DNA from: a virus
Taxonomy: Duplodnaviria > Caudoviricetes
Virus record (IMG/VR): IMGVR_UViG_3300037067_012889
Location: 32,001-96,000 of that record
Strand: one strand, 5' to 3'
Length of the DNA stretch: 64,000 nt
A program made the position numbers and the translations under genes. Under the pieces are notes generated by a model. That model saw only the letters and a program-made list of their open reading frames with translations. It searched no databases and was not told where the DNA came from. Positions 1 through 64,000 of the stretch are shown piece after piece (within the stretch, counting starts at the first letter, position 1; the number at the start of each line of letters is the position of its first letter).

Positions 1-122
1 ATATGATTGGTTAGTAGACGGAGACAGACATATCTGCCCCGACTGCCAAAGCAATGAGAATAAGAGTTAGTCTTTTATTGTGATCTCGTTATTATAGTGA
101 AAACTAAAATAAAGGATAACAT

Positions 123-695
123 ATGCAATTGGATAATTTATCTGGGACGACTACAGAATCTGACGACACCACATTAATTCCATTTCCGGAATTGCGCCAG
201 GTATACCATTATGATTGCGTAGCATGCGCGTTGACATGCATACTCGCCGCTAACAATATTAATGTTCGCGAAGATGAAGTTATTAGAATCGCCGGAACTA
301 CAGAAAAGGATGGGACAGATCCACCGGGCGTGTTCAAAGTCTTGGAGCATTTTGAATTAAAATATCGTGCTGGTTCGATGGTTCTACAAGATATCAAATC
401 AGCAATTAAAAATGGGCACCCGGTCCTTCTAATGCTACAGGCATATCGTGATAATCCCACCATACCATATCAAGATTGTTGGGATGACGGCCATGGCGTA
501 GTTTGTATTGGATACGGAGATGAGAAATTCATCTTCGAAGATCCAGCCAGCTATACTCGTACATGGCTAAGTGAAAATGAACTGCTAACTCGATGGCACG
601 ATACTGACGTAAATGGCACACGTCTTATGTCATGGGGATGCGAAATATTACAAAGGCCACAATTTGAATCTGGAAAAGTCGTCAGGATGGAATAA
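123..695 (+). CDS. Peptidase C39-like (papain-fold) protein
   Basis: Q..YDC (Cys), GHGVVCIGY (His), FEDP (Asp) in C39 order. Confidence 0.75.
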   Translation: MQLDNLSGTTTESDDTTLIPFPELRQVYHYDCVACALTCILAANNINVREDEVIRIAGTTEKDGTDPPGVFKVLEHFELKYRAGSMVLQDIKSAIKNGHPVLLMLQAYRDNPTIPYQDCWDDGHGVVCIGYGDEKFIFEDPASYTRTWLSENELLTRWHDTDVNGTRLMSWGCEILQRPQFESGKVVRME

Positions 696-1114
696 TGCAA
701 CTTAATGGTTTACAAGGGACGATCATAGAATCGATAAGAAATCTCGAAGTATACCATGGCGGCTCTCCTGCTAAGGGCAAGTTAGTTACCTATTATACTA
801 CATCGGAAAAGATGGCACAAAGCTATGTCGAGATGTTCAATGATAGGTTCGGTAACACTGGAAGGGTCCACAGATCGACAATTACTATAAGTAATCCAGC
901 TCCACCGGAAATCATCGATCTGGAAGCGAAAAAGGTTGGTGTGAATATTGATGACTATACCCCGGCAAGCGTCTTTGATTCCAATCTACAAGGGTATAAT
1001 GAGGTTGCTAGGCTGGTAATAACCCTCAAAAAGCGGGGTTATGATGGTGCAATACTAAAAGATATAGGATATGGTATAGGTATTGTAGAGGATGTCTACA
1101 TTGTCCTTAGTTAA
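695..1114 (+). CDS. ADP-ribosyltransferase-like phage protein
   Basis: VYHG ... YYTT..MAQSY ... GYDGAI pattern of small phage ART-fold domains. Confidence 0.5.
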   Translation: MQLNGLQGTIIESIRNLEVYHGGSPAKGKLVTYYTTSEKMAQSYVEMFNDRFGNTGRVHRSTITISNPAPPEIIDLEAKKVGVNIDDYTPASVFDSNLQGYNEVARLVITLKKRGYDGAILKDIGYGIGIVEDVYIVLS

Positions 1115-1139
1115 TGATTGATTTCTTTTGTGCTAGAAC
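1111..1139 (+). promoter_or_regulatory. Phage promoter motif
   Basis: TTAA-N14-TGTGCTAGAAC; TTAA includes upstream stop codon. Confidence 0.65.
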
Positions 1140-1194
1140 AGTCTAACCATTTGGTGCCACAGTAGTATCACTATCCTTTCTACCGGAGGTCGTC

Positions 1195-1536
1195 ATGAGA
1201 ACGTTATTAGCATGTTTGGTGCTGCTTCTCACAACCAGTGTAGCCAATGCGGCTTGGCAAGAAAAGGTGTTTGATGAAAAGTACCAAATAAAGGTATATC
1301 CCGCACCTACTTGGGAAGTATGTGACCACGGGAGCCTCCATCTCGTTCAACCGGCTCCATATTGGGAAGAACGAACCAGGACAGTGCGTCAATGGTACTG
1401 GGTAGCAGATCCACAACCCATATATGTGCATCCACAGGTCTACTCAACATCTCCAATCTACGTATGTCCACAGACTATCTGCGTGTGCCCGCAAACCTAT
1501 GTGTGTCCGCAACCAACATATTTTTATAGTTGGTGA
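1195..1536 (+). CDS. Secreted hypothetical protein with YVCPQ repeats
   Basis: GGAGG RBS; signal-peptide-like N-terminus (ANA-A); C-terminal repeats. Confidence 0.65.
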   Translation: MRTLLACLVLLLTTSVANAAWQEKVFDEKYQIKVYPAPTWEVCDHGSLHLVQPAPYWEERTRTVRQWYWVADPQPIYVHPQVYSTSPIYVCPQTICVCPQTYVCPQPTYFYSW

Positions 1537-1588
1537 TGTGTTCAGAATGTCGGAAATAGTATTTAATTCTCCGGAGAAGGAGAATAAT

Positions 1589-1936
1589 ATGCCGACACCT
1601 GAACCGACGCCCGAGCAAAAAAGTATGATAGAGCAATCGCGGGAAGCGTTCAAAAAGGGCGAATACATATTGCTCAAGGACTACATTTCTGAATTACGTG
1701 AAAAAGCGATCCTTAAACGGATAACAATAGTAACGGCTCAACAAAAGAGTAAGTGCGAATTGGCCATAGATATAATGACCAACGGGCCTGTTGTTGCCGT
1801 ATCAGTCCTTGAACATGGCGGATATAACATAACAGTCAAGTCAGGAGTGGCATTGATATCGACCGTCTATAATGGAATGTCATTGGCTGACGCGATTATA
1901 TCGGCTAGTACAGATTATGAACTTAAATCAGAATAA
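1589..1936 (+). CDS. Hypothetical protein
   Basis: AAGGAG RBS before ATG 1589; in co-oriented run. Confidence 0.55.
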   Translation: MPTPEPTPEQKSMIEQSREAFKKGEYILLKDYISELREKAILKRITIVTAQQKSKCELAIDIMTNGPVVAVSVLEHGGYNITVKSGVALISTVYNGMSLADAIISASTDYELKSE

Positions 1937-2225
1937 CATTCACATCACACAATGCTGCTGTTCGAACCATCATTGTGTAGCGGCTGCAGCGTGGGAAGAA
2001 CCTCACTACACATTAGAAACGATGGTGGCTGTGTTCAAAAACAGCATCGCTACCGCTATCAATAACAGACTAATCAATCCATGGTGCGGCATTTGCCACA
2101 ATGACACGTTCATCTACATTGACGAAGTAGTCACATCTAGTTTTGAGGACGCGGTACAGCGTGCGTTAGAAATCCAGGCCGAAAGTTTCAAAGCGAAGCG
2201 GGAATTAGACATATTAAGGAACTGA
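1917..2225 (+). CDS. Hypothetical Cys-rich protein
   Basis: ORF overlapping previous stop; CxxC motif. Confidence 0.5.
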   Translation: MNLNQNNIHITQCCCSNHHCVAAAAWEEPHYTLETMVAVFKNSIATAINNRLINPWCGICHNDTFIYIDEVVTSSFEDAVQRALEIQAESFKAKRELDILRN

Positions 2226-2230
2226 CCTGG

Positions 2231-2398
2231 ATGACAGTCAGAGATTTACGAGAACTATTGTTACTGTGGCGAGAAGCAAACAAGCGTCTAGATTTGATCG
2301 AAAGCATCCATATGTCCGGTGGTGATGCTTTCGATTTAGAATGCAAGCTCGATGAAAGATTGGGTCGCGTTCTAGAATTGCTCAAGAAGGAATCTTGA
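2231..2398 (+). CDS. Small hypothetical protein (55 aa)
   Basis: Hand-translated ORF MTVRDLRELL... fills gap. Confidence 0.5.
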   Translation: MTVRDLRELLLLWREANKRLDLIESIHMSGGDAFDLECKLDERLGRVLELLKKES

Positions 2399-2401
2399 TA
2401 T

Positions 2402-2665
2402 ATGCCCGGTCCAATAAGCGACTCATATGATCCGGTTTGGGGAACGGCCAGTAATGCCAGTGAAGTTCGTGATGGAATACACGAAATGGACGTCGTGTTG
2501 ACGCATATGATAAAAACCCTCGCTCACAGCGAAGAGGCACCACGTTATATTCTGAATGAAATCAGAAGAAAAGACCATACTAAGATCCAGGTCGAATTAA
2601 CAGAACGTCAAATGCGAATATTACGCTACGCTTGCCGTGTAGCACTCGACGAAGAGGACATATGA
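2402..2665 (+). CDS. Hypothetical protein
   Basis: ORF in co-oriented run. Confidence 0.6.
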   Translation: MPGPISDSYDPVWGTASNASEVRDGIHEMDVVLTHMIKTLAHSEEAPRYILNEIRRKDHTKIQVELTERQMRILRYACRVALDEEDI

Positions 2666-3162
2666 TCATGTTCAAAGTTATGCAGTTTGAACCGAAGACG
2701 CTGCGATGGTGGTACTCGCAGCGTTCTAAGATCGATATGAACCCTTCCTACCAATGGCGTGGTCGCTCTTGGTCACAAACAGACAAAGCACTTCTGATAG
2801 ATTCAGTCCTTAATGAATACGACCTACCGAAGTTCTATCTTATCGACTTCACTTTCGGCCATACTAAACTGAATGTGAAAGGTATACCCTATGCCATTAT
2901 CGACGGCAAACAACGTTTTGAGACTCTATTCGACTTCTTCGATGGAAAACTTGTTCTAGGGAATGACTTTGTATTCCAACAGAACCGCTCATTAAAGCTA
3001 TCTGGGCTTGGATTTGCGGACCTAAGAAAGAGCTACCCCGAAGTCGCAGATATTTTCGATAGCCACAACCTGTCTGTCATGCGCGTTGTGACCGACGACA
3101 AAGACAAGATTGGTGAATTGTTCACCCGACTGAATCATGGTGAGCCGCACGTCTTAGTTTAA
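2662..3162 (+). CDS. DUF262 (GmrS/ParB-like) domain protein, probably truncated
   Basis: P.YQ.R..W, LIDS, IIDGKQR, LF.RLN motifs; ends right after RLN. Confidence 0.8.
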   Translation: MIMFKVMQFEPKTLRWWYSQRSKIDMNPSYQWRGRSWSQTDKALLIDSVLNEYDLPKFYLIDFTFGHTKLNVKGIPYAIIDGKQRFETLFDFFDGKLVLGNDFVFQQNRSLKLSGLGFADLRKSYPEVADIFDSHNLSVMRVVTDDKDKIGELFTRLNHGEPHVLV

Positions 3163-3169
3163 TGAAAGA

Positions 3170-3646
3170 TTGGGTCGAATTTTGATGTATGACTGTGGTG
3201 AAACAGAATGTTTCGGGCAACCAATCAATGGAAAGCTTCTTGTCGTAGGAAAATCGGCTGCTGGTGATTTTACCAGTTGCAGACCATGGGCATGCATATC
3301 AATCGGATGCGAACCGGGCGATTGGCCAAAAATCAACAAATGTCAACTCATAGATTGTCTGCAAATCGCATTTGCCGATATCGATCAGGCCGATAAAGAT
3401 AAAATCCTGTTCAGCGAAGAACACGCTCGACAAATTTGGGAGTTTGTCGAGCGTACTTGGGACAAGGTTGATTTATTGTTGATTCATTGCCTTGCTGGGG
3501 CATGTCGATCACCAGCTGTTGCCGCTGCTATCGCAAAGGTTAAGTATGGCGATGATAGTCTTTATTTCAAATTCTATGCACCAAATATGCTTGTCTATCG
3601 TATAATGATAGAATGCGCATTCACCAAGGGACTTATTAATGTCTGA
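3170..3646 (+). CDS. Protein tyrosine/dual-specificity phosphatase-like
   Basis: HCLAGACRS = CX5R P-loop; start uncertain. Confidence 0.8.
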   Translation: MGRILMYDCGETECFGQPINGKLLVVGKSAAGDFTSCRPWACISIGCEPGDWPKINKCQLIDCLQIAFADIDQADKDKILFSEEHARQIWEFVERTWDKVDLLLIHCLAGACRSPAVAAAIAKVKYGDDSLYFKFYAPNMLVYRIMIECAFTKGLINV

Positions 3647-3986
3647 TTATCTTCATATCGCTAGCGATGATGACAACGACGATTCACAATCAGATCTGAA
3701 AGAAGAATTCACCAAGGAAGATCTAACTCCCGGTACGCTAGACAATCCGAAGAAATTTGGTCTTTTTGATATTAAGACCAAAACATGGATGGGCTCAACC
3801 GTCGCTCCCCTCACATTCGGAAAGCATATAGTTGCGCAAATCTCTGCGCAGCTACTTTGTGAGAGGATGGAAGTACCGCTAGGACGAATCGTAGTTAAAC
3901 CATATATCGACGCTAGAAAAAAGGTCGAAGATATTCATCTAAACGTCTCTTTTGAAGACGCCTGGGAGAGGTTGACAAAAGAATAA
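3639..3986 (+). CDS. Hypothetical protein
   Basis: ORF in co-oriented run. Confidence 0.6.
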   Translation: MSDYLHIASDDDNDDSQSDLKEEFTKEDLTPGTLDNPKKFGLFDIKTKTWMGSTVAPLTFGKHIVAQISAQLLCERMEVPLGRIVVKPYIDARKKVEDIHLNVSFEDAWERLTKE

Positions 3987-3988
3987 TA

Positions 3989-4732
3989 ATGTTACCGCAT
4001 ATTATCCCATATAACAAAGCGAACGTCGCAAAAGATCAGCCATGGCTATCTGACGTCGATCCGAATTACTTGGATATGCTAGATATATTCGGATATAACA
4101 CAGACATAGAACCATGTGTTCTGCAAGATCTGATTACTAGAGCAGATGAAGGCGATCAATACGCCTATCAGCAGATCTACCCTCTTTCGCATTTCATATT
4201 AACCACAGATTATCGTATCGTCCAAGAACCAAACGTATTGCGGTGGGGAGTTTTCTTGGAAAAAGCTGAACACCGTTCGATAGACATCACGACAATATCT
4301 GTCGGACGAGACCATAAGCACGGCACTCCATCGTTTAAGACTGAATATGTTTGTGTCTCAACCGTCTTTATTGGTGCTAGTGAAAATGAACTATTTGAAA
4401 CGAGGATTTTCGGCGGTCCACTAGATGGTGCATGCTGGCGTCACAAAACTCTTATCGATTCCAAAACAAAGCATTGGAAAATTGTCCAGACTGTCCGTAG
4501 TTTGAATCGACACATGAAGCGTCATGGGAAATCATTCAGAAAAGATTGGCTGAGATTGCAAAAAGTACATCGGCTTGCGAGTATTCGTGGTTTCGGATGG
4601 CTTAGTAAGCATGTAGATGTTCTGGAAAATCTATATATCAGACTCGGACGTGTGCCTGGCCGTCCGCAAGTCCCGCAACCAAACATTATGCGCACAATGA
4701 TCCAAATATTCATACCAAGGGAATCATTATGA
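3989..4732 (+). CDS. Hypothetical protein
   Basis: Long ORF; STVF...LFET.IFGG phage-like motif. Confidence 0.65.
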   Translation: MLPHIIPYNKANVAKDQPWLSDVDPNYLDMLDIFGYNTDIEPCVLQDLITRADEGDQYAYQQIYPLSHFILTTDYRIVQEPNVLRWGVFLEKAEHRSIDITTISVGRDHKHGTPSFKTEYVCVSTVFIGASENELFETRIFGGPLDGACWRHKTLIDSKTKHWKIVQTVRSLNRHMKRHGKSFRKDWLRLQKVHRLASIRGFGWLSKHVDVLENLYIRLGRVPGRPQVPQPNIMRTMIQIFIPRESL

Positions 4733-5115
4733 GTTTTCCGCCACGTTTCCTACATAGTCACGATCATCTTCAACAAAATCCGGATCATGAGCACGTTGTA
4801 GTTGATCGCGAAGATTGGATTGAAGCACGGAAAGCTTTAGGGCTTCCATCGCAATTAACTGAGGAAGATTGGAACGAATACGATTTTTGCGTCTTCTTAA
4901 TTGATGGGACAGTCATTAATCAAGAGATTACAGATGCATTGTTTGTGGCTGGGTGCGACGATGGAACAATCGCCACTTCAGGCACTCGTGCCTGGATCAG
5001 ATTCACAAGGAAAGCCGAGTCGCTCAGAGCTGCTATCAAATCGGCAGTCCACGATATAGAGAAAGCCAAATGTGTCGTTGTAGCCCATGTTGAAATTGAG
5101 ACTAATACATTATGA
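4729..5115 (+). CDS. Hypothetical protein
   Basis: LF.AGCDD...F.R.A.SL..AI.SA..DI pattern resembles a small bacterial family (recollection). Confidence 0.65.
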   Translation: MSFPPRFLHSHDHLQQNPDHEHVVVDREDWIEARKALGLPSQLTEEDWNEYDFCVFLIDGTVINQEITDALFVAGCDDGTIATSGTRAWIRFTRKAESLRAAIKSAVHDIEKAKCVVVAHVEIETNTL

Positions 5116-5729
5116 TCTACTTCACTTCCGACATGCACATACGACACGGAAACGTGTTAAAGCATATGCCGCTCAGGGCCGCTGCTTTCGGCAACATAGA
5201 TACTATGGGCGAGCACTTTATCGATGAGTGCAATCGCGTCGTGAAGCCGAATGATGAATTACGTATACTTGGTGATTGGATTTGGGGTGCCAGTTGGTAT
5301 GGACATTACCGTGCGAAGTTCAAGGTACGCAAAATTCATGTAGTAGGTGGCAATCATGATTATCGATCTATTTCAAAGTATGTCTCGTCGTACAAAGAGA
5401 TCGATTACACTAAAATCGATGGCATCAGGTTTCACTTATCACATTATCCGATATTCTCTTGGCGTGGCCGTGAAAGGCCGAAGTCGATACATCTATATGG
5501 ACATTCTCACGGCAGGAGCGAAGCATTCTTGAACGAGCATTTTCCAGGAAGAAGAGCAATGGATATCGGAATAGATAACGCATTCACACTGCTTGGAGAA
5601 TGGCGACCATTTTCGCTCGATGAAATATTATCTATATTAAAGATCACCCGATGCCCAATTTGTAATAAAATCGATCCGAGGCACGATAAAACGTGCCCAA
5701 ATTTTGTCAGTATACAGCGTGGTATTTAA
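5112..5729 (+). CDS. Calcineurin-like metallophosphoesterase
   Basis: SDxH, LGD, GNHD, HYP, GHSH motifs. Confidence 0.9.
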   Translation: MIYFTSDMHIRHGNVLKHMPLRAAAFGNIDTMGEHFIDECNRVVKPNDELRILGDWIWGASWYGHYRAKFKVRKIHVVGGNHDYRSISKYVSSYKEIDYTKIDGIRFHLSHYPIFSWRGRERPKSIHLYGHSHGRSEAFLNEHFPGRRAMDIGIDNAFTLLGEWRPFSLDEILSILKITRCPICNKIDPRHDKTCPNFVSIQRGI

Positions 5730-5740
5730 AAGGAACACAT

Positions 5741-5813
5741 GGGCCAGAAGCATAATGGTTTATGCAAGACACTCATAATGTCGGGATTGCAGGTTCGAGT
5801 CCTGCCTGGCCTA
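5741..5813 (+). tRNA. tRNA with CAT anticodon (probably Ile2, otherwise Met)
   Basis: GGGCCAG/CTGGCCT acceptor, loop CTCATAA, GTTCGAGT T-loop; no CCA. Confidence 0.85.
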
Positions 5814-5903
5814 CTCAAGCCCACTTTGGGCTTGAGGCGGTTAATTGGTACGCTTGACGTGCAAAGGGAAAACTCTTAACCGCCTATTTTTACAATCAAG
5901 ATT

Positions 5904-6077
5904 ATGCTTTGCGAAGATTGTCATCAAGAGATTGCGCCAGAGCGTTTGGAATATCTTCCAAATACTAAATATTGTGTAAAATGTGCTGTAAACCATCCAC
6001 CGCCTACACCAGATCCAAATATTTTGTGTGCAAAGGCTAGTGCATCGTGTTCTAATGGATTTGCTCCGAAGGACTAA
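5904..6077 (+). CDS. DksA/TraR C4-type zinc-finger protein (57 aa)
   Basis: Hand-translated MLCEDCHQEIAPERLEYLPNTKYCVKCA matches C..C...I...RL...P....C..C. Confidence 0.8.
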   Translation: MLCEDCHQEIAPERLEYLPNTKYCVKCAVNHPPPTPDPNILCAKASASCSNGFAPKD

Positions 6078-6078
6078 T

Positions 6079-6438
6079 GTGGAATATACTACACTAAAAG
6101 TTCGAAAGGACGATGTAAAAGCCGTTCGTGAATTTCTGGCGGAACGAAGGAGACAGCGTGCACATGACAAAGCAGTTAAACGTTACCTTGCTAAAGCCTA
6201 TAAATTTCTAAACGCCAATAATGACAGAAGACTAGCCTACGTCAAAAGAAGGCCAAAAACAGAATTTCATTGGTGTCATATTATGGACCAAGAATTAGCG
6301 ATGTGGGCATCACTCGCAAGGCTCGTCAAAAAGGATGAATATATCGACATGTGTGCCAGACGAGGATTTGGCCCAGCACAACGGCGATTTCTAGAAGAGG
6401 GACTGGAATCAATCGGATTAAAAGGTTGGACATCTTAA
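6079..6438 (+). CDS. Hypothetical protein
   Basis: GTG start after previous stop. Confidence 0.55.
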   Translation: MEYTTLKVRKDDVKAVREFLAERRRQRAHDKAVKRYLAKAYKFLNANNDRRLAYVKRRPKTEFHWCHIMDQELAMWASLARLVKKDEYIDMCARRGFGPAQRRFLEEGLESIGLKGWTS

Positions 6439-6605
6439 TGCCAGAAACCACAGAAACTCAATTCAAATGCCCAAACTGTGGATTCGTTGGATCTCTTGAA
6501 CATTTTGATGTATGTGGTGCTGATGATGGCAAGATGTTCTGTACACAATGCTCGTTGGAAGATGAGATGATAGAATTAGACGAAAACGGAAATCAAGTGC
6601 CTTGA
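6438..6605 (+). CDS. Small zinc-ribbon protein
   Basis: CPNC...CTQC. Confidence 0.6.
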   Translation: MPETTETQFKCPNCGFVGSLEHFDVCGADDGKMFCTQCSLEDEMIELDENGNQVP

Positions 6606-6859
6606 TGAACGAGAAACGCATTGCCAAAGAAAAATTAAAACCAAAGAAAAGACCAGAAACTGTCTGGTGTAGTTTTAACTTCTATGACAATCAAGAGGCA
6701 AAACCATTACAAGTGGGCGGCAAACGCCCCAATCACGTACGCTGTCCCAAATGTGGCAGAAGGTTAACCCCACAAACAGTTACTCATACCGGTTGTGGTG
6801 AACCCTTTGAACCATCATATCTTATACCGAAACACAAAATACCATATTCGAAACGATAG
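6605..6859 (+). CDS. Hypothetical zinc-ribbon protein
   Basis: CPKCGRRL motif. Confidence 0.55.
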   Translation: MNEKRIAKEKLKPKKRPETVWCSFNFYDNQEAKPLQVGGKRPNHVRCPKCGRRLTPQTVTHTGCGEPFEPSYLIPKHKIPYSKR

Positions 6860-6930
6860 CCGGTGTAGCTCAGTGGTAGAGCAGCTGATCTGTAATCAGC
6901 TGGTCGTGGGTTCGACTCCCTCCACCGGCT
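6859..6930 (+). tRNA. tRNA-Thr(TGT)
   Basis: GCCGGTG/CACCGGC acceptor; stem GCTGA/TCAGC, loop TCTGTAA. Confidence 0.85.
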
Positions 6931-6942
6931 CTGTGCAGCATA

Positions 6943-6971
6943 TTAACTAGATAGTCTTCTCGTGCTATAAA
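6943..6971 (+). promoter_or_regulatory. Phage promoter motif (leaderless gene)
   Basis: TTAA-N14-CGTGCTATAAA; ATG 6 nt downstream. Confidence 0.75.
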
Positions 6972-6976
6972 ATAAT

Positions 6977-7192
6977 ATGACAATGATATATAAGAAAATG
7001 TCTGGTACAGAAGCTAACCAGCTAATTGATTGGGCTGAAAAACACAACGTAGATTGGGATATATGGAATGCTGGTCAAACACTTTCCAATCACAATATCC
7101 AATGGGAAGTTGGTTTGAATAGATGGCCAGAAGAAACCATCACAAAACCATCACAAAACCATCACAAAACCATCACAAAAAGTCTAACATAA
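6977..7192 (+). CDS. Hypothetical protein with repeat-derived C-terminus
   Basis: ORF directly after promoter motif. Confidence 0.55.
   Translation: MTMIYKKMSGTEANQLIDWAEKHNVDWDIWNAGQTLSNHNIQWEVGLNRWPEETITKPSQNHHKTITKSLT
7134..7177 (+). repeat. 11-bp tandem repeat x4
   Basis: AAACCATCACA four times. Confidence 0.95.
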
Positions 7193-7194
7193 CC

Positions 7195-7404
7195 ATGCCA
7201 GAATATACGCTACACTCGCTATTCGACCCAGACTCGATGTGCTCAGATCCTCGCAATTTTGTCGATACGCCAACAAAAGATGGCCGGATGATTCGCACTA
7301 CATGCAGGGTGTGCGGATCATTTGTCGGATATAGACCGGTAGAAGTCATCAAAAAGACAAGAAAGCGTGTAGGAAAAACTACAAAAATGTTGGCGATCAT
7401 ATAG
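7195..7404 (+). CDS. Hypothetical protein
   Basis: CRVCGSFVGY motif. Confidence 0.55.
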   Translation: MPEYTLHSLFDPDSMCSDPRNFVDTPTKDGRMIRTTCRVCGSFVGYRPVEVIKKTRKRVGKTTKMLAII

Positions 7405-7422
7405 TCAATGTGCCATGCCAAC

Positions 7423-7496
7423 GCTCCCGTAGCTCAGTGGACAGTAGCAGCGAGCTTCTACCTCGCAGGTCGTCCGTTCGAATCGGACCGGGAGTA
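7423..7496 (+). tRNA. tRNA-Arg(TCT)
   Basis: GCTCCCG/CGGGAGT acceptor; GCGAG-CTTCTAC-CTCGC anticodon arm. Confidence 0.9.
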
Positions 7497-7533
7497 CTTG
7501 ATTAGACAGTAGTGTTCTAATCAAAATTATGTA

Positions 7534-8034
7534 ATGAAAAGCACATTTTTGATTTGTACACATTGTGGAAAGAAATTCATCAGCAACAAAGACCGTATAC
7601 CGAAAACACCATTTTGTTCTCAGAAATGCAGAATAATATGGCAGCAATCGCTAAGACGGCAACAAATAACTCATGGAGCCACGTCGCGATGTGCTAAATG
7701 CGGTGATACCAAACCAATAATAGAGTTCAATTCGAAAGGGAAAAGGATACAATCATATTGTAGGACTTGTTTGAGCACTTACCAGATGAGGCGATGGAAT
7801 AAGAAGAAACTATTAGCTATCGAATACCTGGGAGGAGTTTGCAAGTCTTGCGGGAAAGGCGGTCATCCGGCGACATTCACATTTCATCACCGGGACAATA
7901 AAGAATTCGAGTGGGCGAAGCTTAAACAGAAATCATGGGATAAGATTCAAAAAGAGCTTGACAAATGCGATTTACTGCATGGCGACTGTCATGTTATGTT
8001 GCATATTAAGCCGGAATTATGGAACGACCTTTAG
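7534..8034 (+). CDS. HNH-type homing endonuclease
   Basis: Multiple CxxC, FHH.D, EL.KC.LL...CH...H. Confidence 0.75.
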   Translation: MKSTFLICTHCGKKFISNKDRIPKTPFCSQKCRIIWQQSLRRQQITHGATSRCAKCGDTKPIIEFNSKGKRIQSYCRTCLSTYQMRRWNKKKLLAIEYLGGVCKSCGKGGHPATFTFHHRDNKEFEWAKLKQKSWDKIQKELDKCDLLHGDCHVMLHIKPELWNDL

Positions 8035-8121
8035 GATCGGTGGCCGAGTGGTTATAAGGCGGTGGTCTTGAAAATCACTGTAGGTGAAAATCTACCGGGG
8101 GTTCGAATCCCTCCCGATCCG
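8034..8121 (+). tRNA. tRNA-Ser(TGA)
   Basis: GGATCGG/CCGATCC, loop CTTGAAA, long variable arm, G73. Confidence 0.92.
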
Positions 8122-8152
8122 CTACGAATTTCACTGAGTATGTGAGAAAAGG

Positions 8153-8377
8153 ATGGCTAATAGAAATCCACTGACAGATCCACGACGAGGAGATATTATC
8201 TCGGCCAATAATTGCGATATTGGCCGAGAAGTAAATCATGGCGACAACTTCAGGGTTGACTATAGCCCATGGAAGGGTGGAGGAGCAGAATATCACCCTG
8301 ATGGTACATGCTCACTTGAAACTTGGCGTCGTTGGTGTCGCGAGCACAAGGCAGCGGTAGTGAAGAAAGGTGAGTGA
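8153..8377 (+). CDS. Hypothetical protein
   Basis: ORF in co-oriented run. Confidence 0.55.
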   Translation: MANRNPLTDPRRGDIISANNCDIGREVNHGDNFRVDYSPWKGGGAEYHPDGTCSLETWRRWCREHKAAVVKKGE

Positions 8378-8594
8378 AATGGCTGATGCTCCGAAAACAC
8401 GCTTCAAAGTATTTTTTGATCGTATTGATACTCCCCATCACGAAGAAGCGATGAATAAGCTATTAGAGCGTGTTAACAATTGGGAGCTAGAAGGAAACAG
8501 GACTATTGTTGCATGGGAGTGGCGTCATATGTCCGAATCCGGGCTTCCAAGTCGCACCTATGTCGAAGTCGAAGTCATATATCGAGAAACATAA
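8370..8594 (+). CDS. Hypothetical protein
   Basis: ORF in co-oriented run. Confidence 0.55.
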   Translation: MSEMADAPKTRFKVFFDRIDTPHHEEAMNKLLERVNNWELEGNRTIVAWEWRHMSESGLPSRTYVEVEVIYRET

Positions 8595-8837
8595 ATGAAA
8601 CTTTCGCAAGCAATTAGGGAATTAACACAGATACAAAGCCGAGTTGGTGATATTGAATTCAAAATCATTATTCGAGGCGAGATCATAGAGCGAGACACAG
8701 AACAATGTTTCGCCACAGAAAATTTCCACATTGTAGCGGTCGCCAAGGATTTTTGTCCACCGGATTTGTTTGTCACGCCATTGCATTTAGATGCACTAGG
8801 AGAATTAAATGATCAGTGTAGTGGACGAATTAGTTAA
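8595..8837 (+). CDS. Hypothetical protein
   Basis: ORF abutting previous stop. Confidence 0.5.
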   Translation: MKLSQAIRELTQIQSRVGDIEFKIIIRGEIIERDTEQCFATENFHIVAVAKDFCPPDLFVTPLHLDALGELNDQCSGRIS

Positions 8838-9207
8838 TGCTCTCAAAGCCCAACATGTCGAAAGCACTGAATCTGGCGAATCAGATGATGCCATTGTACA
8901 AATCGCCAAAGAGCATGCTGAATGGATGGCTGCTAACAATAATCTGACGCACGACGGATTCGAAGATCGACAAGCAAAGGCTATTAGCGAGGTTTCTGAT
9001 GTCAGAAATTTTGCCGAAGTTGTTGCGATGAATGGCGAAGAGACAGCACAAGATGCCGCAGCCAGCATGGTTCAACAATGGCTACACAGCCGTCCGCACA
9101 GACTCATTATTAATGGCCACCATGATTTGTATGGGTACGCTATGGCCAAAAATGACTCCGGCAAATGGTACGCTTGTGGATTTTTGTGCGATGCGTTACC
9201 GGGATAA
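8809..9207 (+). CDS. CAP/SCP domain protein
   Basis: A..HA..MA....LTH, AEVVA, W..S..HR. Confidence 0.8.
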   Translation: MISVVDELVNALKAQHVESTESGESDDAIVQIAKEHAEWMAANNNLTHDGFEDRQAKAISEVSDVRNFAEVVAMNGEETAQDAAASMVQQWLHSRPHRLIINGHHDLYGYAMAKNDSGKWYACGFLCDALPG

Positions 9208-9212
9208 GTGAT

Positions 9213-9482
9213 ATGGCTAAAAAATCAAAGACAAAGAAAACGACACCAAAGCTTCCATTTCTTGCGCCGCTGGAACAGAAGTTTTCATTCGACACCGAAG
9301 CAGTACTACTTATGGCGGCACTTGGCTTTGTCATAAGAAATGCGGTGCAAGACTCTGCTGTTGAGATGTCTAAAGATAAGATGTGCATCTCAAAATCCAC
9401 AGTGACTAAAGCCATCGAAGCTGTTGGTCTCGGTGACTGGATAGCGAAAATCGAAGAAAAAGTCGATATGAAATGCCATTGA
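9213..9482 (+). CDS. Hypothetical protein
   Basis: ORF in co-oriented run. Confidence 0.5.
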   Translation: MAKKSKTKKTTPKLPFLAPLEQKFSFDTEAVLLMAALGFVIRNAVQDSAVEMSKDKMCISKSTVTKAIEAVGLGDWIAKIEEKVDMKCH

Positions 9483-9503
9483 GAGAATCAGACAGGGCTA
9501 AGC

Positions 9504-10388
9504 ATGAGCATAACAGTATCGATAATCGGCAGGAATGAAGAAGACAATATCAGTCGTTGTATCAAATCTGTATTGCCTATTGCCGATTTAGTTGTCTATG
9601 CCGACACTGGCAGCACAGATTCTACTGTAGGAATTGTAGAGTCTTTAGCTAATAAAACACATAAAATTACGATACGCCATATTACATTCGACGATTTCGC
9701 ACAAGCACGTAATGAAGCGAAGAAAGGCGTTCCTGGCGACTGGATCCTACAAATCGATGCCGACGAAACGCTAAACAATGCATCAAAATTGCATACACTT
9801 TGTGGGCCAGATGAGTTCAAAGAGGCATACCTATTTTCACAAGAGCATCTGATACTCGGCGGCAATAAGACGTCTGTCGTAATGCGCCTATTCAAAAACC
9901 GCGAGCATTATCAATATGTCGGCTGCATTCACGAGATGCCAGAAAACATCCAGGTCACTGGACCAGATAAAGCCATTGAGCCTTTTGCATTCATTCAAGG
10001 TATCTATTTTGCTCATTATGGCTGCGTCGATGAACAGTTACGACGCGCGAAAGTCTCAAATCGCAATCTCGAACTACTTATTAAAGATCTGCGTGTAAAT
10101 CCAGATAGATCATATAATAAGTATCTCATGATTCGAGATTACCTCAACATCTATAAATGGCGAACAGCGGCAAATGGCTTTCGATGCACATACAATTCAA
10201 TTGAACATCAACTACTTTGTGCAATTATCAGAGATCACGACCAATACAAGGATATCGTATTACCACGATATCAAGAGCTAGCTAGTGAAGTGTGTGCTAC
10301 GGCATATTCCCTATTAGCACAACAGGAAATGCAACTTATCGAGACTGATCTGCAACCGACTGCTCTATTATCTTTAGGATTGTCGTAA
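9504..10388 (+). CDS. Glycosyltransferase family 2
   Basis: NEE..I..C, DTGSTD, FAQARN, DADE, IHE, HYG. Confidence 0.9.
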   Translation: MSITVSIIGRNEEDNISRCIKSVLPIADLVVYADTGSTDSTVGIVESLANKTHKITIRHITFDDFAQARNEAKKGVPGDWILQIDADETLNNASKLHTLCGPDEFKEAYLFSQEHLILGGNKTSVVMRLFKNREHYQYVGCIHEMPENIQVTGPDKAIEPFAFIQGIYFAHYGCVDEQLRRAKVSNRNLELLIKDLRVNPDRSYNKYLMIRDYLNIYKWRTAANGFRCTYNSIEHQLLCAIIRDHDQYKDIVLPRYQELASEVCATAYSLLAQQEMQLIETDLQPTALLSLGLS

Positions 10389-11035
10389 TGCCGCCACCAA
10401 GAGTTACATGCTGCATTTGTGGGCAAGAAGTCAACAAAGCACAGACATTATATATCGGCGACGGTAAGAGAGCATGTCGTACACACGACGGAACAGTAGA
10501 GAAGAACAAGCTTGAAATCGATAAACTGAAACGAGAGAAAGAAGCTGAAATCAAGAAAGCTGCACAGAAAAAACAAAGAAAAGAATTTACTGCAAAACCA
10601 AAATGTGTTCTGTGTGGTCAAGTTGGAATGCTGCAAGAAGATTGGTATACTCGATTGATGATCGAGATGAAGAAATATGAACTAACGCACGGAAAACATA
10701 TTAATCCTTTCTCGGATGAAATAAAAAGAGCAGCCAATGTTCTTATTGGCATTCCTTGTCTTTTCTATGTAATGTGGCGTGGCAAAAACACACACATCAA
10801 GATACCTTTTGATGCGTACGAATTCGTCAAAATGCAACAGATGATGAATCCTGTCGCAGATCCTGTATTGCTAATCTGCCAAAACTGCGTCACCGAAAAG
10901 GGATTTACCACTTATTCGCAAGAACGCCAAGATAGTATGGGTGAGTTGTTTTTACATGCCGCCCAACTAATTCATGCTGTTGTGGTACCAGAGATTGAGA
11001 AAGCAGCGATACGTGAAATAACAGAGTCGAACTAG
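10388..11035 (+). CDS. Hypothetical zinc-binding protein
   Basis: Several CxxC pairs. Confidence 0.65.
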   Translation: MPPPRVTCCICGQEVNKAQTLYIGDGKRACRTHDGTVEKNKLEIDKLKREKEAEIKKAAQKKQRKEFTAKPKCVLCGQVGMLQEDWYTRLMIEMKKYELTHGKHINPFSDEIKRAANVLIGIPCLFYVMWRGKNTHIKIPFDAYEFVKMQQMMNPVADPVLLICQNCVTEKGFTTYSQERQDSMGELFLHAAQLIHAVVVPEIEKAAIREITESN

Positions 11036-11043
11036 GTGCGGAT

Positions 11044-11787
11044 ATGAGAATCAAGTCGGACTTTCACGATTATTATGATTGTATTCAACGCTTTGGTCAG
11101 GATCGAAGTCTTCTATATGTTCGTAAGAAAGTTGATTTTCCACTTGAAACTGAATTAAAATCAAGAACGATACCATTTCTCGTTCCAGCGCTTGGATATG
11201 GATGCGGATATATTAGAGCTGGTGATCTGCCGAATAGCATGAGATTCTATGTTGTTGGCGTTGCCGGAAAGATATGGCCGGTATTCAAGCTTTCCTGGGA
11301 TTACGCTGAGAACGCAATGCCTTTCGAGACGTTCTGTTATAGTCTCGCAGACATTGATAAAATTATCGCAACTCGGTGCAATAAGAAAGCACAAGAAACA
11401 TTTCATGAAGTATCGCTCGGTCGCAAAAGCAGATATAGCATGAAAGTCAGACACGACGATTTTACCAATTTTTTCGATAAATGGCAAGAGAGGATTCAAC
11501 AAGAGCGAACAATGACCATGATGGGTATGCTTTTTCAGCAGTATCCAGTTTGGAATCTCGAAGCACGACGAAATAATTGGTATGTTTGTTATAATTGCCC
11601 ACTAAAGAATTTCAAATTCTTCAAAGTAATGGATCCAGCAACAGTATTTCAAGAAATCTCAATGTTCTTAGGAGGCATAGCAATACCGCAAAAAACAATC
11701 CCGGTCCCTTCTGATAAGGACATGGTCAGTATTAAAGGGTTTGACAAATTCAGCTTTCGCAAGGATAAGAAGAACAAGAAGAAATGA
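11044..11787 (+). CDS. Conserved-looking phage hypothetical protein
   Basis: MRI.S.F.DYYD ... FQEI.MFL ... GFD..SFRK. Confidence 0.7.
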   Translation: MRIKSDFHDYYDCIQRFGQDRSLLYVRKKVDFPLETELKSRTIPFLVPALGYGCGYIRAGDLPNSMRFYVVGVAGKIWPVFKLSWDYAENAMPFETFCYSLADIDKIIATRCNKKAQETFHEVSLGRKSRYSMKVRHDDFTNFFDKWQERIQQERTMTMMGMLFQQYPVWNLEARRNNWYVCYNCPLKNFKFFKVMDPATVFQEISMFLGGIAIPQKTIPVPSDKDMVSIKGFDKFSFRKDKKNKKK

Positions 11788-12152
11788 AAATCACAGAAAA
11801 GAATTTGCCAATTGCTCTTGCTTTATATCTGACACGCAGCGACGTAGAACAACACCTATGGAATAAGACAGCGACTTGGCGATTCATTAGTGGTGTCGAT
11901 AAACGACATCCACAACGAACAGCCGTCTGCACCTTTGCCGATGCCGTAGCAGCGTTCTTACTCAATGAAATCGGTGATTACTTCGGCGATTGGGTACCTT
12001 GTTCGATGGAACAAATCCCAAATTGCAATAACGGAAGAATAGTTGAAGTATTCGACACGGACATCAAACACCGAACCATCAATATCCTATCTAAGGAAGA
12101 ACTAGACATAATGGTCGCGGATGGGTTCGATCCCATCGGCTATAAGAAATAA
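11784..12152 (+). CDS. Hypothetical protein
   Basis: ATGA overlap with previous gene. Confidence 0.55.
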   Translation: MKITEKNLPIALALYLTRSDVEQHLWNKTATWRFISGVDKRHPQRTAVCTFADAVAAFLLNEIGDYFGDWVPCSMEQIPNCNNGRIVEVFDTDIKHRTINILSKEELDIMVADGFDPIGYKK

Positions 12153-12153
12153 C

Positions 12154-13158
12154 ATGAATTTAGATCAACTAAAAGCAATATTGGCGTCTCCAAAAACAGC
12201 TATGGACTTGTTTGGCGATGACCCAGACAAGACTTATCGTGAATGGGCTTTGATTTGCCATCCGGACCGTTTTGTAACTAGCACAGATGATGTAAAGGAA
12301 TACGCCAAAAATGTTTTCACGCTGCTTGAAAAACGCCGTGAAGAATTAAAGACGCCACCTACGATTTGGAAGTCCCCGGATTTCGAATATCATCTTGGAC
12401 CACAGATCGGAAGCGGCGAAGTTTCAAAGGTCTATCTCGCCACACAGAAGAAAGGCGGCGACTCAAAGCCGGTCGTTCTTAAAGTCGCTCACGTTAAAGA
12501 GGCGAACGAATACATCGAGAAAGAGGCCAAGATTCTCGCCGATATACGTGTTCAAGCCGGTGATCGGAAATATAGCGAATATGTGGCCAAACCGATCGAG
12601 CTTTTCACGCACGACGAGCTTCGAATTGCTGTCCAGCAGCACTATGATGGATACTACACCGTCAACGAGTACATGACGAAATATCCAAATGGCGTGGGCG
12701 GCAGGCATGTTGCGTGGATGTTCAATCGGACACTCACAATTCTCGGTTTCATACACGCTATCAATTACATGCATTGTGCCCCGATGCCGATGCATTTGCT
12801 GTTCAACAATGTCAATCGTGGCTGCAAGTTGATAAGTTGGGCTAGCTGCTGTCGTATGGAGCAGAAGCTTTCAGTCGTGCCGTTGTCCCACAAAACATGG
12901 TATCCGAAGCTGGAAATCACAAAACAGTACCCAGCAACACCAAGCCTTGATATCTATTTGGCGTCGAAAACGATGTTGGAAATGTGCAAACAACACAAGC
13001 CGGGCGAAGTTCCGTCGAAATTGATTGTGTTTTTGGAATCGTGCGTTAATCCGAAGCCACTACAAAGACCACAAGACGCTTGGAAATTATTAGACGAATG
13101 GAAACATCTGCTTAAGTTGGTCTATGGACCTCCACGATATGACGCTTTACCAATGTAA
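12154..13158 (+). CDS. J-domain / protein-kinase-fold fusion (degenerate catalytic motifs)
   Basis: HPD motif, then IGSGEVSKVY, VVLK; HRD and DFG positions altered. Confidence 0.75.
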   Translation: MNLDQLKAILASPKTAMDLFGDDPDKTYREWALICHPDRFVTSTDDVKEYAKNVFTLLEKRREELKTPPTIWKSPDFEYHLGPQIGSGEVSKVYLATQKKGGDSKPVVLKVAHVKEANEYIEKEAKILADIRVQAGDRKYSEYVAKPIELFTHDELRIAVQQHYDGYYTVNEYMTKYPNGVGGRHVAWMFNRTLTILGFIHAINYMHCAPMPMHLLFNNVNRGCKLISWASCCRMEQKLSVVPLSHKTWYPKLEITKQYPATPSLDIYLASKTMLEMCKQHKPGEVPSKLIVFLESCVNPKPLQRPQDAWKLLDEWKHLLKLVYGPPRYDALPM

Positions 13159-13194
13159 CTAATCCGTGTTCCCCTAACCTATGGAGTGATTACT

Positions 13195-14175
13195 ATGGGT
13201 GGTACTAGATGGTCTGACGACCATTACAAAGATCGTGTTACAATGCGGGCCGCAACCGGCAAGCCTACTTTCGCCTATGATAGTGCGATGAGATCGGCAC
13301 CAGTCAGTGCCCGCAAAGTCCACGACAGCCTCAACCCGTTCGGCGTGAAATTCCGCGAAAGCCGCGACAGCGATGCCCATCCGACAAGCTTGGCTATCGG
13401 CGTTCTCTTCGACGAAACCGGCTCCATGGCACGAGTTCCGGTACAGTTCCAGACCGCATTGCCACAATTGATGGGTCTCCTGATGCGGAAGGGTGTCGTC
13501 GAGCATCCGCAAATCTTGATTGGTGCCTTCGGAGACGCCAGTGGTGGCGGCGAGCGTGCTCCGCTGCAAGTCGGTCAATTCGAATCCGGCATCGAGATCG
13601 AAGACTGCTTGACCAACATCTATCTGGAAGGCCAGGGCGGCGGTCAGAACACCGAGAGCTACGAGTTGGCTATGTACTTCATGGCTCGACATACGGCACT
13701 CGACTGCTTCGAGAAGCGGAACAAGAAGGGCTACCTCTTCTTGACCGGCGACGAGTTGTATTATCCGCAGGTGAAGGCCGAAGAAGTCAAGCGGCTTATC
13801 GGTGACACCCTGCAGGAGAACATCCCCGTCGAGACGATTATGGAAGAATTGCAGACGATGTATGACGTCTACTTCCTGATTCCACGTGGCACCAGCCATT
13901 ATGACGCGCCGTGGCTGCTGGAAGGCTGGCAGAAGCTTCTCGGGCAGCAAGTCTTGCGACTCGACGACCCCGATGCCATCAGCGAAGTCGTCGCGAGCAC
14001 GATCAGCCTCGCCGAGGGCTATGATCTCGATTCGGTTGGCCGTGGCCTTGATGAAGCCGGTGTTTCCAAGGACCGGCGTGCCTCAATCACCAAGGCCCTC
14101 GTGCCCTTGGCTGATTCGGCTGGTCGTAAGATCGTTAAAGGTTCCGTTTCTGGAACCGGGTTGGCGAAGATCTGA
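13195..14175 (+). CDS. vWA (MIDAS) domain protein
   Basis: DETGSM, GDA, GGG..ESY, TGDE motifs. Confidence 0.85.
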   Translation: MGGTRWSDDHYKDRVTMRAATGKPTFAYDSAMRSAPVSARKVHDSLNPFGVKFRESRDSDAHPTSLAIGVLFDETGSMARVPVQFQTALPQLMGLLMRKGVVEHPQILIGAFGDASGGGERAPLQVGQFESGIEIEDCLTNIYLEGQGGGQNTESYELAMYFMARHTALDCFEKRNKKGYLFLTGDELYYPQVKAEEVKRLIGDTLQENIPVETIMEELQTMYDVYFLIPRGTSHYDAPWLLEGWQKLLGQQVLRLDDPDAISEVVASTISLAEGYDLDSVGRGLDEAGVSKDRRASITKALVPLADSAGRKIVKGSVSGTGLAKI

Positions 14176-14194
14176 AGTAGATGAATATTACTTC

Positions 14195-14226
14195 ACGGGA
14201 GTGCCAATCAAAGTTGGCACTCCCGT
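14195..14226. terminator. Intergenic hairpin
   Basis: 13-bp stem ACGGGAGTGCCAA/TTGGCACTCCCGT. Confidence 0.55.
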
Positions 14227-14252
14227 TCCATATAAAAGTAAGGATACGATAA

Positions 14253-15458
14253 GTGAGACGTGCTGTAATAACTGTCGGTCTTGGGTTTGGTGATGAAGCC
14301 AAGGGGGCCACATGTGATTATTTATGCAGAAGGCTTAAAGCCGATCTTGTCGTTCGCTATTGTGGTGGGTGCCAGGCTGCACACAATGTAGTATTGCCGG
14401 ATGGAACACACCACACTTTTAGCCAATTTGGTTCTGGAACTTTTTCTGGTGTCTCGACCTATCTAGGACCAGATGTGATTATTTCACCATTGGCAATGGT
14501 GAATGAAGCTAATCATCTAATTGACATCGGACTACGGAATCCGTGGGCCAGTTTGCGTGTTGATGAGCGATGCCTAATAGCAACACCATATCATCAATCT
14601 CTAAACAGATTCAGAGAACGAAATAGAGGTAATGAGTGTCACGGCTCTTGCGGTATGGGAGTTGGCGCGACACGAGAGCATGCTATATATTATAATGACG
14701 ATGCACTTAGAGTACAAGACTTAGCATCTTATAGTAATACTATAACAAAACTGAGAAAAATACAACAATGGGTCCATGAATCTGCAGGGCATCCAATAAC
14801 AGATCATATGGATTCATATAGCGTTTATGATCGTCTACATGATGCATCTTCTAAAATGCCTATCGTCAGAGAGATGCCAAGATTCAAAATGGCTATATTC
14901 GAGGGTGCTCAAGGTATTCTTCTTGACGAAAATCATGGTTGCCATCCCTATACTACTTGGTCAACAGTCACGCTAAAACACGCCATCGAATTGCTTCGAA
15001 ATACAGACATAGAAGTTAATGTTATGGGGTGTATTAGATCGTACATGACGCGGCATGGAGCTGGTCCGCTATCACTAGAGAACCCAAATTTGATCGGTGC
15101 CGCCGACGCTAGTAATCCGCCAAATGAATGGCAAGGACGTATGCGATATGCTCCGCTTGACTTAAATATTTTAAGTCACTCGAAAGAAGTTTTAGGTGGA
15201 AAGCTTCATAATGTTTCATTGAGTTGTTTAGATCATATCGACGGTTCAATTCCTGTAGTTGATAAAGATATCGAGCATGTAAGCTCAGTAGAGCTTATTA
15301 AAAAAATTGAAAGAGTATTAGCACCGGTCGCTATTACGGGGCGTGGGCCATGTTATACCGATCGCTGCATGGGGAGCTTGTCGTGGCATTCTTTAGAAGA
15401 AACAATCGAGGTGAATGATGGCCAAAGATTTACGGTCTGCAATAGCACAAGCACGTGA
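14253..15458 (+). CDS. purA: Adenylosuccinate synthetase family protein (divergent PurA)
   Basis: GDEAKG, GG.QAAH, HGSCG.G, FEGAQG.LLD...G..PY.T.S, Y.TRHG.GP. Confidence 0.85.
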   Translation: MRRAVITVGLGFGDEAKGATCDYLCRRLKADLVVRYCGGCQAAHNVVLPDGTHHTFSQFGSGTFSGVSTYLGPDVIISPLAMVNEANHLIDIGLRNPWASLRVDERCLIATPYHQSLNRFRERNRGNECHGSCGMGVGATREHAIYYNDDALRVQDLASYSNTITKLRKIQQWVHESAGHPITDHMDSYSVYDRLHDASSKMPIVREMPRFKMAIFEGAQGILLDENHGCHPYTTWSTVTLKHAIELLRNTDIEVNVMGCIRSYMTRHGAGPLSLENPNLIGAADASNPPNEWQGRMRYAPLDLNILSHSKEVLGGKLHNVSLSCLDHIDGSIPVVDKDIEHVSSVELIKKIERVLAPVAITGRGPCYTDRCMGSLSWHSLEETIEVNDGQRFTVCNSTST

Positions 15459-15645
15459 TGTATGGCTCGATTCAGACGAAGGGCGTCGATGTTGTGAAGG
15501 AACTGCAACAGGTACATATCTCCGAAATCGAATTGAAACTGCATTTGTCGCAGGTGCTACGATAAGAGAGAGCCAAATCGAAGCTAAAATTGTCGAAGCA
15601 CAGGCGAATTTGGCCGCAGCTGTCGAAGCATTAAAAGTCATCTAA
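15415..15645 (+). CDS. Hypothetical protein
   Basis: GAGGTG RBS. Confidence 0.55.
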   Translation: MMAKDLRSAIAQARDVWLDSDEGRRCCEGTATGTYLRNRIETAFVAGATIRESQIEAKIVEAQANLAAAVEALKVI

Positions 15646-15646
15646 A

Positions 15647-15820
15647 ATGCGAAGTCTCAGATACGAGCAACATTGTAAGGATGCTAAGACGGCAATAGAT
15701 GCCTTATTTGCTGATCGTTCAGTAGAACAACATCAGACGCTTTGTGCATTACAAGATTTACAAGACCACATCTGTATCCTGATCGACGCTATCAAATCCG
15801 ATCTGAATAGCAAAGACTAG
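15647..15820 (+). CDS. Small hypothetical protein (57 aa)
   Basis: Hand-translated MRSLRYEQHC... fills gap. Confidence 0.5.
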   Translation: MRSLRYEQHCKDAKTAIDALFADRSVEQHQTLCALQDLQDHICILIDAIKSDLNSKD

Positions 15821-15822
15821 AT

Positions 15823-16126
15823 ATGAGACTTCGAACAGCCATCAAAATTCAGAGGATGTATGAAGAACCCATAACTAAATGGCCGATTACGATATAAGGG
15901 TATTAGATGGCCATATAACATAAAGCAATATACAAAATCTGCTACTATTTGCAAGCGGCATCTGATGGATAGTAGGGTCCCATATATTCCATCAAATCGC
16001 GAACTTGAAGAACGAGCCGAAATACAAATATGTTTATTAGCAGACCTGCTTATCGATGAACCAGAATGCGAAGAATTTAAAGAACAGGCATTGCTGGAAC
16101 TTGAACGCGGCAGAATTAAAAAATGA
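15823..16126 (+). pseudogene. Probable frameshifted small gene
   Basis: MRLRTAIK.. stops at 15897; +1 frame open 15875-16126. Confidence 0.35.
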
Positions 16127-16144
16127 TGAGATTCGTGCTAACAT
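16116..16144 (+). promoter_or_regulatory. Phage promoter motif
   Basis: TTAA-N14-CGTGCTAACAT. Confidence 0.6.
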
Positions 16145-16160
16145 AACATGGAGGACAATT

Positions 16161-16583
16161 ATGCTATTAGAACAAGCTTTTCCAAAAGGCACCAGGGGCG
16201 CAGAGCGTGGGAAATATTTTCCGCCAAAAGGAACTCTCGGCGATGATTTTTATGCCCTAAAGGACAGTGGGTGTATTCAGGCTGAGAATGATTCGCTCAA
16301 AAGCATGTTCAGTGTGGTGATGAGCATGACCCTGCGCAATCCGTGCAACGGCTGCCCAGTCTGGGATAGGAAAGGACCAGGATGCGTAGCTTTTCAGAAG
16401 CACCACTCAGCCTATCTTCATTGGAAGAAAGAGCATGATGCTGAAATCGCCTACAACACGACTCCCCAAAATGCCCCGAGTGGACACAAGTTCGAAGGCA
16501 TGAATATGAAGAAAATCGCTAGCGAGCTTGGTATTAGCCTAGGAGAAGCACGACGCCGCAAATCGGCGGGCACATTGTTCTAA
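16161..16583 (+). CDS. Hypothetical protein with C-terminal HTH-like segment
   Basis: GGAGG RBS; IASELGISLGEARR. Confidence 0.65.
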   Translation: MLLEQAFPKGTRGAERGKYFPPKGTLGDDFYALKDSGCIQAENDSLKSMFSVVMSMTLRNPCNGCPVWDRKGPGCVAFQKHHSAYLHWKKEHDAEIAYNTTPQNAPSGHKFEGMNMKKIASELGISLGEARRRKSAGTLF

Positions 16584-16651
16584 TCGTAGAGGAACAAATG
16601 GAGCCAAGCGAAATCAAGCAAGGCGTAACCACCATATAGGAATAGAAAGAA

Positions 16652-17005
16652 ATGAACGAGTTGCTCATCATTGCCGTATTTGGCGATTCTTTCGCAACAA
16701 GATTCATGCAAGATGCCGATGTGTTCGAACATTTCAAGATTATTGCAAAGCCCGTACATTTAAAACTGACCTTAAAGCCGGGCTGCACAAAAATCAAAGC
16801 TTTGGTCGATACGCGAGATCTACTGGAAGAGAACGGCCAACGTGTCGCAGCCGTATTCATCCCAAATGATCCAGAGGGAGCGTGGAGAGATGATAAGATT
16901 CTCTCCATAAGTGATGGCACAAAATGGTGCACACTCAACGATTGCCTTGATGCTTATGGTTTCGTGCAGCCAGAAGCCATATTACAAGAGAAAGCTGAAA
17001 AATGA
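16652..17005 (+). CDS. Hypothetical protein
   Basis: ORF in co-oriented run. Confidence 0.6.
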   Translation: MNELLIIAVFGDSFATRFMQDADVFEHFKIIAKPVHLKLTLKPGCTKIKALVDTRDLLEENGQRVAAVFIPNDPEGAWRDDKILSISDGTKWCTLNDCLDAYGFVQPEAILQEKAEK

Positions 17006-17193
17006 GCTTCAAGAAAGCAGTAACGTTCCCACGTGAATTGCGAGAGAAAGCCAAAAAAGAAAAATTGGCCCTCGTCTGTATCTCTGTCCCAGGTATGGAG
17101 TATGTCGGTGCACTTCCGGACGAATTGGCATCTAAACTCATCAACTGGACGACCGAGAACATCTTCAAGAGAGACCACAAATCGAAAGCATAA
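17002..17193 (+). CDS. Hypothetical protein
   Basis: ATGA overlap. Confidence 0.5.
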   Translation: MSFKKAVTFPRELREKAKKEKLALVCISVPGMEYVGALPDELASKLINWTTENIFKRDHKSKA

Positions 17194-17956
17194 CCTCGTT
17201 TAATTCGCTCTTCGATATCGATCTCTGACCAACAGTATTGTTGTGGTCCCATTTAAAACGATTCAATCCAGCTATAACTGAATCGATGCGTTTCTCATCT
17301 TCTAACTTTATATAATAGTGTGCAGTCGACGCCACTGACAATTCTTTACTTGCCTTGCCCGCATACATACCTACTCTTCTTACACAGAAATGTGCTTCAT
17401 TTCTCCTCACATAGGAGAATCCGACCGGTGCGGCACGATGTTGTTTTGGTCTGGGAACATTTTTATTTTCCCAGATTTGAAACACTACGGGCACTTCTTG
17501 TACTTTTCCATCTAATGTAGCGTTCTTTAACGGAACGTCTATCTGTTTCACCAGATGGTAATTCTTAGGCACTCTCGCCTGTATGCTGTCCTTCTTATAT
17601 GACAATGGCAAGATGAATGCGATAGTATCAGCTATTTCAGCACATTTCTTGATAAATGCGAGAGCTAATGATCCATTTGTACCAAAAGGTGGATTACCTA
17701 TACATAATATGTCTTTGCGATCTACTGGTCCGACGTAGCCTAGTCGTAAGAAGTTATATTTTACTATCGACGAATGTTTTGGGTCTATGTCGAAGGCAAC
17801 ACATCCTGGTATTTGGCAAGAAAATGAGCCATCTCCAGCCGATGGCTCAATCACTAATTTAAATCTGGATGTATCGACTTCATCGATTAACTTCTTTGCT
17901 ATATCTGGAATAGTAAAAAATGTACATTGGCTGCTTTTTCTTATATGAATTCCCAT
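17165..17956 (-). CDS. N6-adenine DNA methyltransferase
   Basis: IEPSAGDGSF (motif I), GNPPFG (motif IV). Confidence 0.85.
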   Translation of the reverse strand: MGIHIRKSSQCTFFTIPDIAKKLIDEVDTSRFKLVIEPSAGDGSFSCQIPGCVAFDIDPKHSSIVKYNFLRLGYVGPVDRKDILCIGNPPFGTNGSLALAFIKKCAEIADTIAFILPLSYKKDSIQARVPKNYHLVKQIDVPLKNATLDGKVQEVPVVFQIWENKNVPRPKQHRAAPVGFSYVRRNEAHFCVRRVGMYAGKASKELSVASTAHYYIKLEDEKRIDSVIAGLNRFKWDHNNTVGQRSISKSELNEVMLSICGLS

Positions 17957-17982
17957 GTATTTAAAATACCATAGGAGTAATT

Positions 17983-18357
17983 ATGAAACATACAGAGACA
18001 CCATGGGAAGTCCGGAAGGCTAAGACTAATAGTAGATTTTCTGAAAGTTGGCGTGAAATCTATGCTGGCCGCATACCAGTTGTATGCGCCACCTCATATG
18101 ATTCTAGTAGAGATGGAACCATCTGCGGTGTTCATATCAACGATTACGATGCTGAATTTATTGCATGCGCATGCAATAATCACGAAGAGCTATTACGAGT
18201 CTGTGAAATGTTAGTCCGCGACATAGAGGCAGATCCGATGGCCGCAGCTTATTTTGATTTGCGACACATCGAGGCCGCACAAGTTATATTGACTAAAGTG
18301 AAGAAATGCGAGCTTCAGATTCCACACCAAACAAGCTCAGCATCTGCTACATCATAG
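17983..18357 (+). CDS. Phage hypothetical protein
   Basis: HT.TPW ... DAEFIA.A.N...ELL pattern; GGAG RBS. Confidence 0.65.
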   Translation: MKHTETPWEVRKAKTNSRFSESWREIYAGRIPVVCATSYDSSRDGTICGVHINDYDAEFIACACNNHEELLRVCEMLVRDIEADPMAAAYFDLRHIEAAQVILTKVKKCELQIPHQTSSASATS

Positions 18358-18569
18358 ACAAGCTGAAGCACGCGATTCAACTCTGCGATAGTTTTACTCT
18401 CTGTAACACGCGGTGCAAGTCTTGTAAGTGGCCAAGCCTTAGAAATTTCGGCGGCGATCAAATCTTTCACATCCTGAGGGCATTCTTCCTCGTAATGTGA
18501 CAAGTCATGGTTCTCATTGCACTTCTCAAGGACTTTGGCTAACTCAATCCTATATCGCCAATTTGTCAT
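18315..18569 (-). CDS. Hypothetical protein
   Basis: Minus-strand run. Confidence 0.55.
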   Translation of the reverse strand: MTNWRYRIELAKVLEKCNENHDLSHYEEECPQDVKDLIAAEISKAWPLTRLAPRVTESKTIAELNRVLQLVYDVADAELVWCGI

Positions 18570-18572
18570 CGG

Positions 18573-18830
18573 TCAAAACCTTGTGTTAATCTTGTCTATG
18601 TCGGCTCGATAGCCAGGCAGTTCGCCAGCTAATGCTCTAAGGATCTTACCGACCTTCATATCTTGGTCGCTATCCCAATAATCAAAAGCCTCTGCGGCAA
18701 TCTTCCGAATTGATAGTAATTCCTCACATTCAGTCGGAATATCAATCGTATATAGAAACTGGCGAAAATCATCGATCGTCAAATCGCGTCGTTCAACGAT
18801 CTGTGCAATTACAATCTCTGGTAATTTCAT
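18573..18830 (-). CDS. Hypothetical protein
   Basis: Minus-strand run. Confidence 0.55.
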   Translation of the reverse strand: MKLPEIVIAQIVERRDLTIDDFRQFLYTIDIPTECEELLSIRKIAAEAFDYWDSDQDMKVGKILRALAGELPGYRADIDKINTRF

Positions 18831-19303
18831 GTTCGGTGCCTGCCACGTTCTAGTACTGGGCGTCGATTCTTGCGCTCTTCTTGTTTTGCCAATTCTTTAG
18901 CACGAGCAGAATTTCCGCTCATCTTATTGTCAGAGATTACCTGATCTATAGTCTCCCACATAAATTCTCGTTCACATTCGCCGAGAGGCCATTCTTTATC
19001 TCCAACACGCAACACTACATCGATAGTCATATGATTTGAAGAAATAACAATGTCGAATTTATTGGTTACACCATATGCTTTCAACATTCGTCTTTTGCAT
19101 TCGGCGAATGATGAGAGACCTATTCCATTCGTCATGGTGATATATGCCATATCATTTACAACGGCATTAATATGACAATATAATATCGCTCCACAGATAG
19201 GGCGAACTTCCACACAGACAGAATGAGTTTCTTTGACATTATCTTGATCACATTCAGTCTCAGTGTCGCTTTCAACGCTGTCTTCATCGTCGATAAAATC
19301 CAT
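18827..19303 (-). CDS. Hypothetical protein
   Basis: GGAG RBS before MDFIDD. Confidence 0.55.
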   Translation of the reverse strand: MDFIDDEDSVESDTETECDQDNVKETHSVCVEVRPICGAILYCHINAVVNDMAYITMTNGIGLSSFAECKRRMLKAYGVTNKFDIVISSNHMTIDVVLRVGDKEWPLGECEREFMWETIDQVISDNKMSGNSARAKELAKQEERKNRRPVLERGRHRT

Positions 19304-19465
19304 TACAACTCCGCAAGAAAATTTACAGTGGTAAATATGATGGCTCAGGAGCACATCATGCACAGGCTCAAACGATTATTGTGTTTTAGAAAACGTAAAA
19401 AGGCCATATGTTTTCGGTGGCGTATTGGCCCGGTTGAAACATCACCGAAAAATGGAGAAGTTACG

Positions 19466-19846
19466 ATGAGTATTGTCCTTAAAGACACCCAGAGAGTTTC
19501 CATTAGTGTATCGCCGGTTGATGCAAAGGGGAACCCAGCAAAAGTGGACGGAGCACCTTCTTGGGCAGTAGTTGGCCCCGCAATCGTCACACTTGTGCCA
19601 TCCGACGACGGGTTGACATGTGTCGCAACAACAACCGGTGATTTGGGCACAACCCAAATCACGGTGTCGGCAGACGCCGATGTTGGCGAAGGTGTGCAAA
19701 CCATCTCTGGCCTACTGGACGTCGAAGTTGTTGGTGGTGTTGCCGTCAGTTTGAGTGTTGCTGCTGGCGTTCCTGAGGAAATTCCTACCACGCCAGAAAC
19801 CACTACGACGCCAGCACCAGTTGCGACCGATGCACCGGCTGCGTAG
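19466..19846 (+). CDS. Ig-like beta-sandwich protein
   Basis: Beta-strand-rich V/T/G sequence, PT-rich tail; GGAG RBS. Confidence 0.6.
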   Translation: MSIVLKDTQRVSISVSPVDAKGNPAKVDGAPSWAVVGPAIVTLVPSDDGLTCVATTTGDLGTTQITVSADADVGEGVQTISGLLDVEVVGGVAVSLSVAAGVPEEIPTTPETTTTPAPVATDAPAA

Positions 19847-19869
19847 TTTCATTGCTATTTGATTATCGT

Positions 19870-19905
19870 GCCGCCCTGCCAGCTTAGCTGGCAGGGCGGC
19901 TATTT
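19870..19905 (+). terminator. Rho-independent terminator-like hairpin between convergent genes
   Basis: 14-bp GC stem GCCGCCCTGCCAGC/GCTGGCAGGGCGGC. Confidence 0.7.
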
Positions 19906-19997
19906 AGAACGTACGTGGCAGTGGTACTACATTTCGCCGTTTGTACTGCTGATCTGGTAAATCTCGTGGTGGTATATCATCTCGAATGATATAGAAT

Positions 19998-20750
19998 TTA
20001 TTGTTCATCTTTGTCGTGTGATCTCTTCTGATCTTCCATGTTTCTGATTGCGTTGTCTGAACAAGCAACAATATCAAGTGGACCTATCCACATAGGCTCT
20101 CTCGATACTGACAATTTGTCCATTACAATATCCCTCGGATCCAACAATCCAATTCTGCCCTTCGATCCAGATGGGAGTCGAATCGATAGTGCAGTGATCA
20201 TGTTGTCATGACAAAAGCTCGCTGCAATCTTTTGTTCTTCTGCCGACAGATTATCAAATTCCGACATGTCTATCAGACCGTTTGGTGATCTTGACTGCAG
20301 CATTGGCCGCGATCCGAATCGCAGCGGTTGAAATAAAATTACTTTATCACCAGATGAAAGATCTTCGCGCTCTATCAGATTGCGGAGTTTGAATCTTTTG
20401 ACGCTCTCGCTAAGATTAGGCATCAAGACAATGCTATATCTATCATCAGTAACGGCCCAATCTAGTGTGAACCATTTATCGGGCCGATTGTCGGACCATT
20501 CATAAAGATCACGATAAACTTCCGCAGCATCCGGTATCAAAAAGACCGGTGCAAAAGGCGAGCTACCTTCAACAGAACTATCAGATACCCAGATACAGCT
20601 GGCTGCCTCTGCGATAACAGAGGCGTCAGAGACAATTTGATATATGTCAGTGATCTGTTTTTTAGATGGGTCATTAATTATAGATTTATCTGTCCGCCTA
20701 CAGCACATTGGGAAATATGATACAATAATTTGCATACTAGACTCTTGCAT
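19998..20750 (-). CDS. Hypothetical protein
   Basis: 250-aa ORF. Confidence 0.6.
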   Translation of the reverse strand: MQESSMQIIVSYFPMCCRRTDKSIINDPSKKQITDIYQIVSDASVIAEAASCIWVSDSSVEGSSPFAPVFLIPDAAEVYRDLYEWSDNRPDKWFTLDWAVTDDRYSIVLMPNLSESVKRFKLRNLIEREDLSSGDKVILFQPLRFGSRPMLQSRSPNGLIDMSEFDNLSAEEQKIAASFCHDNMITALSIRLPSGSKGRIGLLDPRDIVMDKLSVSREPMWIGPLDIVACSDNAIRNMEDQKRSHDKDEQ

Positions 20751-20753
20751 AAC

Positions 20754-20954
20754 TCACCATCGGCCTTGTCTCAGGTATGGTTCAAGTGCTTTCAATTCTA
20801 CAATATGGCCTTCTATCGCATCCAATGCCTTATCACACGCAATACCATTTCTAAAATTATACATATGTCCTTCCATAGACATAAGAATCACGACATGCTG
20901 ATCAAATGGGTTTTCTTGCTTCCAATGCTCTCGCCAGTTCTTTTCACACATCAT
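20754..20954 (-). CDS. Hypothetical protein
   Basis: Minus-strand run. Confidence 0.5.
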   Translation of the reverse strand: MMCEKNWREHWKQENPFDQHVVILMSMEGHMYNFRNGIACDKALDAIEGHIVELKALEPYLRQGRW

Positions 20955-21133
20955 CTATTAACCCAGTGTGTACGATATTGACGTTTGATTGTATCAAACT
21001 TCCAAACTTTATACTGCGATTTTCTGCAAAGAGTGCATGCTCTTACCTGTGGAACAATTTTATTATTGCCGCATGCAGGCCCTTCAACTATTGTCCGCCA
21101 TTTATGTTGGCACATAGTAACTCTGGTCGCCAT
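20951..21133 (-). CDS. Small zinc-binding protein
   Basis: CQHKW...CTLC. Confidence 0.5.
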   Translation of the reverse strand: MATRVTMCQHKWRTIVEGPACGNNKIVPQVRACTLCRKSQYKVWKFDTIKRQYRTHWVNR

Positions 21134-21140
21134 TTATATT

Positions 21141-21169
21141 GTTTTAGCACGAACGACGAACACGCTTAG
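21141..21169 (-). promoter_or_regulatory. Phage promoter motif variant
   Basis: CTAA-N14-CGTGCTAAAAC. Confidence 0.5.
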
Positions 21170-21187
21170 CCCAGGCGACCATTATTA

Positions 21188-21442
21188 TTATTCGCTTTGT
21201 TTGCCTAAAGTATCGACTGGCACATATTCGGAAAATCCAAACAAACTGCGCCATGATACTAGATATAATTTACCCCAATTCCGGCGAAAGAAGCATCGCC
21301 ACGGAACTCCACCACCAAGTGTTAGGCGTTTTTTCCAAAATGGGACCCATTGCTGTCTAAGAAGACACCATCGATAAAAGCCATATGGGCTTCGTTTTAG
21401 CCATCTGAGCTTAAACGGGCACCCATAAATAGTCAGATGCAT
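21188..21442 (-). CDS. Hypothetical protein (W/R-rich)
   Basis: Start overlaps previous stop. Confidence 0.4.
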   Translation of the reverse strand: MHLTIYGCPFKLRWLKRSPYGFYRWCLLRQQWVPFWKKRLTLGGGVPWRCFFRRNWGKLYLVSWRSLFGFSEYVPVDTLGKQSE

Positions 21443-21639
21443 TATGGTACTTCCTCGACAGCGATCGCCTGATCACTGTCTAGATACCACCCCTGAATAT
21501 CTTCCATAGTAGTAAGATTTTCTGGTATTTCGCTGTCGAGTGCCTTCGCCGCTTCTTCTGGCGAACTAGCCATATCAACAAACTTGATTTTGACTTCTTG
21601 CGTAAAAAGATTCGCTATCGCTACTGCAAAACGGCTCAT
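21442..21639 (-). CDS. Hypothetical protein
   Basis: GGAGG RBS. Confidence 0.6.
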   Translation of the reverse strand: MSRFAVAIANLFTQEVKIKFVDMASSPEEAAKALDSEIPENLTTMEDIQGWYLDSDQAIAVEEVP

Positions 21640-21914
21640 AGTGTTCCCTCCTGTCCACAGACTTCATCCCACTCTTTTTTGATGGCCTCTAATTCTTCTG
21701 ACGTTATAGATTCTGGATCAAAATGAAAATCATTGTGGTTCTGATCCATCACGGAGTAGCCGTGCTCTATCGAGAATAGCTCGCCGAAAAAATCAAAAAC
21801 AACAACTGCACCATATTCTTCATAGTCGCTCCATGAATTTTCATAGACGACTTCGAGATTCTCAAAGCCACTAGGACAATCGTCTTCAAGACACTCCAAC
21901 AAAGTCATATTCAA
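21636..21914 (-). CDS. Acidic hypothetical protein
   Basis: Downstream of promoter motif. Confidence 0.6.
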   Translation of the reverse strand: MNMTLLECLEDDCPSGFENLEVVYENSWSDYEEYGAVVVFDFFGELFSIEHGYSVMDQNHNDFHFDPESITSEELEAIKKEWDEVCGQEGTL

Positions 21915-21941
21915 CTTTTCAATTATTGTTCCCGCCTATCG

Positions 21942-21970
21942 GTTATAGCATAGAGGTTAATCTGAGTTAA
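21942..21970 (-). promoter_or_regulatory. Phage promoter motif
   Basis: TTAA-N14-TATGCTATAAC. Confidence 0.7.
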
Positions 21971-22346
21971 CCTCTTCCGTTGTCCCGAGTAATTTCAACT
22001 GATTTTTCGTAAGTTTAGACGCCTTCCTAAGCATAACTTTACCACTAGCAATGGCACGAATATATGCCATACCATCGATTCCGAGGAATACTTTCCCGTT
22101 AATAAACGTATCTTGGACCCTGACTGTTGGTAAAAACCCTTTACCGTCAAAGCTTTCAACGTGGCAAATTGCCAAACCGTCCTCATTCTTTGCACGTAAA
22201 AAATCTTCAGCATGTATGACAACACAACACTCAGTCGGAATTTCACCTCTCGTATCCAGATCACTGCGCCACACTTGTCGCATTTTCGAATTCATGATGA
22301 CTCTCTGTGACTTTGTATAATACCTATGCTCAGATACTGATGTCAT
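21957..22346 (-). CDS. Hypothetical protein
   Basis: 129-aa ORF. Confidence 0.55.
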   Translation of the reverse strand: MTSVSEHRYYTKSQRVIMNSKMRQVWRSDLDTRGEIPTECCVVIHAEDFLRAKNEDGLAICHVESFDGKGFLPTVRVQDTFINGKVFLGIDGMAYIRAIASGKVMLRKASKLTKNQLKLLGTTEEVNSD

Positions 22347-22359
22347 ATTGGTATTTAAA

Positions 22360-22439
22360 TTAAAAAGTCATCGGTGTCGTGCTAAAACCAATCAGACAAT
22401 TAAAAAATCGTCGGTGTCGTGCTAAAACCAGTCAGATAA
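22360..22439 (+). repeat. Tandem 40-bp duplication carrying two promoter motifs
   Basis: TTAA-N14-CGTGCTAAAAC at 22360 and 22400. Confidence 0.9.
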
Positions 22440-22461
22440 GCATTATAGGAGATATTGAGAA

Positions 22462-23178
22462 ATGTGCGAACCCTGCCACAGCATTGTACAATATCCAGAT
22501 CACGATGACGACGATCGATCGTCTGGGACGCCGACCGAACAGCGCGTTTCCAAGATGAAACTTGGGGAATGGCTTCGGAAAATTGGCCAATGGCTCCATT
22601 TGTCCAAAATGGGCGAAGGCCATACCGAAGCTGTTCAGAAGATGAGCCATCAATCGGAACTCTTCCTCCCAGCGGCCCAACTCTACCTCCCAACTCCAAC
22701 CCTCTACGAAGTGAATTGGTGGGAGCGCACATTGCACATCGACGGTGCATTCCGTGGCGGATTCAATGGAATTGGAAGAAATGGCCTCGCGAGGTACTCT
22801 GCCGAAAATATGGCTGCTCGTAGAGGAGTCAACCAACTTCTCGAACAAGAGGCCAAAAAAGCGGCGCAACAATATGCGAATGCTGTCTCTATCGGCAGTA
22901 TGACTGCATTGCGCAGGTTTCTCACAACATCTATGGAAAAGAGTGTAATGCCGTGGAGGTACATTGAGCTGTTTAAGGAAATGCTTAATGCAGCCGGTCA
23001 AAACAAGTTCCTTCAAAAAATCGGGTCACTTACAATGCGACGTGGCCGTATCGAAACGAGGAATGCCAAAAATGCTACTAAAGTTATGATGTGGTTCACT
23101 CGGAAGCGCGAGTTCCTTATCCCCGAATGGGCAGACGACAAGCGTCTGTGGGTGCCAAACAAGTCCGTCATGGAATAG
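22462..23178 (+). CDS. Hypothetical protein
   Basis: AGGAG RBS downstream of tandem promoters. Confidence 0.65.
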   Translation: MCEPCHSIVQYPDHDDDDRSSGTPTEQRVSKMKLGEWLRKIGQWLHLSKMGEGHTEAVQKMSHQSELFLPAAQLYLPTPTLYEVNWWERTLHIDGAFRGGFNGIGRNGLARYSAENMAARRGVNQLLEQEAKKAAQQYANAVSIGSMTALRRFLTTSMEKSVMPWRYIELFKEMLNAAGQNKFLQKIGSLTMRRGRIETRNAKNATKVMMWFTRKREFLIPEWADDKRLWVPNKSVME

Positions 23179-23424
23179 GACGCCGGGTCATAGCCTTAGT
23201 CTGGTACGCACCCGTCGCTTTACAGCCCATTCCACTAATGGTTGTCAAGAAAGGAGCAAATACAACTCGGTTGCCACTTGGAAAATAGTGGCCGTCGTGA
23301 CCGACCAGAAAAGGTCTGTGGGATTGCCCATATAGGTAGTTCTAGTTTCTAGACCGTGATAATAAGTCTAGAATTATTATCACACCAGTCGAACAAGCTT
23401 GAACCCTATCATCTGGTGGTGTCT
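23178..23424 (+). ncRNA. Candidate structured RNA
   Basis: Terminal pairing GGACGCC/GGTGTCT enclosing several hairpins; no convincing ORF. Confidence 0.35.
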
Positions 23425-23459
23425 TAAATATTAAAATTAAATGAAGAACGAAAAATGTG

Positions 23460-23496
23460 GGCAGCGGGGAGTAGAACATCACTACTCCCCGCTGCC
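23460..23496. terminator. Perfect 15-bp hairpin
   Basis: GGCAGCGGGGAGTAG/CTACTCCCCGCTGCC. Confidence 0.6.
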
Positions 23497-23674
23497 GTAT
23501 TTGAAATGTATGGTTATATTGGTCGACCCCTGTGCTCATGGTCCGCATATCTGGTGGCCAGCCAACATGTGGTGTTATCTTGGTTCCTATATCGATTTCC
23601 TCCGATTAGAGAAGACGCATATTATAGCTAGACGAAATGTCTATTACTTTTCTAAAATAGAAAATTGCTAAGAT

Positions 23675-24475
23675 ATGTATACGACAACTCCGCGTTTGAT
23701 TGCATATCGTGGTATGTCCAAGACAGTTAGAGATTGGGCGATTTTTCTCGGCATACCAGAGACCACTATTCGTGGCAGAATAGCAAGGGGATTGCGGAAT
23801 CCAAGTGAGATTCTGAGTGCGACCTATGCAGCAAACTATGACCATTTAGCACGAACTATTACCTATAATGGTAAAACTCAGTCAGTACAAAAGTGGGCAC
23901 AGGAGCTCGATTTACCGGCAGTCACAATTCATAGGCGAATCAAAATAGGCATTACAAACCCAGAAACACTGCTTTGTACAGACAGACTCGCCAGCAAAAG
24001 GGAAACGATAGAGTACGAAGGCCAATTATGTTTAATTAAAGAATTAGCGGCCACTCGCGGGATTTCAACTACACAGCTACGTAAGCGACTAAAGCATGTC
24101 TCTGTCGAAGAAGCCCTGTCACCGTCATATACTTATCCTGTACGCAATTACCCAGCAACAAGATATACTTGTAATGGCGAAACATTAACGATGCGTGAGT
24201 GGGCAAAAAAGCTCGGATGTACTAGACAATGCATCCATTTACGTCTAAAATCATATCCGCCAGAAATTGCATTAGATCCGATAAAATGGGCGAAATATCC
24301 CATGCATATTGGTCATAGTGGTGGAAAAGTAGCGAAAAGATATGCTTGTAATGGTAAGTCGTTAACCATTCGAGAGTGGGCAAAAAAGCTTGGATATCGA
24401 GAATGCACAATATACGAGCGCTTAAAGAAATATCCAATAGAAATCGCACTAAAGAAACGCAAATGGCTCCGATAG
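23675..24475 (+). CDS. Protein of five tandem HTH-like repeats (homing-endonuclease-associated type)
   Basis: Repeats of Y.G...T..EWA..LG.....I..R; no nuclease motif seen. Confidence 0.7.
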   Translation: MYTTTPRLIAYRGMSKTVRDWAIFLGIPETTIRGRIARGLRNPSEILSATYAANYDHLARTITYNGKTQSVQKWAQELDLPAVTIHRRIKIGITNPETLLCTDRLASKRETIEYEGQLCLIKELAATRGISTTQLRKRLKHVSVEEALSPSYTYPVRNYPATRYTCNGETLTMREWAKKLGCTRQCIHLRLKSYPPEIALDPIKWAKYPMHIGHSGGKVAKRYACNGKSLTIREWAKKLGYRECTIYERLKKYPIEIALKKRKWLR

Positions 24476-24729
24476 GTGAATGCGTTTTCTGCGGCTATTG
24501 CTGTAAGAAGGCTCCCTGTGGCTGGGGAGCGTTGGCTAAAGATGGTTCGTGTGCAAAACTCATTCCACACCCGATACTGCCATGTCGATTTATCTGTGGC
24601 ATCTATGACGAAATCATCGGTAAGCCTACATCCGAAATCAGCCCTGCGTTTGGTGCTGGCTGCTGTTGCGGCCTGAATTCTCTTCGTAGGCATATCATAT
24701 TTATCAATAAAATAATATGCAATGGATGA
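24463..24729 (+). CDS. Cys-cluster protein (CxxCxxCC type)
   Basis: CVFCGYCC...PC...C..L...C.IY. Confidence 0.6.
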   Translation: MAPIGECVFCGYCCKKAPCGWGALAKDGSCAKLIPHPILPCRFICGIYDEIIGKPTSEISPAFGAGCCCGLNSLRRHIIFINKIICNG

Positions 24730-24925
24730 CACATATTGCTATCGGTGCGGAGACAAGGTAATACCAAACGTAGACGCCATATTAGATTATGGTGATAATT
24801 ACCTATGTGCTATATGCCACTACATCGAATTTGATGTCTTCCCGACAGGAATGACACCAACCGATTATCCAGAAAACTACCACTCTTCATCGTCGTCATC
24901 TTCGCCGCCGATAGCGGGCACGTAA
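24722..24925 (+). CDS. Small zinc-finger protein
   Basis: CYRC...CAIC. Confidence 0.45.
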   Translation: MDDTYCYRCGDKVIPNVDAILDYGDNYLCAICHYIEFDVFPTGMTPTDYPENYHSSSSSSSPPIAGT

Positions 24926-27882
24926 TTAATTACGACTTCCTTGATTTTCTCGTAGTATTCGACTTCATTTGCCGTGCCATCATATCCATATGCACGTGCA
25001 CTGGAAAGCAATTTGTCGATTGTCCATCCATCGATATCGACGCCACGCTCGATGACATATTCAGAGATGACCCTGACCCAGCTAGGCCAAAGATTGCTTG
25101 GGACTTTTAAATCTTCCTTATAATCTTCCCATAATTCGCCATCGTCATCGATGTATTCTTCGAGGAATTTTATGTGTTGCTCTTCGTACCAGACTACTTT
25201 AATCGCTTCGTATACTTTATTTTCAATAGCACGAATTGGTTTCATCAATCTGCGCTTTTCTGTCCTAATCTTTTCAACCTTGCACTCTTCAATAGCAGCC
25301 AATGCCACGTTCTCATCAAAAACGATAAGCGCGTTATTTTTCCATTGCGGATTATTCAGATCCACTGAACGTCCGCTACAACACGATAGTTTGAAGCTCA
25401 AACCATCTTTTTTACACCACCTGATGTTGACGGTAGAATATTCAGGACCTTCAACACATCTGGTTAATAATTTTTTCGCCAGTGCTGCGTGATATTGCAA
25501 GAAATAGAGAGTAAGCCTTTCTTTCTCTTCTACTGTAATAGCAAGCGGCTTCATCCATATTCGACGTCCGTCTTTGCGTCTCCAATCAGTGAACGCCGAA
25601 CGATCATCTGCATCTGGTGCAATTGCTTTTTCCAATTCGGCCAACGCATATTCTGCGGCTTGCTTCCGCTCCATGTCGGTCAGATGTTCCTGTGGTCGTG
25701 CCCCGATGAGCCACTCACTCCATCGTGCGTGATTCCATATCAGCTGCCAGCTTTCATGACGCTTATCGACGACGGTCCATTCTTTCACAGACACCATGCG
25801 TACAAACACACCACAATCAAAATGGATGATGTTGGTGCCATCAGTTGATGCCAGCACGGACCCAAGTTGAGTATCGGCACACAACTTCCAAACTTCCTCC
25901 CTGGCCCAAATGTTTTCAGCATTCTCGCACCGTAACACTACGTAGCTCCGATCGGGTCGATAGAAGACGGCCATCGTTTTGTCGTCGCAAAGTTTGCCGA
26001 CAGCCTGCTCATGTGCTTCCGTCAAAGCTCCGTCATTTAGTAGCTTCCGACGACCGAATTCAACAACGATCATTCTCAATGCTTTCGAATCGTCAGACGT
26101 TAATGCACGGTGTTCTCGCGTCTTGAATTTCCACCATTTTATCAATGCATCAATGCTTCTCTCCGCCCTCGCAAATGAAACGTCGTGCTTTTTAGCAATT
26201 TCGCTAACAAGCAATTGGCGAAATGGTGCTTCTTCGGCTGCTTCTCTCTTTTTAATCGCCAATGCCGCCTTTAATAGCGGTATCATACTGAGATAGCGAT
26301 GACGATTCGTTCGCGACCTGATATAGAACTCAATGTCGGAGGCAGTAACGCTGTCGATATTGATGATGAAGTCGTCAGTTAAACAGATGCGATAACTCAC
26401 ACGTGGTCTATTAGCGTCCGCATAGTCAGATTGGTATAAGAATTTAAAGCTTCTTTCATCAATCTTTCTATCGAGAACATATATCTCATGGTCGTTCGGC
26501 CAGCTGGCCCATCTATTGCTCTTTCGGTCTTCCAAGCCATGCTGCCGAGAGTAAAAACTGTCGAACTCGCCAATGATTCTGCATCCTACTTCCAACTCAT
26601 TGTTCACATTGGCGAGCCAATCTTTATAACTCGGCCTTCCATTTCCAAGCAAGTTCTCAGCGTCATACAGTAACGTTATGTACTTCTGGCCATCCAGATT
26701 ACAGACGTTGATTTGCTCATTGATCGGCAATGGATGAAACACTTTTGTGCGATCGAGCAGACCCTGGATCAGAATCAATGCCGTATAAAATCGGCGTTTC
26801 TTCGCTTCGGCCCTGTCCATAGCCTGCATATACTTTGCAGACCCTGGGATTAATGGTTCTCGCTTCTGCTCGCGCGTATCCCAATCCGTGTGCGTTTCGT
26901 AGAAGAAGTGTTCGAACTCGTCTTTTCGTGGCAAAAACACTTCATCGACCCATAGCGTCGTATAGATTCGATATAAGTTGTCGCCATTACGAATAAGAAT
27001 GTAAAGGCACTTGTTCAGACGATTCAATTCACCGTTGACAAGCGGATTGTCGTCGTAAAACTTATCATTACGCCGAGGCTTGATTGCCACGACGCCTTTA
27101 GTTTCAGGCAACACCTGTTGCAGGTGAGATGGCTCACATATCCATCGATCGAATTCGGATATTTCTTTGAAATCGACACCGCCACGCTTGGCCATGTCTT
27201 CTGCAGCCGCACTTTCTTCATCCATGAATAACACTTGCTGCCTGATGACTATTTTCTCGTCATCGGGTGCTGGCTCACCTTTCGCCAATCGGATGATCTC
27301 TTCGTCCTGCCCCAAGTAAGCATTGATCATATAGATTGCTTCTTGGGCCATTTCGATTTGTCGAGTTAGAGCATCCGTTTTCGCTCTCAGGATCAATTCT
27401 TGCTCTTTAATCAGCGTCTGCAGAGCAGAATGCCGTTTTGCAATTTGATTCTTCGTAACAGCAAAAACGGTTTTTACTCTTTTCAGATTCTTAGCAGCCG
27501 TTGTTGGATTCGCACGGCTCGCCATTGCGATTAGATCTGTCCCGGTCGGCTGTTGTGATTCGACCGGATGTGCATCGTCAGCTAGCAATTTCGGTGTTGA
27601 AGCCGATTCGATAAGGTTGTCCTGACGATCGCCGACAGCATGCAGACTCGACATTAGGGCGACGAGTTCTCTTTGTCGTTCCTCGACCCCATCTGGGGCA
27701 TATTCGAAGTGGTCTAGAAATACTTCGAGCGTGAACGTCCAAGTACTGTCGCCCTTAATGAGCGTTACTTCGTCTCCTTGGACACCCGAAAGATACCACA
27801 GGCTACCGACTTCACATCGGCTACCATCACGATCCTCGGATTCATCGATACATTCAGTAAGTTTGTAATATCCTTGTTCCAT
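24877..27882 (-). CDS. Large hypothetical protein (1001 aa) with coiled-coil segment
   Basis: Uninterrupted 3-kb ORF; leaderless start. Confidence 0.85.
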   Translation of the reverse strand: MEQGYYKLTECIDESEDRDGSRCEVGSLWYLSGVQGDEVTLIKGDSTWTFTLEVFLDHFEYAPDGVEERQRELVALMSSLHAVGDRQDNLIESASTPKLLADDAHPVESQQPTGTDLIAMASRANPTTAAKNLKRVKTVFAVTKNQIAKRHSALQTLIKEQELILRAKTDALTRQIEMAQEAIYMINAYLGQDEEIIRLAKGEPAPDDEKIVIRQQVLFMDEESAAAEDMAKRGGVDFKEISEFDRWICEPSHLQQVLPETKGVVAIKPRRNDKFYDDNPLVNGELNRLNKCLYILIRNGDNLYRIYTTLWVDEVFLPRKDEFEHFFYETHTDWDTREQKREPLIPGSAKYMQAMDRAEAKKRRFYTALILIQGLLDRTKVFHPLPINEQINVCNLDGQKYITLLYDAENLLGNGRPSYKDWLANVNNELEVGCRIIGEFDSFYSRQHGLEDRKSNRWASWPNDHEIYVLDRKIDERSFKFLYQSDYADANRPRVSYRICLTDDFIINIDSVTASDIEFYIRSRTNRHRYLSMIPLLKAALAIKKREAAEEAPFRQLLVSEIAKKHDVSFARAERSIDALIKWWKFKTREHRALTSDDSKALRMIVVEFGRRKLLNDGALTEAHEQAVGKLCDDKTMAVFYRPDRSYVVLRCENAENIWAREEVWKLCADTQLGSVLASTDGTNIIHFDCGVFVRMVSVKEWTVVDKRHESWQLIWNHARWSEWLIGARPQEHLTDMERKQAAEYALAELEKAIAPDADDRSAFTDWRRKDGRRIWMKPLAITVEEKERLTLYFLQYHAALAKKLLTRCVEGPEYSTVNIRWCKKDGLSFKLSCCSGRSVDLNNPQWKNNALIVFDENVALAAIEECKVEKIRTEKRRLMKPIRAIENKVYEAIKVVWYEEQHIKFLEEYIDDDGELWEDYKEDLKVPSNLWPSWVRVISEYVIERGVDIDGWTIDKLLSSARAYGYDGTANEVEYYEKIKEVVINYVPAIGGEDDDDEEW

Positions 27883-27887
27883 GATTA

Positions 27888-27941
27888 GTTATAGCATCAT
27901 AAAACATCTTTATTAATTATGGCAACAAATTGTGCTATAAA
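27888..27941. promoter_or_regulatory. Bidirectional promoter pair sharing one TTAA
   Basis: GTTATAGCATC-N14-TTAA(27913-16)-N14-TGTGCTATAAA. Confidence 0.8.
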
Positions 27942-27957
27942 TGTTTGGGAGATAATA

Positions 27958-28170
27958 ATGGAAATACCTGGCGTCCTGGAAATCGATCACGAACGTGGTG
28001 TCGTTTACTTCCACACCGATGATAGCAAAGCATTGAAAGTATATGGTGCTACGACTATCTTACGTATCTGTGGTCTTGGTAAAATACCCAAGAAGGCCAT
28101 GGATGTTACTCTACGGCCAAAAGAACAACTTAACACAGATGTCTGTGCAATCGTTGCGTATTCTACCTAA
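27958..28170 (+). CDS. Hypothetical protein
   Basis: GGAG RBS. Confidence 0.6.
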   Translation: MEIPGVLEIDHERGVVYFHTDDSKALKVYGATTILRICGLGKIPKKAMDVTLRPKEQLNTDVCAIVAYST

Positions 28171-28568
28171 CTATGCTCTTCCAAGAATCGATCAATGATC
28201 TTGGCAATGCTGCTGTCGTCGATTACTTGCGTTCGATACGCCGTCAACAATGATGTCAAATCTATTTCATCAGCCAGCTCTTTAGTCTCTTCTAAACTGA
28301 CATATTCTCCCGACTCACCAGCGGGGACATTGTCCATTAACGGTCCAATTATCCTCCTCGCCCCGGTTATTCCTATAGTGATCCAGAGTGAACCTTCCGT
28401 AAGTCCTTCTATGAAAATTGCATTGTCTCGAATGTGTGGTGGAAAATCGTCTCGATTTTTACAACCGATGAACGACAATAATAACTCTACATTGCCATTC
28501 TCAGTCGGCATGAGAATGGCAATGGAATTTTTAGAAGTGACGCCATTAATTCTGTTTGGTTTGTCCAT
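28167..28568 (-). CDS. Hypothetical protein
   Basis: Leaderless start 6 nt after -10 box. Confidence 0.6.
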   Translation of the reverse strand: MDKPNRINGVTSKNSIAILMPTENGNVELLLSFIGCKNRDDFPPHIRDNAIFIEGLTEGSLWITIGITGARRIIGPLMDNVPAGESGEYVSLEETKELADEIDLTSLLTAYRTQVIDDSSIAKIIDRFLEEHS

Positions 28569-28573
28569 AGTAT

Positions 28574-28627
28574 GTTATAGCACAACAGAAGAAGGCTGTT
28601 AACTTAAATACCTAATCGTGCTATAAC
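28574..28627. promoter_or_regulatory. Bidirectional promoter pair sharing one TTAA
   Basis: GTTATAGCACA-N14-TTAA(28599-602)-N14-CGTGCTATAAC. Confidence 0.8.
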
Positions 28628-28638
28628 GAGGTAGAACA

Positions 28639-28800
28639 ATGATCGCGACATGTCGATGCTGTGCTGGACATGAATTTGTGAGCCGCGTGATCGAGGATTC
28701 ACCAGAAATTAACGTAATGGAAGTAGCAACCGAGACATGTCCAGTCTGTGACACGGATTCGTTTGAGATTGTGAATATCGAATATGATGACGCTGACTAA
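28639..28800 (+). CDS. Small zinc-ribbon protein (53 aa)
   Basis: Hand-translated; CRCC...CPVC; GAGG RBS. Confidence 0.55.
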   Translation: MIATCRCCAGHEFVSRVIEDSPEINVMEVATETCPVCDTDSFEIVNIEYDDAD

Positions 28801-29116
28801 GAACATGGGAATTATCAGACATATCTGTCGATCAATTTTTTACAGCATTAGGAATGCACTTTTCTATCGCAGTGAATGGATGCCTGCCAATAGGAATCCC
28901 AATTCCTATGCACGGAAGCACATTAACGACGCTATTTCTAGCAATTCAAAGGAACAGATATTTCTCTTCGCTACGAATTATATGTTGATGGGTATCGGTT
29001 TGATTGTGACTGAAAAACCCGGCAATCATCTGGCCTGGATTTATCTGACTAAACGCCAAAAAGAGGTTATGAATAAAGTCCGAAGCGTAGGTGGTTACAA
29101 TATTGATTTGTTATAA
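28784..29116 (+). CDS. Hypothetical protein
   Basis: ORF in run. Confidence 0.45.
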   Translation: MMTLTKNMGIIRHICRSIFYSIRNALFYRSEWMPANRNPNSYARKHINDAISSNSKEQIFLFATNYMLMGIGLIVTEKPGNHLAWIYLTKRQKEVMNKVRSVGGYNIDLL

Positions 29117-29143
29117 TTCAAAAATACTCCAAGGAGAATTATC

Positions 29144-29572
29144 ATGAATTATAACCTTGACGAAGCCAAGGATCTCACTACCACTTCTGACATGAACCCC
29201 ACTAAATGGCTTTACGAGCACTATGAAGATCTGAAAGGAATGGATGCTTCCGAACTTGGTCCTTTTCTCCTTCGCAGCATTCCACAGATGGGTGCATTTA
29301 GCCCACAAGCCGTTAAGAAGTTTACGATTGCCGTCCGACAGCTTACTTCACGAGACGACACAGTGGGTCTTCTGACCTATATCACGAATTTCATGATGAA
29401 GGGCATTGACCCGAGTCTAGGCGTCGTCCATGCCGGTCATTACCGCGAAGAAATTCAGATTATTGCTAATGTAATTACCGAGGATGTAAATGAGAAGATT
29501 TCTCCCAGATTCTTCGAATTGAAGAAAATGGTCGAAACCGACACAGGTTTGCGCCTCGTGCTGCGTCGTTAA
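29144..29572 (+). CDS. Hypothetical protein
   Basis: AAGGAG RBS. Confidence 0.7.
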   Translation: MNYNLDEAKDLTTTSDMNPTKWLYEHYEDLKGMDASELGPFLLRSIPQMGAFSPQAVKKFTIAVRQLTSRDDTVGLLTYITNFMMKGIDPSLGVVHAGHYREEIQIIANVITEDVNEKISPRFFELKKMVETDTGLRLVLRR

Positions 29573-29597
29573 TGGCTATTTTTTCTCGTGCTATAAT
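29569..29597 (+). promoter_or_regulatory. Phage promoter motif (leaderless gene)
   Basis: TTAA(stop)-N14-CGTGCTATAAT; ATG 6 nt after. Confidence 0.75.
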
Positions 29598-29602
29598 ATA
29601 GT

Positions 29603-30082
29603 ATGAGAGAACAACTAATATCCGAGATAGAACATGCCATTTCAAAGCTTGATGACAGACCCGGATTATGTCTCTATTATGCTAAAGAGACAATAGCCAT
29701 CTTGGCCCGCCACGGCTACAAGGCTATCATCCAAGCTGGATCGCTACAATGGCCCTGCTTGCGTCCAGAGGACGACGACGGCATCATCTCAACGCACTTC
29801 GCTTATATGTGGAGTCCTGGCGATCCAATCAGTGCCCTCTCTGTAGCTCTAGGAAATCTCCCAGAAATACATTGCTGGGTTGGATTGTTAGAAGAGCAGG
29901 AAATAGTCGATTTCAGTATCAGGCATCTAAAGAAAGCGGCAGCCGTACATGGCGTAAGGTGGACGGCTGCCGACCCGCCTCCATATCTCTGGTGTCCGGT
30001 GAACGAGATACCCGACGATGTCCGGTACATCCCAAATAGGGAAGCATCTATGTATGCTTCTATTCTGCTAAAGCGATTATAA
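29603..30082 (+). CDS. Hypothetical protein
   Basis: C...H.W...D pattern, possibly transglutaminase/papain-like. Confidence 0.65.
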   Translation: MREQLISEIEHAISKLDDRPGLCLYYAKETIAILARHGYKAIIQAGSLQWPCLRPEDDDGIISTHFAYMWSPGDPISALSVALGNLPEIHCWVGLLEEQEIVDFSIRHLKKAAAVHGVRWTAADPPPYLWCPVNEIPDDVRYIPNREASMYASILLKRL

Positions 30083-30103
30083 CCATTCTAAGCAGAGATA
30101 AAC

Positions 30104-30742
30104 ATGTCTTATAAAATCTTTGGGTTATATCCAGAGGATTACAACTTAATCCATTCGATTGATTTATCGGTACTGACCGATCTGATTCCGCACATCGATC
30201 TACGACCGGATCAGAAAGAATGTGATGCCCCTTTGCGGCTGAAAATACCGGATGAGCTTGAAAAGGCAATCAGACGTGTAACGAAGATGAAGACAAAGAG
30301 AACCGATCACAAATATCTCTACGTCCTGTTAACCGCAGCACGTTGTTATCGTGCTAAATATCCGATACCAGACGATTGGAAAGAGCCAGATTGCGGCAGT
30401 TATGCGAAAGCTGAACGCGACCGACGCCAAGAAGAAGAAACAGACTTAAATAGGAATAAGATTGTCCTGCGGCTACCACCAAAAGACAGAGAATTGTTAC
30501 TAAATCTTGGTCGTGGTCGCCAAGACATTATTACCCGCCATGCGGCCCTTTGCGAATTGGTGCCGATTGTTAAGAGCCTTGACGACACTGGTGCATTTGA
30601 AACAATCAAAAAACACAATAGAAAGTCGTATAGAGTCGACATCCCAAATGAACTTGAAGCGGCAATTGCACAAAGAGTATCTGATAGTACAGCATTCTTG
30701 ACTATTCTGCTTACTGCCGCTAAATTCTATTATTATGGCTAA
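30104..30742 (+). CDS. Internally duplicated putative DNA-binding (RHH-like) protein
   Basis: LKIPDELEKAI..LLTAARCY and VDIPNELEAAI..LLTAAKFY. Confidence 0.6.
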   Translation: MSYKIFGLYPEDYNLIHSIDLSVLTDLIPHIDLRPDQKECDAPLRLKIPDELEKAIRRVTKMKTKRTDHKYLYVLLTAARCYRAKYPIPDDWKEPDCGSYAKAERDRRQEEETDLNRNKIVLRLPPKDRELLLNLGRGRQDIITRHAALCELVPIVKSLDDTGAFETIKKHNRKSYRVDIPNELEAAIAQRVSDSTAFLTILLTAAKFYYYG

Positions 30743-30763
30743 GAGTTGCCAATCGGAGCAAAA

Positions 30764-31036
30764 ATGCAATCTGACCAAAATGCAGAACTGTCACCACGAC
30801 GTTTAACAGCCAACTGGTCTGACGATTCCTTGTTTTTCACCCATGTCTGGCGTGATGAAACAAGCATGTTTGACGATCATCCAAGCGTCCGATGGGAAGG
30901 CGGCGGCGAGTATTATAGCCGCGAATTCAAATGCCGCGTACCGAAAGCATTTGAAAACTGTGATGAATTGATTGACATGTTCATCGAATGGATGACCGAC
31001 AACGCTACCGAAACAAAAGGTTTCTGGGTCAATTAG
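30764..31036 (+). CDS. Hypothetical protein
   Basis: GGAG RBS. Confidence 0.55.
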   Translation: MQSDQNAELSPRRLTANWSDDSLFFTHVWRDETSMFDDHPSVRWEGGGEYYSREFKCRVPKAFENCDELIDMFIEWMTDNATETKGFWVN

Positions 31037-31451
31037 TTGGCGAATAATATCTAAATGAATTTACGTGAAACGTATTCTTCCATATCGTTGTATCTGTACG
31101 TGCACTAAAGTCATTCATTGGCCCACCATATAACTGAGAAGCTGGCCGACGTGGAACGGAAACATTTTACCAATACGCGAAGCGTACGGCGGTATATGGT
31201 AAAATCGATTATCACATTGGCACACCACCTCTACGTGGTATACTCGGCCTTTCATGTGCGGAAAATTTATTCGAGCGGAAATTCGATATCGGGTCCTCCT
31301 GTATATTATTCATTTTTTCGCCGGGAACATAACTTAATTTGGTATCCTGGGCATTGAATATCGGCCCTGGAGGTGGGATGAGCTTGGCAACTTCCTATTT
31401 TCCAACTTCCCCATTTTCCCAGCTTCCCTCTCCTGCCAGCTCTAAACGGTC

Positions 31452-31538
31452 ATACTTAAATGGTTATACTTAAATGGTTTATGACTGGTTATGTGACTGA
31501 AAGAAATACCACGGTTATATGACTGAAAGAAATACCAC
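31452..31538 (+). repeat. Clustered direct repeats (14 bp x2, 26 bp x2) in a long non-coding region
   Basis: ATACTTAAATGGTT x2; GGTTATRTGACTGAAAGAAATACCAC x2. Confidence 0.9.
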
Positions 31539-31733
31539 CTAACAGTAGTATATAGCCTTCACATATGCGGAAAATATATTCGATACAGAGAAAGACCTGG
31601 CCCCGGTCCACCAAATACGGTATCTTTGGGGCATAGTTACCCCACTATATGGGTAGAGTATACATACATTCCATTATAGGGGAGTATATCCCTTCGGGCG
31701 GCTGCATATCGCGACGAGGCCGATCGTTTAACT

Positions 31734-31762
31734 GGAAACAGGCACCTGCGTCGTGCTATAAC
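31734..31762 (+). promoter_or_regulatory. Phage promoter motif variant
   Basis: GGAA-N14-CGTGCTATAAC. Confidence 0.55.
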
Positions 31763-31843
31763 GGTGTGGCGGGGGAGGGTGACGCGAGACCGGGTTTTCT
31801 GGTCCGGCTCTCCGAGACCTGCCAACACACAGGAATCCGTACC

Positions 31844-32038
31844 ATGACGAAGAAAGAACTCCAAGCCATTACCGACAGCATCGTGGCCGCCGTGTTGCTC
31901 AAGGGCACCGAAGGCAAGGACGACGCGTACGTACCAACCCCGTCCGAAGAGGACCAAGCCCGCACCCTGGTCGGCATGACGATTCGAGCCAACCGCCAGA
32001 AGCTCATCGACGCGGTGCCGGTCGTCGGCTCGCTCTAG
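31844..32038 (+). CDS. Small hypothetical protein
   Basis: ACAGGA RBS; paralog of next gene. Confidence 0.65.
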   Translation: MTKKELQAITDSIVAAVLLKGTEGKDDAYVPTPSEEDQARTLVGMTIRANRQKLIDAVPVVGSL

Positions 32039-32057
32039 TCCGCACTATCTGCCGCTG

Positions 32058-32099
32058 AGACCCTCCCTGGTCTTCGTGATCGGGGAGGGTCTTGATTTT
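32058..32099 (+). terminator. Terminator-like hairpin with alternative pairing
   Basis: AGACCCTCCC/GGGAGGGTCT then TGATTTT. Confidence 0.55.
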
Positions 32100-32160
32100 G
32101 GTCTATCGGTGTTGGTCGGCCAAAATCAAGACCCTCCCTATTCTCTTTCAGGAGATAGTT

Positions 32161-32355
32161 ATGGACGAAGTTGTCGTATATCACTCACCAATCAAGATGT
32201 CGCCAAAAAAGCGACTATGCCGCCTTATCAACGGTATGATCGATGAGGTGAAGCGAACACATCCTCTGGTTTCCATCGAGGAAGCGCGGACGATGTTGGG
32301 GATCGTGCTGGTTGCGAGCAGAAACAGACTCGTAGAACAGGCGACCAATCTGTAG
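32161..32355 (+). CDS. Small hypothetical protein
   Basis: AGGAG RBS. Confidence 0.65.
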   Translation: MDEVVVYHSPIKMSPKKRLCRLINGMIDEVKRTHPLVSIEEARTMLGIVLVASRNRLVEQATNL

Positions 32356-32368
32356 AAACGAACGCCGG

Positions 32369-32408
32369 TTTCCAGGACGGAAACCGGCGTATGCTTTCGT
32401 GCTACAAC
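32369..32408 (+). promoter_or_regulatory. TTTCCA-N3-TGGAAA palindrome overlapping -35 of promoter
   Basis: TTTCCAGGACGGAAA-N14-CGTGCTACAAC. Confidence 0.7.
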
Positions 32409-32451
32409 AGTACTTTGGCAGGAGTCTATCCCAGAGTATAGGAGCAACGGT

Positions 32452-32631
32452 ATGCCAACACTGGCACAAGCAATCCGACAGAATCTCGTGCAGGCTGCAG
32501 AGCACACGTACGGTTCGTGTGTCGTGGAATTCGAAGGCCGCGAAGTCTCCTTCCGTTGGCGGGACGGAGTGGCGACCGTCGAAGACGGCGAAACCGAGCG
32601 TAGATTCCGTATCGAGGTCGTAGAGGAGTAG
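32452..32631 (+). CDS. Small hypothetical protein (59 aa)
   Basis: Hand-translated MPTLAQAIRQ...; AGGAG RBS. Confidence 0.65.
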   Translation: MPTLAQAIRQNLVQAAEHTYGSCVVEFEGREVSFRWRDGVATVEDGETERRFRIEVVEE

Positions 32632-32637
32632 TCCAGG

Positions 32638-32652
32638 TTTCCATCGTGGAAA
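32638..32652. repeat. TTTCCA-N3-TGGAAA palindrome
   Basis: TTTCCATCGTGGAAA, 6 nt after stop. Confidence 0.85.
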
Positions 32653-32668
32653 ATTGTGGAGATCATGT

Positions 32669-32866
32669 ATGTCTATAAACGTCATTCGTGGCGACAGGAT
32701 CGAACTCCTATCCATGTCAAACGATCCGCACCCAATCGAAACTGGGGCGCGAGGCACGGTGCTTTTCGTGGAGCCGATTGACGTCGGTATCCAAATCGTC
32801 GTCGACTGGGACAACGGCAGAAAGCTCAACCTCATCGTTCCACCCGACAGGTACAGAAAGATCTAA
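32669..32866 (+). CDS. DUF4314 family protein
   Basis: G.RIEL..M.DP.P...G.RGTV..V...I.V.WDNG..L.L...D. Confidence 0.75.
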   Translation: MSINVIRGDRIELLSMSNDPHPIETGARGTVLFVEPIDVGIQIVVDWDNGRKLNLIVPPDRYRKI

Positions 32867-32873
32867 TCCGAGG

Positions 32874-32913
32874 TTTCCAGCGTGGAAACAAACACCTATC
32901 ATGGTGCTATAAC
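32874..32913 (+). promoter_or_regulatory. Palindrome overlapping -35 of promoter
   Basis: TTTCCAGCGTGGAAA-N14-GGTGCTATAAC. Confidence 0.75.
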
Positions 32914-32929
32914 AACATAGAGGGACATC

Positions 32930-33145
32930 ATGCCAACGAAAAAAGAGCTGCAAGAAGCCTGTCGCAGGTTTGCAATTGAATCAATCAGTGCCGATCATTT
33001 CTTTGATCCCGTCTTCGACCATCTGATGGATAGGATGGCGGATGAAGAGATTGAGCGATTATGCGAATCTGATGACAGGAATGCAGCAGCTCTGGCGGCG
33101 GCACAAGAGATCAAAGCAGCAATCAAATCGCTGCCAATGTTGTGA
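32930..33145 (+). CDS. Small hypothetical protein
   Basis: GAGGG RBS; flanked by 30-bp direct repeats. Confidence 0.65.
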   Translation: MPTKKELQEACRRFAIESISADHFFDPVFDHLMDRMADEEIERLCESDDRNAAALAAAQEIKAAIKSLPML

Positions 33146-33150
33146 TCCGA

Positions 33151-33190
33151 TTTCCATCATGGAAACAAACACCTATCATGGTGCTATAAT
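33151..33190 (+). promoter_or_regulatory. Palindrome overlapping -35 of promoter
   Basis: TTTCCATCATGGAAA-N14-GGTGCTATAAT. Confidence 0.75.
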
Positions 33191-33266
33191 TAGGTGCAAC
33201 GGCGTCAAAAACGACATCTCAAACGCGGTGCCGGGATCCGCCAAGAAGAATCGAGCAAATCATGAA

Positions 33267-33497
33267 ATGGCATTTGTGAGTCGAGCGGCAGAACAGCGTA
33301 TCTTCAAACTTGCCTGTGATGGGTATGGATTTGAAGAGATCGAACAGACAGCAGATGGGCTATACTGCACTGGTTGCCAACAGGTCCACCATCGTCCAAT
33401 CAAGATGTATTCGAACGGACAAAACGAAGTGCTCTGCAAATCGGCAGTAGTTCGCTTCTATAATCCCGAGATTTCCAAGGAGGAAACAAAGAAATGA
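33267..33497 (+). CDS. Small hypothetical protein
   Basis: CTGC motif; start uncertain. Confidence 0.5.
   Translation: MAFVSRAAEQRIFKLACDGYGFEEIEQTADGLYCTGCQQVHHRPIKMYSNGQNEVLCKSAVVRFYNPEISKEETKK
33472..33486. repeat. TTTCCA-N3-TGGAAA palindrome (1 mismatch)
   Basis: TTTCCAAGGAGGAAA overlapping RBS of next gene. Confidence 0.65.
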
Positions 33498-33742
33498 CAT
33501 ACGTTATCGTCCGCAGCCAGATTGACTATCAGAACGAGATTTTGGCGGTCAGATCGACCAAGAAGGCGGCCAATACCTGTATGACCGAAATCGCCAAGCA
33601 GATGGTCGAGGATGCAAGCGACACGGAACCGCTTGGCATTGATACCACAAAGAGCGGCGAAATCACGCTGACCAGGACGGAGTTTGAGAATGAGGAACCG
33701 AAGTGGGTCCTGGAAATAATCATGGTTGAGGACGATAAATAA
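33494..33742 (+). CDS. Hypothetical protein
   Basis: AAGGAGG RBS. Confidence 0.65.
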   Translation: MTYVIVRSQIDYQNEILAVRSTKKAANTCMTEIAKQMVEDASDTEPLGIDTTKSGEITLTRTEFENEEPKWVLEIIMVEDDK

Positions 33743-33764
33743 CGTAGAAATCATCCACATGGCG

Positions 33765-33797
33765 AAGCCTCACGGCCCGAATAGCCGTGGGGCTTTT
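33765..33797 (+). terminator. Rho-independent terminator
   Basis: AAGCCTCACGGC/GCCGTGGGGCTT then TT, between convergent genes. Confidence 0.7.
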
Positions 33798-33802
33798 GTG
33801 TT

Positions 33803-33991
33803 TTAGCACGAGCATTTTGGATAGTGGGTGATTCTGATCGGTCCGACATCAACCGTGCAGCCTCGGACCTGAATGGGTCGGAATTGCCACCCTATCGGCT
33901 TGGATGGATGAGATTGGCCCTCTCGATAGATCCAGCGGCCAAATGTGGTTCGCCATCCCGTCCAGAGCATTTCGATCTTCCATCGCTTCAT
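33803..33991 (-). CDS. Small hypothetical protein
   Basis: ACAGGAGAT RBS after promoter cassette. Confidence 0.55.
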   Translation of the reverse strand: MKRWKIEMLWTGWRTTFGRWIYREGQSHPSKPIGWQFRPIQVRGCTVDVGPIRITHYPKCSC

Positions 33992-34016
33992 TTTCGAATC
34001 TCCTGTGCTTGGGGCG

Positions 34017-34069
34017 GACCTCCCTCCCCGGTACCAAGTTGTAGCACGAGAGCAGGTGATTATTAACCG
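34017..34069 (-). repeat. 53-bp promoter-leader cassette copy
   Basis: CGGTTAATAATCACC..CGTGCTACAACTTGGTACCGGGGAGGGAGGTC. Confidence 0.85.
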
Positions 34070-34431
34070 GGGCTTGCAGCGAAATCGGCTTTTGCCCATT
34101 CGAGCATCTGGTTTGTGATGGTCGGGAAGTCGCCAAGCTGTGTGAATTGTTCGCAGCAATCCGTTGGTGATTCTCCCCACGACATCCCACCAGTTATTAG
34201 CAGGATGAAGTTCATTCCGTCGATGCGAAACTCGGAGTATTCCTCTGATGGTCCGTTGACGATTTCAACTAGTTCGTTGACTGTGGTTTTTGCGATTTTT
34301 CGCCAGTCGGTCATTTCTTCGTTGCTTGTACCATCCGGGAATGGAATTTCGTCAGCGAGTTGTAGTAGCTTGGCAACTCGGTCTTCGGTTAGCTTACAAG
34401 CCGGAACCGTAGCATAAATGAACTCTGACAT
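34063..34431 (-). CDS. Hypothetical protein
   Basis: TGGMSWG motif; between two cassettes. Confidence 0.7.
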   Translation of the reverse strand: MSEFIYATVPACKLTEDRVAKLLQLADEIPFPDGTSNEEMTDWRKIAKTTVNELVEIVNGPSEEYSEFRIDGMNFILLITGGMSWGESPTDCCEQFTQLGDFPTITNQMLEWAKADFAASPG

Positions 34432-34463
34432 GGCATCTCTTTCTAGGCTGAAAACTTGAAGCT

Positions 34464-34516
34464 GACCTTCCTCTCCGGTACCAAGTTATAGCACAAGAAG
34501 AGGTGATTGTTAACCG
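34464..34516 (-). repeat. 53-bp promoter-leader cassette copy
   Basis: CGGTTAACAATCACC..TGTGCTATAACTTGGTACCGGAGAGGAAGGTC. Confidence 0.85.
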
Positions 34517-34587
34517 ACCATACACAAGCACCCGCAACGACTACGAGCCATTGCGGGTGCTAAGCACAGGAGACCACCACACTTATT

Positions 34588-34767
34588 TCAAACTTCTCCA
34601 AGTGGGAGAGTTGTCGATTCGGTCGTCACTTTGCCGCCATCTCTGATTGCCAAGTCGGACTTGTAAGCGAAATCACGCTTCGATTCGGCGTCATCCCAGT
34701 TGATGACACGCTTGTGGCATTCACCGGTGTCGGCATAAAAGACGGTGCAAAGAACTTTGAACATCAT
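34588..34767 (-). CDS. Small hypothetical protein (59 aa)
   Basis: Hand-translated MMFKVLCTVF...; GAAAGG RBS. Confidence 0.55.
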   Translation of the reverse strand: MMFKVLCTVFYADTGECHKRVINWDDAESKRDFAYKSDLAIRDGGKVTTESTTLPLGEV

Positions 34768-34794
34768 CGGCCTTTCTCAAAAAGACCCCGCAAT

Positions 34795-35250
34795 AGCTTC
34801 AACACCAAGCCTACTGTTACGGTGTTAGTTTTACCGACACAGCAATATGTCGGCGTGGCTTGGCTCCACTATCGCGAGATCTCTGCATGATGGGTTACGC
34901 AGCCCTTTCGGGCACTTGTTTATAGTGGGCTTATATACCACGTTGAGCGCTACCCATCTCTGCGTTATGTTTTCGGTCTGTGGCAGAGGGTGTCGTCACT
35001 GACGGCAGCCTCTGCCACCCTCTGCTGAGAGAGTGGCGACCATTATAATACGCAAAAGGCTTTTGCCTGCACCTAACCCCATCCGACTTTCCAGACGTTC
35101 GTTTTTACGTACGCTTTCTGTTGACGCCCATTATCTTGTGGCGTCGTTCTGGAAAACCAGCAAAGGTCCGAGAGCAGGCACCGCAGAAAAATCGCGATGC
35201 CGAACATTCAAGCTCTCCTTTTTCCGATGACCACGATTGGTTTCATCCGC
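34795..35250 (-). ncRNA. Candidate large structured RNA
   Basis: Own promoter; at least 8 nested helices; GAAA tetraloop on minus strand. Confidence 0.5.
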
Positions 35251-35255
35251 CCTTC

Positions 35256-35284
35256 GTTGTAGCACCGCGATGGTGCCCGCTTAA
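35256..35284 (-). promoter_or_regulatory. Phage promoter motif
   Basis: TTAA-N14-GGTGCTACAAC. Confidence 0.7.
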
Positions 35285-35288
35285 CTGA

Positions 35289-35582
35289 TCACGCCGTGTC
35301 TCTGGATTCGTTGAAATTCACGATGGCGTCCCTGAGGACTTCGAAGACGGTCTGCCGTGCTTTCGGGCTGTCGAGATAGTAAAAGGCCGCAGCCGCTTCG
35401 GACGTGAGCCACCAGAAGCTGAACTCAATGCCGTTGATCTTCACGCCGACGCACGGGCAGTGGTCGTCTTCCCAACCAGAAACGAGTTCGACCGTCAATT
35501 GTTCTGCATTGGTGATGTTCTCCAACGTCTGGAGTTCGTCACCGTTCAGATCGTCAATCATCCGGGTGCATCGTTCGGTCAT
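35289..35582 (-). CDS. Hypothetical protein
   Basis: ACAGGAG RBS. Confidence 0.65.
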   Translation of the reverse strand: MTERCTRMIDDLNGDELQTLENITNAEQLTVELVSGWEDDHCPCVGVKINGIEFSFWWLTSEAAAAFYYLDSPKARQTVFEVLRDAIVNFNESRDTA

Positions 35583-35607
35583 CGCGTCTCTCCTGTGTGT
35601 TGGAGAG

Positions 35608-35660
35608 GACCTTCCTCTCCGGTACCAAGTTATGGCACGAGGGGAGGTGATTGTTAACCG
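35608..35660 (-). repeat. 53-bp promoter-leader cassette copy
   Basis: CGGTTAACAATCACC..CGTGCCATAACTTGGTACCGGAGAGGAAGGTC. Confidence 0.85.
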
Positions 35661-35944
35661 GCGTCTTTGATGGCTTCCTCAACCATCTGGTTCAGATAGC
35701 CGCTATTGAGTGCGAAATCTTCTGCCGACTTGTAAGAGCAGTTGCCAAGATAAGCCGTTCCTACGCAAGTTCCAACCTTGGCCAAAACCGTAGCCGTACA
35801 CCAGCCCCATCTTCCCTCTGCCGTCTTCATAACCTCTCTGACAGCCTTGGCGTAACCGGGTGTCGATTTTGTTCGCCTCTCGGACTGTTCTGGCGTCTCG
35901 TCCTCTTCAAGCGTACTAATTGTGATCGTGATTTTCGTCGCCAT
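35654..35944 (-). CDS. Hypothetical protein
   Basis: ACAGGAGAT RBS; YLG.CSY motif. Confidence 0.65.
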   Translation of the reverse strand: MATKITITISTLEEDETPEQSERRTKSTPGYAKAVREVMKTAEGRWGWCTATVLAKVGTCVGTAYLGNCSYKSAEDFALNSGYLNQMVEEAIKDAG

Positions 35945-35972
35945 TTCGGAATCTCCTGTGTGACCTCGAACG

Positions 35973-36001
35973 TTTATAGCACCAGAGCAGGAGATTATTA
36001 A
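35973..36001 (-). promoter_or_regulatory. Phage promoter motif
   Basis: TTAA-N14-GGTGCTATAAA. Confidence 0.7.
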
Positions 36002-36024
36002 CCGGCTTGCGACGGCGATCAAAG

Positions 36025-36076
36025 CGGTTAACAATCACCGCCCATCGTGCTATAACTTGGCATGGGGAGGGAGGTC
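36025..36076 (+). repeat. Promoter-leader cassette copy
   Basis: CGGTTAACAATCACC..CGTGCTATAACTTGGCATGGGGAGGGAGGTC. Confidence 0.85.
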
Positions 36077-36103
36077 CGACCCAGAAACACAGGAGATTTC
36101 GAA

Positions 36104-37666
36104 ATGCTCAGCTTCACCGAACAGTTTCTCGCAGCTCGCAAGGTCGGCGTTCCTCTCATCGGAATCGAAAGCAGCGATCCTGGTGCGACGATGAAGACGC
36201 TGGTCAAGGACTGCTCCGAAACGCCTGTTTCTGCTGCTGTCGTTACGTGGAATTCGGCCACTGGTGTTGTTGGCAACAACGTTGCTGGTGAGAAACTGGC
36301 ATCGCGTCTGAACGAAGACCCCGACATCGCCGCTCCGATCGCTTTTCTGACCGCAATCGCCAGCGACGTCACGCCGGGATGGACCATCATCGGGATGCAA
36401 GCGGCAACCGATTGGTTCGACAACCCGGTCGTTCGTCAGGCCATCTGGAATCTCCGCGACAACTTCAAGCGTCGTGGTTGCACTCTCGTCCTGCTCTCGG
36501 ACGTCATCCAGCTACCGAACAGCCTCAAAAACGACGTCGTCATCATCGAAGAGCCGATGCCGAACGAAGAGCAGTTGGCCGGAATCGTCAAGACGCTCGA
36601 CGCACAAACGAGCCGTTGCGATTGTGGCGGCGTCAAGGGCTGCACGAAGTGCAAGGGGACTGGCATCAAGACGAAGCGGCCGTTGTGTGACGAGGACACG
36701 GTTGGCCGCGTGGTCGAAGCCGTGAAGGGCTTGCCGTACTTCGGTGCTGAACAGGTCGTGGCGATGGCACTCCGCAATCAGCCGGTCGCCGGACAGAAGC
36801 CCACGAGCTGCATCGACCTCGAACACTGCTGGAGTGCGAAGCGGAAGCAGGTCGAGCAGACGAAGGGGCTGTCGATCCATCGTGGCGGCGAGACTTTCGA
36901 TGATCTCGGTGGTCTCGACCAAATCAAGACCTACTTGAGTCGCATCATGACGGGCCGCAAGGCTCCGAAGCTCATCGTGTGGCTCGACGAAATCGAGAAG
37001 ACCGGCTTGGCAAATCGTGGCGACACGAGCGGCGTCAATCAGGACCAGGAAGGTACACTGCTTTCCTGGATGGAAGATTTCGACGTCTTCGGTGTCATGC
37101 TCCTTGGCGTTCCGGGTTGCGGCAAGTCGGCCATCTGCAAGGCGGTTGGTGCCGAATACGATCGCGTCGTCATCCGAATCGATCTCGGTGCGATGCAAGG
37201 CTCGCTGGTCGGCCAAAGCCAGACCAACATCCGAGCAGCCTTGAAGGTGGTGCAGGCCATCGGTGGTACCGACACGCTGTGGCTGGCGACGAGCAACAGC
37301 ATCAGCGGCTTGTCCTCTGCGATGAAGTCCCGATTCACCGACACCTTCTTTTTCGACCTGCCGCCGAAGGAAGAGCGTCTGCCGATTTGGAAGGTGTGGC
37401 TCGACAAGAACGGCCTCTCGGACAAGCCTTTCACGAACGACGAAGGCTGGGTCGCCCGCAACATCAAGAAGTGCTGCGACAAGGCGTTCCGAATGGGCAT
37501 CTCCATCGCGGAAGCCGCCACATACATCACCCCTGTTGGCCTGACCGACCGCGAGGACATCAAGAATCTGCGGTCCTGCGCCGACAACCGGTACCTCTCG
37601 GCCTCTCATGCTGGCGTCTACAAGGTGCCGAAGACCGTCGAGCCGGAACGGGCTTTGAGCCTCTGA
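36104..37666 (+). CDS. Ycf46-like AAA+ ATPase with swapped Walker A/B segments
   Basis: GGL..IK, WLDEIEK, GVPGCGKS, ATSN, RF...FFFDLP; CxxCxGxG insertion. Confidence 0.9.
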   Translation: MLSFTEQFLAARKVGVPLIGIESSDPGATMKTLVKDCSETPVSAAVVTWNSATGVVGNNVAGEKLASRLNEDPDIAAPIAFLTAIASDVTPGWTIIGMQAATDWFDNPVVRQAIWNLRDNFKRRGCTLVLLSDVIQLPNSLKNDVVIIEEPMPNEEQLAGIVKTLDAQTSRCDCGGVKGCTKCKGTGIKTKRPLCDEDTVGRVVEAVKGLPYFGAEQVVAMALRNQPVAGQKPTSCIDLEHCWSAKRKQVEQTKGLSIHRGGETFDDLGGLDQIKTYLSRIMTGRKAPKLIVWLDEIEKTGLANRGDTSGVNQDQEGTLLSWMEDFDVFGVMLLGVPGCGKSAICKAVGAEYDRVVIRIDLGAMQGSLVGQSQTNIRAALKVVQAIGGTDTLWLATSNSISGLSSAMKSRFTDTFFFDLPPKEERLPIWKVWLDKNGLSDKPFTNDEGWVARNIKKCCDKAFRMGISIAEAATYITPVGLTDREDIKNLRSCADNRYLSASHAGVYKVPKTVEPERALSL

Positions 37667-37859
37667 TACGTCCTGTGTCACAACTCGATCGGATGTGGCT
37701 CGTAGTCGCTCCGATCGGGTTGTTTTCTTTGAGGTAATAGATGAAAACCCGCGAATTGGTGAAACTGTTAATTGGTGCGCTATTAATAACTGGTGTGTGT
37801 TGGCTTGTGCATCTGGTCGAGTGGTGTTGTCAGCCATAGTCGAGATGGCAAACAGGCGG

Positions 37860-37888
37860 TTAATAATTACCCCTCATCGTGCTATAAC
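37860..37888 (+). promoter_or_regulatory. Phage promoter motif
   Basis: TTAA-N14-CGTGCTATAAC. Confidence 0.75.
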
Positions 37889-37925
37889 TAGTTACCGGAA
37901 AACAACATCTAACAGGAGATAGACG

Positions 37926-38882
37926 ATGACCGAGATCGAAAAAGCCCAATCAGAAGACGCTCAAGCCGCAAACGTGCTCGATTTGACAACCTGCTTGCTG
38001 CTCCGATTCCACAAAACCGGCCTCATTCGGAAGGGCAACATCACCAAAATCCAAACGATTGCCAACAAGAAACGTCTTGGACTCAACAAGAAGATTCTGA
38101 CCAGCGGGAATTACGACAGCATGATGCTCATCGCCCGCGACATTCGCCGCTACGCCGTGAAGCGTCAGGTCCCAGGGTCGCCGTTCTCGGAAGGAACTCA
38201 CCTGATCCCATTGCCACTCGTCGACGACCTGAACGACAAGATCACGAATGCTGAGAACGCGTACAACACGTGGGCCGACATGTTCGTCGACGAATACGCC
38301 AACCTGGTCGAGGAAGCGAAAGAGGAATTGCAAGATCAGTTCGATCCCAACAACTACTTCGACGTGAGCACCGATTCAGGTCGCAACGCACTGCGTGCCA
38401 AGTTCTGGGTAGAGCGGCGATGGTTCGACTGGTCGCCGTCCAGCGACAAGAAGGTGTCGAGTGTGGTTGCCTCACAGGAAAGGCGTCGTCAAGCAACCGA
38501 AATCCAGGATATGGCACTGCAGGTCAAAGCAGCGTTGCGGATGGGCTTGAAGAAACTCATCGACCATCTGGTCGAGCGTCTGACGCCTACCCCTGGTGGC
38601 GCTCGCAAGATGTTCGCTCCGACGACGATCACGAAAATCGCTGATTTCTTGGAGTTGTTCTCTGCCCGCAATGTCTGCGGTGACAAGGAATTGGCACTGC
38701 TCGCCGATCAAGCACGTGAGGTGCTCGACGGTCAAACTGCAGAATCTATCAGAGGCGACGAAGAAGTACAATCGGTCGTCGCCGGACATATGTCAACGAT
38801 CAAGGAAGGGTTGGACAAACTGCTGCAAGACATGCCAGAACGTGTCATCAACCTGGACGATGATGAGGATGATGATGAATAA
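37926..38882 (+). CDS. Helical protein, DUF3150-like AAA-module partner
   Basis: K.IL...G..LIP...F..EY...F....Y...KF...F...NV..D.EL pattern; position after AAA gene. Confidence 0.6.
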   Translation: MTEIEKAQSEDAQAANVLDLTTCLLLRFHKTGLIRKGNITKIQTIANKKRLGLNKKILTSGNYDSMMLIARDIRRYAVKRQVPGSPFSEGTHLIPLPLVDDLNDKITNAENAYNTWADMFVDEYANLVEEAKEELQDQFDPNNYFDVSTDSGRNALRAKFWVERRWFDWSPSSDKKVSSVVASQERRRQATEIQDMALQVKAALRMGLKKLIDHLVERLTPTPGGARKMFAPTTITKIADFLELFSARNVCGDKELALLADQAREVLDGQTAESIRGDEEVQSVVAGHMSTIKEGLDKLLQDMPERVINLDDDEDDDE

Positions 38883-39210
38883 GCTCGTCAAATTACTACT
38901 ACAGGTCCTAGTGTGGCCTGTAGTAGTAATTTTTCGATGGTTCGATGGTGATCGATTATCATCACTTCAAGCATGGTCTGATGAAGTCTTAAAGGACGAC
39001 CAAGACCTCGACAATGAGGGATTTCTAAAGAAGGTCCAAGAAGATAATCTCACCAAAACACTATTCCCTACCGAATTTGCTAAGAAGGTAGCAGAGATTT
39101 ACGGTGCAACGGGGTGTGTTAGCACTGCTGCTCCTCTCGACATCCAAAATAAGGACTCTGACAAGCCAGAAATAGATACAGGCGACGAAAGAGTTATCTG
39201 TCTCGATTAA
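38875..39210 (+). CDS. Hypothetical membrane-anchored protein
   Basis: Hydrophobic N-terminus. Confidence 0.5.
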   Translation: MNKLVKLLLQVLVWPVVVIFRWFDGDRLSSLQAWSDEVLKDDQDLDNEGFLKKVQEDNLTKTLFPTEFAKKVAEIYGATGCVSTAAPLDIQNKDSDKPEIDTGDERVICLD

Positions 39211-39235
39211 TAATTACCCGGATTCGTGCTATAAC
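39207..39235 (+). promoter_or_regulatory. Phage promoter motif
   Basis: TTAA(stop)-N14-CGTGCTATAAC. Confidence 0.75.
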
Positions 39236-39267
39236 TGGGTAGCGGGAAAGCAAATACAGGAGCAATC

Positions 39268-39714
39268 ATGTCACACGTCGTCGCGATCAAGCTCGAAATC
39301 AAAGACCTGAAAGCATTGGCCGAAGCAGCGAAAGCTCTCGGAGCCGAATTCGTCGAAGGTAAAAAGACCTTCCGATGGTACGGCAGATGGGTGAACGACT
39401 ACAGCGAAGAGAATGCCGCGTACAAGAACGGCATCGACCCGAAGGACTACGGGAAGTGCGATCACATCATCAGTCATCCCGACTGCTGCTACGACATTGG
39501 ACTCGTCAAGCAGTCGAATGGCACGTTCCTTGTCGTAGCCGACGAGTGGCATGCTGGTGGATTGGCACAGGTGTTCGGAAGTGGAATGTCGAAGCTCAAA
39601 CAGCGGTACGCGGTTTCCGTCGCCGCTCGAACCATGCGAGCCAAGGGATGGCGTGTCTCCGAGCGACCCGGCCAAAAGGCCGACAGCGTTCGTCTTGTCT
39701 GCACCAAAATGTGA
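39268..39714 (+). CDS. DUF1257 (Ycf35-like) protein
   Basis: MSH...I..EI.D...L..A...LG; DIG......G.F..VAD.W; L.Q.YA. Confidence 0.8.
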   Translation: MSHVVAIKLEIKDLKALAEAAKALGAEFVEGKKTFRWYGRWVNDYSEENAAYKNGIDPKDYGKCDHIISHPDCCYDIGLVKQSNGTFLVVADEWHAGGLAQVFGSGMSKLKQRYAVSVAARTMRAKGWRVSERPGQKADSVRLVCTKM

Positions 39715-39724
39715 AAGGGAGAAA

Positions 39725-39910
39725 ATGCAAACGATCACGATCGATATCGATACCGATGGGTCACCAACGATCAAAGTCAACGGTGTCCCCGGCAAGTCGT
39801 GCAAGGACGTCACAAAAACCGTTGAACGTGCTCTCGGGACAGTCACCTCGGATAAATCGACGCCTGAAATGTACCAACCGGAGAAGGCCCAACGACATGT
39901 CAGCCAATGA
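39725..39910 (+). CDS. DUF2997 protein
   Basis: I.I.I..DG...I.V.G..G.SC...T...E.ALG.V.....T.E.Y. Confidence 0.85.
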   Translation: MQTITIDIDTDGSPTIKVNGVPGKSCKDVTKTVERALGTVTSDKSTPEMYQPEKAQRHVSQ

Positions 39911-40157
39911 ACTCTTAATCGACGTGCTCGATGACGGCAGCTTGGCCGCGATCCACAACGATGCGTTGGTGGATTTGTATAGCGAAGGCCAGACGACCAT
40001 ACGGCGTGCAAGCAACGTTGAGCCGGTCGTAGTAGATGGCAAGGTGGCATGGGTTGCAGACCTCTCGCCTGTTGGTGGTCCGAAGCTCGAACCATGCGAC
40101 CTACGGGCCGACGCACTCGCGGCCGAGGTTGTTTGGTTGCAAGAGAACGGATTCTAA
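39897..40157 (+). CDS. Small conserved protein of the DUF1257/DUF2997 module
   Basis: IRRAS.VEP...W.ADLSPVGGP.L...R.DALAAE..WL. Confidence 0.7.
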   Translation: MSANELLIDVLDDGSLAAIHNDALVDLYSEGQTTIRRASNVEPVVVDGKVAWVADLSPVGGPKLEPCDLRADALAAEVVWLQENGF

Positions 40158-40159
40158 TC

Positions 40160-40174
40160 TTTCCAGAATGGAAA
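40160..40174. repeat. TTTCCA-N3-TGGAAA palindrome
   Basis: TTTCCAGAATGGAAA, 2 nt after stop. Confidence 0.85.
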
Positions 40175-40178
40175 TCAA

Positions 40179-40358
40179 GTGCAAGTAGGTCATCACATCC
40201 TGGAAGCATTGCGGTACGCAGCGAAACAACCGTGCCATCGATCTAACTGCGGCACAGTATGTAAGTGTGGTCCATGTCACGCACGAGCAGCACTCCAAGT
40301 TGTTGAAGAACGAGAACACAAACGCCTAAAGGCAAAATATGAGCAGCGAAACACATGA
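40179..40358 (+). CDS. Small Cys-rich protein (59 aa)
   Basis: Hand-translated, GTG start. Confidence 0.4.
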   Translation: MQVGHHILEALRYAAKQPCHRSNCGTVCKCGPCHARAALQVVEEREHKRLKAKYEQRNT

Positions 40359-40998
40359 AAGCTATGGCATGGTAGGGTTCTCGCGGACGAGTTGCCGCCC
40401 TGGTGTCAACCTCTTCGGATCGGCTATCAAACACGCCAACATTATAACACTACGTATCAAGCAGGCCAAAAAAGAACGCAGCTTGAACGAAGATCGGTAT
40501 TATGGTGGCGAATCGCTCATCGAGGTCGCCATGAGCCAAAACCAGTTTGCCGAAGCTATTACAGCGATGAATGTCGGCGACGGCGTTCCGTGCACTATCC
40601 GGCGAATTGGGAAGACCGGCGTGGCTGATTGCCCAGAAGAAACTGTGCGGCAAGTGTTCGAACAGGAATTCAAGCAGCATTGTGCTGAAATCGTAGAAGC
40701 TGCTGCTGGTCTGGTATCGAAGGCAGGGAAGATGCTGGAACAGAAGACGGTCAAAAAATCGGAATTGAAGGAACTTATCTCCGTTCTCAGGAAGCTTTCG
40801 ATTGAGCTTAATTGCAATCTACCATTCGTCGGCAGCCAGTTCAACGACGCGATGGATAAGATTGTCACTGACGGCAAGAATACCGTCGAAGCCTACATCT
40901 TACACCGGCTTACCGAGCTTGGTACCAAGGCACTCAGCAAAGAGATTGACGATTCGAACGAGCTTCCGGCAATCACTTTCCAGGGTACATTGGGTTAA
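40339..40998 (+). CDS. Conserved-looking phage hypothetical protein
   Basis: H.SYG...SR...LFGS ... EV.MS..QFA..IT..N.G.GVPCTI. Confidence 0.75.
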   Translation: MSSETHESYGMVGFSRTSCRPGVNLFGSAIKHANIITLRIKQAKKERSLNEDRYYGGESLIEVAMSQNQFAEAITAMNVGDGVPCTIRRIGKTGVADCPEETVRQVFEQEFKQHCAEIVEAAAGLVSKAGKMLEQKTVKKSELKELISVLRKLSIELNCNLPFVGSQFNDAMDKIVTDGKNTVEAYILHRLTELGTKALSKEIDDSNELPAITFQGTLG

Positions 40999-41046
40999 AT
41001 CCGTTACTATTTCGTGCTATAACTGGGTAGCGGGGAGGGAGGTCCG
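40995..41046 (+). promoter_or_regulatory. Promoter motif with conserved GGGGAGGGAGGTCC leader
   Basis: TTAA(stop)-N14-CGTGCTATAAC. Confidence 0.75.
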
Positions 41047-41065
41047 ACCGCATAGGAGGCATGAA

Positions 41066-41275
41066 ATGGCTAGCTCGAAAATCGTCAGAATTCCGGTGGA
41101 TCGTCTCGACTTCATTGTCAATGTTCTGACCTCAATCAACGACGCATCAGAAGAATGGGTCTTGTCATTTTCTGGCAAGACAAAGCATGAAGCCATCAAG
41201 AACGTTGTTGAGGGACTCAGGCTCATCGCACATCCGGTCGAAGCGATCGCACCAAACACAGGAGATTCAAAGTGA
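41066..41275 (+). CDS. Hypothetical protein
   Basis: AGGAGG RBS. Confidence 0.6.
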   Translation: MASSKIVRIPVDRLDFIVNVLTSINDASEEWVLSFSGKTKHEAIKNVVEGLRLIAHPVEAIAPNTGDSK

Positions 41276-41673
41276 TTACGACAACGATCGATGTTAAGCT
41301 CCACGATGTCGTCAAGATGCCCGATGGTTCCCAATTCATCATTGTCGACATCAAGCCGAATCGGCCATCCAACCAATTTGTCGGCATCTTGGTCAACGGC
41401 AAAGGTGCCCCGTACAAATTCGGCTTTCGGCATCGTCCGGCAGTGGTAGGACATGCCGAAGACAACCACCCTGCACTCGTGGCATATCTGCAACGCACAC
41501 AACGTGTCTTTACCGGATTCTGCAACAATTCGAATCCAGCTATGGCATCGACGACTGCGGTGTTCTTTCACCTTCTCGAAGCCGTCGAAGCCGACGACAT
41601 GCCGAAGGCAAAGATTCTTGCCGCCGCCATCAGAACGATGCCGGGATACGCCATTGCAAACCTAATTAAGTGA
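41272..41673 (+). CDS. Hypothetical protein
   Basis: ACAGGAGAT RBS, GTG start. Confidence 0.65.
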   Translation: MITTTIDVKLHDVVKMPDGSQFIIVDIKPNRPSNQFVGILVNGKGAPYKFGFRHRPAVVGHAEDNHPALVAYLQRTQRVFTGFCNNSNPAMASTTAVFFHLLEAVEADDMPKAKILAAAIRTMPGYAIANLIK

Positions 41674-41687
41674 ACGATGTATCCAGT

Positions 41688-41702
41688 TTTCCAAGATGGA
41701 AA
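41688..41702. repeat. TTTCCA-N3-TGGAAA palindrome
   Basis: TTTCCAAGATGGAAA. Confidence 0.85.
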
Positions 41703-42046
41703 GGAAGTGCATCATACCCTGCTACACCGTGCAAACAATGTCGGTAGCTTTCAAGGCCGAGAATAAGGATCTCCTGGTCGAAGCTTTGAAAGCCATCGAC
41801 TATCCATTCCGTTATATCGGAAACAAAATCGAGGTCCGGACTCCCGGTGGAATGATAACTTTAGACCTCGCTGCCGAGACGGCCTCCCTCTCCGGCCAGG
41901 ATACCAAATTCCTCCAAGAAACGTTGAACAAACTGAAACGGTCTTACAGCATGGAAGCCATCAAGGTAATTGCTAAGAAGCAGCACTGGACGCTCAAGAC
42001 CAAAGCTTCCAATAAAATGGCGGGTGTCCTTCAACGCCGGAATTAG
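41696..42046 (+). CDS. Divergent DUF1257-like protein
   Basis: DLL..AL..., LKR.YS...I...A.K..W; start uncertain. Confidence 0.55.
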   Translation: MERKCIIPCYTVQTMSVAFKAENKDLLVEALKAIDYPFRYIGNKIEVRTPGGMITLDLAAETASLSGQDTKFLQETLNKLKRSYSMEAIKVIAKKQHWTLKTKASNKMAGVLQRRN

Positions 42047-42051
42047 GAGAA

Positions 42052-42309
42052 ATGGTGGCCACATTATCTGAAATGAATGGCGGTTTTGACTCGATCCCAT
42101 TTGAAATTCTTGAGGATGGCACGATTAGCATCAAAACCGATCGCATCAGCGGGACAAATCACATGTCAGCCGACGACCTACTGGCCGACTTAGCTAAGGT
42201 CATGGGTGGCGAACACACATCAAAACAGCGGGAAGACGTCAAGGTCCCACTTCGTCATCACCATCACGGCCACGAGCACGGACACGAGCACGGCCATCTA
42301 CATCAATGA
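42052..42309 (+). CDS. Divergent DUF2997-like protein with His-rich tail
   Basis: FEILEDGTISI.T; HHHHGHEHGHEH tail. Confidence 0.55.
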   Translation: MVATLSEMNGGFDSIPFEILEDGTISIKTDRISGTNHMSADDLLADLAKVMGGEHTSKQREDVKVPLRHHHHGHEHGHEHGHLHQ

Positions 42310-42947
42310 AACTATCTGAATTGCAAAACGGCTGGGAACTAATCGAATCCATGAATAATGAGATTCGATTAGCCGATGGCATCGTTGGCGAGATTCAAGA
42401 CCACAATCGCCGACGAGCTGCCATGCAGTTTATGCAGCATAAACTGTTGAAGGAAGACGAGACCACAGATCCGCAAACGGGGATCTTCTTCTGGGTTCCG
42501 ATCATCGGATCCAAAATCACTTGGCGTCTCGAAACGTTTTTCGATTCACAATTCCCAGTCAACTCAGAACATAGCCAAGGTTTGGATCATCAAGGCATTT
42601 GGCTCCGATGGGCAAATACCATTCTTGGAAAAGATGATTCCGACGCACCAAGAGAAATAAGGCATCATTATAGTGGTTTGCCGCGTGGCAGGGTGACAGT
42701 TACGAAAGAACGAAAATATATCGGGGCACCAGCAACCAAGGTCTGGCTGATTCTCAACGGTGGCGATGCACCAATGCCGGAAGCAAAAGCAGGCAAGCTA
42801 CTCGCCTCACGATTCTGTCTTCCGGACGGCCAATGGAAGTACGTATTTGACGATCATGAACGCATGCTAGCCGATGACGTCAAGGCCATTCAACGCTATC
42901 TTGGCCGCGATTTAGGGTTACTCAAAAAAGTGGCCAAATTCGACTAA
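42306..42947 (+). CDS. Hypothetical protein
   Basis: PRGRV motif; N-terminal M.L..L...IES leader. Confidence 0.65.
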   Translation: MKLSELQNGWELIESMNNEIRLADGIVGEIQDHNRRRAAMQFMQHKLLKEDETTDPQTGIFFWVPIIGSKITWRLETFFDSQFPVNSEHSQGLDHQGIWLRWANTILGKDDSDAPREIRHHYSGLPRGRVTVTKERKYIGAPATKVWLILNGGDAPMPEAKAGKLLASRFCLPDGQWKYVFDDHERMLADDVKAIQRYLGRDLGLLKKVAKFD

Positions 42948-42960
42948 TTGCTAGTTTTAG

Positions 42961-42989
42961 TTAACGAGGAATATGTCTGGTGCTATAAC
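42961..42989 (+). promoter_or_regulatory. Phage promoter motif
   Basis: TTAA-N14-GGTGCTATAAC. Confidence 0.75.
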
Positions 42990-43031
42990 TAGACAGAGGG
43001 GACACAGCACACAGCAAATAGGAGATTTATC

Positions 43032-43460
43032 TTGGCGAAAATGACCGAAAACGACAAAATTGCGAAGTATGGTGTGGTTGTGCAACTCGTCATGAGCCAC
43101 TCGAAACCCGACGAGGGAGCACATGCTATCCGGATGAAGGACGGTGTTTACGCTTGCGATTGCAAGGGGTGGGTCTTCTCGAAGTCCGTCCCAAAAACGT
43201 GCAAGCACATTGACTTTTACCTGAAACAGGCAAAGGTCAGCCAGAAAGTCGTCGAGCTGACTGAGATCCAGATCACCGAGAAGTGCCTGAAAACTGCTGG
43301 TTGCTACGACGCCGTCAAGAACGACTGTCCGACGCTTGAAGCTTTTCAGCACAAGCTGGCCCGTCTCGCACAGGCTCTCCTTCCGTATTTCGGAGGGAAC
43401 GGTCCTGCCCTCGCCATGGACACGACCAACGACATCCGTACCATTTGGCTCGACGATTAA
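43032..43460 (+). CDS. SWIM zinc-finger protein
   Basis: CDC..W.F......CKHI; TTG start with AGGAG RBS. Confidence 0.75.
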   Translation: MAKMTENDKIAKYGVVVQLVMSHSKPDEGAHAIRMKDGVYACDCKGWVFSKSVPKTCKHIDFYLKQAKVSQKVVELTEIQITEKCLKTAGCYDAVKNDCPTLEAFQHKLARLAQALLPYFGGNGPALAMDTTNDIRTIWLDD

Positions 43461-43493
43461 CACTCTTTCCTTTATAGAAATCTAGGAGAAACC

Positions 43494-43724
43494 ATGAACG
43501 TCGACGAAATTATCAAATCCGCCAAGGGTCCAAAAGAGAAGATGGCGGAACAGGTCGATCTTGAGGCCCATATTCAGATGTGGGTCCCCGAAGCCGAGCG
43601 AGAAATATGTCTCTCGAATCTTTGCTTTTTGCTACAGATGGAGTATCTACGCGGCCAGCGTGATGCTCTCATTGAAAACATCGAGAGGCAGAAGACTAAG
43701 GCTGACCAGGAACGATCAGCTTAG
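43494..43724 (+). CDS. Hypothetical protein
   Basis: AGGAG RBS. Confidence 0.6.
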   Translation: MNVDEIIKSAKGPKEKMAEQVDLEAHIQMWVPEAEREICLSNLCFLLQMEYLRGQRDALIENIERQKTKADQERSA

Positions 43725-44010
43725 GCGGTTCTGGTGAGACGATCTGCGGTTGGAATTTCGACCGATATTCCGCCGCAAGTTGATCAATGCACACAGATTC
43801 TGTCAAAATATGTGCCGTCGCCACCGCAACAGGCTTGTCCATATCCGATGGGCACCACATCTGTAGCGCAATACCTTGCTGAGTGAAAGTCATCTTCAAC
43901 GGTCGCCTAACGAAGGTGACATCACTATTAGCGGGGTCTGGGTTGTCGGTTGAATCCCAATCGGCAATCATTGTCTCGCCGTTGACGAACTTGTAAATCT
44001 TAGTCAGCAT
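43696..44010 (-). CDS. Small Sm-like phage protein (tentative)
   Basis: K..NGE..IA ... P ... W.P ... Y ... I..P pattern; GGAGG RBS. Confidence 0.55.
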   Translation of the reverse strand: MLTKIYKFVNGETMIADWDSTDNPDPANSDVTFVRRPLKMTFTQQGIALQMWCPSDMDKPVAVATAHILTESVCIDQLAAEYRSKFQPQIVSPEPPKLIVPGQP

Positions 44011-44062
44011 TTGATGGTCCTCCTACAATCTAAGTAGAAATTCCATCAAATACATCATTCGA

Positions 44063-44077
44063 TTTCCAAGATGGAAA
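44063..44077. repeat. TTTCCA-N3-TGGAAA palindrome
   Basis: TTTCCAAGATGGAAA, 9 nt past minus-strand stop. Confidence 0.85.
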
Positions 44078-44086
44078 CTAAACACC

Positions 44087-44575
44087 CTACTCGCCGCTGG
44101 TTGTATATTCGAAGTAAGGTGCAAATCCACCAGCTTCAAGCCGAGGATCCCACGACTGTTCGAGAATCTTCTTTTCCAACTCTTCGACCGCTGTGGCCTC
44201 TTCTTCGAAGGCACAGACATGGCGTTTGGTGTTCGAATGGTCATAATAATACAAATGACCAGAGAACATTTTGTGTCGACGGCTGGTATGTGCACCGGAC
44301 AAATCGATGACATGAGTGGGTTCTTCGCTGTTGATGTCGGCCCAAATACGTAGTATGGGCTTCCCATCGACATACTCCAAGTAGATTGGAGCGTCATCAT
44401 ACCCATCAGCGGACGTCTTAGTAGAACAACCTTCGAGCGAGATGGCAATCCCGTCGCTGTCTTCGCTTTTGACAGTAATGCCGAGACGCGTATCAGCACC
44501 GAGATCTCGAATCTCGAAATATGAACGCGTTGAGGTTGCGATAATTGATCGTTCCATTCTGGCTGGCTTCGTCAT
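44087..44575 (-). CDS. Hypothetical protein
   Basis: PI.LE...G......WADIN.EEPTH.I.L. Confidence 0.65.
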   Translation of the reverse strand: MTKPARMERSIIATSTRSYFEIRDLGADTRLGITVKSEDSDGIAISLEGCSTKTSADGYDDAPIYLEYVDGKPILRIWADINSEEPTHVIDLSGAHTSRRHKMFSGHLYYYDHSNTKRHVCAFEEEATAVEELEKKILEQSWDPRLEAGGFAPYFEYTTSGE

Positions 44576-44796
44576 CAAAGTACCCAATCTGCTGTTGCGT
44601 GTGTGATGGTTTCTTTGCACTTGTTCTTCTTGACGGTGAGCGTGAACCTGACACGCCCATTTACGAGTTTTGCCGACAAGAATCCGATAGCACGATTACC
44701 GGCCTCATCCTCAACAGCAACCCTGGTAATCGTCTTGTCGGAATCGGTGAGCAAACCCTTGCTGAAGGTCGTGTCGAAATCAACTTTGTCTTGCAT
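44575..44796 (-). CDS. Hypothetical protein
   Basis: AGGAG RBS. Confidence 0.65.
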   Translation of the reverse strand: MQDKVDFDTTFSKGLLTDSDKTITRVAVEDEAGNRAIGFLSAKLVNGRVRFTLTVKKNKCKETITHATADWVL

Positions 44797-44815
44797 GCTG
44801 TTTCTCCTATGCCCT

Positions 44816-44844
44816 GTTATAGCATCACAGCGGTAGACGCTTAA
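44816..44844 (-). promoter_or_regulatory. Phage promoter motif
   Basis: TTAA-N14-GATGCTATAAC. Confidence 0.75.
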
Positions 44845-44849
44845 CCTGA

Positions 44850-45155
44850 TTAATGAGGGGACAGAGCATCAAGCTCGTCCAACTCTGCTTCGGTGAGATC
44901 CCAGACGTCGATTTCTTCTCTGGCGATTTTGTAATCGCCAAATTCACCATCGTTGAGCGCTTCTACCATCATATCAACGGTGACACCGAACCAAAAAGCA
45001 GCGCTCTTAACCAAATCGCTCAAATTCGTTGCCGTGATCGGCAACATCGGAGGCTTACGGCCCATTTCGGTCGGATTCGGTCCACTTTCCATCACTACCG
45101 GACACAATGTAGTCTTGTCGACCAATGTGTATCGTACATAATGACGTAATGCCAT
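44850..45155 (-). CDS. Hypothetical protein
   Basis: AAGGAG RBS. Confidence 0.6.
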   Translation of the reverse strand: MALRHYVRYTLVDKTTLCPVVMESGPNPTEMGRKPPMLPITATNLSDLVKSAAFWFGVTVDMMVEALNDGEFGDYKIAREEIDVWDLTEAELDELDALSPH

Positions 45156-45167
45156 CGCAACTCTCCT

Positions 45168-45617
45168 TTATCCTACCTCAACGCACCAATACACAAATGG
45201 ACGTTTCGAATGCAGTAGCAGCCGCAAATTCTCATCTAACGTTTCACAAGCATCACAATACTTGGAAATCGTACTGACTTGTACTGGCTTCACCCTCAGT
45301 ATCTCGTAACCATTGATATACTCGCCGACGACAGGCTTGTTGTCGCCCTTGATTGGTGTGTGTGATTTGGCGACCGGAATGTCGTCATAAAATATGGTCG
45401 CCTTAGGTTTAAGTTCATCAAGCCTGACCTCTGACTCTTCACCCAAACGTGTTCGGACATAAGCCCTCTCACTGATATCGTTGTATGAGAGGATCTTCAC
45501 GAAATCGCCACGGTGGATGAATTCTTTGTCGGCTCGAATCATCAATGTTTGAAGACTCGTGCGACAAGCATAGGTCATACCCTCTTTGACTTCGACATGT
45601 CCGGCCTTAGTGCTCAT
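45168..45617 (-). CDS. Hypothetical protein
   Basis: AAGGAG RBS. Confidence 0.6.
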   Translation of the reverse strand: MSTKAGHVEVKEGMTYACRTSLQTLMIRADKEFIHRGDFVKILSYNDISERAYVRTRLGEESEVRLDELKPKATIFYDDIPVAKSHTPIKGDNKPVVGEYINGYEILRVKPVQVSTISKYCDACETLDENLRLLLHSKRPFVYWCVEVG

Positions 45618-46111
45618 AACTCTCCTTTGATCGGCTTGAAATCCTTAAATTGCGGCTTGAGAATCTTCTCATTTTCAAGGAAGAATCGGATCTCGCCACG
45701 AATGCTGATGTTCTGCATTTCGTGCTCGACGAGCTTCCCTTTGACTCGCATCTTAAACATGACTTTGAGATCGCAGTCCCAGACGCGACCGTCACGCATC
45801 ACTACGCCGCTGTAGTAGAAAACATGGCCGCCGATGTTGAGCCGATTTGGTCCGGTCCGCTTCACATAGCGAGCGAGCTTCCACCGGTCATTGATGAGAA
45901 CTGGCAGCCAATTGCGATCAAAGAGATGCTTGTTTTCTTTCCGCATCAGGTAACGTTGAGCTTGGACCTTTGTGACCTTGCGGTCAGCAGTGGTCATCTC
46001 GCCTTTGCCGTAGACCCAGCTCAACGACAAGCAGCCATCACCGCTGTAATAGCAGTGCATTCTTGGATAGATTTTTTGGCCGCAGCACGTGCAAACCCGA
46101 TATTTCGACAT
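45614..46111 (-). CDS. Hypothetical basic protein
   Basis: AGGAG RBS after promoter. Confidence 0.65.
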   Translation of the reverse strand: MSKYRVCTCCGQKIYPRMHCYYSGDGCLSLSWVYGKGEMTTADRKVTKVQAQRYLMRKENKHLFDRNWLPVLINDRWKLARYVKRTGPNRLNIGGHVFYYSGVVMRDGRVWDCDLKVMFKMRVKGKLVEHEMQNISIRGEIRFFLENEKILKPQFKDFKPIKGEL

Positions 46112-46131
46112 AGTTGGTTCTCCTATACTCC

Positions 46132-46160
46132 GTTATAGCACCAGAACCCATATTATTTAA
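46132..46160 (-). promoter_or_regulatory. Phage promoter motif
   Basis: TTAA-N14-GGTGCTATAAC. Confidence 0.75.
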
Positions 46161-46175
46161 CGGGTGGGCAGCTTC

Positions 46176-46370
46176 TTATTGATTTAGCTTCGCGAGCATC
46201 TTCGAGACAGCTTCTTCCGGAGTTGCTCCGAGCGTATTACGAATCTCTCCATTGGTATGGTAGTTGACGCAAGCACATACCCATTCATCTTGCTTGCGTA
46301 GTTCGTAATACTCACCAGCTTCGGTGACTGCTGGTAATCTATTGAGAAGCTCAACTAATGACTCATTCAT
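46176..46370 (-). CDS. Hypothetical protein
   Basis: ATGA overlap with ligase; GATPEEAV. Confidence 0.6.
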   Translation of the reverse strand: MNESLVELLNRLPAVTEAGEYYELRKQDEWVCACVNYHTNGEIRNTLGATPEEAVSKMLAKLNQ

Positions 46371-48433
46371 GGTAGCTCACGTTCTCCATCCAAGACGGCT
46401 CGCAGGCAATCGATACTGATGATCTTCGTGCCGTAGCTTTCGGCCTTCAATGTCTTGCCAGACGAAGATGTCGCATCTTTCTGAACCAGGTAGTCGAGTC
46501 CTTTGCTTACGCCGCTCTTTACGACACCGCCCTTCGCAACAACCTCGTCGATATAATCGCGGCAACCAGTCCAGCAGAATGACGATCCGGCAATTTGTTT
46601 CTGCTTCGGCTCGCCATCGACCGTCTCGTCTGCCACCTCGTTTACCACGACAGCAATCGGCACAATTGGCGAAACCACGACACCAACCGATAACAAATCA
46701 TCGATGATTGGTCGAGCAGCCGCCAGACCTTCAACGATCGATTTCTGCATTATCTTGCTTGGAATTGCTGTTTTCAGTTTCTCCTCGTCCAGCCAATCTT
46801 CGAGTGTTGTCAAACCTTGTTCGGTGGCGATGATCTCGACGCGGCGACGTCCAAGCAATGAAATGCCGAGAGCGCCGAGAAACTTGTGTAATTGCAGCTG
46901 TTTCGATTTCTCGATCTCTGCAAGCAGGCTTGCTGTTCTGCTGTCACCGAGGCGGATCGGCGTTCCAGTCTTGCTCTCACCAATTTTCAGATCGACAAGC
47001 TGTTCGGCCTTAAGACGATAAAGATCGGCTGGCGTCGAAACAAGCTCCGCATCAACAAGAGCTTGCAATACCGAATCACCGATACCCACAATACCGACAC
47101 CCTTGTCGGAACTACCGATGTAGTGCTTGATTTTGCCAGTCGATTGGCCTGCACAGTCGAGATTTGTGCAATATGTGACCGCACTCATCTTCTCCCGCAG
47201 CATTCTGGTCGTTGGCGAACCACAAATCGGGCATACTTTCGGTTCTTCAATCGGCTGACGGTCAGCGGGACGATCAATGATGCTAACGACCTTGGGAATG
47301 ACGTCGCCTTGCCGTGCAATCTCGACGATATCGCCGATGGCGACGTGTGCTGCTGATGGATACTCGCTTGCAGGATTCCAGTTATTCAACAACACGTTCG
47401 TCACTGTGACGCCGCCGACGAAGACCGGTTCGAGAATTGCTGTGGGAATAATGGCCCCGGTGTGTCCGAGCGTGATTGTGACGTCCTTGACTTTCGTCTG
47501 TGCCTTTGCAGTGACGAACTTGACGGCTCGTCCATACTTCGGACGAAGCTCATCTTTCCGATCTTTTGTAATCTGTTTCTGCATCACGATGTCGTCAACC
47601 ATCACCACGACGCCGTCGATCTCGAATGGCAGTGTTGGCCGTCGTGCCTCGATCTCGGAAAAATAGTCCTCGAACGACTTGACAGCTTCGTCTCCGCCGA
47701 TGACAACATACTGCACTGGTGTGAAGCCAAGCTTTCGAAGCGTTTTGAACTTCATGTTAAGCGACGGGAAGCTCAGGCCATCGCTAACGACATTGAAGGC
47801 CACGAACTGAATCATTTCATTCTGTGTACCGTCTGTCCGACCAAGAATGCCACTCCCGACATTTCTCGGATTGGTGAGCGTCGGGTCAGCCGCCTTCATC
47901 ATGTCGAACCAGCACTTGTAGAGAATCGCTTCGCCGCGCACAGTTCCAGTAAACGGAACCGGCAGGCTCGTCGGTACACCGGCCCATTTGACGGCATTCG
48001 CGGTAAGCGATTCACCGATTTCGCCATTCCCACGGCTGATAGCTTCGACGAATTCACCTTTAACGTAGCTCAACGCTACGCTATTGCCGTCCATCTTCAA
48101 CGAAGCATTAACGTCAAAACCGTCAACGCCAAGCAAGGCGCAGGTTTTATCATACCACGACGCAAAACCGCTCAGACCACCATCGGTGTTGTCGAGTGAC
48201 CCCATCGGGATTGAATGTGTTCGCTTCTCCCTCATGTCGTCCGAGGAGAATGGGGTGCCGACCCGTGTCAGGCGAGGATCATCGGGGACCAGCTCGCGAA
48301 GCTCACCGATCAGGGCTTCAAATTCATCATCGGTGACTGGCGACTCACAACCCGGAGTGTAGTAGAGTTGTGCGGCACGGTCGATGGCCGACCGTAGTGT
48401 TGCCAATCTGGCTTTTTGATCGCTATCTTTCAT
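46367..48433 (-). CDS. ligA: NAD-dependent DNA ligase
   Basis: YY...P.TD..F, PM.SL, KMDG, SRGNG..GE, EIDGVV, GDVIP, C4 zinc finger, HhH, BRCT. Confidence 0.97.
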   Translation of the reverse strand: MKDSDQKARLATLRSAIDRAAQLYYTPGCESPVTDDEFEALIGELRELVPDDPRLTRVGTPFSSDDMREKRTHSIPMGSLDNTDGGLSGFASWYDKTCALLGVDGFDVNASLKMDGNSVALSYVKGEFVEAISRGNGEIGESLTANAVKWAGVPTSLPVPFTGTVRGEAILYKCWFDMMKAADPTLTNPRNVGSGILGRTDGTQNEMIQFVAFNVVSDGLSFPSLNMKFKTLRKLGFTPVQYVVIGGDEAVKSFEDYFSEIEARRPTLPFEIDGVVVMVDDIVMQKQITKDRKDELRPKYGRAVKFVTAKAQTKVKDVTITLGHTGAIIPTAILEPVFVGGVTVTNVLLNNWNPASEYPSAAHVAIGDIVEIARQGDVIPKVVSIIDRPADRQPIEEPKVCPICGSPTTRMLREKMSAVTYCTNLDCAGQSTGKIKHYIGSSDKGVGIVGIGDSVLQALVDAELVSTPADLYRLKAEQLVDLKIGESKTGTPIRLGDSRTASLLAEIEKSKQLQLHKFLGALGISLLGRRRVEIIATEQGLTTLEDWLDEEKLKTAIPSKIMQKSIVEGLAAARPIIDDLLSVGVVVSPIVPIAVVVNEVADETVDGEPKQKQIAGSSFCWTGCRDYIDEVVAKGGVVKSGVSKGLDYLVQKDATSSSGKTLKAESYGTKIISIDCLRAVLDGERELP

Positions 48434-48453
48434 GTGTATTTCTCCTATGTGCA

Positions 48454-48482
48454 GTTATAGCACGAGAGTACCGAGGAATTAA
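48454..48482 (-). promoter_or_regulatory. Phage promoter motif
   Basis: TTAA-N14-CGTGCTATAAC. Confidence 0.75.
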
Positions 48483-48681
48483 TATAATCCTAGTACTCAG
48501 ATACATCAAGATCCGATCCAACCAGATGCCAGTTTGTCATAACCGGCGTTACTTTCGGCGACATATTCCTCATAGCATGCCTCGTGCATACCATTCTTAT
48601 TCGGACCGTCCAATGGTTTGTCGCACCACGGGCACACAGGAATAAGAATTTCGGCATGCCCAGCTTCGTCTACTTGAACCA

Positions 48682-48981
48682 TTATTCACTCACTTTCCGA
48701 TGTTCGAGCCATCGTTTGGCGTCCGCCTCATTGATATGACACTCAAACCCGACGTCTTTGATGTTGTGGGCCGCTTCGACGTACGTGAACATCCTAGCCA
48801 ATTCGTCATTGTGATCGGCCATGAAGATCGCCACGTTGTCGGCTGGGTAGTCGCCACCCCAATCACATGCTTCCAGATCCGCGATTTCCTTATCGCTTGC
48901 TTGCTCGAACCAAGGCGTCGCATCGAACTTCACTTCGCTCGCATGGTCGTCGGAATGAGCCTCAGCCATTACTTTGCACAT
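48682..48981 (-). CDS. Hypothetical protein
   Basis: HSDD...FDA.PWF ... WGGDY.AD.VA; AGGAG RBS. Confidence 0.7.
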   Translation of the reverse strand: MCKVMAEAHSDDHASEVKFDATPWFEQASDKEIADLEACDWGGDYPADNVAIFMADHNDELARMFTYVEAAHNIKDVGFECHINEADAKRWLEHRKVSE

Positions 48982-49011
48982 CGTTTTCTCCTGGTTAGTT
49001 TCCTATACTTC

Positions 49012-49040
49012 GTTATAGCATAGGAATAGGTCCTATTTAA
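49012..49040 (-). promoter_or_regulatory. Phage promoter motif
   Basis: TTAA-N14-TATGCTATAAC. Confidence 0.75.
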
Positions 49041-49044
49041 TCGA

Positions 49045-50514
49045 TCAGACAAAGCAGCGGTTGAACTTCTGACGTTCTTTCAGAACAACGCCAGTCATCT
49101 TAGTGAGAGTGCTGCTGTAGCATTCATCGTGAGCACTCAACCCCATAGTGCCGTGCACAAATTCGTGCAGTGCGTCTGCGACGATGGCCCAACGTCCGGC
49201 TGCGTTGAATTTCCATCGTTTCGACATAGAGCGGCTATTACTGTTGTCTTGTTTGACGATTGAGATTGGATTGATGTAGTACACCTTGCCATATTCATAG
49301 GTCTGCTCGTGCTCCGCTTCCCTGCTCTCGTCGAAAATGAAACCGACAGAGAACGTAGCTTCCCTGCTGAATAGGTCGTGCATCGTGAGCATCACTTTCG
49401 ACCAGATCTTCGTCAGCTTTTCGCTATACTCGCTAAACTCTTCCGGCTTGTAGTGCGAAGGAACGACCATTCCTGTGGTGTTCTTGATCACGAATTCATG
49501 ATTGATTCGTGATCGCCTTCCAAGCATTCGGACAACTTCGTCGCCCTGCTGCACGAAATCAACCTTCTTATCGACAACCGCATTATCGACAACCTTGTCT
49601 TCGTCACTAGAAGTCGGAACCGTGGCATAGGCTTCTGACACAATCTGCTCCATCGTCGCATTGGCCTTGATAGAACGGAGCTTATCGCCGTGATAGTGAA
49701 TGTACGATGGCTTGACTTCGCGAAGAGCCGACACTTTGTTGACGGTGATTTCGTCGACGAACGCCTCAAGTTGTGCGTGGTATTGCCACTTCAAAGAATC
49801 GCGGTTCGATTGAAGAACATCGGAATTGCCATTCTTCAATTCCACCACAACACAACGACCGTTGCATTCCAGGTGGCGATGGAACATCGGAATGCCTTTG
49901 ATACGCACTATCATTCGATTGGTAATCGACTTGTTCGTATGAACTGTGCACCATTCGAATTCACGACGTTTGGAACCCTTATGAAGCCTGCAATCACAGA
50001 TTTCATTGTTGATCGTAACCGTACCATTCCATTGAGCCATCTGCATGAATAGGTTGAAGCTCATACGCAGCTCGTTGCTGTGATCTCCTTCAACCATCAC
50101 TCTCGTAGCCGTACCAGGAAAGTATTTGTCGCTCTTCTCGATTTCATACTCACCACCACATCCGACGACACGATAATAGCCAGTATCGATTTCATAGCTG
50201 AGATGTGCCATCATCAGCACTTCTTTTGCTTTACCGAAACCACCGACAGTGTCCTGAAAATCCTTGCCGGATTCACCAAGAGTAAGGAGCTTTCCGCTCA
50301 GAATTTCTTCTGTCATCGGATCGCCGTCATTCTGCCACGCAAACAGCGTATTGCCATTTGCTTGCGGTTCGATAGACAGTTCGATGTTTTTAGAGTGCGG
50401 CGCGTCCATGCTGTTCTGCATGGCTTCGCGAACCAGTGCCCACTTCCAATCACGATAATCGTTGAACGATTTCTTGAAGAAGTTCGGGCCGATTCCAACT
50501 CGCATTTTAGCCAT
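49045..50514 (-). CDS. GHKL (HATPase_c) ATPase with C-terminal HExxH motif
   Basis: RE..QNS.DA, NDG.PM, GGFG, GT; LHEFVH......H. Confidence 0.8.
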   Translation of the reverse strand: MAKMRVGIGPNFFKKSFNDYRDWKWALVREAMQNSMDAPHSKNIELSIEPQANGNTLFAWQNDGDPMTEEILSGKLLTLGESGKDFQDTVGGFGKAKEVLMMAHLSYEIDTGYYRVVGCGGEYEIEKSDKYFPGTATRVMVEGDHSNELRMSFNLFMQMAQWNGTVTINNEICDCRLHKGSKRREFEWCTVHTNKSITNRMIVRIKGIPMFHRHLECNGRCVVVELKNGNSDVLQSNRDSLKWQYHAQLEAFVDEITVNKVSALREVKPSYIHYHGDKLRSIKANATMEQIVSEAYATVPTSSDEDKVVDNAVVDKKVDFVQQGDEVVRMLGRRSRINHEFVIKNTTGMVVPSHYKPEEFSEYSEKLTKIWSKVMLTMHDLFSREATFSVGFIFDESREAEHEQTYEYGKVYYINPISIVKQDNSNSRSMSKRWKFNAAGRWAIVADALHEFVHGTMGLSAHDECYSSTLTKMTGVVLKERQKFNRCFV

Positions 50515-50550
50515 TTCGAGAATCTCCTATGTGCTTGGCTTGTCTAACAA

Positions 50551-50579
50551 GTTATAGCATGAGAATATGGCGGAATTAA
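50551..50579 (-). promoter_or_regulatory. Phage promoter motif
   Basis: TTAA-N14-CATGCTATAAC. Confidence 0.75.
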
Positions 50580-50645
50580 TTCCTGGTTGGCGATTCCTGA
50601 CAGTATTTAAACTGTAGATGAATATCGACGGCAAAGTTGAGCTGG

Positions 50646-50674
50646 TTAATCACCGACAGACGTCGTGCCATAAT
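50646..50674 (+). promoter_or_regulatory. Phage promoter motif
   Basis: TTAA-N14-CGTGCCATAAT. Confidence 0.7.
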
Positions 50675-50707
50675 GAAGTATCACCGATTTCACACATAGG
50701 AGCAACC

Positions 50708-51082
50708 ATGACAGCGACAAAGACCAGAAAGCCTCTCACCGAAGCGAAAGAAGAGAAGGCACCAGTGCTGCTGACCGAACTCACTGAAAAAGCTGTCCTC
50801 ACTGCACTCGGCAAACCAAGCGATTTTCACAGCATTGGCGTCCATCGGCACGACTCATCGCGTTGCCGCGTCAACGTCAGGCGCGCTATGAATAAAGAAG
50901 CAGCAACGGCTTACTTCCGTGCCAATGGCGTCGAGAAGGCCGAGGCCGAGAAGATGATCGACCAAATCGATCACACCATCGCCAGAACGATTGTCTTGAT
51001 TACCGATAGCTTCTATCTTCGCACCAATTTCGACGGCTCGCTGCGTAGCGACAACAAGCCAATTGAGAGGAAGTACAAATGA
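50708..51082 (+). CDS. Hypothetical protein
   Basis: AGGAG RBS; LG.P ... RVNV ... I.DSF. Confidence 0.7.
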   Translation: MTATKTRKPLTEAKEEKAPVLLTELTEKAVLTALGKPSDFHSIGVHRHDSSRCRVNVRRAMNKEAATAYFRANGVEKAEAEKMIDQIDHTIARTIVLITDSFYLRTNFDGSLRSDNKPIERKYK

Positions 51083-51360
51083 AGCGGCAAAAGAAGCCAA
51101 AGGTTGAGATCTTGTTCGAAGTCGGTCTCGCGGGAGAGCGGATCAAACAAGATGACTTTATCGAATACTTGGAGACAGTTCACAACATCTCTAAGGTTTA
51201 CCCTGAAGCACTTACGGCCGTCATCGATGCACCTGAGATAGAGAGCCTCTTTTGCATCCCTTCCTTTTATGTCATTTACCGCAAGATTGCGAAGCGTGTC
51301 ACGGAAAATGACATTCGTCTCGCACTTAAAGAACTCATTAAGAGTGAAAATGACGAATGA
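51079..51360 (+). CDS. Hypothetical protein
   Basis: ATGA overlap. Confidence 0.6.
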   Translation: MKRQKKPKVEILFEVGLAGERIKQDDFIEYLETVHNISKVYPEALTAVIDAPEIESLFCIPSFYVIYRKIAKRVTENDIRLALKELIKSENDE

Positions 51361-51650
51361 AGGTTGGCAAAAACAAAGTCATGGTCGATGGATTTGAGGG
51401 GTTGCTTGAACGGGTCGAGAAACCAAATCAAGCTTTGACCCTCAAACTCCATCTTCCATGCGTTCTATCTGTTCGCAATTTCGACGTATTCAAAGTCATC
51501 AAGCAACTCGCCATATCACTCGAAATACGATCGAAATGGTGGCAGGTGGACGATAAATACTACGCTATACTCTTCGAAAGTCGAATAACAGGACAAGAAA
51601 TCTCAAAACTCGTCCACGAATTCGAAGATTCGGTTAACCAGTGCTCCTGA
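51357..51650 (+). CDS. Hypothetical protein
   Basis: ATGA overlap. Confidence 0.6.
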   Translation: MKVGKNKVMVDGFEGLLERVEKPNQALTLKLHLPCVLSVRNFDVFKVIKQLAISLEIRSKWWQVDDKYYAILFESRITGQEISKLVHEFEDSVNQCS

Positions 51651-51662
51651 TAGTGCTATAAC
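51634..51662 (+). promoter_or_regulatory. Phage promoter motif
   Basis: TTAA-N14-AGTGCTATAAC. Confidence 0.7.
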
Positions 51663-51700
51663 CCAGTGTAAGGGGATGACACTGTCACAGGAGAAACGCT

Positions 51701-51973
51701 ATGGGCGAGAAATTGTGTATCGTTGTTGACGTCAGCAAAGAAACGAGGATGCTCGGATTTCAAAAAGCAGACGTCATTATTATTCGAATGCTTAATGACG
51801 ACCGATGTGGTTGTCATCCGACCACGCCGATTCGTCTTTCGGACATCGACGGTGGCCGTCATATACAGGCCAGCGAGATCGTCAAGGGCCAGCGAATCTG
51901 GCTCCCTGTCGATCACCTCGTCAAAGAGCATGTGTTCTTTCTGAATCCAGAAACAATCGACGCCCTCGAATAA
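51701..51973 (+). CDS. Hypothetical protein
   Basis: ACAGGAG RBS. Confidence 0.6.
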   Translation: MGEKLCIVVDVSKETRMLGFQKADVIIIRMLNDDRCGCHPTTPIRLSDIDGGRHIQASEIVKGQRIWLPVDHLVKEHVFFLNPETIDALE

Positions 51974-51978
51974 CCGAA

Positions 51979-52007
51979 TTAAACGACGGCATTTGTTGTG
52001 CTAAAAC
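51979..52007 (+). promoter_or_regulatory. Phage promoter motif
   Basis: TTAA-N14-TGTGCTAAAAC. Confidence 0.7.
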
Positions 52008-52044
52008 AAACAGGACACGAAACACTCATAATAGGAGATCTGAG

Positions 52045-52788
52045 ATGGCGAAGAAACCCGCAACCGCAACCAAGAATGCCGCTCCGAAGCCGAATTTGTT
52101 CGCGAAGGCCAAAGCTGCCGCTGTCGCTGCGCCGCCGAAGTCGGCCGGATCCGTGATCGAACTCCCGAAGGAACTCGATTCCGATGGCAAGCTCATTGGA
52201 GAGTCCGCACTGCTGAACAGCGCCGTCACCGAAGCCATCGAAGCCGACGCAGAAGCGAAGGCGGCAAGCAACAAATCCACGCTCGCCAAGAACAGGCTGG
52301 TCGGCTACGCTACCGGTCGATTCGTTGAGATGACTGCCAAGCTTGGTGTCCTCCCGCCAACCCCGGTGAAGATCATCAACCACAATGGTGAATCCGTCAC
52401 GTTTATCGTGATGGACAAGTCGCAGCAATACCCGATTCGCTCCGAACAGATCGACCTGTTCAGGGGAATCCTCGGCGACGACGGAGCAGCCCGTATCGTG
52501 AACACCAAGACGGTCTACGCGTTCAACCCGGCCACGATGGACGAGAAGGCTGCGAACGCCGACATGAGCGTTGCCGAAATCGTCGCGGAACTCGTGAGCA
52601 ATGCCCTGATGTCTGACTCTCGGCTGAGCGATGAGCAGAAGGGCGATTTGATTACGAGCAGCGAGAAGACCTACATCGCACAGAATACGCTGACCCGCGT
52701 GGCGGAGCTGTGTGGTGCCGACGCCGGTCGCATCGGCCAGTTCATCACAGCGGCTGGTACGGCTTTCACCAAGTACATCAAGACCTGA
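52045..52788 (+). CDS. Hypothetical protein (Ala/Lys-rich N-terminus, strongly biased codons)
   Basis: AGGAGAT RBS, own promoter and terminator. Confidence 0.75.
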   Translation: MAKKPATATKNAAPKPNLFAKAKAAAVAAPPKSAGSVIELPKELDSDGKLIGESALLNSAVTEAIEADAEAKAASNKSTLAKNRLVGYATGRFVEMTAKLGVLPPTPVKIINHNGESVTFIVMDKSQQYPIRSEQIDLFRGILGDDGAARIVNTKTVYAFNPATMDEKAANADMSVAEIVAELVSNALMSDSRLSDEQKGDLITSSEKTYIAQNTLTRVAELCGADAGRIGQFITAAGTAFTKYIKT

Positions 52789-52809
52789 GGCATTCATTTG
52801 CCTCGGTCG

Positions 52810-52846
52810 GCCCCGGCAGGCCCTCCTATCCTGCCGGGGCTTTTTA
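52810..52846 (+). terminator. Rho-independent terminator
   Basis: GCCCCGGCAGG/CCTGCCGGGGC then TTTTT. Confidence 0.85.
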
Positions 52847-52849
52847 TGT

Positions 52850-52961
52850 GCCCCTGTCGTCCAAATGGCAAAGGGTTTGACGCGTCACCCTTGGCATGGA
52901 GTAGCACTCCGTGTCAGGACACCTGTAAAAGGAAATTCACGTTCGATTCGTGATGGGGGCT
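52850..52961 (+). ncRNA. tRNA-like RNA with expanded D-loop and shrunken anticodon arm
   Basis: Acceptor GCCCCTG/TGGGGGC, D-stem GTCC/GGAC, T-arm TCACG-TTCGATT-CGTGA. Confidence 0.65.
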
Positions 52962-52965
52962 ATTT

Positions 52966-53208
52966 ATGCAACCTTGGCTTATTACCGATCCACAGGAATT
53001 CTATGACGAGATAGTCGTCCCGTCTGGATTCTTTGAAAAGGCTAGGGAAATCTTCCCCGATTACAATAATCGCCAGTCCGACGCCGCAGCCTGTTGGATT
53101 GTGTATATGGTCGAGGAATCCATTGATGTCGATGCCGATCTCAAATGGTCGAACCTTGTCTCAATGCGCGACGACATTTTTGAAATGATCATCGCAGGAT
53201 TGACATGA
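52966..53208 (+). CDS. Hypothetical protein
   Basis: ORF in run. Confidence 0.55.
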   Translation: MQPWLITDPQEFYDEIVVPSGFFEKAREIFPDYNNRQSDAAACWIVYMVEESIDVDADLKWSNLVSMRDDIFEMIIAGLT

Positions 53209-53408
53209 ACAGAAAATTCCTATGTCTCGTTCTTGACAGAACAAGTAAGGCAACTATTAAGGAATACCCAGAAGTTGTCGCTATCGATGCCTATCATGCA
53301 CTTAGGATGACGGCCAATCGATATGCCGAAGAAATCGGATCTTGGTCCGGTGATTGGTACGTGGATTGTTTAGAAACTACCGAGGAGAATGATCATGGCT
53401 CAACCTGA
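53205..53408 (+). CDS. Hypothetical protein
   Basis: ATGA overlap. Confidence 0.55.
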   Translation: MNRKFLCLVLDRTSKATIKEYPEVVAIDAYHALRMTANRYAEEIGSWSGDWYVDCLETTEENDHGST

Positions 53409-53553
53409 ATTCTGTGTCAAGCTGATTGTCGAAGGCAAGAATACCCAGACGACCGTCTACGCCAATGATGCTGCTTCTGCAGCACGACTGGCTCGCGAGC
53501 AGTACAGTGGCAGCAACGTGCGAGTGCTCAGTACCGACAAGGTCAAAGGCTAA
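53395..53553 (+). CDS. Small hypothetical protein (52 aa)
   Basis: Hand-translated MAQPEFCVKL...; GAGGAG RBS. Confidence 0.55.
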   Translation: MAQPEFCVKLIVEGKNTQTTVYANDAASAARLAREQYSGSNVRVLSTDKVKG

Positions 53554-53797
53554 TCAACTGCACTTTGTGAACAGGCATCTTATGTTCCTGTTCGGCAGCT
53601 TTCAAGGTTAAGACAGCTAGAACCCTTTTCTGAATCTCTGTCTTAGCCTCAATGACCTGACCTGATCGCGTAACTTCCACAAAATCCCTTAGAAGTCTGT
53701 TAAAGCATTCCATAGCTTCCTCCGTAATCAGTATTTTAGGTATGGCGATAGTAGTGTTGTCATAGATGTCTGCGCATATATTTGCGGTGTCACGCAG

Positions 53798-53826
53798 TTA
53801 AATAGTACCCCTATTTGTGCTATAAC
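53798..53826 (+). promoter_or_regulatory. Phage promoter motif
   Basis: TTAA-N14-TGTGCTATAAC. Confidence 0.75.
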
Positions 53827-53866
53827 GTGGCATACGGAAACCACACCCGCTGACACAGGAGTCATA

Positions 53867-55078
53867 ATGCCAGCCGCAGAAGCCAGAGACTACCAGATCC
53901 GATTGGTCGACAAAACGATCCATCTCTTCAATAATGGATTCAAATCAGTACTACTCAATTCGCCGACCGGCTCTGGCAAGTCTTATATGGGTCTAAAGAC
54001 CGTCGCAGAATTGCAGAGGATACACAACGTCGGGGCGATGTGGGTCGCGATGCGTCGGAATCTGCTCAAGCAAGTCGTGGCCGAGAATGAGAAACTCGGA
54101 GTTGGAGCAGAAATCACCCCGATTTCGATGTTCAATAGGAATCCACCAACTCATGACAACCTCGGACGGCCCATCAAGATCGTCGTACTTGATGAGAGTC
54201 AGCACGATCCTGCTGGCAGCATGTCGAATATCTACAACATTGTCAAGCCGAGTTGGATTCTCGGAATGACGGCAACGCCGTTTCGGACCGACCGGATGCG
54301 ACTGAGTTTCGACAAGGTGCTACGCGATATCGGCATTCATCAGCTAATCCAATCGGGGTATCTCTCGCAGTACCATCAATACACGATTCCACAATGGAAC
54401 GTCGATGAGGTCGTCTCCTGCTATCTTCGCGAACCAGAGCGATGGGGCAAGAGTGTCTTCTATTGGTTTACGCACGAAGACGCCCTCAAATGCACCAATC
54501 GTCTGAACGCAGCCGGTGTCAGGACAGAACTAGTGACGGCTGAGACCGACCGCGAGACACAACTCGCTCAGTTCGAGAGCGGCGAAGTGAAGTGTCTCGT
54601 GAACATGCAAATCCTGACAGAGGGATTCGATTCTCCGTCGCTCAGAACGGTCTTCGTCCGAGACTCGCAGCGTGGCCCAACTATCCAAATGGCCGGTCGC
54701 GTCTTCCGGAAATACCCCGGAATCGAGTTCAAACAAATCGTTCAGAGCAAGATGACTCACTGGCCAATCCAACGAACAGCCGCACCGGCTCACGCGAGTG
54801 TCTGGCTGCCGGAAGAGCGGGAATGGAGGAGCTACGCTCAGAGCGAAGCGATTGAGAAGGTATCCATGCGGGTCTGCATCACTCTCGCCCACACCAAGAC
54901 CTCGATGCCAACATTCATCGTCAAGGCACAAGAGAAAAAAGGTCGTCGGCATCGCCGAGTGGACGATACCGGAGGGCGGGCAAATACCGAATCTGGGTTG
55001 CCACAACGTGACGATAGCCAATTCGACGCTCGTCCGGGATGGGTGGGTGGATTTGGTGGCGGTGCCATCATTCACTAA
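53867..55078 (+). CDS. Superfamily 2 (DExH-like) helicase
   Basis: RDYQ, SPTGSGKS, LDESQH, GMTATP, LTEGFD, QMAGRVFR. Confidence 0.9.
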   Translation: MPAAEARDYQIRLVDKTIHLFNNGFKSVLLNSPTGSGKSYMGLKTVAELQRIHNVGAMWVAMRRNLLKQVVAENEKLGVGAEITPISMFNRNPPTHDNLGRPIKIVVLDESQHDPAGSMSNIYNIVKPSWILGMTATPFRTDRMRLSFDKVLRDIGIHQLIQSGYLSQYHQYTIPQWNVDEVVSCYLREPERWGKSVFYWFTHEDALKCTNRLNAAGVRTELVTAETDRETQLAQFESGEVKCLVNMQILTEGFDSPSLRTVFVRDSQRGPTIQMAGRVFRKYPGIEFKQIVQSKMTHWPIQRTAAPAHASVWLPEEREWRSYAQSEAIEKVSMRVCITLAHTKTSMPTFIVKAQEKKGRRHRRVDDTGGRANTESGLPQRDDSQFDARPGWVGGFGGGAIIH

Positions 55079-55158
55079 TCGTGACTATTTCTCGTTTTCT
55101 GACAGAGTGCAACATGTATTTCAAAATCCAGAGGATTTCACTCCATCTGGATTTGCAA

Positions 55159-55187
55159 TTAAATCCGATACACTATCGTGCTAAAAC
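55159..55187 (+). promoter_or_regulatory. Phage promoter motif
   Basis: TTAA-N14-CGTGCTAAAAC. Confidence 0.7.
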
Positions 55188-55227
55188 CTGATGGGTTTGA
55201 TTCACCACCTTTTTCTATGAGGGACAC

Positions 55228-56430
55228 ATGACCACAGCAACGCAAGCTCCGAAGCTCGATTACGCAGTCGCACCGCTCCGCTCGATCAAAATCGAAGAGG
55301 TCGGACAGAAGGGACGGGTGTCGATGTTAAGCATCGACGATCGCAAATTCTGCCCGACGTCGCGATTCTGGACCAGCCTGTGCAGCACCTACAGCACCCA
55401 CGGCCTCAGCACGAAGGTCTTCAAGCTGTTCAGCCACCAGGAAGTGCTGCAACGGCTGACCGACGTCCTGGGCGGCGACGACAAGGCCCGGATTCGCTTC
55501 ACGTTCGAAGACAAGGGAACGGCTCCCGGCAACATTCTAGCAATCACGCTCCCCTCGAAGCCGGTCATCACCTACGAGACGATCAACGGCACCTTGAGCA
55601 AGTATAACGCCCTCTCCGTCACGTACGGCGACGGTATCGTCCGCTCCACACACACGCCGAACCATATGCAGGATTTCAAGATCGGCGGTGACGGATTCGC
55701 CCATCAATACGTTCTTGAAACTCCCATCGACGGCTTCGGCTCCCCGCTGATCTATTTGTCGCTCCTGCGCCAGGTCTGCAGCAACGGTGCCATCGGCTAC
55801 TCTCGTGCATTCCGGAGTGAAATCTCCATGGGTCGCGGCGATACGAAGAATGCCGACCTCATGTTCAGCATGGAGCGGGCACTCGATTCGTTCAGCAACG
55901 AAGAGGGCTTCGCGGCCTTGCGTACTCGCTTCGAATCGTCTACCCAATCGTGGGCGTCGATCTCCGAATGCAACCGCATCTACAAGGTGCTGGCGGCAAT
56001 GGCTCAGAAGGGCCTGTTCTTGAAGCAGGGCACCGAAGGGGCCAAACTCGTCGAGAAGCATGCGGCCCGTCGTGAAGCCGTCATCAACGCCGGCGGCGAA
56101 GGTACCCAAGAGAACCCGGTTGTCGTGAAGATCATGCGGGCTTACGCTTCGCTGACCGGCGACCTCTGCTCCATCTACGGTCTGACGCACTTGGACGCGC
56201 TCAGCCGCAAGAAGATGCAGCAACTCCCTGCCCATTGCACGATGTACGATTTGCTCAACTTCGCGACCGAGGTCGCCACGCACCACTGTGAGGAGAAGAA
56301 CGGCCGTCTGCTCCAAGCCGAAGTCGGCAATTTCGTCAGCAACGAGTATGACCTGGAAGGTTCGAAGGTGTCGAAGGAGCAATTCGCTGATTGGTTCCTC
56401 GACACGTCGGACATTCCGCCGAAGGAATAG
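55228..56430 (+). CDS. DUF932-like protein
   Basis: DG.G......LLR.VC.NG and T.YDL.N..TE.A.H motifs. Confidence 0.65.
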   Translation: MTTATQAPKLDYAVAPLRSIKIEEVGQKGRVSMLSIDDRKFCPTSRFWTSLCSTYSTHGLSTKVFKLFSHQEVLQRLTDVLGGDDKARIRFTFEDKGTAPGNILAITLPSKPVITYETINGTLSKYNALSVTYGDGIVRSTHTPNHMQDFKIGGDGFAHQYVLETPIDGFGSPLIYLSLLRQVCSNGAIGYSRAFRSEISMGRGDTKNADLMFSMERALDSFSNEEGFAALRTRFESSTQSWASISECNRIYKVLAAMAQKGLFLKQGTEGAKLVEKHAARREAVINAGGEGTQENPVVVKIMRAYASLTGDLCSIYGLTHLDALSRKKMQQLPAHCTMYDLLNFATEVATHHCEEKNGRLLQAEVGNFVSNEYDLEGSKVSKEQFADWFLDTSDIPPKE

Positions 56431-56436
56431 TTCCGG

Positions 56437-56451
56437 TTTCCAGAATGGAAA
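56437..56451. repeat. TTTCCA-N3-TGGAAA palindrome
   Basis: TTTCCAGAATGGAAA, 6 nt after stop, upstream of a separate terminator. Confidence 0.85.
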
Positions 56452-56481
56452 GCCGGGAGAGAAATCTCCCGGCTTCTTTTT
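56450..56481 (+). terminator. Rho-independent terminator
   Basis: AAGCCGGGAGA/TCTCCCGGCTT then CTTTTT. Confidence 0.85.
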
Positions 56482-56492
56482 AGGATTATGAA

Positions 56493-56876
56493 ATGAGACT
56501 TCTACTAGAAATGGCTTTTACCAGGGATGGTTTTAAGAATCAGCTTGAACACAAGCTGGTCGGTGCCATTATCCATCATTATCAAGCCGAACTTGCTAAG
56601 GCAAATGGTAAGAATAAGTGGGTGGTACACTGGTCGAACGAATCGAAACGCCTGTTGGTAGAATTCCGAACACTTCTATCTCATAGTATCAAAGGGACAT
56701 GGAGCCGTACAAAAGCTGCTAAAGAGGTAGTCACACTGATGAAGAGAAACGACAAGCAATACCGAAGAGTGGCATATAATGTCGTTTGTCGAGATTTCAG
56801 ATCCAAGCTTTCGAACACGCTACCAGAAAGAACGAAATTCTGGGATAGAGTTGGAGATATTATCTCAGATAGTTGA
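56493..56876 (+). CDS. Hypothetical protein
   Basis: LLEMA N-terminus; HW..E motif. Confidence 0.6.
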   Translation: MRLLLEMAFTRDGFKNQLEHKLVGAIIHHYQAELAKANGKNKWVVHWSNESKRLLVEFRTLLSHSIKGTWSRTKAAKEVVTLMKRNDKQYRRVAYNVVCRDFRSKLSNTLPERTKFWDRVGDIISDS

Positions 56877-56968
56877 TATTCACCCCGCGCTGGTATCGTC
56901 GGGTCAGCCTTCGGGCTGGACAGCCAGAGCAATAAACGAACGAGCCTGAAAAAATTGCTCCCTTTCGG

Positions 56969-57007
56969 GGCGGCGATGCAACGAGTCTCCTGCATCGCCG
57001 CCTTTTT
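56969..57007 (+). terminator. Rho-independent terminator
   Basis: GGCGGCGATGCA/TGCATCGCCGCC then TTTTT. Confidence 0.8.
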
Positions 57008-57024
57008 GTATTTAAATGTATCTT

Positions 57025-57112
57025 GGCCGTGTGGAGAAATCGGTAAACTCAACAAATTTAAAATTTGTCACCTATTCAAACGGGTTTGCGGGTTCGAATC
57101 CCGCCACGGCTA
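57025..57112 (+). tRNA. tRNA-Leu(TAA)
   Basis: GGCCGTG/CACGGCT, ACAAA-TTTAAAA-TTTGT, long variable arm, A73. Confidence 0.9.
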
Positions 57113-57147
57113 CTAACCTCCATTACGTAAATAATGTGGAGGTTCGA

Positions 57148-57840
57148 ATGATACCAGATAATACCCTCTTCGAGATGGCACACGAATCCTATTCAGTATG
57201 CGACGTTATGATAAAGCTTGGCTTAGTACCTGCGGGAGGTAATCACAGATTATACAGCAAGCGGCTTGCAGGATTCGCCTTTAAAAAACGACCACCGTTA
57301 GGTGCTGCGGGTAAGAGTAGGGCAATCATCGATTATCTGGTACTTGACGGTCCGGTGATCTTGACATCCAAGCTAAAGAAGAAGCTATTCAATGCAGGTC
57401 TCAAAAAGAAAATCTGTGAAATATGTGGGCAGGGGCCTGTTTGGAATAATAAACCACTAACCTTCCATCTAGATCATGAAGATGGAAATAATAGGAATAA
57501 TCGATTAGAAAACCTACGTGTTTTATGCCCTAACTGCCACACTCAAACTCCGACGTACGCAATTAGTGTGCAAAGAAAAGAACCCCGAGAAGTAAGAAAT
57601 GGCGTCATAAAACCGAGAAAACTCATAAGATGTAAGTCTTGTGACTGTCGATTGAAGACTCGCAGAAAGACTGGTTTGTGCCGTAAATGCTTCGAAGTTA
57701 AATTTCCACCACCACGCAAAGTGTCGAATAGACCAGAAAAGAACGTACTATTAAAAGAGATAGCCGAAATGGGTTATTGTGGTGTTGGTAGAAAATATGG
57801 CGTATCTGATCACGCTGTTCGAAAATGGGTAAAAACTTAA
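57148..57840 (+). CDS. HNH homing endonuclease
   Basis: CEICG...LDH.DG...NN.LENLR.LCPNCH; C-terminal HTH. Confidence 0.9.
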   Translation: MIPDNTLFEMAHESYSVCDVMIKLGLVPAGGNHRLYSKRLAGFAFKKRPPLGAAGKSRAIIDYLVLDGPVILTSKLKKKLFNAGLKKKICEICGQGPVWNNKPLTFHLDHEDGNNRNNRLENLRVLCPNCHTQTPTYAISVQRKEPREVRNGVIKPRKLIRCKSCDCRLKTRRKTGLCRKCFEVKFPPPRKVSNRPEKNVLLKEIAEMGYCGVGRKYGVSDHAVRKWVKT

Positions 57841-57865
57841 ACACTTACTATTGTCGTGCTATAAC
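57837..57865 (+). promoter_or_regulatory. Phage promoter motif
   Basis: TTAA(stop)-N14-CGTGCTATAAC. Confidence 0.75.
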
Positions 57866-57894
57866 CTTGCGTAAACCCAAACATAGGAGACATT

Positions 57895-58599
57895 ATGATT
57901 CATTACGACGAGTCCGACAATCCGAGTAATGGCTGGCGTGCACCAGATCCCGACGAGGTTGACGATATCGAAAATCGTCTTCACGACCTCGAACCCGGTG
58001 CCGAAGAAAATCCGCTTGAAAAGGCACCACTGGCCTACAATCCGCTCAATCATGCCTACCCCATGACCGCTGAAACGACCATCGGCGTCGTCGAATTCAT
58101 GGTGCAATTCACGATTATCAAGGGAGCTAGCAACCTCCCTGTTGAATTCTTCAGCAGCACCAACGAGTTGCAGTTGCCCATGTCAATCGAAGACGTGCCG
58201 GTCACCGAGAACCCCGGCCAATCCTTCTTCGGCCAAGATTTCAAGGGTTGGGCCAATGATCAGGTTAACGAAAGTGCCCTCGTCAGCGAGTTGAAAGGAG
58301 ACGAGAGGTATTTCTTGATACCGATGATCGTCCGAGCACGACGTCTCGTAACGGGAGAACCTGACGCCACCGATACCTGGGAGCCACTTACTGTAGAGCA
58401 AACGGCGGGTCTCATTTCCGGCCAAGCTCTACTCGATCTCATTCTCGGCTATTACGAGAAGATCTCCGACGACGACAATGCTCCTACGGCCCTCTTGGAC
58501 ATTCTGGAACATTTCACTGGCAGATACGATCGCAACAAAACCAAATATCCCGGAGTCGCCGACGAGGAGTGGGAATCCGGCGAGGAAGAGTGGAACTGA
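57895..58599 (+). CDS. Acidic hypothetical protein
   Basis: AGGAG RBS. Confidence 0.7.
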   Translation: MIHYDESDNPSNGWRAPDPDEVDDIENRLHDLEPGAEENPLEKAPLAYNPLNHAYPMTAETTIGVVEFMVQFTIIKGASNLPVEFFSSTNELQLPMSIEDVPVTENPGQSFFGQDFKGWANDQVNESALVSELKGDERYFLIPMIVRARRLVTGEPDATDTWEPLTVEQTAGLISGQALLDLILGYYEKISDDDNAPTALLDILEHFTGRYDRNKTKYPGVADEEWESGEEEWN

Positions 58600-58668
58600 T
58601 ACTGAAGAGAGCTTGCGGTCACCTCGGATCCAAGTTCTACTGAACTAAGCTAGTCTCAAATAGATAGG

Positions 58669-59547
58669 ATGGATAAAATGCCCGATCAAGCCGTCGAAAA
58701 TATAGCGGCCCTCTTGGCCGCATCGTATCTGAACAAAGCTGGTGTCATTAGCTGCCAGTTTGTAATCAAACTGAAGCAACAGACGCCTGAAATAATCGCC
58801 GCCACGAATACCAAGCTTGTCGAGATGGGATATCCGGCGTACGACATCGACGCAAAGAAATCTCGCAACCGAAACAAGACGCGAGCACAACCAGCAGGAC
58901 ATCCTATCGCATTGTCTGGCGAGGACGCCGAGAAGGAACGGCAGATCATCGCCATGCTGGAAGAAATCCAGCGAGACAAAAACGCTGCCCAATCGTGGCT
59001 TGATACCGTCATCGGCGCTGAAAACCACTACCAGCAGAAGCTGCATGAACTCCGAGGGACCAAGTTCACCCCAAAACCCGATCCATATGTTGAAATTTAC
59101 GCACCGGCCCACGATCATGCTCGCAACAACCGAGCCGAACTGGCGGCAAGTTCCAAATGCGGTTGTTTCTTCTGCCGAGCCATCTTCGATCCAAAAATTA
59201 TTGCCGAATTCGCCGACAACGGGCAAACGGCCATATGCCCAAATTGCGGGGTCGATTCACTCATCGGCGACAAAGCCGGATACGAACTGAACAACGAATT
59301 TCTTATCGCTATGTTCAGGCGGTGGTTTGCAGTGCCAATCCGGATCCGTAAGATCCGGGAATTGAACCCTATGGCTATTGCACCTCCAACAGTACCTCCT
59401 GCTATTGCACCTCCAATACCTCCTGCACCACCGGCCCCCGAGCCGGAGCCGGAGCCGGAATTGCCCGAAATCGATGACGAGAAGTTGGCCGGTCTTGGTA
59501 GTAAGTTGATTGCCAACCTCCCGGCCGATGACGAAGAGGATATGTAG
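58669..59547 (+). CDS. Hypothetical protein with Cys-rich zinc domain and Pro-rich tail
   Basis: CGCF.C..IF ... TAICP.CG.DS.IGD. Confidence 0.7.
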   Translation: MDKMPDQAVENIAALLAASYLNKAGVISCQFVIKLKQQTPEIIAATNTKLVEMGYPAYDIDAKKSRNRNKTRAQPAGHPIALSGEDAEKERQIIAMLEEIQRDKNAAQSWLDTVIGAENHYQQKLHELRGTKFTPKPDPYVEIYAPAHDHARNNRAELAASSKCGCFFCRAIFDPKIIAEFADNGQTAICPNCGVDSLIGDKAGYELNNEFLIAMFRRWFAVPIRIRKIRELNPMAIAPPTVPPAIAPPIPPAPPAPEPEPEPELPEIDDEKLAGLGSKLIANLPADDEEDM

Positions 59548-59589
59548 TTATTCTTGAAACGTGAAGCGAAACGGGGCGTGTTGGAGAAA

Positions 59590-59618
59590 TTCAGCACGCC
59601 CCGTTTTCGTGCCATAAC
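59590..59618 (+). promoter_or_regulatory. Promoter variant overlapping a terminator-like hairpin
   Basis: TTCA-N14-CGTGCCATAAC; hairpin AAACGGGGCGTG/CACGCCCCGTTT. Confidence 0.55.
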
Positions 59619-59635
59619 GTACTGGAGGAGTCTAA

Positions 59636-59839
59636 ATGCAAGACGAATGTTTAGTGATTTGTAAAGACGACGGTGTGTACTATGTGGCTACTCGCCAACT
59701 TATGACACAGTCGGATGCCGAAGAATACGTCAAGCGTTGCGATCCCAGCCGCGAACCCATTATCGTGCATCCAAATCGCAATTGGCAACTGCGGTCAGCC
59801 TCAATCGCCGCAGCGTGGCGAGCAACTCTTGGTCTTTGA
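59636..59839 (+). CDS. Hypothetical protein
   Basis: GGAGG RBS. Confidence 0.6.
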   Translation: MQDECLVICKDDGVYYVATRQLMTQSDAEEYVKRCDPSREPIIVHPNRNWQLRSASIAAAWRATLGL

Positions 59840-59846
59840 GACAACG

Positions 59847-60200
59847 ATGCCAGAACATGACGAACAATGGCAATGGATTGTCGATCTGACAACCGATGAG
59901 CCGAAGCTACCACCTCGGCCGCAGTCAAAGACCGATAAAGAAGACGAGAGGAAGGTATACGCTCTTCTGCACAAACGCATGTGGACCTGTGCAGAAGAGC
60001 GTATAGGCAGATGGATAGGGTTTGTAACCGCAGTGTTGTTTTGGGGCATGATGGCCATTTCCTATTACAATTACACCATGCAGCCAAAGCCTGTTATGTA
60101 TTATGACGCCGACACTCAGACGATGAAGCCAATTCCTGGACTCTACAAAGTAGGCGGGAAAGAGATGTTTCTACAGGTTAAAGATGAGAAAACAAAGTAG
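59847..60200 (+). CDS. Hypothetical membrane protein
   Basis: One hydrophobic helix. Confidence 0.55.
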   Translation: MPEHDEQWQWIVDLTTDEPKLPPRPQSKTDKEDERKVYALLHKRMWTCAEERIGRWIGFVTAVLFWGMMAISYYNYTMQPKPVMYYDADTQTMKPIPGLYKVGGKEMFLQVKDEKTK

Positions 60201-60354
60201 GATTACCTTCGCAGAACTCGATAAACCCATGCTTGCTTGGTATAGCTTCAAATGGTTTATCATTTGGAGTGGCCGAATCCTGACATTGGGTCTGGCAGTC
60301 ATCGTCGCTATCACTGCTTTGCTGGCGTCCTCTAAGAAATCCGATCAATCTTAA
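60184..60354 (+). CDS. Small membrane protein (56 aa)
   Basis: Hand-translated MRKQSRITF...; TM segment; stop abuts palindrome. Confidence 0.55.
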   Translation: MRKQSRITFAELDKPMLAWYSFKWFIIWSGRILTLGLAVIVAITALLASSKKSDQS

Positions 60355-60369
60355 TTTCCAACTTGGAAA
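60355..60369. repeat. TTTCCA-N3-TGGAAA palindrome
   Basis: TTTCCAACTTGGAAA directly after TAA. Confidence 0.85.
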
Positions 60370-60374
60370 CCACT

Positions 60375-60641
60375 ATGAACGACATCCCCTGGTATCGATA
60401 CCTTCTATTCCCAGTCTGGCTTCTCTTGGTGACCGGACGTTTTGTCGCCAATCTATTCAGGCCAGATCCACCCGATTGGAAAGAAAAGCGAGCCGCATGG
60501 CTGGCAAAAGTAGAGGAGTCGGACGACCGGGCCAGAGCTCTGTCTGAGCTAAGTCCGGAAAATCAAGAGAAATTTAAACATCTCGCTCCTTGGCAGCAGA
60601 AGAAGTTCATAGCTGCTTTGAAGTCTAAGAAATGTATTTAA
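60375..60641 (+). CDS. Hypothetical membrane-anchored protein
   Basis: Fills exactly the space between two palindromes. Confidence 0.6.
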   Translation: MNDIPWYRYLLFPVWLLLVTGRFVANLFRPDPPDWKEKRAAWLAKVEESDDRARALSELSPENQEKFKHLAPWQQKKFIAALKSKKCI

Positions 60642-60656
60642 TTTCCATCATGGAAA
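60642..60656. repeat. TTTCCA-N3-TGGAAA palindrome
   Basis: TTTCCATCATGGAAA directly after TAA. Confidence 0.85.
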
Positions 60657-60671
60657 CCATAAGGATATAAG

Positions 60672-60878
60672 ATGTCTGGGAAGATAGAACTCGGTAAGGT
60701 AGTGGCCGGAACAGCATGTGTCAGAGAAGTCCGGTTAGATCCAGCAGGCAGACCGGTATTCTGCACGAGTTCAGCTGTAATGGCTATCAATACCAAGCCA
60801 CTATGTCAAAGACACGCCCAAGAGGCCATGCTTGCCTTTGAAGCTCAACAGACAGCGACGGCTAACGTGGCGTCTTAA
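60672..60878 (+). CDS. Small Cys-containing protein
   Basis: AAGGA RBS; LC..HA. Confidence 0.6.
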   Translation: MSGKIELGKVVAGTACVREVRLDPAGRPVFCTSSAVMAINTKPLCQRHAQEAMLAFEAQQTATANVAS

Positions 60879-60879
60879 A

Positions 60880-60894
60880 TTTCCAAGGTGGAAA
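60880..60894. repeat. TTTCCA-N3-TGGAAA palindrome
   Basis: TTTCCAAGGTGGAAA 1 nt after TAA. Confidence 0.85.
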
Positions 60895-60908
60895 TTCCAG
60901 GATATGAT

Positions 60909-61091
60909 ATGAATAAACCAGAATTAGATCTACTCAAAGCGGCCAAGGTATTATTAGCCTTGATGGACGATGTCCCACCAGATCCAACGCCGGGACTTAG
61001 TTACGAGCAAAATGACCGTTGTTTTGCTCGTTACGAGTTTGAAGACCTCCGTGCCGCCATCGCTAAAGTAGAAGGCAGCATGGAGGTCTAA
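60909..61091 (+). CDS. Small phage hypothetical protein
   Basis: DLL.AAK..L ... LRAAIAK.EG. Confidence 0.6.
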   Translation: MNKPELDLLKAAKVLLALMDDVPPDPTPGLSYEQNDRCFARYEFEDLRAAIAKVEGSMEV

Positions 61092-61106
61092 TTGTGGCGT
61101 CTTGAA

Positions 61107-61121
61107 TTTCCAAGGTGGAAA
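61107..61121. repeat. TTTCCA-N3-TGGAAA palindrome
   Basis: TTTCCAAGGTGGAAA between convergent stops. Confidence 0.85.
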
Positions 61122-61616
61122 CTACTTACCCATCTTCTTGCGATAATACAGATCGGTTCGCAGTTGCAAGATGTCGGTTCGCCCCAACTTCTTAGCAATC
61201 TTCTTGGTAATGGCCCAAGTAGCGCTCTCGACATACGGGAGCTTCTCGATCACACTGCAGTGACTTGGTTCGAGAGTATGCTTGCATTTTGCTTGGTCGG
61301 ATTTCAGGTCGTGAAACTCCTCCATCTCTGAGTGAGGAATAGACGAGTTACCCTTACTCAATTTGATGACTCCATGCCCCTTGCGATTCGAGGTTGCACG
61401 GACTCCTTTCTTCTTCTCGATAAGCTCATTCAGCTTATCACCAGCGTCGCCTTCCCAACTCGTCTCGCAAATCCAGGAGTCCTCCGTCTTCTTAGGCTTT
61501 GAACAGCCGAGAGGATGATGCTGACCAAGCTCCACGCGATCGATAGAAGTAGCGACCACCAACTCAATAGCCGTCTCACACGAACATTCAACACCATTCA
61601 ACTTGAAGTGATACAT
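61122..61616 (-). CDS. Hypothetical protein
   Basis: 164-aa ORF whose stop abuts palindrome. Confidence 0.6.
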   Translation of the reverse strand: MYHFKLNGVECSCETAIELVVATSIDRVELGQHHPLGCSKPKKTEDSWICETSWEGDAGDKLNELIEKKKGVRATSNRKGHGVIKLSKGNSSIPHSEMEEFHDLKSDQAKCKHTLEPSHCSVIEKLPYVESATWAITKKIAKKLGRTDILQLRTDLYYRKKMGK

Positions 61617-61624
61617 CTGAATAT

Positions 61625-62088
61625 CTTAGGTTAGAGAGGTTTTCGCAGAGTTAACCGGTGTGCTCTTTCCAGAAAAAGATGCAGGATTTGTACCGGGATG
61701 CTGCAAAATGGAACTGGCTTATCAAAATAGCGAGCGGGATAGCCGTGTTTAATAATCGCCCGTCGAATCCGACGATTGTACGGTTTGCTCATAGGCTGCA
61801 TGTCGTTCTCAAATCATCTGAATAATCAAATATTTGAGAATTTGCTGAAAATGCCATCTTTTTAGTAATTGATTGTTCACACTATGTCAAATCATCCTTA
61901 ATGGAGATTCCAGATCGGCTGGGTTAGGGAGTAGTATGACTGCAGGCACAAGATGTGTCTCTTTAGTCTTCAAATTCCCGCTCCCAGCCGAGTCTATTCA
62001 TGCGGCTCTCTTTGTTGTGGCGTGCCGTCTGGATAGCGATTCCCAAACTAACACGCCTGTCACTACCGTCTTTAGACAGTGCCGCGAA
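61625..62088 (-). ncRNA. Candidate large structured RNA or long 5' leader
   Basis: Own promoter; several 5-9 bp long-range helices; no good ORF. Confidence 0.4.
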
Positions 62089-62094
62089 CATCTT

Positions 62095-62123
62095 GTTATA
62101 GCACGAATTGCATAATTTTTTAA
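62095..62123 (-). promoter_or_regulatory. Phage promoter motif
   Basis: TTAA-N14-CGTGCTATAAC, embedded in inverted repeat CGAATTGCATA/TATGCAATTCG. Confidence 0.75.
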
Positions 62124-62715
62124 CTATGCAATTCGCCACTGTCGGGTTAATATAAATGGCTATCATTGGGGTATCATCCATATTTTGCGATAATATCGGT
62201 CGACCCCCACGAGCTTCCCGATATATCTCCGAGGCTTTCCTTTATATCTTCCGTGCATTCTCTGCATATCGTAAATAGTCTGAAAGGATAAAATCACGCA
62301 CGCACGGAAGATATAAGCGAGATACCAGGAAAGCAGGCTTTTCCCTTTCTTTTCATCTTGTTATTCTTTAGGTTTATATTTTCCTTTCAGTCGTTTACGG
62401 ATTGATAACTAAAAATGTATTATTGTGTCGACAATTAGACAACTTTTGTGGTATCTAAGTCCTATATTCTAAGCTCTAAATGCAGGTATAAAAATCGTTA
62501 TCTATCTGTGAAAACGCTCGCTTGTTCCATTGGATACTGAAAATCGTTTCGACACAGGATGGCCATCCTGGGCAAAACGACCTCAATACCGTATTAGTTT
62601 CAGGATGAAAAAACAACAAATTCACTAAACAGCAAGTAAAACCTGATTTCATCTTTTTCCTTCTTTTTCATTCTCCCGTTATGCTCTCTCCCGTCTCTTA
62701 CGCTCTTATCTCTTC

Positions 62716-63120
62716 TTATGGATGACTTTGTTGTTTCGAAATTGCTACGCTTCCTCTGAAATCTGCTAGAGTCATCTTATGTTCTTCTAATTCCTCAATC
62801 TTCTTAGCTGCCATTATAGCAAGCGTTTTAGGCGTCTCGGATCCACCTATCTTATCCAATGGAAAACCAAGTGCCTTACCAAGAATCTGCTTAACCTCAT
62901 AGTTCTGGCGTTCACATATGTCCAACTTTTGAAGCGTTTCACGAAGCTCATATTCGTTATCAACGCGTCTCTGTATGAGCCTATCCTCTATCTCTTCTAG
63001 GACGTCAGCGGCCAACTTAAGAGGGCGTAACACGTCCAACTCTGCTTGCTGTTGCTTTACGATGGCAAGAAGCTGTCTACGATGGGTGTTTGCATGGTCT
63101 AAATCTTTTCGTAAACTCAC
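62716..63120 (-). CDS. Coiled-coil hypothetical protein
   Basis: AGGAG RBS, GTG start. Confidence 0.6.
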   Translation of the reverse strand: MSLRKDLDHANTHRRQLLAIVKQQQAELDVLRPLKLAADVLEEIEDRLIQRRVDNEYELRETLQKLDICERQNYEVKQILGKALGFPLDKIGGSETPKTLAIMAAKKIEELEEHKMTLADFRGSVAISKQQSHP

Positions 63121-63181
63121 TATAGTCTCCTATAGACTCTGTCATTTCCGAATCGCTGGCTTCCTCTGAAAATTGCTAGAG

Positions 63182-63763
63182 TCATCTTCCGGAAACGTTC
63201 TCACAAACTTCTGCTATGTCGTCTTCATCAACCTTAAACGACAATTCGGAAGCAACCTTCTTAGCGATTTCTTCACGCGTGGATTCCGGGTCACACTTAA
63301 CGGCCCAGTTGATAGCCGCATGGAATAATTCCATCTCCTTGGTTGTTAATAGCTTGGCCTTCATCACTTCGGGCTCCTGTTTAAATGCTTCATTCTTATA
63401 CCTAAGTACTTCCTCATCGGTGAAAGTGCAGCGATGGTCGGAAACCTCTTGCCATTTCTCGTTCGTTAAACCGTTCTTCCAGGAATCCCAGGTCTCATAC
63501 CAAGTCCAATAAGCAGGAGTAGCCTTACCGTCAGCGTCAAGCGGTTCGACTCCAAAACGGGGGAGTTCCTTAATGATCTCCAACTGTCGCGATTTTACCC
63601 TCTTAACGTCCTCATCAATAGCGGCATGTTCTATCTGAGGGATGCGTCCATTGCACATATCGTGCTTCATACGCCAGATAAAAGCACCACAGGCGTTAAT
63701 AGTAAGATATGCGTCAAGTTCCTTAAATTCAGAAGGATTCCTAACAGAAACATCGTCACTCAT
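63182..63763 (-). CDS. Hypothetical protein
   Basis: AAGGA RBS; 193-aa ORF. Confidence 0.65.
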   Translation of the reverse strand: MSDDVSVRNPSEFKELDAYLTINACGAFIWRMKHDMCNGRIPQIEHAAIDEDVKRVKSRQLEIIKELPRFGVEPLDADGKATPAYWTWYETWDSWKNGLTNEKWQEVSDHRCTFTDEEVLRYKNEAFKQEPEVMKAKLLTTKEMELFHAAINWAVKCDPESTREEIAKKVASELSFKVDEDDIAEVCENVSGR

Positions 63764-64000
63764 TTGTGAGTCCTTTTAATCATCCGGTTATGTATGAAAT
63801 GACTTTCTCATAAGCATTGTGCATTGAAAGACTATATAGGGGATTCTCGAAGCTAAACTGGCTTCGAGAGCTAACGAGACTGAACACAATGCGATTCAAT
63901 TCACTACGCCAGTACTCGTTCAAATAAAAGCCCGATAGACCTGCCTCGAAAACGCCGTCAAGTCCAAAGGAATTAACTTGATAATATGGACCTGTGTTTG

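Follow-up and report, generated by a model that had tools for sequence, protein, structure and literature searches.

A TTTCC-N5-GGAAA palindrome confined to the probable early region of a T4-type phage: a likely docking site for a putative dimeric DNA-binding protein

We consider a 15-bp palindrome, TTTCCA-N3-TGGAAA, which most likely serves as the docking site of a putative dimeric DNA-binding protein and not as an integron-like recombination site, as judged from the sequence. The window, a stretch of 64,000 nucleotides taken from a 363,885-bp virus record (genome G000), holds 13 copies, 11 of them perfect and two with one mismatch, while shuffling gives a mean of 0.32 copies and a maximum of 2. 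Each of the 13 sites listed in an earlier note on this DNA is found, and none precedes position 32369, in agreement with its remark that the first 32 kb are free of the motif. The whole-genome scan that the note had called for returns these 13 sites and no other at one mismatch or fewer, all within 29 kb, or 8% of the 364-kb genome. The block that contains them (32000-61500; no strand is assigned to it or to the sites) has a GC content of 0.50 against 0.42 elsewhere in the genome, carries every site together with most sigma-70-like promoters, and is syntenic and likewise GC-rich in relatives. The phage is of the T4 type, with the Gp23 capsid family (PF07068) matching at E 2.6e-78 in a profile search of the genome.

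Twelve of the 13 sites lie fully between genes, compared with 17% of 15-nt windows (P about 1e-9), and in 20 of 23 cases the distance to the upstream stop codon is shorter than that to the next start (medians of 4 and 16 nt), which bears out the enrichment after stop codons that the note had proposed to check. Starting from the left, the site at 32369-32383 has one mismatch, at its inner pair, lies 13 nt past a stop and is extended by its flanks to a 13-bp palindrome; its 3' half stands in for the -35 box of a promoter at 32400. A perfect site follows at 32638-32652, 6 nt past a stop and 16 nt ahead of the next start. At 32874-32888 and 33151-33165, both perfect and located 7 and 5 nt past a stop, GGAAA falls in the register that GTTAA occupies in other promoters, 16 nt before the extended -10 box in the case of 32874. 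The weakest of the 13, with one mismatch, is found at 33472-33486 near the 3' end of ORF 33267-33497; it probably sits inside the last 8 codons of this ORF and probably also serves gene 33494-33742 as its Shine-Dalgarno sequence. The earlier note had put twelve sites 0-15 nt after a stop codon. That distance stands for eleven, and for 44063 at 9 nt on the minus strand, but not for 33472, where the stop that was counted lies in another frame.

Many sites are found within closely spaced operons, 5-15 nt ahead of a start codon, a placement just as natural for a signal at the RNA level. Those at 40160, 41688, 44063, 56437 and 61107 close multi-gene units, and all five are perfect. The site at 40160-40174 is 2 nt past the last gene of an AAA+/DUF1257/DUF2997 unit, with the following gene beginning 164 nt downstream, and is missing from the corresponding position in both relatives compared. 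The one at 41688-41702, 14 nt past a stop, has an orthologous site in one relative and only a promoter in the other. In a minus-strand unit, the site at 44063-44077 is 9 nt past the stop at 44087, and 52 nt separate it from the minus-strand start that follows; its position is kept in five relatives (G1r, G2r, L019, L020 and, shifted, L026). The site at 56437-56451, present in this genome only, lies 6 nt past a 400-aa gene and is adjoined by a canonical intrinsic terminator (56450-56475, plus strand) with an 11-bp stem and a T-run, so the separate terminator described in the note is real. At the right end, an array of perfect sites comprises S1 (60355-60369), which is 0 nt past a stop and is followed by an ATG after 5 nt, S2 (60642-60656), 0 nt past a stop, and S3 (60880-60894), 1 nt past the stop codon of the gene for a conserved CCCH zinc protein; each of the three is orthologous in about 10 genomes. 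S4 (61107-61121), 15 nt past a stop and between convergent genes, is specific to this genome, where it closes an extra gene (60909-61091).

How do the sites relate to promoters? GGAAA stands where the promoter consensus has GTTAA, either in the standard register itself or no more than 2 nt away from it, at 5 of the 64 sites collected here and in the related genomes described below, three of them among the 13 in the window. Within the block, no more than 3 of about 22 promoters bear a site, and the motif is therefore not a general promoter operator. The block is probably the early region, because it holds (at genome positions 60-94 kb) 16 of the 22 strong full sigma-70-like promoters of the genome. 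The RNA polymerase beta family finds no match in the phage genome, and neither does the T7-like RNA polymerase family (PF00940), although the control for the latter family matched nowhere either; the clade appears to use the host RNA polymerase. No integrase is detectable in the phage genome, and the phage may well be strictly lytic.

The same motif occurs in the same syntenic block of ten related assemblies (G001, G002 and eight further metagenome contigs), in which a marker protein is 67-82% identical. The motif is kept even though coding DNA identity among these relatives is only 65-80%. Across the 64 sites of the 11 genomes, the 10 core bases are invariant (640 of 640) while the three centre bases vary freely and near randomly, which confirms the note's observation of conserved arms and a variable 3-nt centre. 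The spacing between TTTCC and GGAAA is strictly N5, and the two sites with a mismatch each have it at the innermost pair of the dyad. Restated, the motif is TTTCC-N5-GGAAA with an inner pair that is usually A and T. The flanks are asymmetric, with A at -1 in 73% of the 64 sites and C or G at +15 in 89%; this hints at a strand-specific constraint, but stop codons and ribosome-binding sites could account for it.

The half-site centres are exactly 10 bp apart. No compensatory or G-U change is seen among the 64 sites, and the isolated RNA hairpin is predicted to be weak (-2.9 to -3.5 kcal/mol), appearing in the predicted fold of its context at only about half of the sites. No U-tract follows the dyads, which thus differ from an intrinsic terminator with its G+C-rich stem and U-tract, while true intrinsic terminators are present in the block. 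The preference of the earlier note for a protein-bound site over an RNA hairpin or terminator is strengthened by the lack of compensatory change, the weak hairpin and the missing U-tract. Taken together, the invariant core, the free centre, the 10-bp half-site spacing and the weak hairpin point to a double-stranded DNA site with a symmetric dimer as its reader.

The reading that we favour, tentatively, is that the dyad is a double-stranded DNA operator for a symmetric dimer, which would mark unit boundaries in the probable early region and have a roadblock or insulator role. The reader would be a symmetric dimer of a putative protein, encoded by the phage or by the host, and its sites would delimit transcription or gene units in the probable early region of this clade of T4-type jumbo phages. 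Bound between units, the protein may act as a roadblock or an insulator; where the site takes the position of the -35 box, it would repress the promoter directly, activation being less likely. What the analysis shows is that the sites exist, are confined and conserved, and have the geometry and positions described above; binding by a protein, recognition at the DNA level and the roadblock or repression role are what we infer.

A somewhat unlikely alternative places the signal in RNA, as a hairpin in polycistronic early mRNA. Its reader would be an RNA-binding protein or an endoribonuclease with sequence specificity, and the effect on the adjacent cistrons would be processing, stabilisation, or the coupling or uncoupling of their translation. 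The position in transcribed spacers directly past stops and often just before starts would suit such a signal, as would the asymmetric flanks, the lack of any site in divergent untranscribed spacers, and the occurrence of sites in relatives after a promoter-driven tRNA-like small RNA. Yet an invariant stem with a free loop is the reverse of known hairpin-protein recognition, and the 64 sites without G-U or compensatory variation, the low stability and frequent absence of the predicted hairpin, the site between convergent genes and the several sites upstream of promoters in exact -10-box register all argue against a signal in RNA. Hairpins can also act in single-stranded DNA, as an N4-type promoter or a priming or origin signal, and the early promoters of N4 have a stem of 5-7 bp and a 3-nt loop, a geometry that our 6-bp stem and 3-nt loop would fit. 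This reading is very improbable, since the loop centre is C and not a purine in 22 of the 64 sites, a terminator comes at once after 56437, S4 faces a convergent gene, and the block is already served by ordinary sigma-70-like promoters; no T7- or N4-like polymerase domain is matched in the genome, with the reservation on the control given above.

We turn our attention to changes in gene content around the sites, for which the promoter-early stem-loops (PeSLs) of T4-type phages (Arbiol et al. 2010, PMC2839356; Comeau et al. 2014, PMC4122927) offer a comparison. A 28-bp unit made of 13 bp and a site (60867-60894, plus strand) is repeated with one mismatch at 61094-61121, so that gene 60909-61091, which is specific to this genome, is enclosed between two copies. 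Likewise, a perfect 30-bp repeat of the 3' arm and promoter (32883-32912, plus strand, and 33160-33189) brackets gene 32930-33145. Three genomes differ in the left array, where they have 0, 5 or 6 gene-plus-site units and share no more than two families, and in one relative a tandemly duplicated gene has its own site for each copy. Between L024 and G1r, which are about 90% identical, a 1.18-kb indel breaks at most 1 nt from the S3 edge, and an insertion of 229 nt stops 7 nt short of S1. It holds that some gene-plus-site units have been gained, lost or duplicated, in a manner that may resemble the PeSL-mediated shuffling of T4-type phages. Under the operator reading this would be a by-product, in which the short stretches of homology offered by the repeated sites, together with the promoters joined to them, would allow the duplication, loss and insertion of units, as PeSLs do.

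Could the movement of single-gene cassettes be the purpose of the sites, either through PeSL-like homologous recombination or through an unrecognised site-specific nuclease or recombinase? The repeats, arrays and breakpoints just described and the T4-type nature of the phage speak for it, but we consider it unlikely. Both precise L024 breakpoints lack a second site at the opposite end, and other indels have no site at all. Once it is allowed for that spacers are where most surviving indels lie, the coincidence of sites and breakpoints is not statistically significant; the breakpoints at sites that the note had proposed to look for in aligned relatives are seen in several cases and not in others. 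Right-array genes and several sites persist as stable orthologues in about 10 genomes. Purifying selection on 10 bases over this divergence, moreover, calls for a reader with sequence specificity, whereas mere patches of homology need none. The note had seen no recombinase in the window, and this extends to all 363,885 bp: the tyrosine recombinase family (PF00589, whose control matched in 14 of 14 genomes) and the serine recombinase family (PF00239) have no match. Because of this, and because most site-flanked genes are stable orthologues, an integron-like system is not supported; of the note's cassette reading, the gain, loss and duplication of units survives in a PeSL-like form. It is more doubtful still, though conceivable, that the two roles are combined in a punctuation system, in which a dimeric protein would insulate early units at the post-stop dyads and these sites, when bound or nicked, would become starting points for the gain and loss of genes exactly at their edges. 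If true, this would be an exchange of cassettes without a recombinase, guided by a regulatory protein.

The comparison with known systems begins with the integron. An attC array likewise repeats an inverted-repeat element after each of several small genes, but attC sites are 57-141 bp, conserved in structure and not in sequence, with extrahelical bases and an IntI tyrosine recombinase. Here the site is a 15-bp dyad of invariant sequence in a genome without an IntI-type recombinase, and an attC array is not supported. The stoperators of Cluster A mycobacteriophages (the L5 gp71 sites) are asymmetric and 13 bp long, follow the direction of transcription, occur throughout the genome and serve prophage silencing by the immunity repressor. 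They share with our motif the many copies of a short site in short spacers near stops and the proposed block of elongating polymerase. As for the roadblock reading that the earlier note modelled on them, the positions fit, at unit ends, in the spacers of tightly packed genes and at the -35 box of five promoters; however, the site is palindromic and block-limited, unlike stoperators, no cognate protein was found and the phage has no detectable integrase. The KorB operators (OB) of plasmid RK2 are 13-bp palindromes in about 12 copies, read by one dimeric global regulator, of which some overlap a -35 box and others are far from any promoter. OB, however, belongs to plasmid partition and regulation through the ParB family, and no ParB N-terminal domain match is found in this genome.

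Cluster O mycobacteriophages carry a 17-bp dyad repeat, TGTTCGG-N3-CCGAACA, in more than 30 copies genome-wide (PMC4351075). Both repeats have invariant arms, a variable 3-bp centre, many copies that lie mostly between genes and no detectable orientation, and no function is known for the Cluster O repeat. As a separate observation, the same paper reports an indel of one gene with a 17-bp direct repeat on either side (PMC4351075). The host and the phage type differ, some Cluster O sites are inside genes, and the copies there are genome-wide whereas our 13 occupy 8% of the genome. The PeSLs share with our motif the T4-like phage type, a repeated element that fills the stop-to-start spacer in a promoter-dense region of many small genes, a lineage-conserved inverted repeat directly upstream of or abutting a sigma-70-like promoter, and the bracketing of single genes that differ among relatives. 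PeSL stems are nevertheless stable and often made of G/C tracts, and transcription termination was shown for one of them (PMC2839356, PMC4122927), while the stem here is short, AT-rich, weak and free of terminator features. In PeSLs the stem-loop lies upstream of the promoter, but here, at the five sites with a promoter, the site replaces the -35 box; our sequence is invariant clade-wide and most of the flanked genes are conserved orthologues. The motif also departs from PeSLs proper in that it is seldom joined to a strong early promoter (3 of 13 sites, 5 of 64) and is not predicted to form a stable terminating stem-loop.

For the reader itself, Pfam and PHROG give no DNA-binding match among the small conserved proteins encoded in the block. 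Helix-turn-helix frames at 130849-131004 and 167879-168037 of the genome are nameable candidates only. The CCCH protein between S2 and S3 (60672-60878), which has no structural match, is a further candidate by name only.

Short lineage-specific palindromes between phage early genes recur, as in PeSLs and the Cluster O repeats, and we know of no reader for either. The present case is unusually clean, with an invariant 10-base core, a single block of distinct composition and a clear register relative to the promoter consensus. It is thus a good system for finding the binding protein and for testing if such sites insulate transcription, link recombination events or do both.

We begin by considering the 15-bp dyad site, TTTCCA-N3-TGGAAA, itself. 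A search of the window allowing up to one mismatch gives 13 matches, 11 of them perfect; these are all the coordinates listed in an earlier note on this DNA and none extra. Dinucleotide-shuffled sequences yield 0.32 matches on average and never more than 2. The whole-genome scan proposed in that note finds no further site at the same threshold in the 363,885-bp record, of which the window covers bases 32,001-96,000. The spacing is strict, with 13 occurrences of TTTCC-Nx-GGAAA at x=5 and 1 in total at all other spacings (x from 1 to 9). The sites extend from 32.4 to 61.1 kb of the window and coincide with a block of GC content ~0.50, the rest of the genome being ~0.42. An assembly chimera or a foreign insert as the source of this jump is rejected because independent assemblies share the site-bearing GC-rich block in synteny.

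The major capsid protein of the record is of T4 type (Pfam Gp23, E 2.6e-78); no cultured relatives are found at the DNA level, only distant protein matches. It has no detectable beta subunit of a multisubunit RNA polymerase, and no match to a T7-like polymerase in a search whose control was uninformative. When a two-site pattern is searched for in the viral collection, the related IMG/VR record G001 is the sole match. In bacterial genomes the pattern occurs in 24 unrelated contexts (coding repeats, operator-like triplets, a repeat array), which are informative on neither the phage host nor the function of the dyad. The same 15-bp dyad forms operator-like triplets in AT-poor Roseateles/Mitsuaria DNA (L034, L038, L039, L043, L044 and L054) and lies within a repeat array of 66-nt period in a delta-proteobacterial MAG (L051); neither context has any relation to the phage.

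The 400-aa gene at 55228-56430 is common to G001 (388 kb) and a second related record, G002 (269 kb), at 77-81% identity, and the intact-core sites of these genomes (8 and 11, respectively) are confined to the syntenic GC-rich block. A metagenome scan provides further contigs at 67-82% identity, and the same motif is present on every metagenome contig spanning the relevant positions. The contigs Ga0172381, Ga0265297 and Ga0315284 come from landfill and sediment metagenomes. In a comparison of 64 sites from 11 genomes, the conserved arms and variable centre described earlier are confirmed: the ten core bases are invariant and the three centre bases near random; mismatches fall only on the inner pair, which in most sites is A/T. 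No compensatory changes occur among these sites, in genomes whose coding DNA is only 65-80% identical. The three right-array sites S1-S3 (60355, 60642 and 60880) are orthologous in nearly all genomes, as is the site between two minus-strand genes (end 44087, start 44010). Sites 40160, 56437 and 61107 are present in this genome only, and a dyad site preceding the gene at 53389 is found in the relatives only. Distant relatives of the block gene 40339-40998 carry no analogous palindrome of other sequence.

We turn our attention to the placement of the sites. Twelve of the 13 are intergenic, as are 17% of the block's 15-nt windows (P ~1e-9). The median distance is 4 nt from the upstream stop to the site and 16 nt from the site to the next start, and the site is closer to the stop in 20 of 23 co-directional cases, partly because a ribosome-binding site or promoter packs downstream. 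The stop-adjacent placement claimed earlier stands for the 12 intergenic sites and probably fails at 33472 (one mismatch), which probably lies within the final codons of the ORF 33267-33497 and doubles as the ribosome-binding site of the next gene. This ORF of 76 codons, uncalled and with four spaced cysteines, overlaps both the site and, by ATGA, the start of the next gene. Elsewhere the sites close multi-gene units (ends 40157, 41673, 44087 on the minus strand, 56430 and 61091) or, in the left (32.4-33.5 kb) and right (60.4-61.1 kb) arrays, separate single small genes. Good intrinsic terminators are found in the block at 32056-32094, 33764-33796 and 56450-56475; the last, directly after site 56437, agrees with the separate terminator reported there.

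When all sequences preceding the box TGCTAYRA are aligned, a clear promoter consensus emerges: GTTAA, 16 nt, TGCTAYRA, interpretable as an extended -10 box separated by a 17-nt spacer from a TTAACA-like -35 box. The genome has 22 full copies, 16 of them at genome 60-94 kb; positions in the window include 34046, 34493, 35264 and 35981 on the minus strand and 36048, 37880, 39227, 41015, 42981, 51654, 53818 and 57857 on the plus strand. The block is therefore rich in promoters and appears to be transcribed by the host polymerase; we infer that it is most simply the early region. The T4 late-promoter word has no genome-wide enrichment (26 vs 32 expected) and therefore does not help in timing the block. 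At window sites 32369, 32874 and 33151 and at two sites in relatives, GGAAA stands in place of the promoter GTTAA, with the register exact (16 nt) at four of the five and 2 nt closer at the other.

A conserved G-rich leader (GGGGAGGGAGGTCC-like) able to form a 5' hairpin comes after several of these promoters (34000-34040 and 34450-34490, minus strand; 36056-36085 and 41023-41050, plus strand), and the terminator at 32056-32094 is flanked by a related G-rich/C-rich pair. Within 34063-35944, the minus strand here carries the genes 34588-34767 and 35654-35944, whose homologues are on the plus strand in both relatives; each has its own promoter copy, and the strand order differs from a simple segment inversion. 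Between the homologues of 52966-53208 and 53389-53553, some relatives carry a ~90-nt tRNA-like RNA (L014:4791-4883 of G001, minus strand; syntenic place in G002, L019, L021, L024 and L025) that is driven by its own promoter and whose acceptor-like stem has 7 bp. A dyad site comes after this RNA, as seen in two relatives. The window lacks the RNA, and neither Rfam nor ARAGORN matches it.

The block encodes an AAA+ ATPase with DUF1257 and DUF2997 neighbours, a NAD-dependent ligase, a helicase, a free-standing HNH endonuclease beside tRNA-Leu, and many small family-less proteins. The HNH ORF (57016-57840), which abuts or overlaps the tRNA-Leu (57025-57113), is in this genome only, the relatives having the tRNA-Leu alone, and it looks like a free-standing homing endonuclease insertion. 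Rfam finds only this tRNA in the block. Self-targeting CRISPR is rejected, the spacers of the phage's own arrays (genome 199.3-204.6 kb) having no match to the block. Pfam and PHROG scans of ~50 block proteins detect no DNA-binding family, and the ParB N-terminal domain is absent. By its position between S2 and S3, a CCCH protein (60672-60878) is a candidate reader of the dyad site. It has 58-68 aa with invariant C, C, C and H, is kept in all relatives, and gives a confident AlphaFold model (pLDDT 88.7) with no PDB match above Z 4.1 (Foldseek, VIA-align). Other candidate readers are the ORF 33267-33497 and HTH frames at genome 130849-131004 and 167879-168037.

The next question is at what level the dyad acts. 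Hairpin-binding proteins usually select for the opposite of what is seen here, where the stem never varies, the loop is free, and neither wobble nor compensatory changes occur; this is exactly the pattern that selection by a symmetric dimer on duplex DNA would leave. One helical turn (10 bp) separates the half-site centres. The isolated RNA hairpin is weak (-2.9 to -3.5 kcal/mol) and, when folded with its 65-nt context, belongs to the minimum-energy structure at about half of the sites; no site is followed by a U-tract. These features favour a DNA operator, as did the earlier note in preferring a site for a dimeric protein over an RNA hairpin. Most likely, if tentatively, the dyad is a putative protein operator that would act as an insulator, roadblock or -35 occluder. 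Certainty is tempered by the asymmetric flanks (A at -1 in 73% and C or G at +15 in 89% of the 64 sites) and by the location of all sites in transcribed spacers, many a few bases ahead of a start codon; a signal read in the RNA is a less likely but live rival.

A primarily recombinational role is a second live rival of about the same, lesser likelihood. Several observations speak for mobility of gene-plus-site units. Gene 60909-61091 and its site 61107 are absent from all relatives, and the gene is bracketed by a 28-bp repeat (13 bp plus the dyad site); a perfect 30-bp repeat (3' arm plus promoter) lies on both sides of gene 32930-33145. Between two conserved genes, the left array has 0 units in G001, 5 here and 6 in G002, with only two gene families shared, and G002 has a tandem gene duplicate with one dyad site per copy. 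Between contig L024 and G001 (~90% identical), a 1.18-kb indel has its break at most one base from the S3 edge, and S1 begins 7 nt after the end of a 229-nt insertion. In the comparison of related phages proposed earlier, several gene gains and losses fit breaks at the sites and others do not. The two precise breakpoints have no partner site, further indels lack any dyad site, and the informative events are too few for significance. The integron-like cassettes once suggested are not upheld: membership of integron attC is rejected, no tyrosine or serine recombinase is found anywhere in the record, which extends the earlier remark that none is visible in the window, and the right-array genes (a small membrane protein, a second small protein and the CCCH zinc protein) are stable orthologues.

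Among known systems, the promoter-early stem-loops (PeSLs) of T4-type phages are regulatory elements present in repeated copies, and through short homology they also shuffle their flanking genes (Arbiol et al., PMC2839356; Comeau et al., PMC4122927), and the gene-plus-site mobility appears to match these descriptions. PeSLs are nearest to the dyad by phage type, placement and evolutionary behaviour, but it lacks two of the features that define them: a promoter as an integral part and a stem stable enough to terminate. The 17-bp dyad repeats of Cluster O are nearest by form (invariant arms, N3 centre), but spread genome-wide, unlike the block-confined dyad (PMC4351075). Stoperators and KorB operators serve as functional analogies only. 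The dyad is a real, strongly selected and clade-specific element that punctuates the probable early region of these T4-type jumbo phages.

Follow-up and report, generated by a model that had tools for sequence, protein, structure and literature searches.

In the genome of an uncultured phage, a promoter-like sequence points leftward into about 450 nt rich in complementary segments. Does this stretch specify a structured non-coding RNA, a protein, or a messenger in which both levels are under selection? The 64,000-nt stretch of DNA analysed here (the window) comprises bases 32001–96000 of an IMG/VR virus record of 363,885 bp; since this record was judged complete, the virus is a jumbo phage (~364 kb). 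Near-identical DNA is present in groundwater, wastewater, and landfill metagenomes. No close cultured phage was found: the best tblastn match of the neighbouring ATPase reached ≤35% identity, and blastn of the stretch against 50,697 phage records gave 0 matches. Two minus-strand ORFs, 35289–35582 (97 aa) and 34588–34767 (59 aa), flank the stretch. One possible RNA sequencing run gave no contigs over it, and DNA sequencing runs yielded near-identical strains only, which were therefore of no use for covariation analysis.

The initial annotation, made from the letters of the sequence, had read positions 34795–35250 as a structured non-coding RNA with its own promoter, and had listed seven segment pairs and a GNRA hairpin. 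Each pair proved to be an exact reverse complement (34871–77/35192–98, 35064–70/35174–80, 35088–95/35148–55, 35123–28/35140–45, 34980–89/35009–18, 34889–95/34952–58, and 34805–11/34857–63), and GCCC-GAAA-GGGC with its GNRA loop lies on the minus strand at 34903–34914. The proposed unusual structure also held against shuffled sequences. The minus strand of a 521-nt segment folded at −210.3 kcal/mol with a z-score of −6.77 (0 of 100 shuffles as low), the predicted transcript 35245–34768 gave z −7.65, and the plus strand of the region gave z −3.86. When 1280 windows of 300 nt from both strands of the 64 kb served as background, with energy regressed on composition, the region fell within approximately the top 1–2% (z −2.5 to −2.7), on a par with the tRNA cluster and equalled or exceeded at several other places. 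Equally or more strongly folding windows (regression z −3.0 to −3.8) were 19601–19900, 60801–61200, 61701–62200, 42301–42600, 51301–51600, and 32001–32300, and a perfect 19-bp inverted repeat is situated within 32083–32138.

Nor did any known RNA family match the stretch. Rfam 15 at the gathering threshold returned only five tRNA genes elsewhere in the window, four of them clustered at 5.7–8.1 kb (5741–8121) and one at 57025–57112, and relaxing the search to E values up to 10 over 34500–35500 added only chance miRNA and snoRNA matches of 13–18 bits against thresholds of 36–95. The stretch is similar in size and degree of folding to large RNAs of Rfam (GOLLD, ROOL, HEARO, group I introns, tmRNA, and RNase P); unlike them, it matched no family model even when filters were permissive and E values up to 10 were admitted.

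The following features, all on the minus strand, frame the locus.

35256–35284, minus strand: sigma-70-like promoter of the cassette, in register with the recurrent promoter of this phage.
35208–35248, minus strand: 5′ leader, with the Shine-Dalgarno (SD) sequence AAGGAGAG at 35220–35213, 5 nt upstream of the ATG.
35073–35207, minus strand: small protein gene of 44 aa (ORF44), recognized by its SD, ATG, stop, frame, and profile conservation.
34588–34767, minus strand: downstream 59-aa gene, with homologs of 68–75% identity in relatives.

The promoter consists of a −35 box TTAAGC (35284–35279), a 17-nt spacer with an extended TG (35264–35263), and a −10 box TACAAC (35261–35256). Seven other copies in the window, and the cassette promoters of the related loci L003 and L020, align with it in register, so that the leftward promoter proposed for 35256–35284 was borne out. 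This homology is established at the level of sequence; transcription itself, presumably starting near 35249, is what it leads us to infer. Many copies of the recurrent promoter, on either strand between 28 and 42 kb, carry the motif GGTTAAY-AATCACC-N-TCGTGCTATAAC, in which TTAACA and TATAAC can be taken as the −35 and −10 boxes of a sigma-70-type promoter, 17 nt apart and with an extended TG. At least 12 copies lie at 28574–41049 of the window on both strands, with small genes driven in both directions, and copies often carry a conserved G-rich transcribed leader. A generic promoter scan missed every copy because it required T at the last −10 position, where these boxes end in C. In the near-identical strain L019, the −35 and −10 boxes are unchanged and the spacer and leader vary; among strains, the leader is hypervariable, with both substitutions and indels.

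Relatives were collected by anchoring on the ATPase gene, which yielded three viral contigs, followed by 80 metagenome loci, and by homologs of the 59-aa gene, which gave seven more loci. Related loci totalling ~0.95 Mb were searched by nhmmer, with single sequences and with a profile, and by tblastn with the peptides; only L003, L020, and L019 contained the 5′ half of the stretch (the cassette). When viral contigs were scanned for exact patterns of HP2, HP1, and the region of the GNRA hairpin (hairpins described below), only the contig of L003, or nothing, was returned. A search with the peptide profile added a fourth diverged copy, L100, on a 1-kb contig. The diverged copies compared below are thus those of the window, L003, L020, and L100, with L019 as a near-identical strain. 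The cassette is absent from L002, L004, L012–L018, and 79 of the 80 ATPase-anchored loci.

The surroundings of the cassette differ among these copies. It lies between the 97-aa and 59-aa genes in the window, before a 92–101-aa gene followed by the 59-aa gene in L003 and L100, and before an unrelated 41-aa gene in L020; its orientation relative to the ATPase gene is reversed in L003, and in L100 it directly follows another ORF and has no promoter. Phage morons, known from lambdoid phages, are insertions between conserved genes that consist of a promoter, a gene, and a terminator. Our cassette resembles a moron in being a small accessory gene with its own promoter in three of the four homologs (window, L003, and L020), in its patchy presence among relatives, and in its differing neighbours and orientation. 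Unlike a moron, it has no terminator (HP2 is not followed by a U-tract), the genes downstream depend on read-through, and the L100 gene is promoterless and inside an operon. Since no promoter copy lies between the cassette and the 59-aa gene of the window, the two are probably co-transcribed.

The 44-aa ORF had been noted at the outset as a caveat, together with its ribosome-binding site, and that site is indeed in place. The ORF is retained in the window, L019, L003, L020, and L100. In all four diverged homologs, a strong SD precedes the ATG at a proper distance, the ATG is at the same aligned position, and the stop is at the same aligned codon despite a switch between TAG and TGA. ORF lengths are 135, 132, 135, and 126 nt. 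The stretch forming the loop of HP1 measures 9, 12, 15, and 9 nt and encodes hydrophobic residues only, so all indels are in frame, and the other two frames contain stops in the window, L003, and L020, the sequences examined for this. Over 25 well-aligned codon columns, variable sites at codon positions 1, 2, and 3 numbered 9, 8, and 15, and synonymous changes were seen at six of 11 invariant residues other than Met and Trp. The chance that the variable middle would stay open was 0.29–0.58 per sequence, i.e., not small. A peptide profile searched against 1.84 billion proteins recovered family members only (E 1e-21, 6e-19, 5e-14, and 4e-8). Judged by this coding signature, which we regard as established, 35073–35207 is a real protein-coding gene.

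These observations bear directly on the original proposal of a purely non-coding structured RNA of ~450 nt in which the ORF is incidental. The very low folding z-scores, the covarying helices described below, and the lack of a protein family match for the ORF are what such an RNA would display; the codon pattern, the in-frame indels, the conserved SD, ATG, and stop, and the protein-profile matches are not. Conservation over 35073–35207 follows the codon pattern of the peptide, an outcome that the initial annotation itself had named as telling against its proposal, and the relatives have no counterpart of the 3′ half, so that no 450-nt unit is conserved. The single non-coding RNA was therefore abandoned: its first half encodes a conserved peptide and its second half is absent from relatives. 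The comparative data already disfavour this reading, which we consider highly improbable. As the case of ORF44 warns, a very low folding z-score is no proof of a non-coding RNA. The accompanying caveat, that the transcript might be a dual-function RNA or a leader, came closer to the truth than the title under which it stood.

The consensus of the peptide is M-[FL]-G-I-A-[IV], a run of hydrophobic residues, L-R-[CY]-L-L-x-[DE]-[PL]-C, a variable middle, and G-[VI]-W-K-x-[EG]-W-G, i.e., the N-terminal helix is hydrophobic and the C-terminal block G-[VI]-W-K-x-x-W-G is conserved. AlphaFold predicted a helix at residues 3–21 with moderate confidence (pLDDT 72–81). The Kyte-Doolittle maximum over 17 residues is 1.7–2.2, for a hydrophobic stretch that contains Arg and Asp/Glu. 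Pfam, NCBIfam, and PHROG gave no match to the peptide at E up to 1, and an Atlas search with it gave no usable look-alike. As part of the main reading given below, the peptide probably represents a small-protein family that is new and limited to this clade of phages. The 353-aa repeat protein P0012 carries five copies of GGVWRVRW, a weak match (E 1e-4) of the peptide profile in its C-terminal block; it was rejected as a relative, the resemblance being judged a chance one of low complexity.

A short peptide with a hydrophobic N-terminal helix, encoded in a compactly folded mRNA, raises the question of a type I toxin-like module, i.e., a small membrane-active peptide silenced both by an antisense RNA and by the folding of the mRNA that encodes it. 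Descriptors of mRNA folds of this kind are applied to type I toxin mRNAs in T1TAdb (PMC8594479). With type I toxin mRNAs such as hok, tisB, and aapA (T1TAdb, PMC8594479; Masachis et al. 2019, PMC6733600), the ORF44 mRNA shares a compact conserved fold that encodes a small peptide with a predicted hydrophobic helix, and an ORF-crossing helix with a 3′ stem-loop. The hairpin by the start codon, the helix spanning the ORF, the stable 3′ stem-loop, and a CU-rich tract complementary to an SD-like GGAGG in each homolog all fit this module. The differences are that no promoter of an antitoxin RNA was detected, predicted SD sequestration varies among homologs, no homology to known toxins was seen for the peptide, and ORF44 lies in a phage operon. 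A conserved antisense promoter was sought in the four homologs, and no −10 or extended −10 box occurs at a shared position. For each homolog a different partner of the SD is predicted, with strong distal pairing in L020 only and weak pairing in the window, so that no consistent SD/anti-SD fold-back emerges. Charged residues (Arg and Asp/Glu) interrupt the hydrophobic stretch, the failure to match Pfam and NCBIfam extends to toxin families if such models are included there, and the gene is part of an operon and not a stand-alone locus. A toxin module is thus an improbable reading, and the likeness is best taken as a resemblance in mRNA descriptors, not as membership in the class.

The mRNA of ORF44 has a fold of its own that is shared among the homologs, with four named helices on the minus strand.

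35177–35201, minus strand: HP1, an 8-bp hairpin (GGCAUCGC / GCGGUGCC) with a 9-nt U-rich loop, starting at codon 3.
35064–35180, minus strand: closing helix, with its 5′ strand at ~35180–35163 (codons 10–15) and its 3′ strand at ~35081–35064.
35018–35033, minus strand: HPa, a short hairpin CUCUC(Y) / (R)GAGGG that directly abuts HP2.
34980–35018, minus strand: HP2, a 19-bp hairpin with two internal mismatches, located between cistrons and without a U-tract.

The 44 pairs of these helices were counted on a MAFFT alignment of the four diverged sequences, and two controls were used, one with pairing partners slid by 1–3 columns and one with 500 shuffles. Pairing was retained in 91.5% of cells, compared to 40–58% in the slid controls. 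Eight pairs had changed on both sides, compared to 3.0 ± 1.4 in shuffles (0 of 500) and 1–4 in slid controls; with only four diverged sequences, the shuffle control may overstate this significance, and the L020 lineage contributes most of the double changes. HP1 and HP2 were recovered independently by RNAalifold from the MAFFT alignment, and the 5′ half folded with z-scores of −4.0 (window), −4.6 (L003), and −6.65 (L020). Conserved peptide blocks overlap helix strands, so the constraints on peptide and RNA are partly confounded. We consider the conserved pairing with its compensatory changes to be established, and the support for a conserved secondary structure, at n = 4, to be moderate. Homologs and covariation had been named initially as checks on the RNA, and they gave a split answer: compensatory changes in the 5′ half (four sequences), and no homologs for the 3′ 212 nt. 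Several of the seven listed pairs are kept in relatives, among them HP2 (34980–89/35009–18) and the outer closing helix (35064–70/35174–80). The pair 34871–77/35192–98 was dropped: it competes with the conserved HP1, and its 3′ partner is absent from relatives.

HP1 is paired in 100% of cells in the four sequences, with a stem of 8–11 bp that begins at +7. In L020, a C-G pair has become U-A by changes on both sides at the cost of a Cys to Tyr replacement, and one U·G has become U-A; synonymous sites within the HP1 stem are nearly invariant. The closing helix has as its 3′ strand the last codons, the stop codon, and the first bases of the 3′ UTR, and encloses the variable middle of the ORF. It is present in the minimum free energy (MFE) structures of the window, L003, and L020 and paired in 84.6% of cells, a value in which the window row is one base out of register in the MAFFT alignment; the helix requires a different register in the window, and one pair has changed on both sides. 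HPa is paired in 96.4% of cells with both-sides changes in two pairs. HP2 has four such pairs, its two mismatches are identical in three of the four sequences, and both become pairs in L020. The loop base at 34999 differs between strains. At ~3205–3215 of L019 (window 34995–35005), an 11-nt deletion removes the upper stem and loop of HP2 and leaves a 10-bp hairpin, through either real palindrome instability or an assembly artefact.

Could the inverted repeats act as DNA, either as protein-binding palindromes or as recombination hot spots? The plus strand of HP2 has one mismatch fewer and a slightly better fold, the L019 deletion is at the centre of the palindrome, and a mosaic recombination patch ends beside the cassette. 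However, wobble pairs in HP1 and the change of U-A to U·G in HP2 of L100 can pair on the sense strand only, which points to RNA rather than to a DNA palindrome. Moreover, the stem sequences vary while pairing is kept, unlike a sequence-specific operator, good folding of the 212 nt that follow is limited to one strand, and the L019 deletion might have arisen in assembly. We consider a role at the DNA level, for HP2 or other inverted repeats, very unlikely.

The same helices could belong to a dual-function RNA that, like SgrS/SgrT or RNAIII/hld, has two roles: it would encode the peptide and also act in regulation or protein binding by way of HP1, HPa, or HP2. HP1 pairing is kept despite the Cys to Tyr cost, synonymous sites in its stems are almost unchanged, HPa and HP2 covary though they lie outside the ORF, and the HP2 mismatches, shared unchanged by three of the four sequences, may point to a factor that recognizes them. 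Roles intrinsic to the mRNA, namely translation control and stability, account for the helices equally well; the target or partner is putative, and the family is too small for a search for a conserved single-stranded seed. Such a second function is quite unlikely in our estimation, and we prefer a messenger whose fold serves its own expression.

HP2 does not have the features of a terminator. A terminator scan found no intrinsic terminator at HP2, and no U-tract follows the stem in any homolog. In L003, L020, and L100, the ribosome-binding site (RBS) of the next gene is 15–30 nt after HP2 with no promoter between. As the genes downstream lack promoters, HPa-HP2 would not terminate transcription; the missing U-tract and the promoterless next gene suggest an intercistronic stability or processing hairpin. 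A covariance model of HPa-HP2 (R2) matched once each in G000 and G002. Since it occurs once per genome, the element is not a general terminator of the phage. A weaker third match was found in G002 (76126–76197, 25.7 bits, E 6.5e-4), and a weak match in G001 was rejected, since it falls in a zinc-ribbon ORF. Intercistronic RNase III or stability hairpins occur in the T7 early region and in lambda early mRNAs. Like these, HPa-HP2 is long, imperfect, free of a U-tract, and located between cistrons of a promoter-proximal early operon. Unlike them, it occurs once per genome and not between many genes, and its cleavage is only putative.

Directly after HP2 begins the 3′ segment of 212 nt (34768–34979, minus strand), for which two domains were predicted.

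34885–34963, minus strand: domain A, a predicted Y-shaped fold in the MFE and centroid structures.
34782–34884, minus strand: domain B, a predicted long imperfect hairpin of ~100 nt, rich in G·U pairs, ending 13 nt before the next RBS.

Domain A is closed by GAUGGGU/ACCCAUC and carries a GUGG/CCAC hairpin beside the GCCC-GAAA-GGGC hairpin; the RBS of the 59-aa gene is unpaired in the prediction. The segment folds with z −5.60 on the minus strand and z −1.53 on the plus strand, and thus its structure depends on the G·U pairs of the transcribed strand. No counterpart was found in L003, L020, L100, or other loci, the segment being present in near-identical strains only, and a covariance model of its predicted fold (R1) matched only itself in four phage genomes and 94 loci. 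This restriction to one lineage is established. The segment is 100% identical among strain variants, which is uninformative because these variants are ~99% identical everywhere outside the mosaic patch.

Relatives carry a 92–131-aa gene where the window has the 212 nt. The idea that the segment is a decayed copy of the 92-aa gene was rejected, as there is neither protein similarity nor DNA similarity (z ≤1.3). A minus-strand 36-aa ORF starting with GTG and plus-strand ORFs within the 3′ part were likewise dismissed, as they have no RBS and no homologs. The 92–131-aa family has the motif AYHRNG...GFCVVTFD...YPMVAVVF...VIEFGLNSW; its genes (L003 2348–2628, L012 2697–2975, L014 2631–2972, L017 2580–2975, and L100 544–849) precede the 59-aa gene in relatives, and the family is missing from the phage of the window.

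Most simply, the 212 nt would be a structured intercistronic spacer or the 5′ UTR of the 59-aa gene that has replaced a gene; it could also be a recently born RNA element. In a further version, the segment is a newly acquired, functional structured RNA, cis-regulatory or free-standing, that replaced a protein gene, the fold of ORF44 is a riboregulator, and the whole unit is a dual-function RNA of the phage. We regard this combination as unlikely, if worth keeping in mind.

Our main reading, to which we assign a probability of roughly 0.6, is that the locus is a promoter-driven unit in which a conserved small-protein gene set in a conserved mRNA fold is followed by a lineage-specific folded spacer. 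An early transcription unit would run leftward from the promoter at 35284–35256, and its first cistron (35207–35073) would yield the 44-aa peptide with its hydrophobic N-terminal helix and Trp-rich C-terminus. An initiating ribosome must keep the stretch of mRNA around +7 single-stranded. HP1, at codon 3, would lie within this initiation footprint, and its conservation there with a compensatory change suggests that peptide synthesis is purposely restricted or made conditional. Codons 10–15 would pair with the last codons and the stop codon in the closing helix, so that HP1, the closing helix, and HPa-HP2 may together limit or time translation of the peptide. Predicted SD sequestration varies among homologs, so the proposed translational control depends chiefly on where HP1 lies. 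The HPa-HP2 tandem just 3′ of the ORF would form a stable or processable 3′ boundary of the upstream mRNA, not a terminator, and the 212-nt folded spacer or 5′ UTR of the 59-aa gene would follow it. Small ORFs and intergenic structure of huge phages are mostly unannotated, and here signatures of selection on the peptide and on the RNA occur together. At ~280 nt, the cassette offers a compact, clonable case in which a phage may tune a tiny, probably membrane-associated early protein.

Two further observations concern the surrounding sequence. L019 is ~99% identical to the window elsewhere and has a mosaic patch of 64–90% identity (window 35200–35650 / L019 2560–3000), which spans the 97-aa gene, the promoter of that gene, and the cassette promoter and leader. 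A promoter repeat lies at one edge of the patch and the SD at the other, which suggests recombination at promoter cassettes. In addition, a palindrome TTTCC-N4-5-GGAAA(GGA) recurs, overlapping the RBS of many small genes, and is conserved as a motif across related phages (window 32268–33485; L003 2020–2040, 2325–2345, and 2630–2650; L100 268–290 and 520–545). This palindrome may act as a translational operator or mark a processing site.

What the first reader, a model, noticed from the sequence alone, without database searches (positions are those of the whole stretch)
36104..37666. AAA+ ATPase with Walker B segment placed before Walker A (internal segment swap)
Established: in classical-clade AAA+ domains such as Ycf46 the order is GGL..K, Walker A, pore loop, Walker B plus helix, sensor-1 (ATxN), Arg finger. 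Seen here: GGLDQIK, then PKLIVWLDEIEK..DTSGV..GTLLSWMED (Walker B block, WLDEIEK at 36980-37000), then GVMLLGVPGCGKS..RIDLG..SLVGQSQ.NIRAAL (Walker A block, 37106-37129), then LWLATSN..RF..FFFDLP. Both blocks are intact and in frame, so this is a non-circular permutation of the P-loop core. A CxxCxGxG-type zinc insertion also lies upstream.
Basis: partly seen in the sequence, partly recalled or inferred. Interest (0 to 1): 0.85.

Follow-up and report, generated by a model that had tools for sequence, protein, structure and literature searches.

The report
AAA+ ATPase with swapped core segments
A jumbo-phage gene belongs to a large, previously undescribed family of AAA+ motor ATPases in which the Walker B piece of the ATP-binding core comes before the Walker A piece, a rewiring fixed once and kept with all catalytic residues intact.

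Summary
In the 520-aa product of window 36104-37666 (+), the Walker B strand and its helix (residues 286-328) lie upstream of the Walker A / pore-loop block (329-390), followed by sensor-1, the arginine motif and the lid.

- **Not a misassembly.** All 257 family members I could fetch, from many independent assemblies, have this order. So do 13 bacterial MAG genomes and the cultured Tunturiibacter phage Tunturi_3.
- **Canonical relatives exist.** All 190 relatives in the normal order share the same N-terminal domain and motifs, and the two checked share the same DUF1257/DUF2997 operon.
- **One origin.** A tree needs a single change, and the swapped clade sits beside normal-order Planctomycetota homologues.
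- **Active site conserved.** E296, K341, N398 and R410 are invariant and D295 nearly so. Inteins sit in the P-loop of six homologues.
- **Fold kept.** The AlphaFold2 model is confident (pLDDT 91) and has the normal element count. Coevolution places the upstream strand between β2 and β4, the normal β3 position.

I found no paper describing this. The scan's first readers flagged the same order in another genome. I read it as a new topological variant of a Ycf46-like AAA+ ATPase. ATPase activity, ring formation and biological role are untested.

The parts
36104..37666 (+). Gene for the 520-aa swapped-core AAA+ ATPase (P0001). The start at 36104 is preferred over the upstream ATG at 36062.
   Evidence: ORF, translation. 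Homologues align from residue 1-5 of the 520-aa form. A promoter-like motif ends at 36070.
36025..36070 (+). Promoter-like repeat (CGGTTAAYAATYACC ... TCGTGCTATAACT) just upstream of the gene. Copies also precede the next genes of the block.
   Evidence: Repeat families D3/D4 at 36025-36070, 37857-37902 and 39204-39249, with further D3 copies at 41011 and 42977. Reverse-strand copies lie at 34009, 34456, 35600 and 35974. The promoter function is inferred from position and a TGnTATAAC-like -10 element.
36104..36823 (+). N-terminal domain (residues 1-240): a degenerate AAA-like alpha/beta domain without a P-loop, with elements in the normal order.
   Evidence: AF2 strands 18-22, 46-50, 95-99, 127-132 and 146-149, plus helices. 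The whole model superposes on two-tier AAA proteins p97/Cdc48/NVL (Z 17.9, 400 residues; Foldseek E 4e-13). The N-block HMM hits all 120 proteins of the Aeromonas phage HJ05 set of canonical relatives (median 47.7 bits).
36617..36664 (+). Cys-rich zinc-ribbon-like insertion (CxC-x5-CxxCxGxG, residues 172-187) inside the N domain.
   Evidence: Position. Four or more Cys in about 36 of 82 homologues and deleted in the rest. Metal binding is inferred from the motif only.
36908..36958 (+). GGLDQIK motif and helix alpha0 (residues 269-285) leading into the core. It ends in the conserved Pro-Lys that precedes strand beta1 in normal-order relatives.
   Evidence: AF2 helix 272-282. G270 and K275 are invariant. 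Consensus comparison.
36959..37087 (+). Block Y (residues 286-328): strand beta3 with Walker B (LIVWLDEIEK, D295/E296), the GDTSGV loop and helix alpha3. It is displaced to a position before Walker A.
   Evidence: Pfam AAA profile 47-96 maps here. The Y-block HMM hits normal-order relatives downstream of their Walker A (bit scores 20-28). E296 is invariant and D295 at least 90% conserved. AF2 strand 290-294 and helix 311-325.
37088..37273 (+). Block X (residues 329-390): strand beta1, Walker A GVPGCGKS (37106-37129), helix alpha1, strand beta2, pore-loop-1 SLVGQSQ (37202-37222) and helix alpha2.
   Evidence: Pfam AAA profile 1-54 maps here. G335, G338 and K341 are invariant. Inteins are inserted at about residue 339/340, within the P-loop, in six homologues. 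AF2 elements.
37274..37363 (+). Block Z (residues 391-420): sensor-1 strand LWLATSN (N398), helix alpha4, K408-S-R410-F arginine motif and strand beta5 FFFDLP.
   Evidence: N398 and R410 are invariant. AF2 strands 391-397 and 413-417.
37364..37663 (+). Helical lid subdomain (residues 421-520).
   Evidence: AF2 helices 422-435, 451-464, 468-472 and 478-493. Residues 253-497 superpose on p97 D2 (Z 16.7, rmsd 2.3 A, 202 residues).
37926..38882 (+). Context: 318-aa helical protein with an acidic tail, the first downstream gene of the conserved block.
   Evidence: A 303-333-aa protein (DUF3150, faint hit) lies near the ATPase gene in relatives, at or near this downstream position and further downstream. 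No family hit for the window protein itself.
39268..39714 (+). Context: DUF1257 (Ycf35-like) protein, starting with MSH.
   Evidence: Pfam PF06868, E 6.8e-8. The MSH start is noted as typical of Ycf35 in PMC13060386.
39731..39910 (+). Context: DUF2997 small protein.
   Evidence: Pfam PF11211, E 8.6e-13, on residues 62-108 of ORF 39551-39910. The same gene order follows both swapped and normal-order ATPases.

Best explanation
The gene encodes a two-tier, Ycf46-like classical-clade AAA+ ATPase. It has a degenerate N-terminal AAA-like domain followed by one catalytic AAA module.

In the ancestor of this family, two adjacent segments of the catalytic module changed places. Segment X is beta1 - P-loop - alpha1 - beta2 - pore loop - alpha2. 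Segment Y is beta3 (Walker B) - loop - alpha3. The chain now runs alpha0 - Y - X - beta4 (sensor 1) - alpha4 - beta5 - lid. The domain termini are unchanged, so this is a circular permutation of an internal segment, not of the whole domain.

In three dimensions the sheet most likely keeps the normal 5-1-4-3-2 order, and only three loops are rewired: alpha0 to beta3, alpha3 to beta1, and alpha2 to beta4.

Proposed mechanism:
- ATP is bound by K341/S342.
- Mg2+ and the attacking water are handled by D295/E296, supplied from the upstream strand.
- N398 acts as sensor 1.
- R410 (with K/R408) acts in trans in a ring.
- The Leu-Val-Gly pore loop engages a protein substrate.

The enzyme probably works with the DUF1257/Ycf35-like and DUF2997 proteins encoded downstream, in the phage's DNA-metabolism region.

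Shown: the swap, its single origin, its conservation, and conservation of the catalytic residues. Inferred: the sheet order (from the model and coevolution), ATPase activity, ring formation and the biological role.
For: **The swap**
- The Pfam AAA model hits out of order on the DNA.
- Block HMMs give Y-X-Z in 121/121, then 257/257 family members and in 13 genome loci.
- They give X-Y-Z in 120 Aeromonas phage HJ05-like proteins, in Javan368, RcMenchie gp62 and Firecracker gp100, and in 67 genome loci. No mixed or intermediate order was seen.

**Homology of the whole protein**
- The N-domain HMM hits all 120 normal-order relatives (median 47.7 bits).
- Junction residues are retained: Pro-Lys before the first strand and Asp-Val-Phe at the end of Y.

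**Single origin**
- Trees need one change, with support 100 (93 rows) and 99 (134 rows).
- The swapped clade groups with six normal-order Planctomycetota sequences (support 100) against 82 other normal-order rows.

**Selection on the active site**
- D295, E296, K341, N398 and R410 are invariant in 82 sequences.
- E296, K341, N398 and R410 remain invariant in a more diverse set of 54.
- Six homologues carry inteins of at least two types at about residue 339/340, within the P-loop.

**Fold**
- AF2 gives pLDDT 91.1 and pTM 0.81, with five strands, five helices and a helical lid.
- Residues 253-497 superpose on p97 D2 at Z 16.7, rmsd 2.3 A, 202 residues. The roughly 43 unaligned residues equal the length of block Y.

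**Sheet order**
- Mean-field DCA on the 247 swapped sequences (Meff 209) makes beta3-beta2 and beta3-beta4 the two strongest strand couplings. These are V292-I359 (rank 17) and D295-T396 (rank 20) of 18,721 pairs.
- L290-G387 (beta3 start to alpha2 end) ranks 3.
- By window score, the four normal neighbour pairs are exactly the top four of ten strand pairs.

**Same function as normal-order relatives**
- The same ATPase - DUF1257 - DUF2997 block follows both forms.

**Size of the family**
- 965 clusters at 50% identity score E<=1e-30. The 150 best are all collinear, and the 150th still has E 3e-80.
Against: - No experimental structure, ATPase assay or oligomer evidence exists for any member.
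- I had no model coordinates, so the sheet order rests on secondary structure, a sequential superposition and a coevolution analysis with only about 209 effective sequences. In that analysis beta1-beta4 and beta1-beta5 are only in the top 11-12% of window pairs.
- The pore loop lacks the aromatic residue of typical unfoldases (Leu instead).
- P0001 has Lys, not Arg, at 408.
- Both trees are FastTree with midpoint rooting. The direction from normal to swapped order rests on nesting plus the universality of the normal order.
- Read-level confirmation of this particular assembly could not be made.
Confidence: 0.85

Rival explanations
1. The order is an artefact of this assembly: a misjoin or local rearrangement in the 364-kb phage contig.
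Against: The same order occurs in 257 proteins from JGI, ENA, Logan and NCBI assemblies down to about 35% identity. It also occurs in 13 species-representative genomes and in the complete genome of the cultured phage Tunturi_3. The frame is open, and the junctions are conserved across the family.
Confidence: 0.01
2. The upstream DEIEK block is a relic or accessory element that does not enter the catalytic sheet. On this reading the AAA module lacks a working Walker B, and the protein is an ATP-binding but non-hydrolysing pseudo-enzyme or switch.
For: There is no Walker B in the usual place after helix alpha2. Pfam scores are low for an AAA protein, marked 'weak' or 'faint' in precomputed hits.
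Against: - E296 is invariant and D295 nearly so, over a family as deep as 35% identity.
- Block Y is as well conserved as block X.
- DCA couples the strand to beta2 and beta4, and D295 to T396 next to sensor 1.
- AF2 packs the block with pLDDT 85-93.
- Without it the module would have four strands instead of five.
Confidence: 0.05
3. The swap is real, but block Y completes the sheet of the neighbouring subunit (three-dimensional domain swapping in the ring) rather than its own. Assembly would then be obligatory for folding of the active site.
For: The new alpha0-to-beta3 connection must shift by two strand positions, and the linker is short (about 7 residues). Coevolution cannot tell contacts within a chain from contacts between chains.
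Against: The AF2 monomer model is confident with Y packed in cis. The alpha3-to-beta1 and alpha2-to-beta4 linkers are only 3-4 residues, which ties Y closely to its own X and Z blocks.
Confidence: 0.06

Closest known systems
Normal-order phage and bacterial Ycf46-like AAA+ ATPases (COG0464 'SpoVK/Ycf46/Vps4' in JGI names). Examples: Aeromonas phage HJ05 gp65 (WEV89366.1), Rhizobium phage vB_RleS_L338C AAA+ ATPase, Rhodobacter phage RcMenchie gp62, and Gemmataceae/Planctomycetota MAG homologues (L029-L033, L039).
   Same: - Same length class (about 500-560 aa) and the same degenerate N-terminal domain.
- Same family-specific motifs: GGL..K, G.PG.GKS, LVG.S pore loop, DE[IV][ED]K, GD[ST]G, RF, FF.DLP.
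- Same downstream DUF1257 and DUF2997 genes.

   Different: Their core runs Walker A block then Walker B block. Here the two blocks are exchanged, and three connecting loops are new. Identity to P0001 is 27% or less, against 34% or more within the swapped clade.
Classical-clade AAA+ modules with solved structures: p97/VCP D2 (3cf0), Vps4 (6bmf, 4d82), spastin (6pek), fidgetin-like 1 (3d8b).
   Same: Alpha/beta core plus helical lid superpose at Z 16-17, rmsd 2.3-3.3 A, about 200-215 residues. Walker A, sensor 1 and the SRH arginine are in equivalent places.
   Different: - All of them have beta3/Walker B after alpha2.
- About 43 residues of the model stay unaligned in a sequential superposition.
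- The pore loop has Leu instead of an aromatic residue.
Two-tier (type II) AAA+ ATPases: p97/Cdc48, NVL/Rix7, Afg2/Drg1.
   Same: The whole model superposes over both tiers (Z 17.6-18.7, 396-414 residues; Foldseek E about 4e-13).
   Different: The first tier here has no P-loop or Walker B, so it is presumably structural only. The second tier is internally permuted.
Circularly permuted GTPases (YlqF/RbgA, YjeQ/RsgA, YqeH). This comparison is from my own knowledge and was not tested here.
   Same: A P-loop NTPase family in which the order of nucleotide-binding motifs along the chain is changed while the fold and activity are kept.
   Different: - Those are true circular permutations of the whole G domain (G4-G5-G1-G2-G3), with new termini.
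- They belong to the TRAFAC GTPase class.
- Here the termini are unchanged, two internal blocks are exchanged, and the protein is an ASCE-type AAA+ ATPase.

Membership tests
AAA family (Pfam PF00004), classical AAA+ clade | Significant match to the family profile | tested here: met
   53.7 bits against a cut-off of 21.2, E 3.7e-14, in two stretches. The stretches are out of order on the DNA.
AAA family (Pfam PF00004), classical AAA+ clade | Walker A GxxGxGK[ST] | tested here: met
   GVPGCGKS at residues 335-342. G335, G338 and K341 are invariant in 82 homologues.
AAA family (Pfam PF00004), classical AAA+ clade | Walker B hhhhDE | tested here: met
   LIVWLDE at residues 290-296. E296 is invariant and D295 at least 90% conserved. 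It lies 40 residues before Walker A, not after it.
AAA family (Pfam PF00004), classical AAA+ clade | Linear order: Walker A - pore loop - Walker B - sensor 1 - arginine finger | tested here: not met
   The order here is Walker B - Walker A - pore loop - sensor 1 - arginine. This is the point of the finding. By homology it is a member; by chain topology it is a variant.
AAA family (Pfam PF00004), classical AAA+ clade | Sensor-1 polar residue at the end of beta4, and a conserved arginine in the second region of homology | tested here: met
   N398 and R410 are invariant. Position 408 is Arg in most members and Lys in P0001 (consensus).
AAA family (Pfam PF00004), classical AAA+ clade | Alpha/beta core with sheet order 5-1-4-3-2 plus a helical lid | tested here: met
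   - The element count is right, and the core and lid superpose on p97 D2 and Vps4.
- Coevolution ranks beta2-beta3, beta3-beta4, beta4-beta1 and beta1-beta5 as the top four of ten strand pairs.
- This is indirect: no coordinates were available and Meff was about 209.
AAA family (Pfam PF00004), classical AAA+ clade | Ring (hexamer) assembly and ATP hydrolysis | not testable with these tools
   This needs biochemistry or a solved structure.
Ycf46-like subfamily (two-domain form found in phages, bacteria, cyanobacteria and plastids) | N-terminal degenerate domain and family-specific motifs shared with proteins that sources name Ycf46-like | tested here: met
   The N-block HMM hits 120/120 normal-order relatives, several of which JGI names 'SpoVK/Ycf46/Vps4 family'. 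Atlas neighbour clusters are named Ycf46 family. A bona fide cyanobacterial Ycf46 was not compared directly.
Ycf46-like subfamily (two-domain form found in phages, bacteria, cyanobacteria and plastids) | Gene neighbourhood with DUF1257 (Ycf35-like) and DUF2997 | tested here: met
   Window genes at 39268-39714 and 39731-39910. The same block occurs in Lignipirellula cremea and, after normal-order ATPases, in phage L338C and contig L014.

The most novel reading that the evidence does not exclude
This would be the first natural example of a non-circular (internal-segment) permutation of the AAA+/ASCE nucleotide-binding core that remains a working motor. It was fixed once and then radiated into hundreds of phage and bacterial lineages. 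It would show that the beta-strand order along the chain is not essential for folding or catalysis of this ancient fold. It probably arose through a duplicated Walker B block (an alpha0-Y-X-Y-Z intermediate).
Probability: 0.6. Interest if true: 0.85.

Novelty: new variant of a known kind. Interest (0 to 1): 0.78.

Why it matters
The linear order Walker A then Walker B is treated as a fixed property of AAA+ and other ASCE P-loop ATPases. Textbooks, profile models and annotation pipelines all assume it.

- **A natural rewiring experiment.** Here a large natural family breaks that rule while keeping every catalytic residue. It probes how much chain connectivity matters for folding, for coupling between the active site and the pore loops, and for communication between subunits.
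- **A matched control.** Close normal-order relatives sit in the same operon, so the two topologies can be compared directly.
- **An annotation gap.** Profile searches score these proteins only as weak or partial AAA hits.
- **A tractable system.** The cultured phage Tunturi_3 and its host allow experiments. The link to DUF1257/Ycf35 and DUF2997 connects the family to the long-unexplained ycf46/ycf35 genes of cyanobacteria and plastids.

Tried and rejected
- **Complex prediction.** Three copies of the AAA module with ATP returned 'no answer' (score 0.01, mark 0.42). This says nothing either way about ring formation.
- **Tree method.** The maximum-likelihood search with the default treekit method did not finish in 300 s. 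I used FastTree instead.
- **Possible split partner or intermediate.** The 212-aa AAA protein just upstream of the Lignipirellula homologue has only weak partial X- and Z-block matches and no Y-block match. It is a separate small normal-order P-loop ATPase, so I rejected it.
- **Intermediates.** I looked for forms with duplicated blocks (Y-X-Y-Z, X-Y-X-Z) among about 460 proteins and loci and found none. The full list of 5,182 hits could not be fetched.
- **Literature.** Seven full-text searches covered permuted AAA/P-loop/ATPase/Walker terms, 'Walker B before/upstream of Walker A' phrasings, Ycf46 with permutation, Ycf46 with phage, and Ycf35 with AAA. None found a description of this arrangement. 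The jumbo-phage survey PMC7824862 mentions permuted methylases only.
- **Curated families.** NCBIfam has no specific family, only sub-threshold P-loop hits to IteA, CdvC and PAN. PHROGs gives phrog_8638 (unknown function), matched in three stretches.
- **Model coordinates.** These are not exposed to scripts, so I could not read the sheet order directly from the AF2 model.
Full report
**What is there**

The window is bases 32001-96000 of a 363,885-bp IMG/VR virus record that CheckV rates complete, so it is a jumbo phage. The ORF at 36104-37666 (+) encodes 520 aa.

- GGLDQIK, residues 269-275.
- LIVWLDEIEK, 290-299 (WLDEIEK = 36980-37000).
- GDTSGV, 306-311.
- EGTLLSWMED, 316-325.
- GVPGCGKS, 335-342 (37106-37129).
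- VVIRIDLG, 355-362.
- SLVGQSQ, 367-373.
- LWLATSN, 392-398.
- KSRF, 408-411.
- FFFDLP, 415-420.

Pfam AAA matches above its cut-off (53.7 bits) in two stretches. On the DNA these stretches are out of order. Profile positions 47-96 lie at window 36926-37084, upstream of profile positions 1-54 at 37094-37255.

**Not an artefact**

A word-indexed search found 909 homologues, and the best 120 are collinear with the query at 37-99% identity. They come from JGI, ENA, Logan and NCBI assemblies. An alignment of twelve of them shows the same order throughout.

An exhaustive HMMER search of 1.84 billion cluster representatives gives 965 clusters with E<=1e-30. The best 150 all cover the query in its own order, as one stretch or as two collinear ones, and the 150th still has E 3e-80.

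I cut the family alignment (A2) into block profiles and located the blocks in every protein fetched:
- Y = residues 286-328 (Walker B strand plus helix).
- X = residues 329-390 (Walker A to helix alpha2).
- Z = residues 391-440 (sensor 1 to beta5).

All 257 family members are Y-X-Z. So is gp103 of the cultured Tunturiibacter phage Tunturi_3. So are 13 loci in species-representative genomes of Myxococcales, Armatimonadota, Nitrospirota, Acidobacteriaceae and others.

**It is a swap of two homologous blocks**

The same block profiles hit relatives of normal order, with X before Y before Z:
- 120 of 120 proteins gathered around Aeromonas phage HJ05 gp65.
- Streptococcus satellite Javan368, Rhodobacter phage RcMenchie gp62 and mycobacteriophage Firecracker gp100.
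- 67 genome loci.

Block Y scores 20-28 bits against these proteins and always falls between their X and Z. The N-terminal domain profile also hits all 120 (median 47.7 bits), so the proteins are homologous end to end.

The consensus sequences show clean junctions:
- The Pro-Lys that precedes beta1 in normal-order proteins now precedes the Walker B strand.
- The Asp-Val-Phe that ends block Y is kept and now runs into G-V-M-L-L-G-V-P-G.
- Helix alpha2 now runs into L-W-L-A-T-S-N.
- The linkers are 3-7 residues long. No relic of a second copy is left.

**One ancient event**

For the trees, the swapped blocks were put back in normal order for alignment, in scripts only. Two FastTree analyses each need a single change of the label:
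- 93 full-length rows, support 100.
- 134 AAA modules including the genome loci, support 99.

In the larger tree the swapped clade groups (support 100) with six normal-order sequences from Planctomycetota/Gemmataceae MAGs, against 82 other normal-order rows. The swapped form is therefore nested among normal-order forms.

Together with the universality of the normal order, this points to a change from normal to swapped order, once. A plausible route is insertion of a duplicate of Y upstream of X (or a tandem X-Y duplication), followed by loss of the redundant copies. This is inference, because no intermediates were seen.

**The active site is under selection**

- D295, E296, K341, N398 and R410 are invariant in 82 sequences.
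- E296, K341, N398 and R410 remain invariant in a more diverse set of 54, with D295 at 90% or more.
- Six homologues carry inteins, of at least two families by their Pfam domains, inserted at about residue 339/340 within the P-loop. In my experience that is the kind of site inteins typically occupy in essential ATPases.

**Fold**

AlphaFold2 on the 82-sequence alignment gives pLDDT 91.1 and pTM 0.81. The C-terminal module has, in chain order:
- helix 272-282 (alpha0)
- strand 290-294 (beta3)
- helix 311-325 (alpha3)
- strand 329-335 (beta1)
- helix 341-351 (alpha1)
- strand 355-359 (beta2)
- helix 371-387 (alpha2)
- strand 391-397 (beta4)
- helix 405-410 (alpha4)
- strand 413-417 (beta5)
- a helical lid

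This is the normal AAA+ element count. There is nothing between alpha2 and the sensor-1 strand that could be a second Walker B.

Residues 253-497 superpose on p97 D2 at Z 16.7, rmsd 2.3 A, over 202 residues, and on Vps4 at Z 17.1. The roughly 43 residues left out of a sequential superposition match the length of block Y.

The whole model superposes on two-tier AAA proteins such as Cdc48, p97 and NVL. The N-terminal 240 residues are thus a degenerate first tier without a P-loop.

**Sheet order, tested independently**

- The strongest strand-strand couplings are V292-I359 (beta3-beta2, rank 17 of 18,721 pairs) and D295-T396 (beta3-beta4, rank 20).
- L290-G387 ranks 3. It links the start of beta3 to the end of alpha2, two points that are covalently adjacent in normal-order proteins.
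- With a window score, beta3-beta2 and beta3-beta4 lie in the top 2-3% of all window pairs.
- The four normal neighbour pairs (2-3, 3-4, 4-1, 1-5) are exactly the top four of the ten strand pairs, which has a chance of 1 in 210.

This supports the normal 5-1-4-3-2 sheet with rewired loops. The sample is small, and the beta1 pairs are weak.

**Context and likely role**

Downstream lie three genes:
- a 318-aa protein at 37926-38882;
- a DUF1257/Ycf35-like protein at 39268-39714, starting MSH as Ycf35 proteins do (PMC13060386);
- a DUF2997 protein at 39731-39910.

The same block follows the swapped ATPase in Lignipirellula cremea. It also follows normal-order ATPases in Rhizobium phage L338C and a 101-kb viral contig, next to DnaB and polymerase genes. 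In cyanobacteria, DUF2997 and ycf35 are clustered too (PMC4284462).

The swapped and normal-order enzymes therefore look like functional equivalents in one conserved module. My working model is a ring-forming protein remodeller that acts with these small partners during the phage's DNA-metabolism phase. This part is inference.

**Zinc insertion**

Residues 172-187 read CxC-x5-CxxCxGxG. More distant members have two CxxCxGxG units, and over half of the family lacks the insertion altogether. It is an optional decoration of the N domain.

**Novelty**

Seven full-text searches found no description of an AAA+ or other ASCE ATPase with Walker B before Walker A. NCBIfam and PHROGs have no named family for it.

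The nearest concept I know of is the circularly permuted GTPases. These are whole-domain circular permutations in a different P-loop class.

First readers of this scan flagged the same order, on this stretch again and in another genome's AAA/DUF1257/DUF2997 block. I treated those notes as leads only.

**Verdict**

This is a new topological variant of a known enzyme family. It is real, ancient and widespread. Its structure, activity and role remain to be shown experimentally.

Noticed in passing
window 34009-34069, 34456-34516, 35600-35660, 35974-36005 (reverse orientation); 36025-36070, 37857-37902, 39204-39249, 41011-41034, 42977-43000 (forward): A repeated 45-60-nt intergenic motif (CGGTTAAYAATYACC, a spacer, then TCGTGCTATAACT with a TGnTATAAC-like -10) sits upstream of nearly every gene of this block, in the orientation of the gene. 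It looks like a phage-specific promoter with a half-palindromic upstream box. Divergent copies flank 35974-36070.
   Followed up: partly
window 37926-38882, 39268-39714, 39731-39910: A conserved module lies downstream of the ATPase: a roughly 310-aa helical protein with an acidic tail, a DUF1257/Ycf35-like protein starting MSH, and a DUF2997 protein. The same order follows both swapped and normal-order ATPases in other phages and in Lignipirellula cremea. Another reading of this genome reports a second divergent pair up to 42309, which I did not test.
   Followed up: partly
homologues P0007, P0008, P0067, P0076, P0083, P0095 (insertion at about residue 339/340 of P0001, within the P-loop): Six family members carry inteins of about 160-360 residues inserted in the Walker A loop, with at least two different intein or homing-endonuclease domain types (PF14890; PF05203/PF14528). 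Two normal-order relatives also carry inteins (P0126 and P0216).
   Followed up: partly
window 1-64000: There is a GC step. The first 31 kb are 41-46% GC apart from one 50% bin, while 32-60 kb are 47-57%. The ATPase gene lies in the richest 2-kb bin (57%). This may mark a mosaic or acquired region of the jumbo phage.
   Followed up: no
G000:C1:29330-30466 (minus strand; just upstream of the window), locus L002 781-1917: The same phage encodes a second, normal-order AAA+ protein of 378 aa (Pfam AAA positions 2-126). It has a GVPGIGKTS P-loop and a RarA/MgsA-like look.
   Followed up: no
window 46367-48433 (-), 53867-55078 (+): An NAD-dependent DNA ligase (phrog_3869, E 1e-127) and a DNA helicase (phrog_16) place the ATPase block in a DNA-metabolism region.
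   Followed up: no
L008 7292-7930 (Lignipirellula cremea CP036433.1): A 212-aa stand-alone normal-order P-loop ATPase sits directly upstream of the swapped ATPase in the planctomycete locus. That locus also holds a transposase and a type I restriction-modification system, so it is probably a mobile or prophage island.
   Followed up: partly
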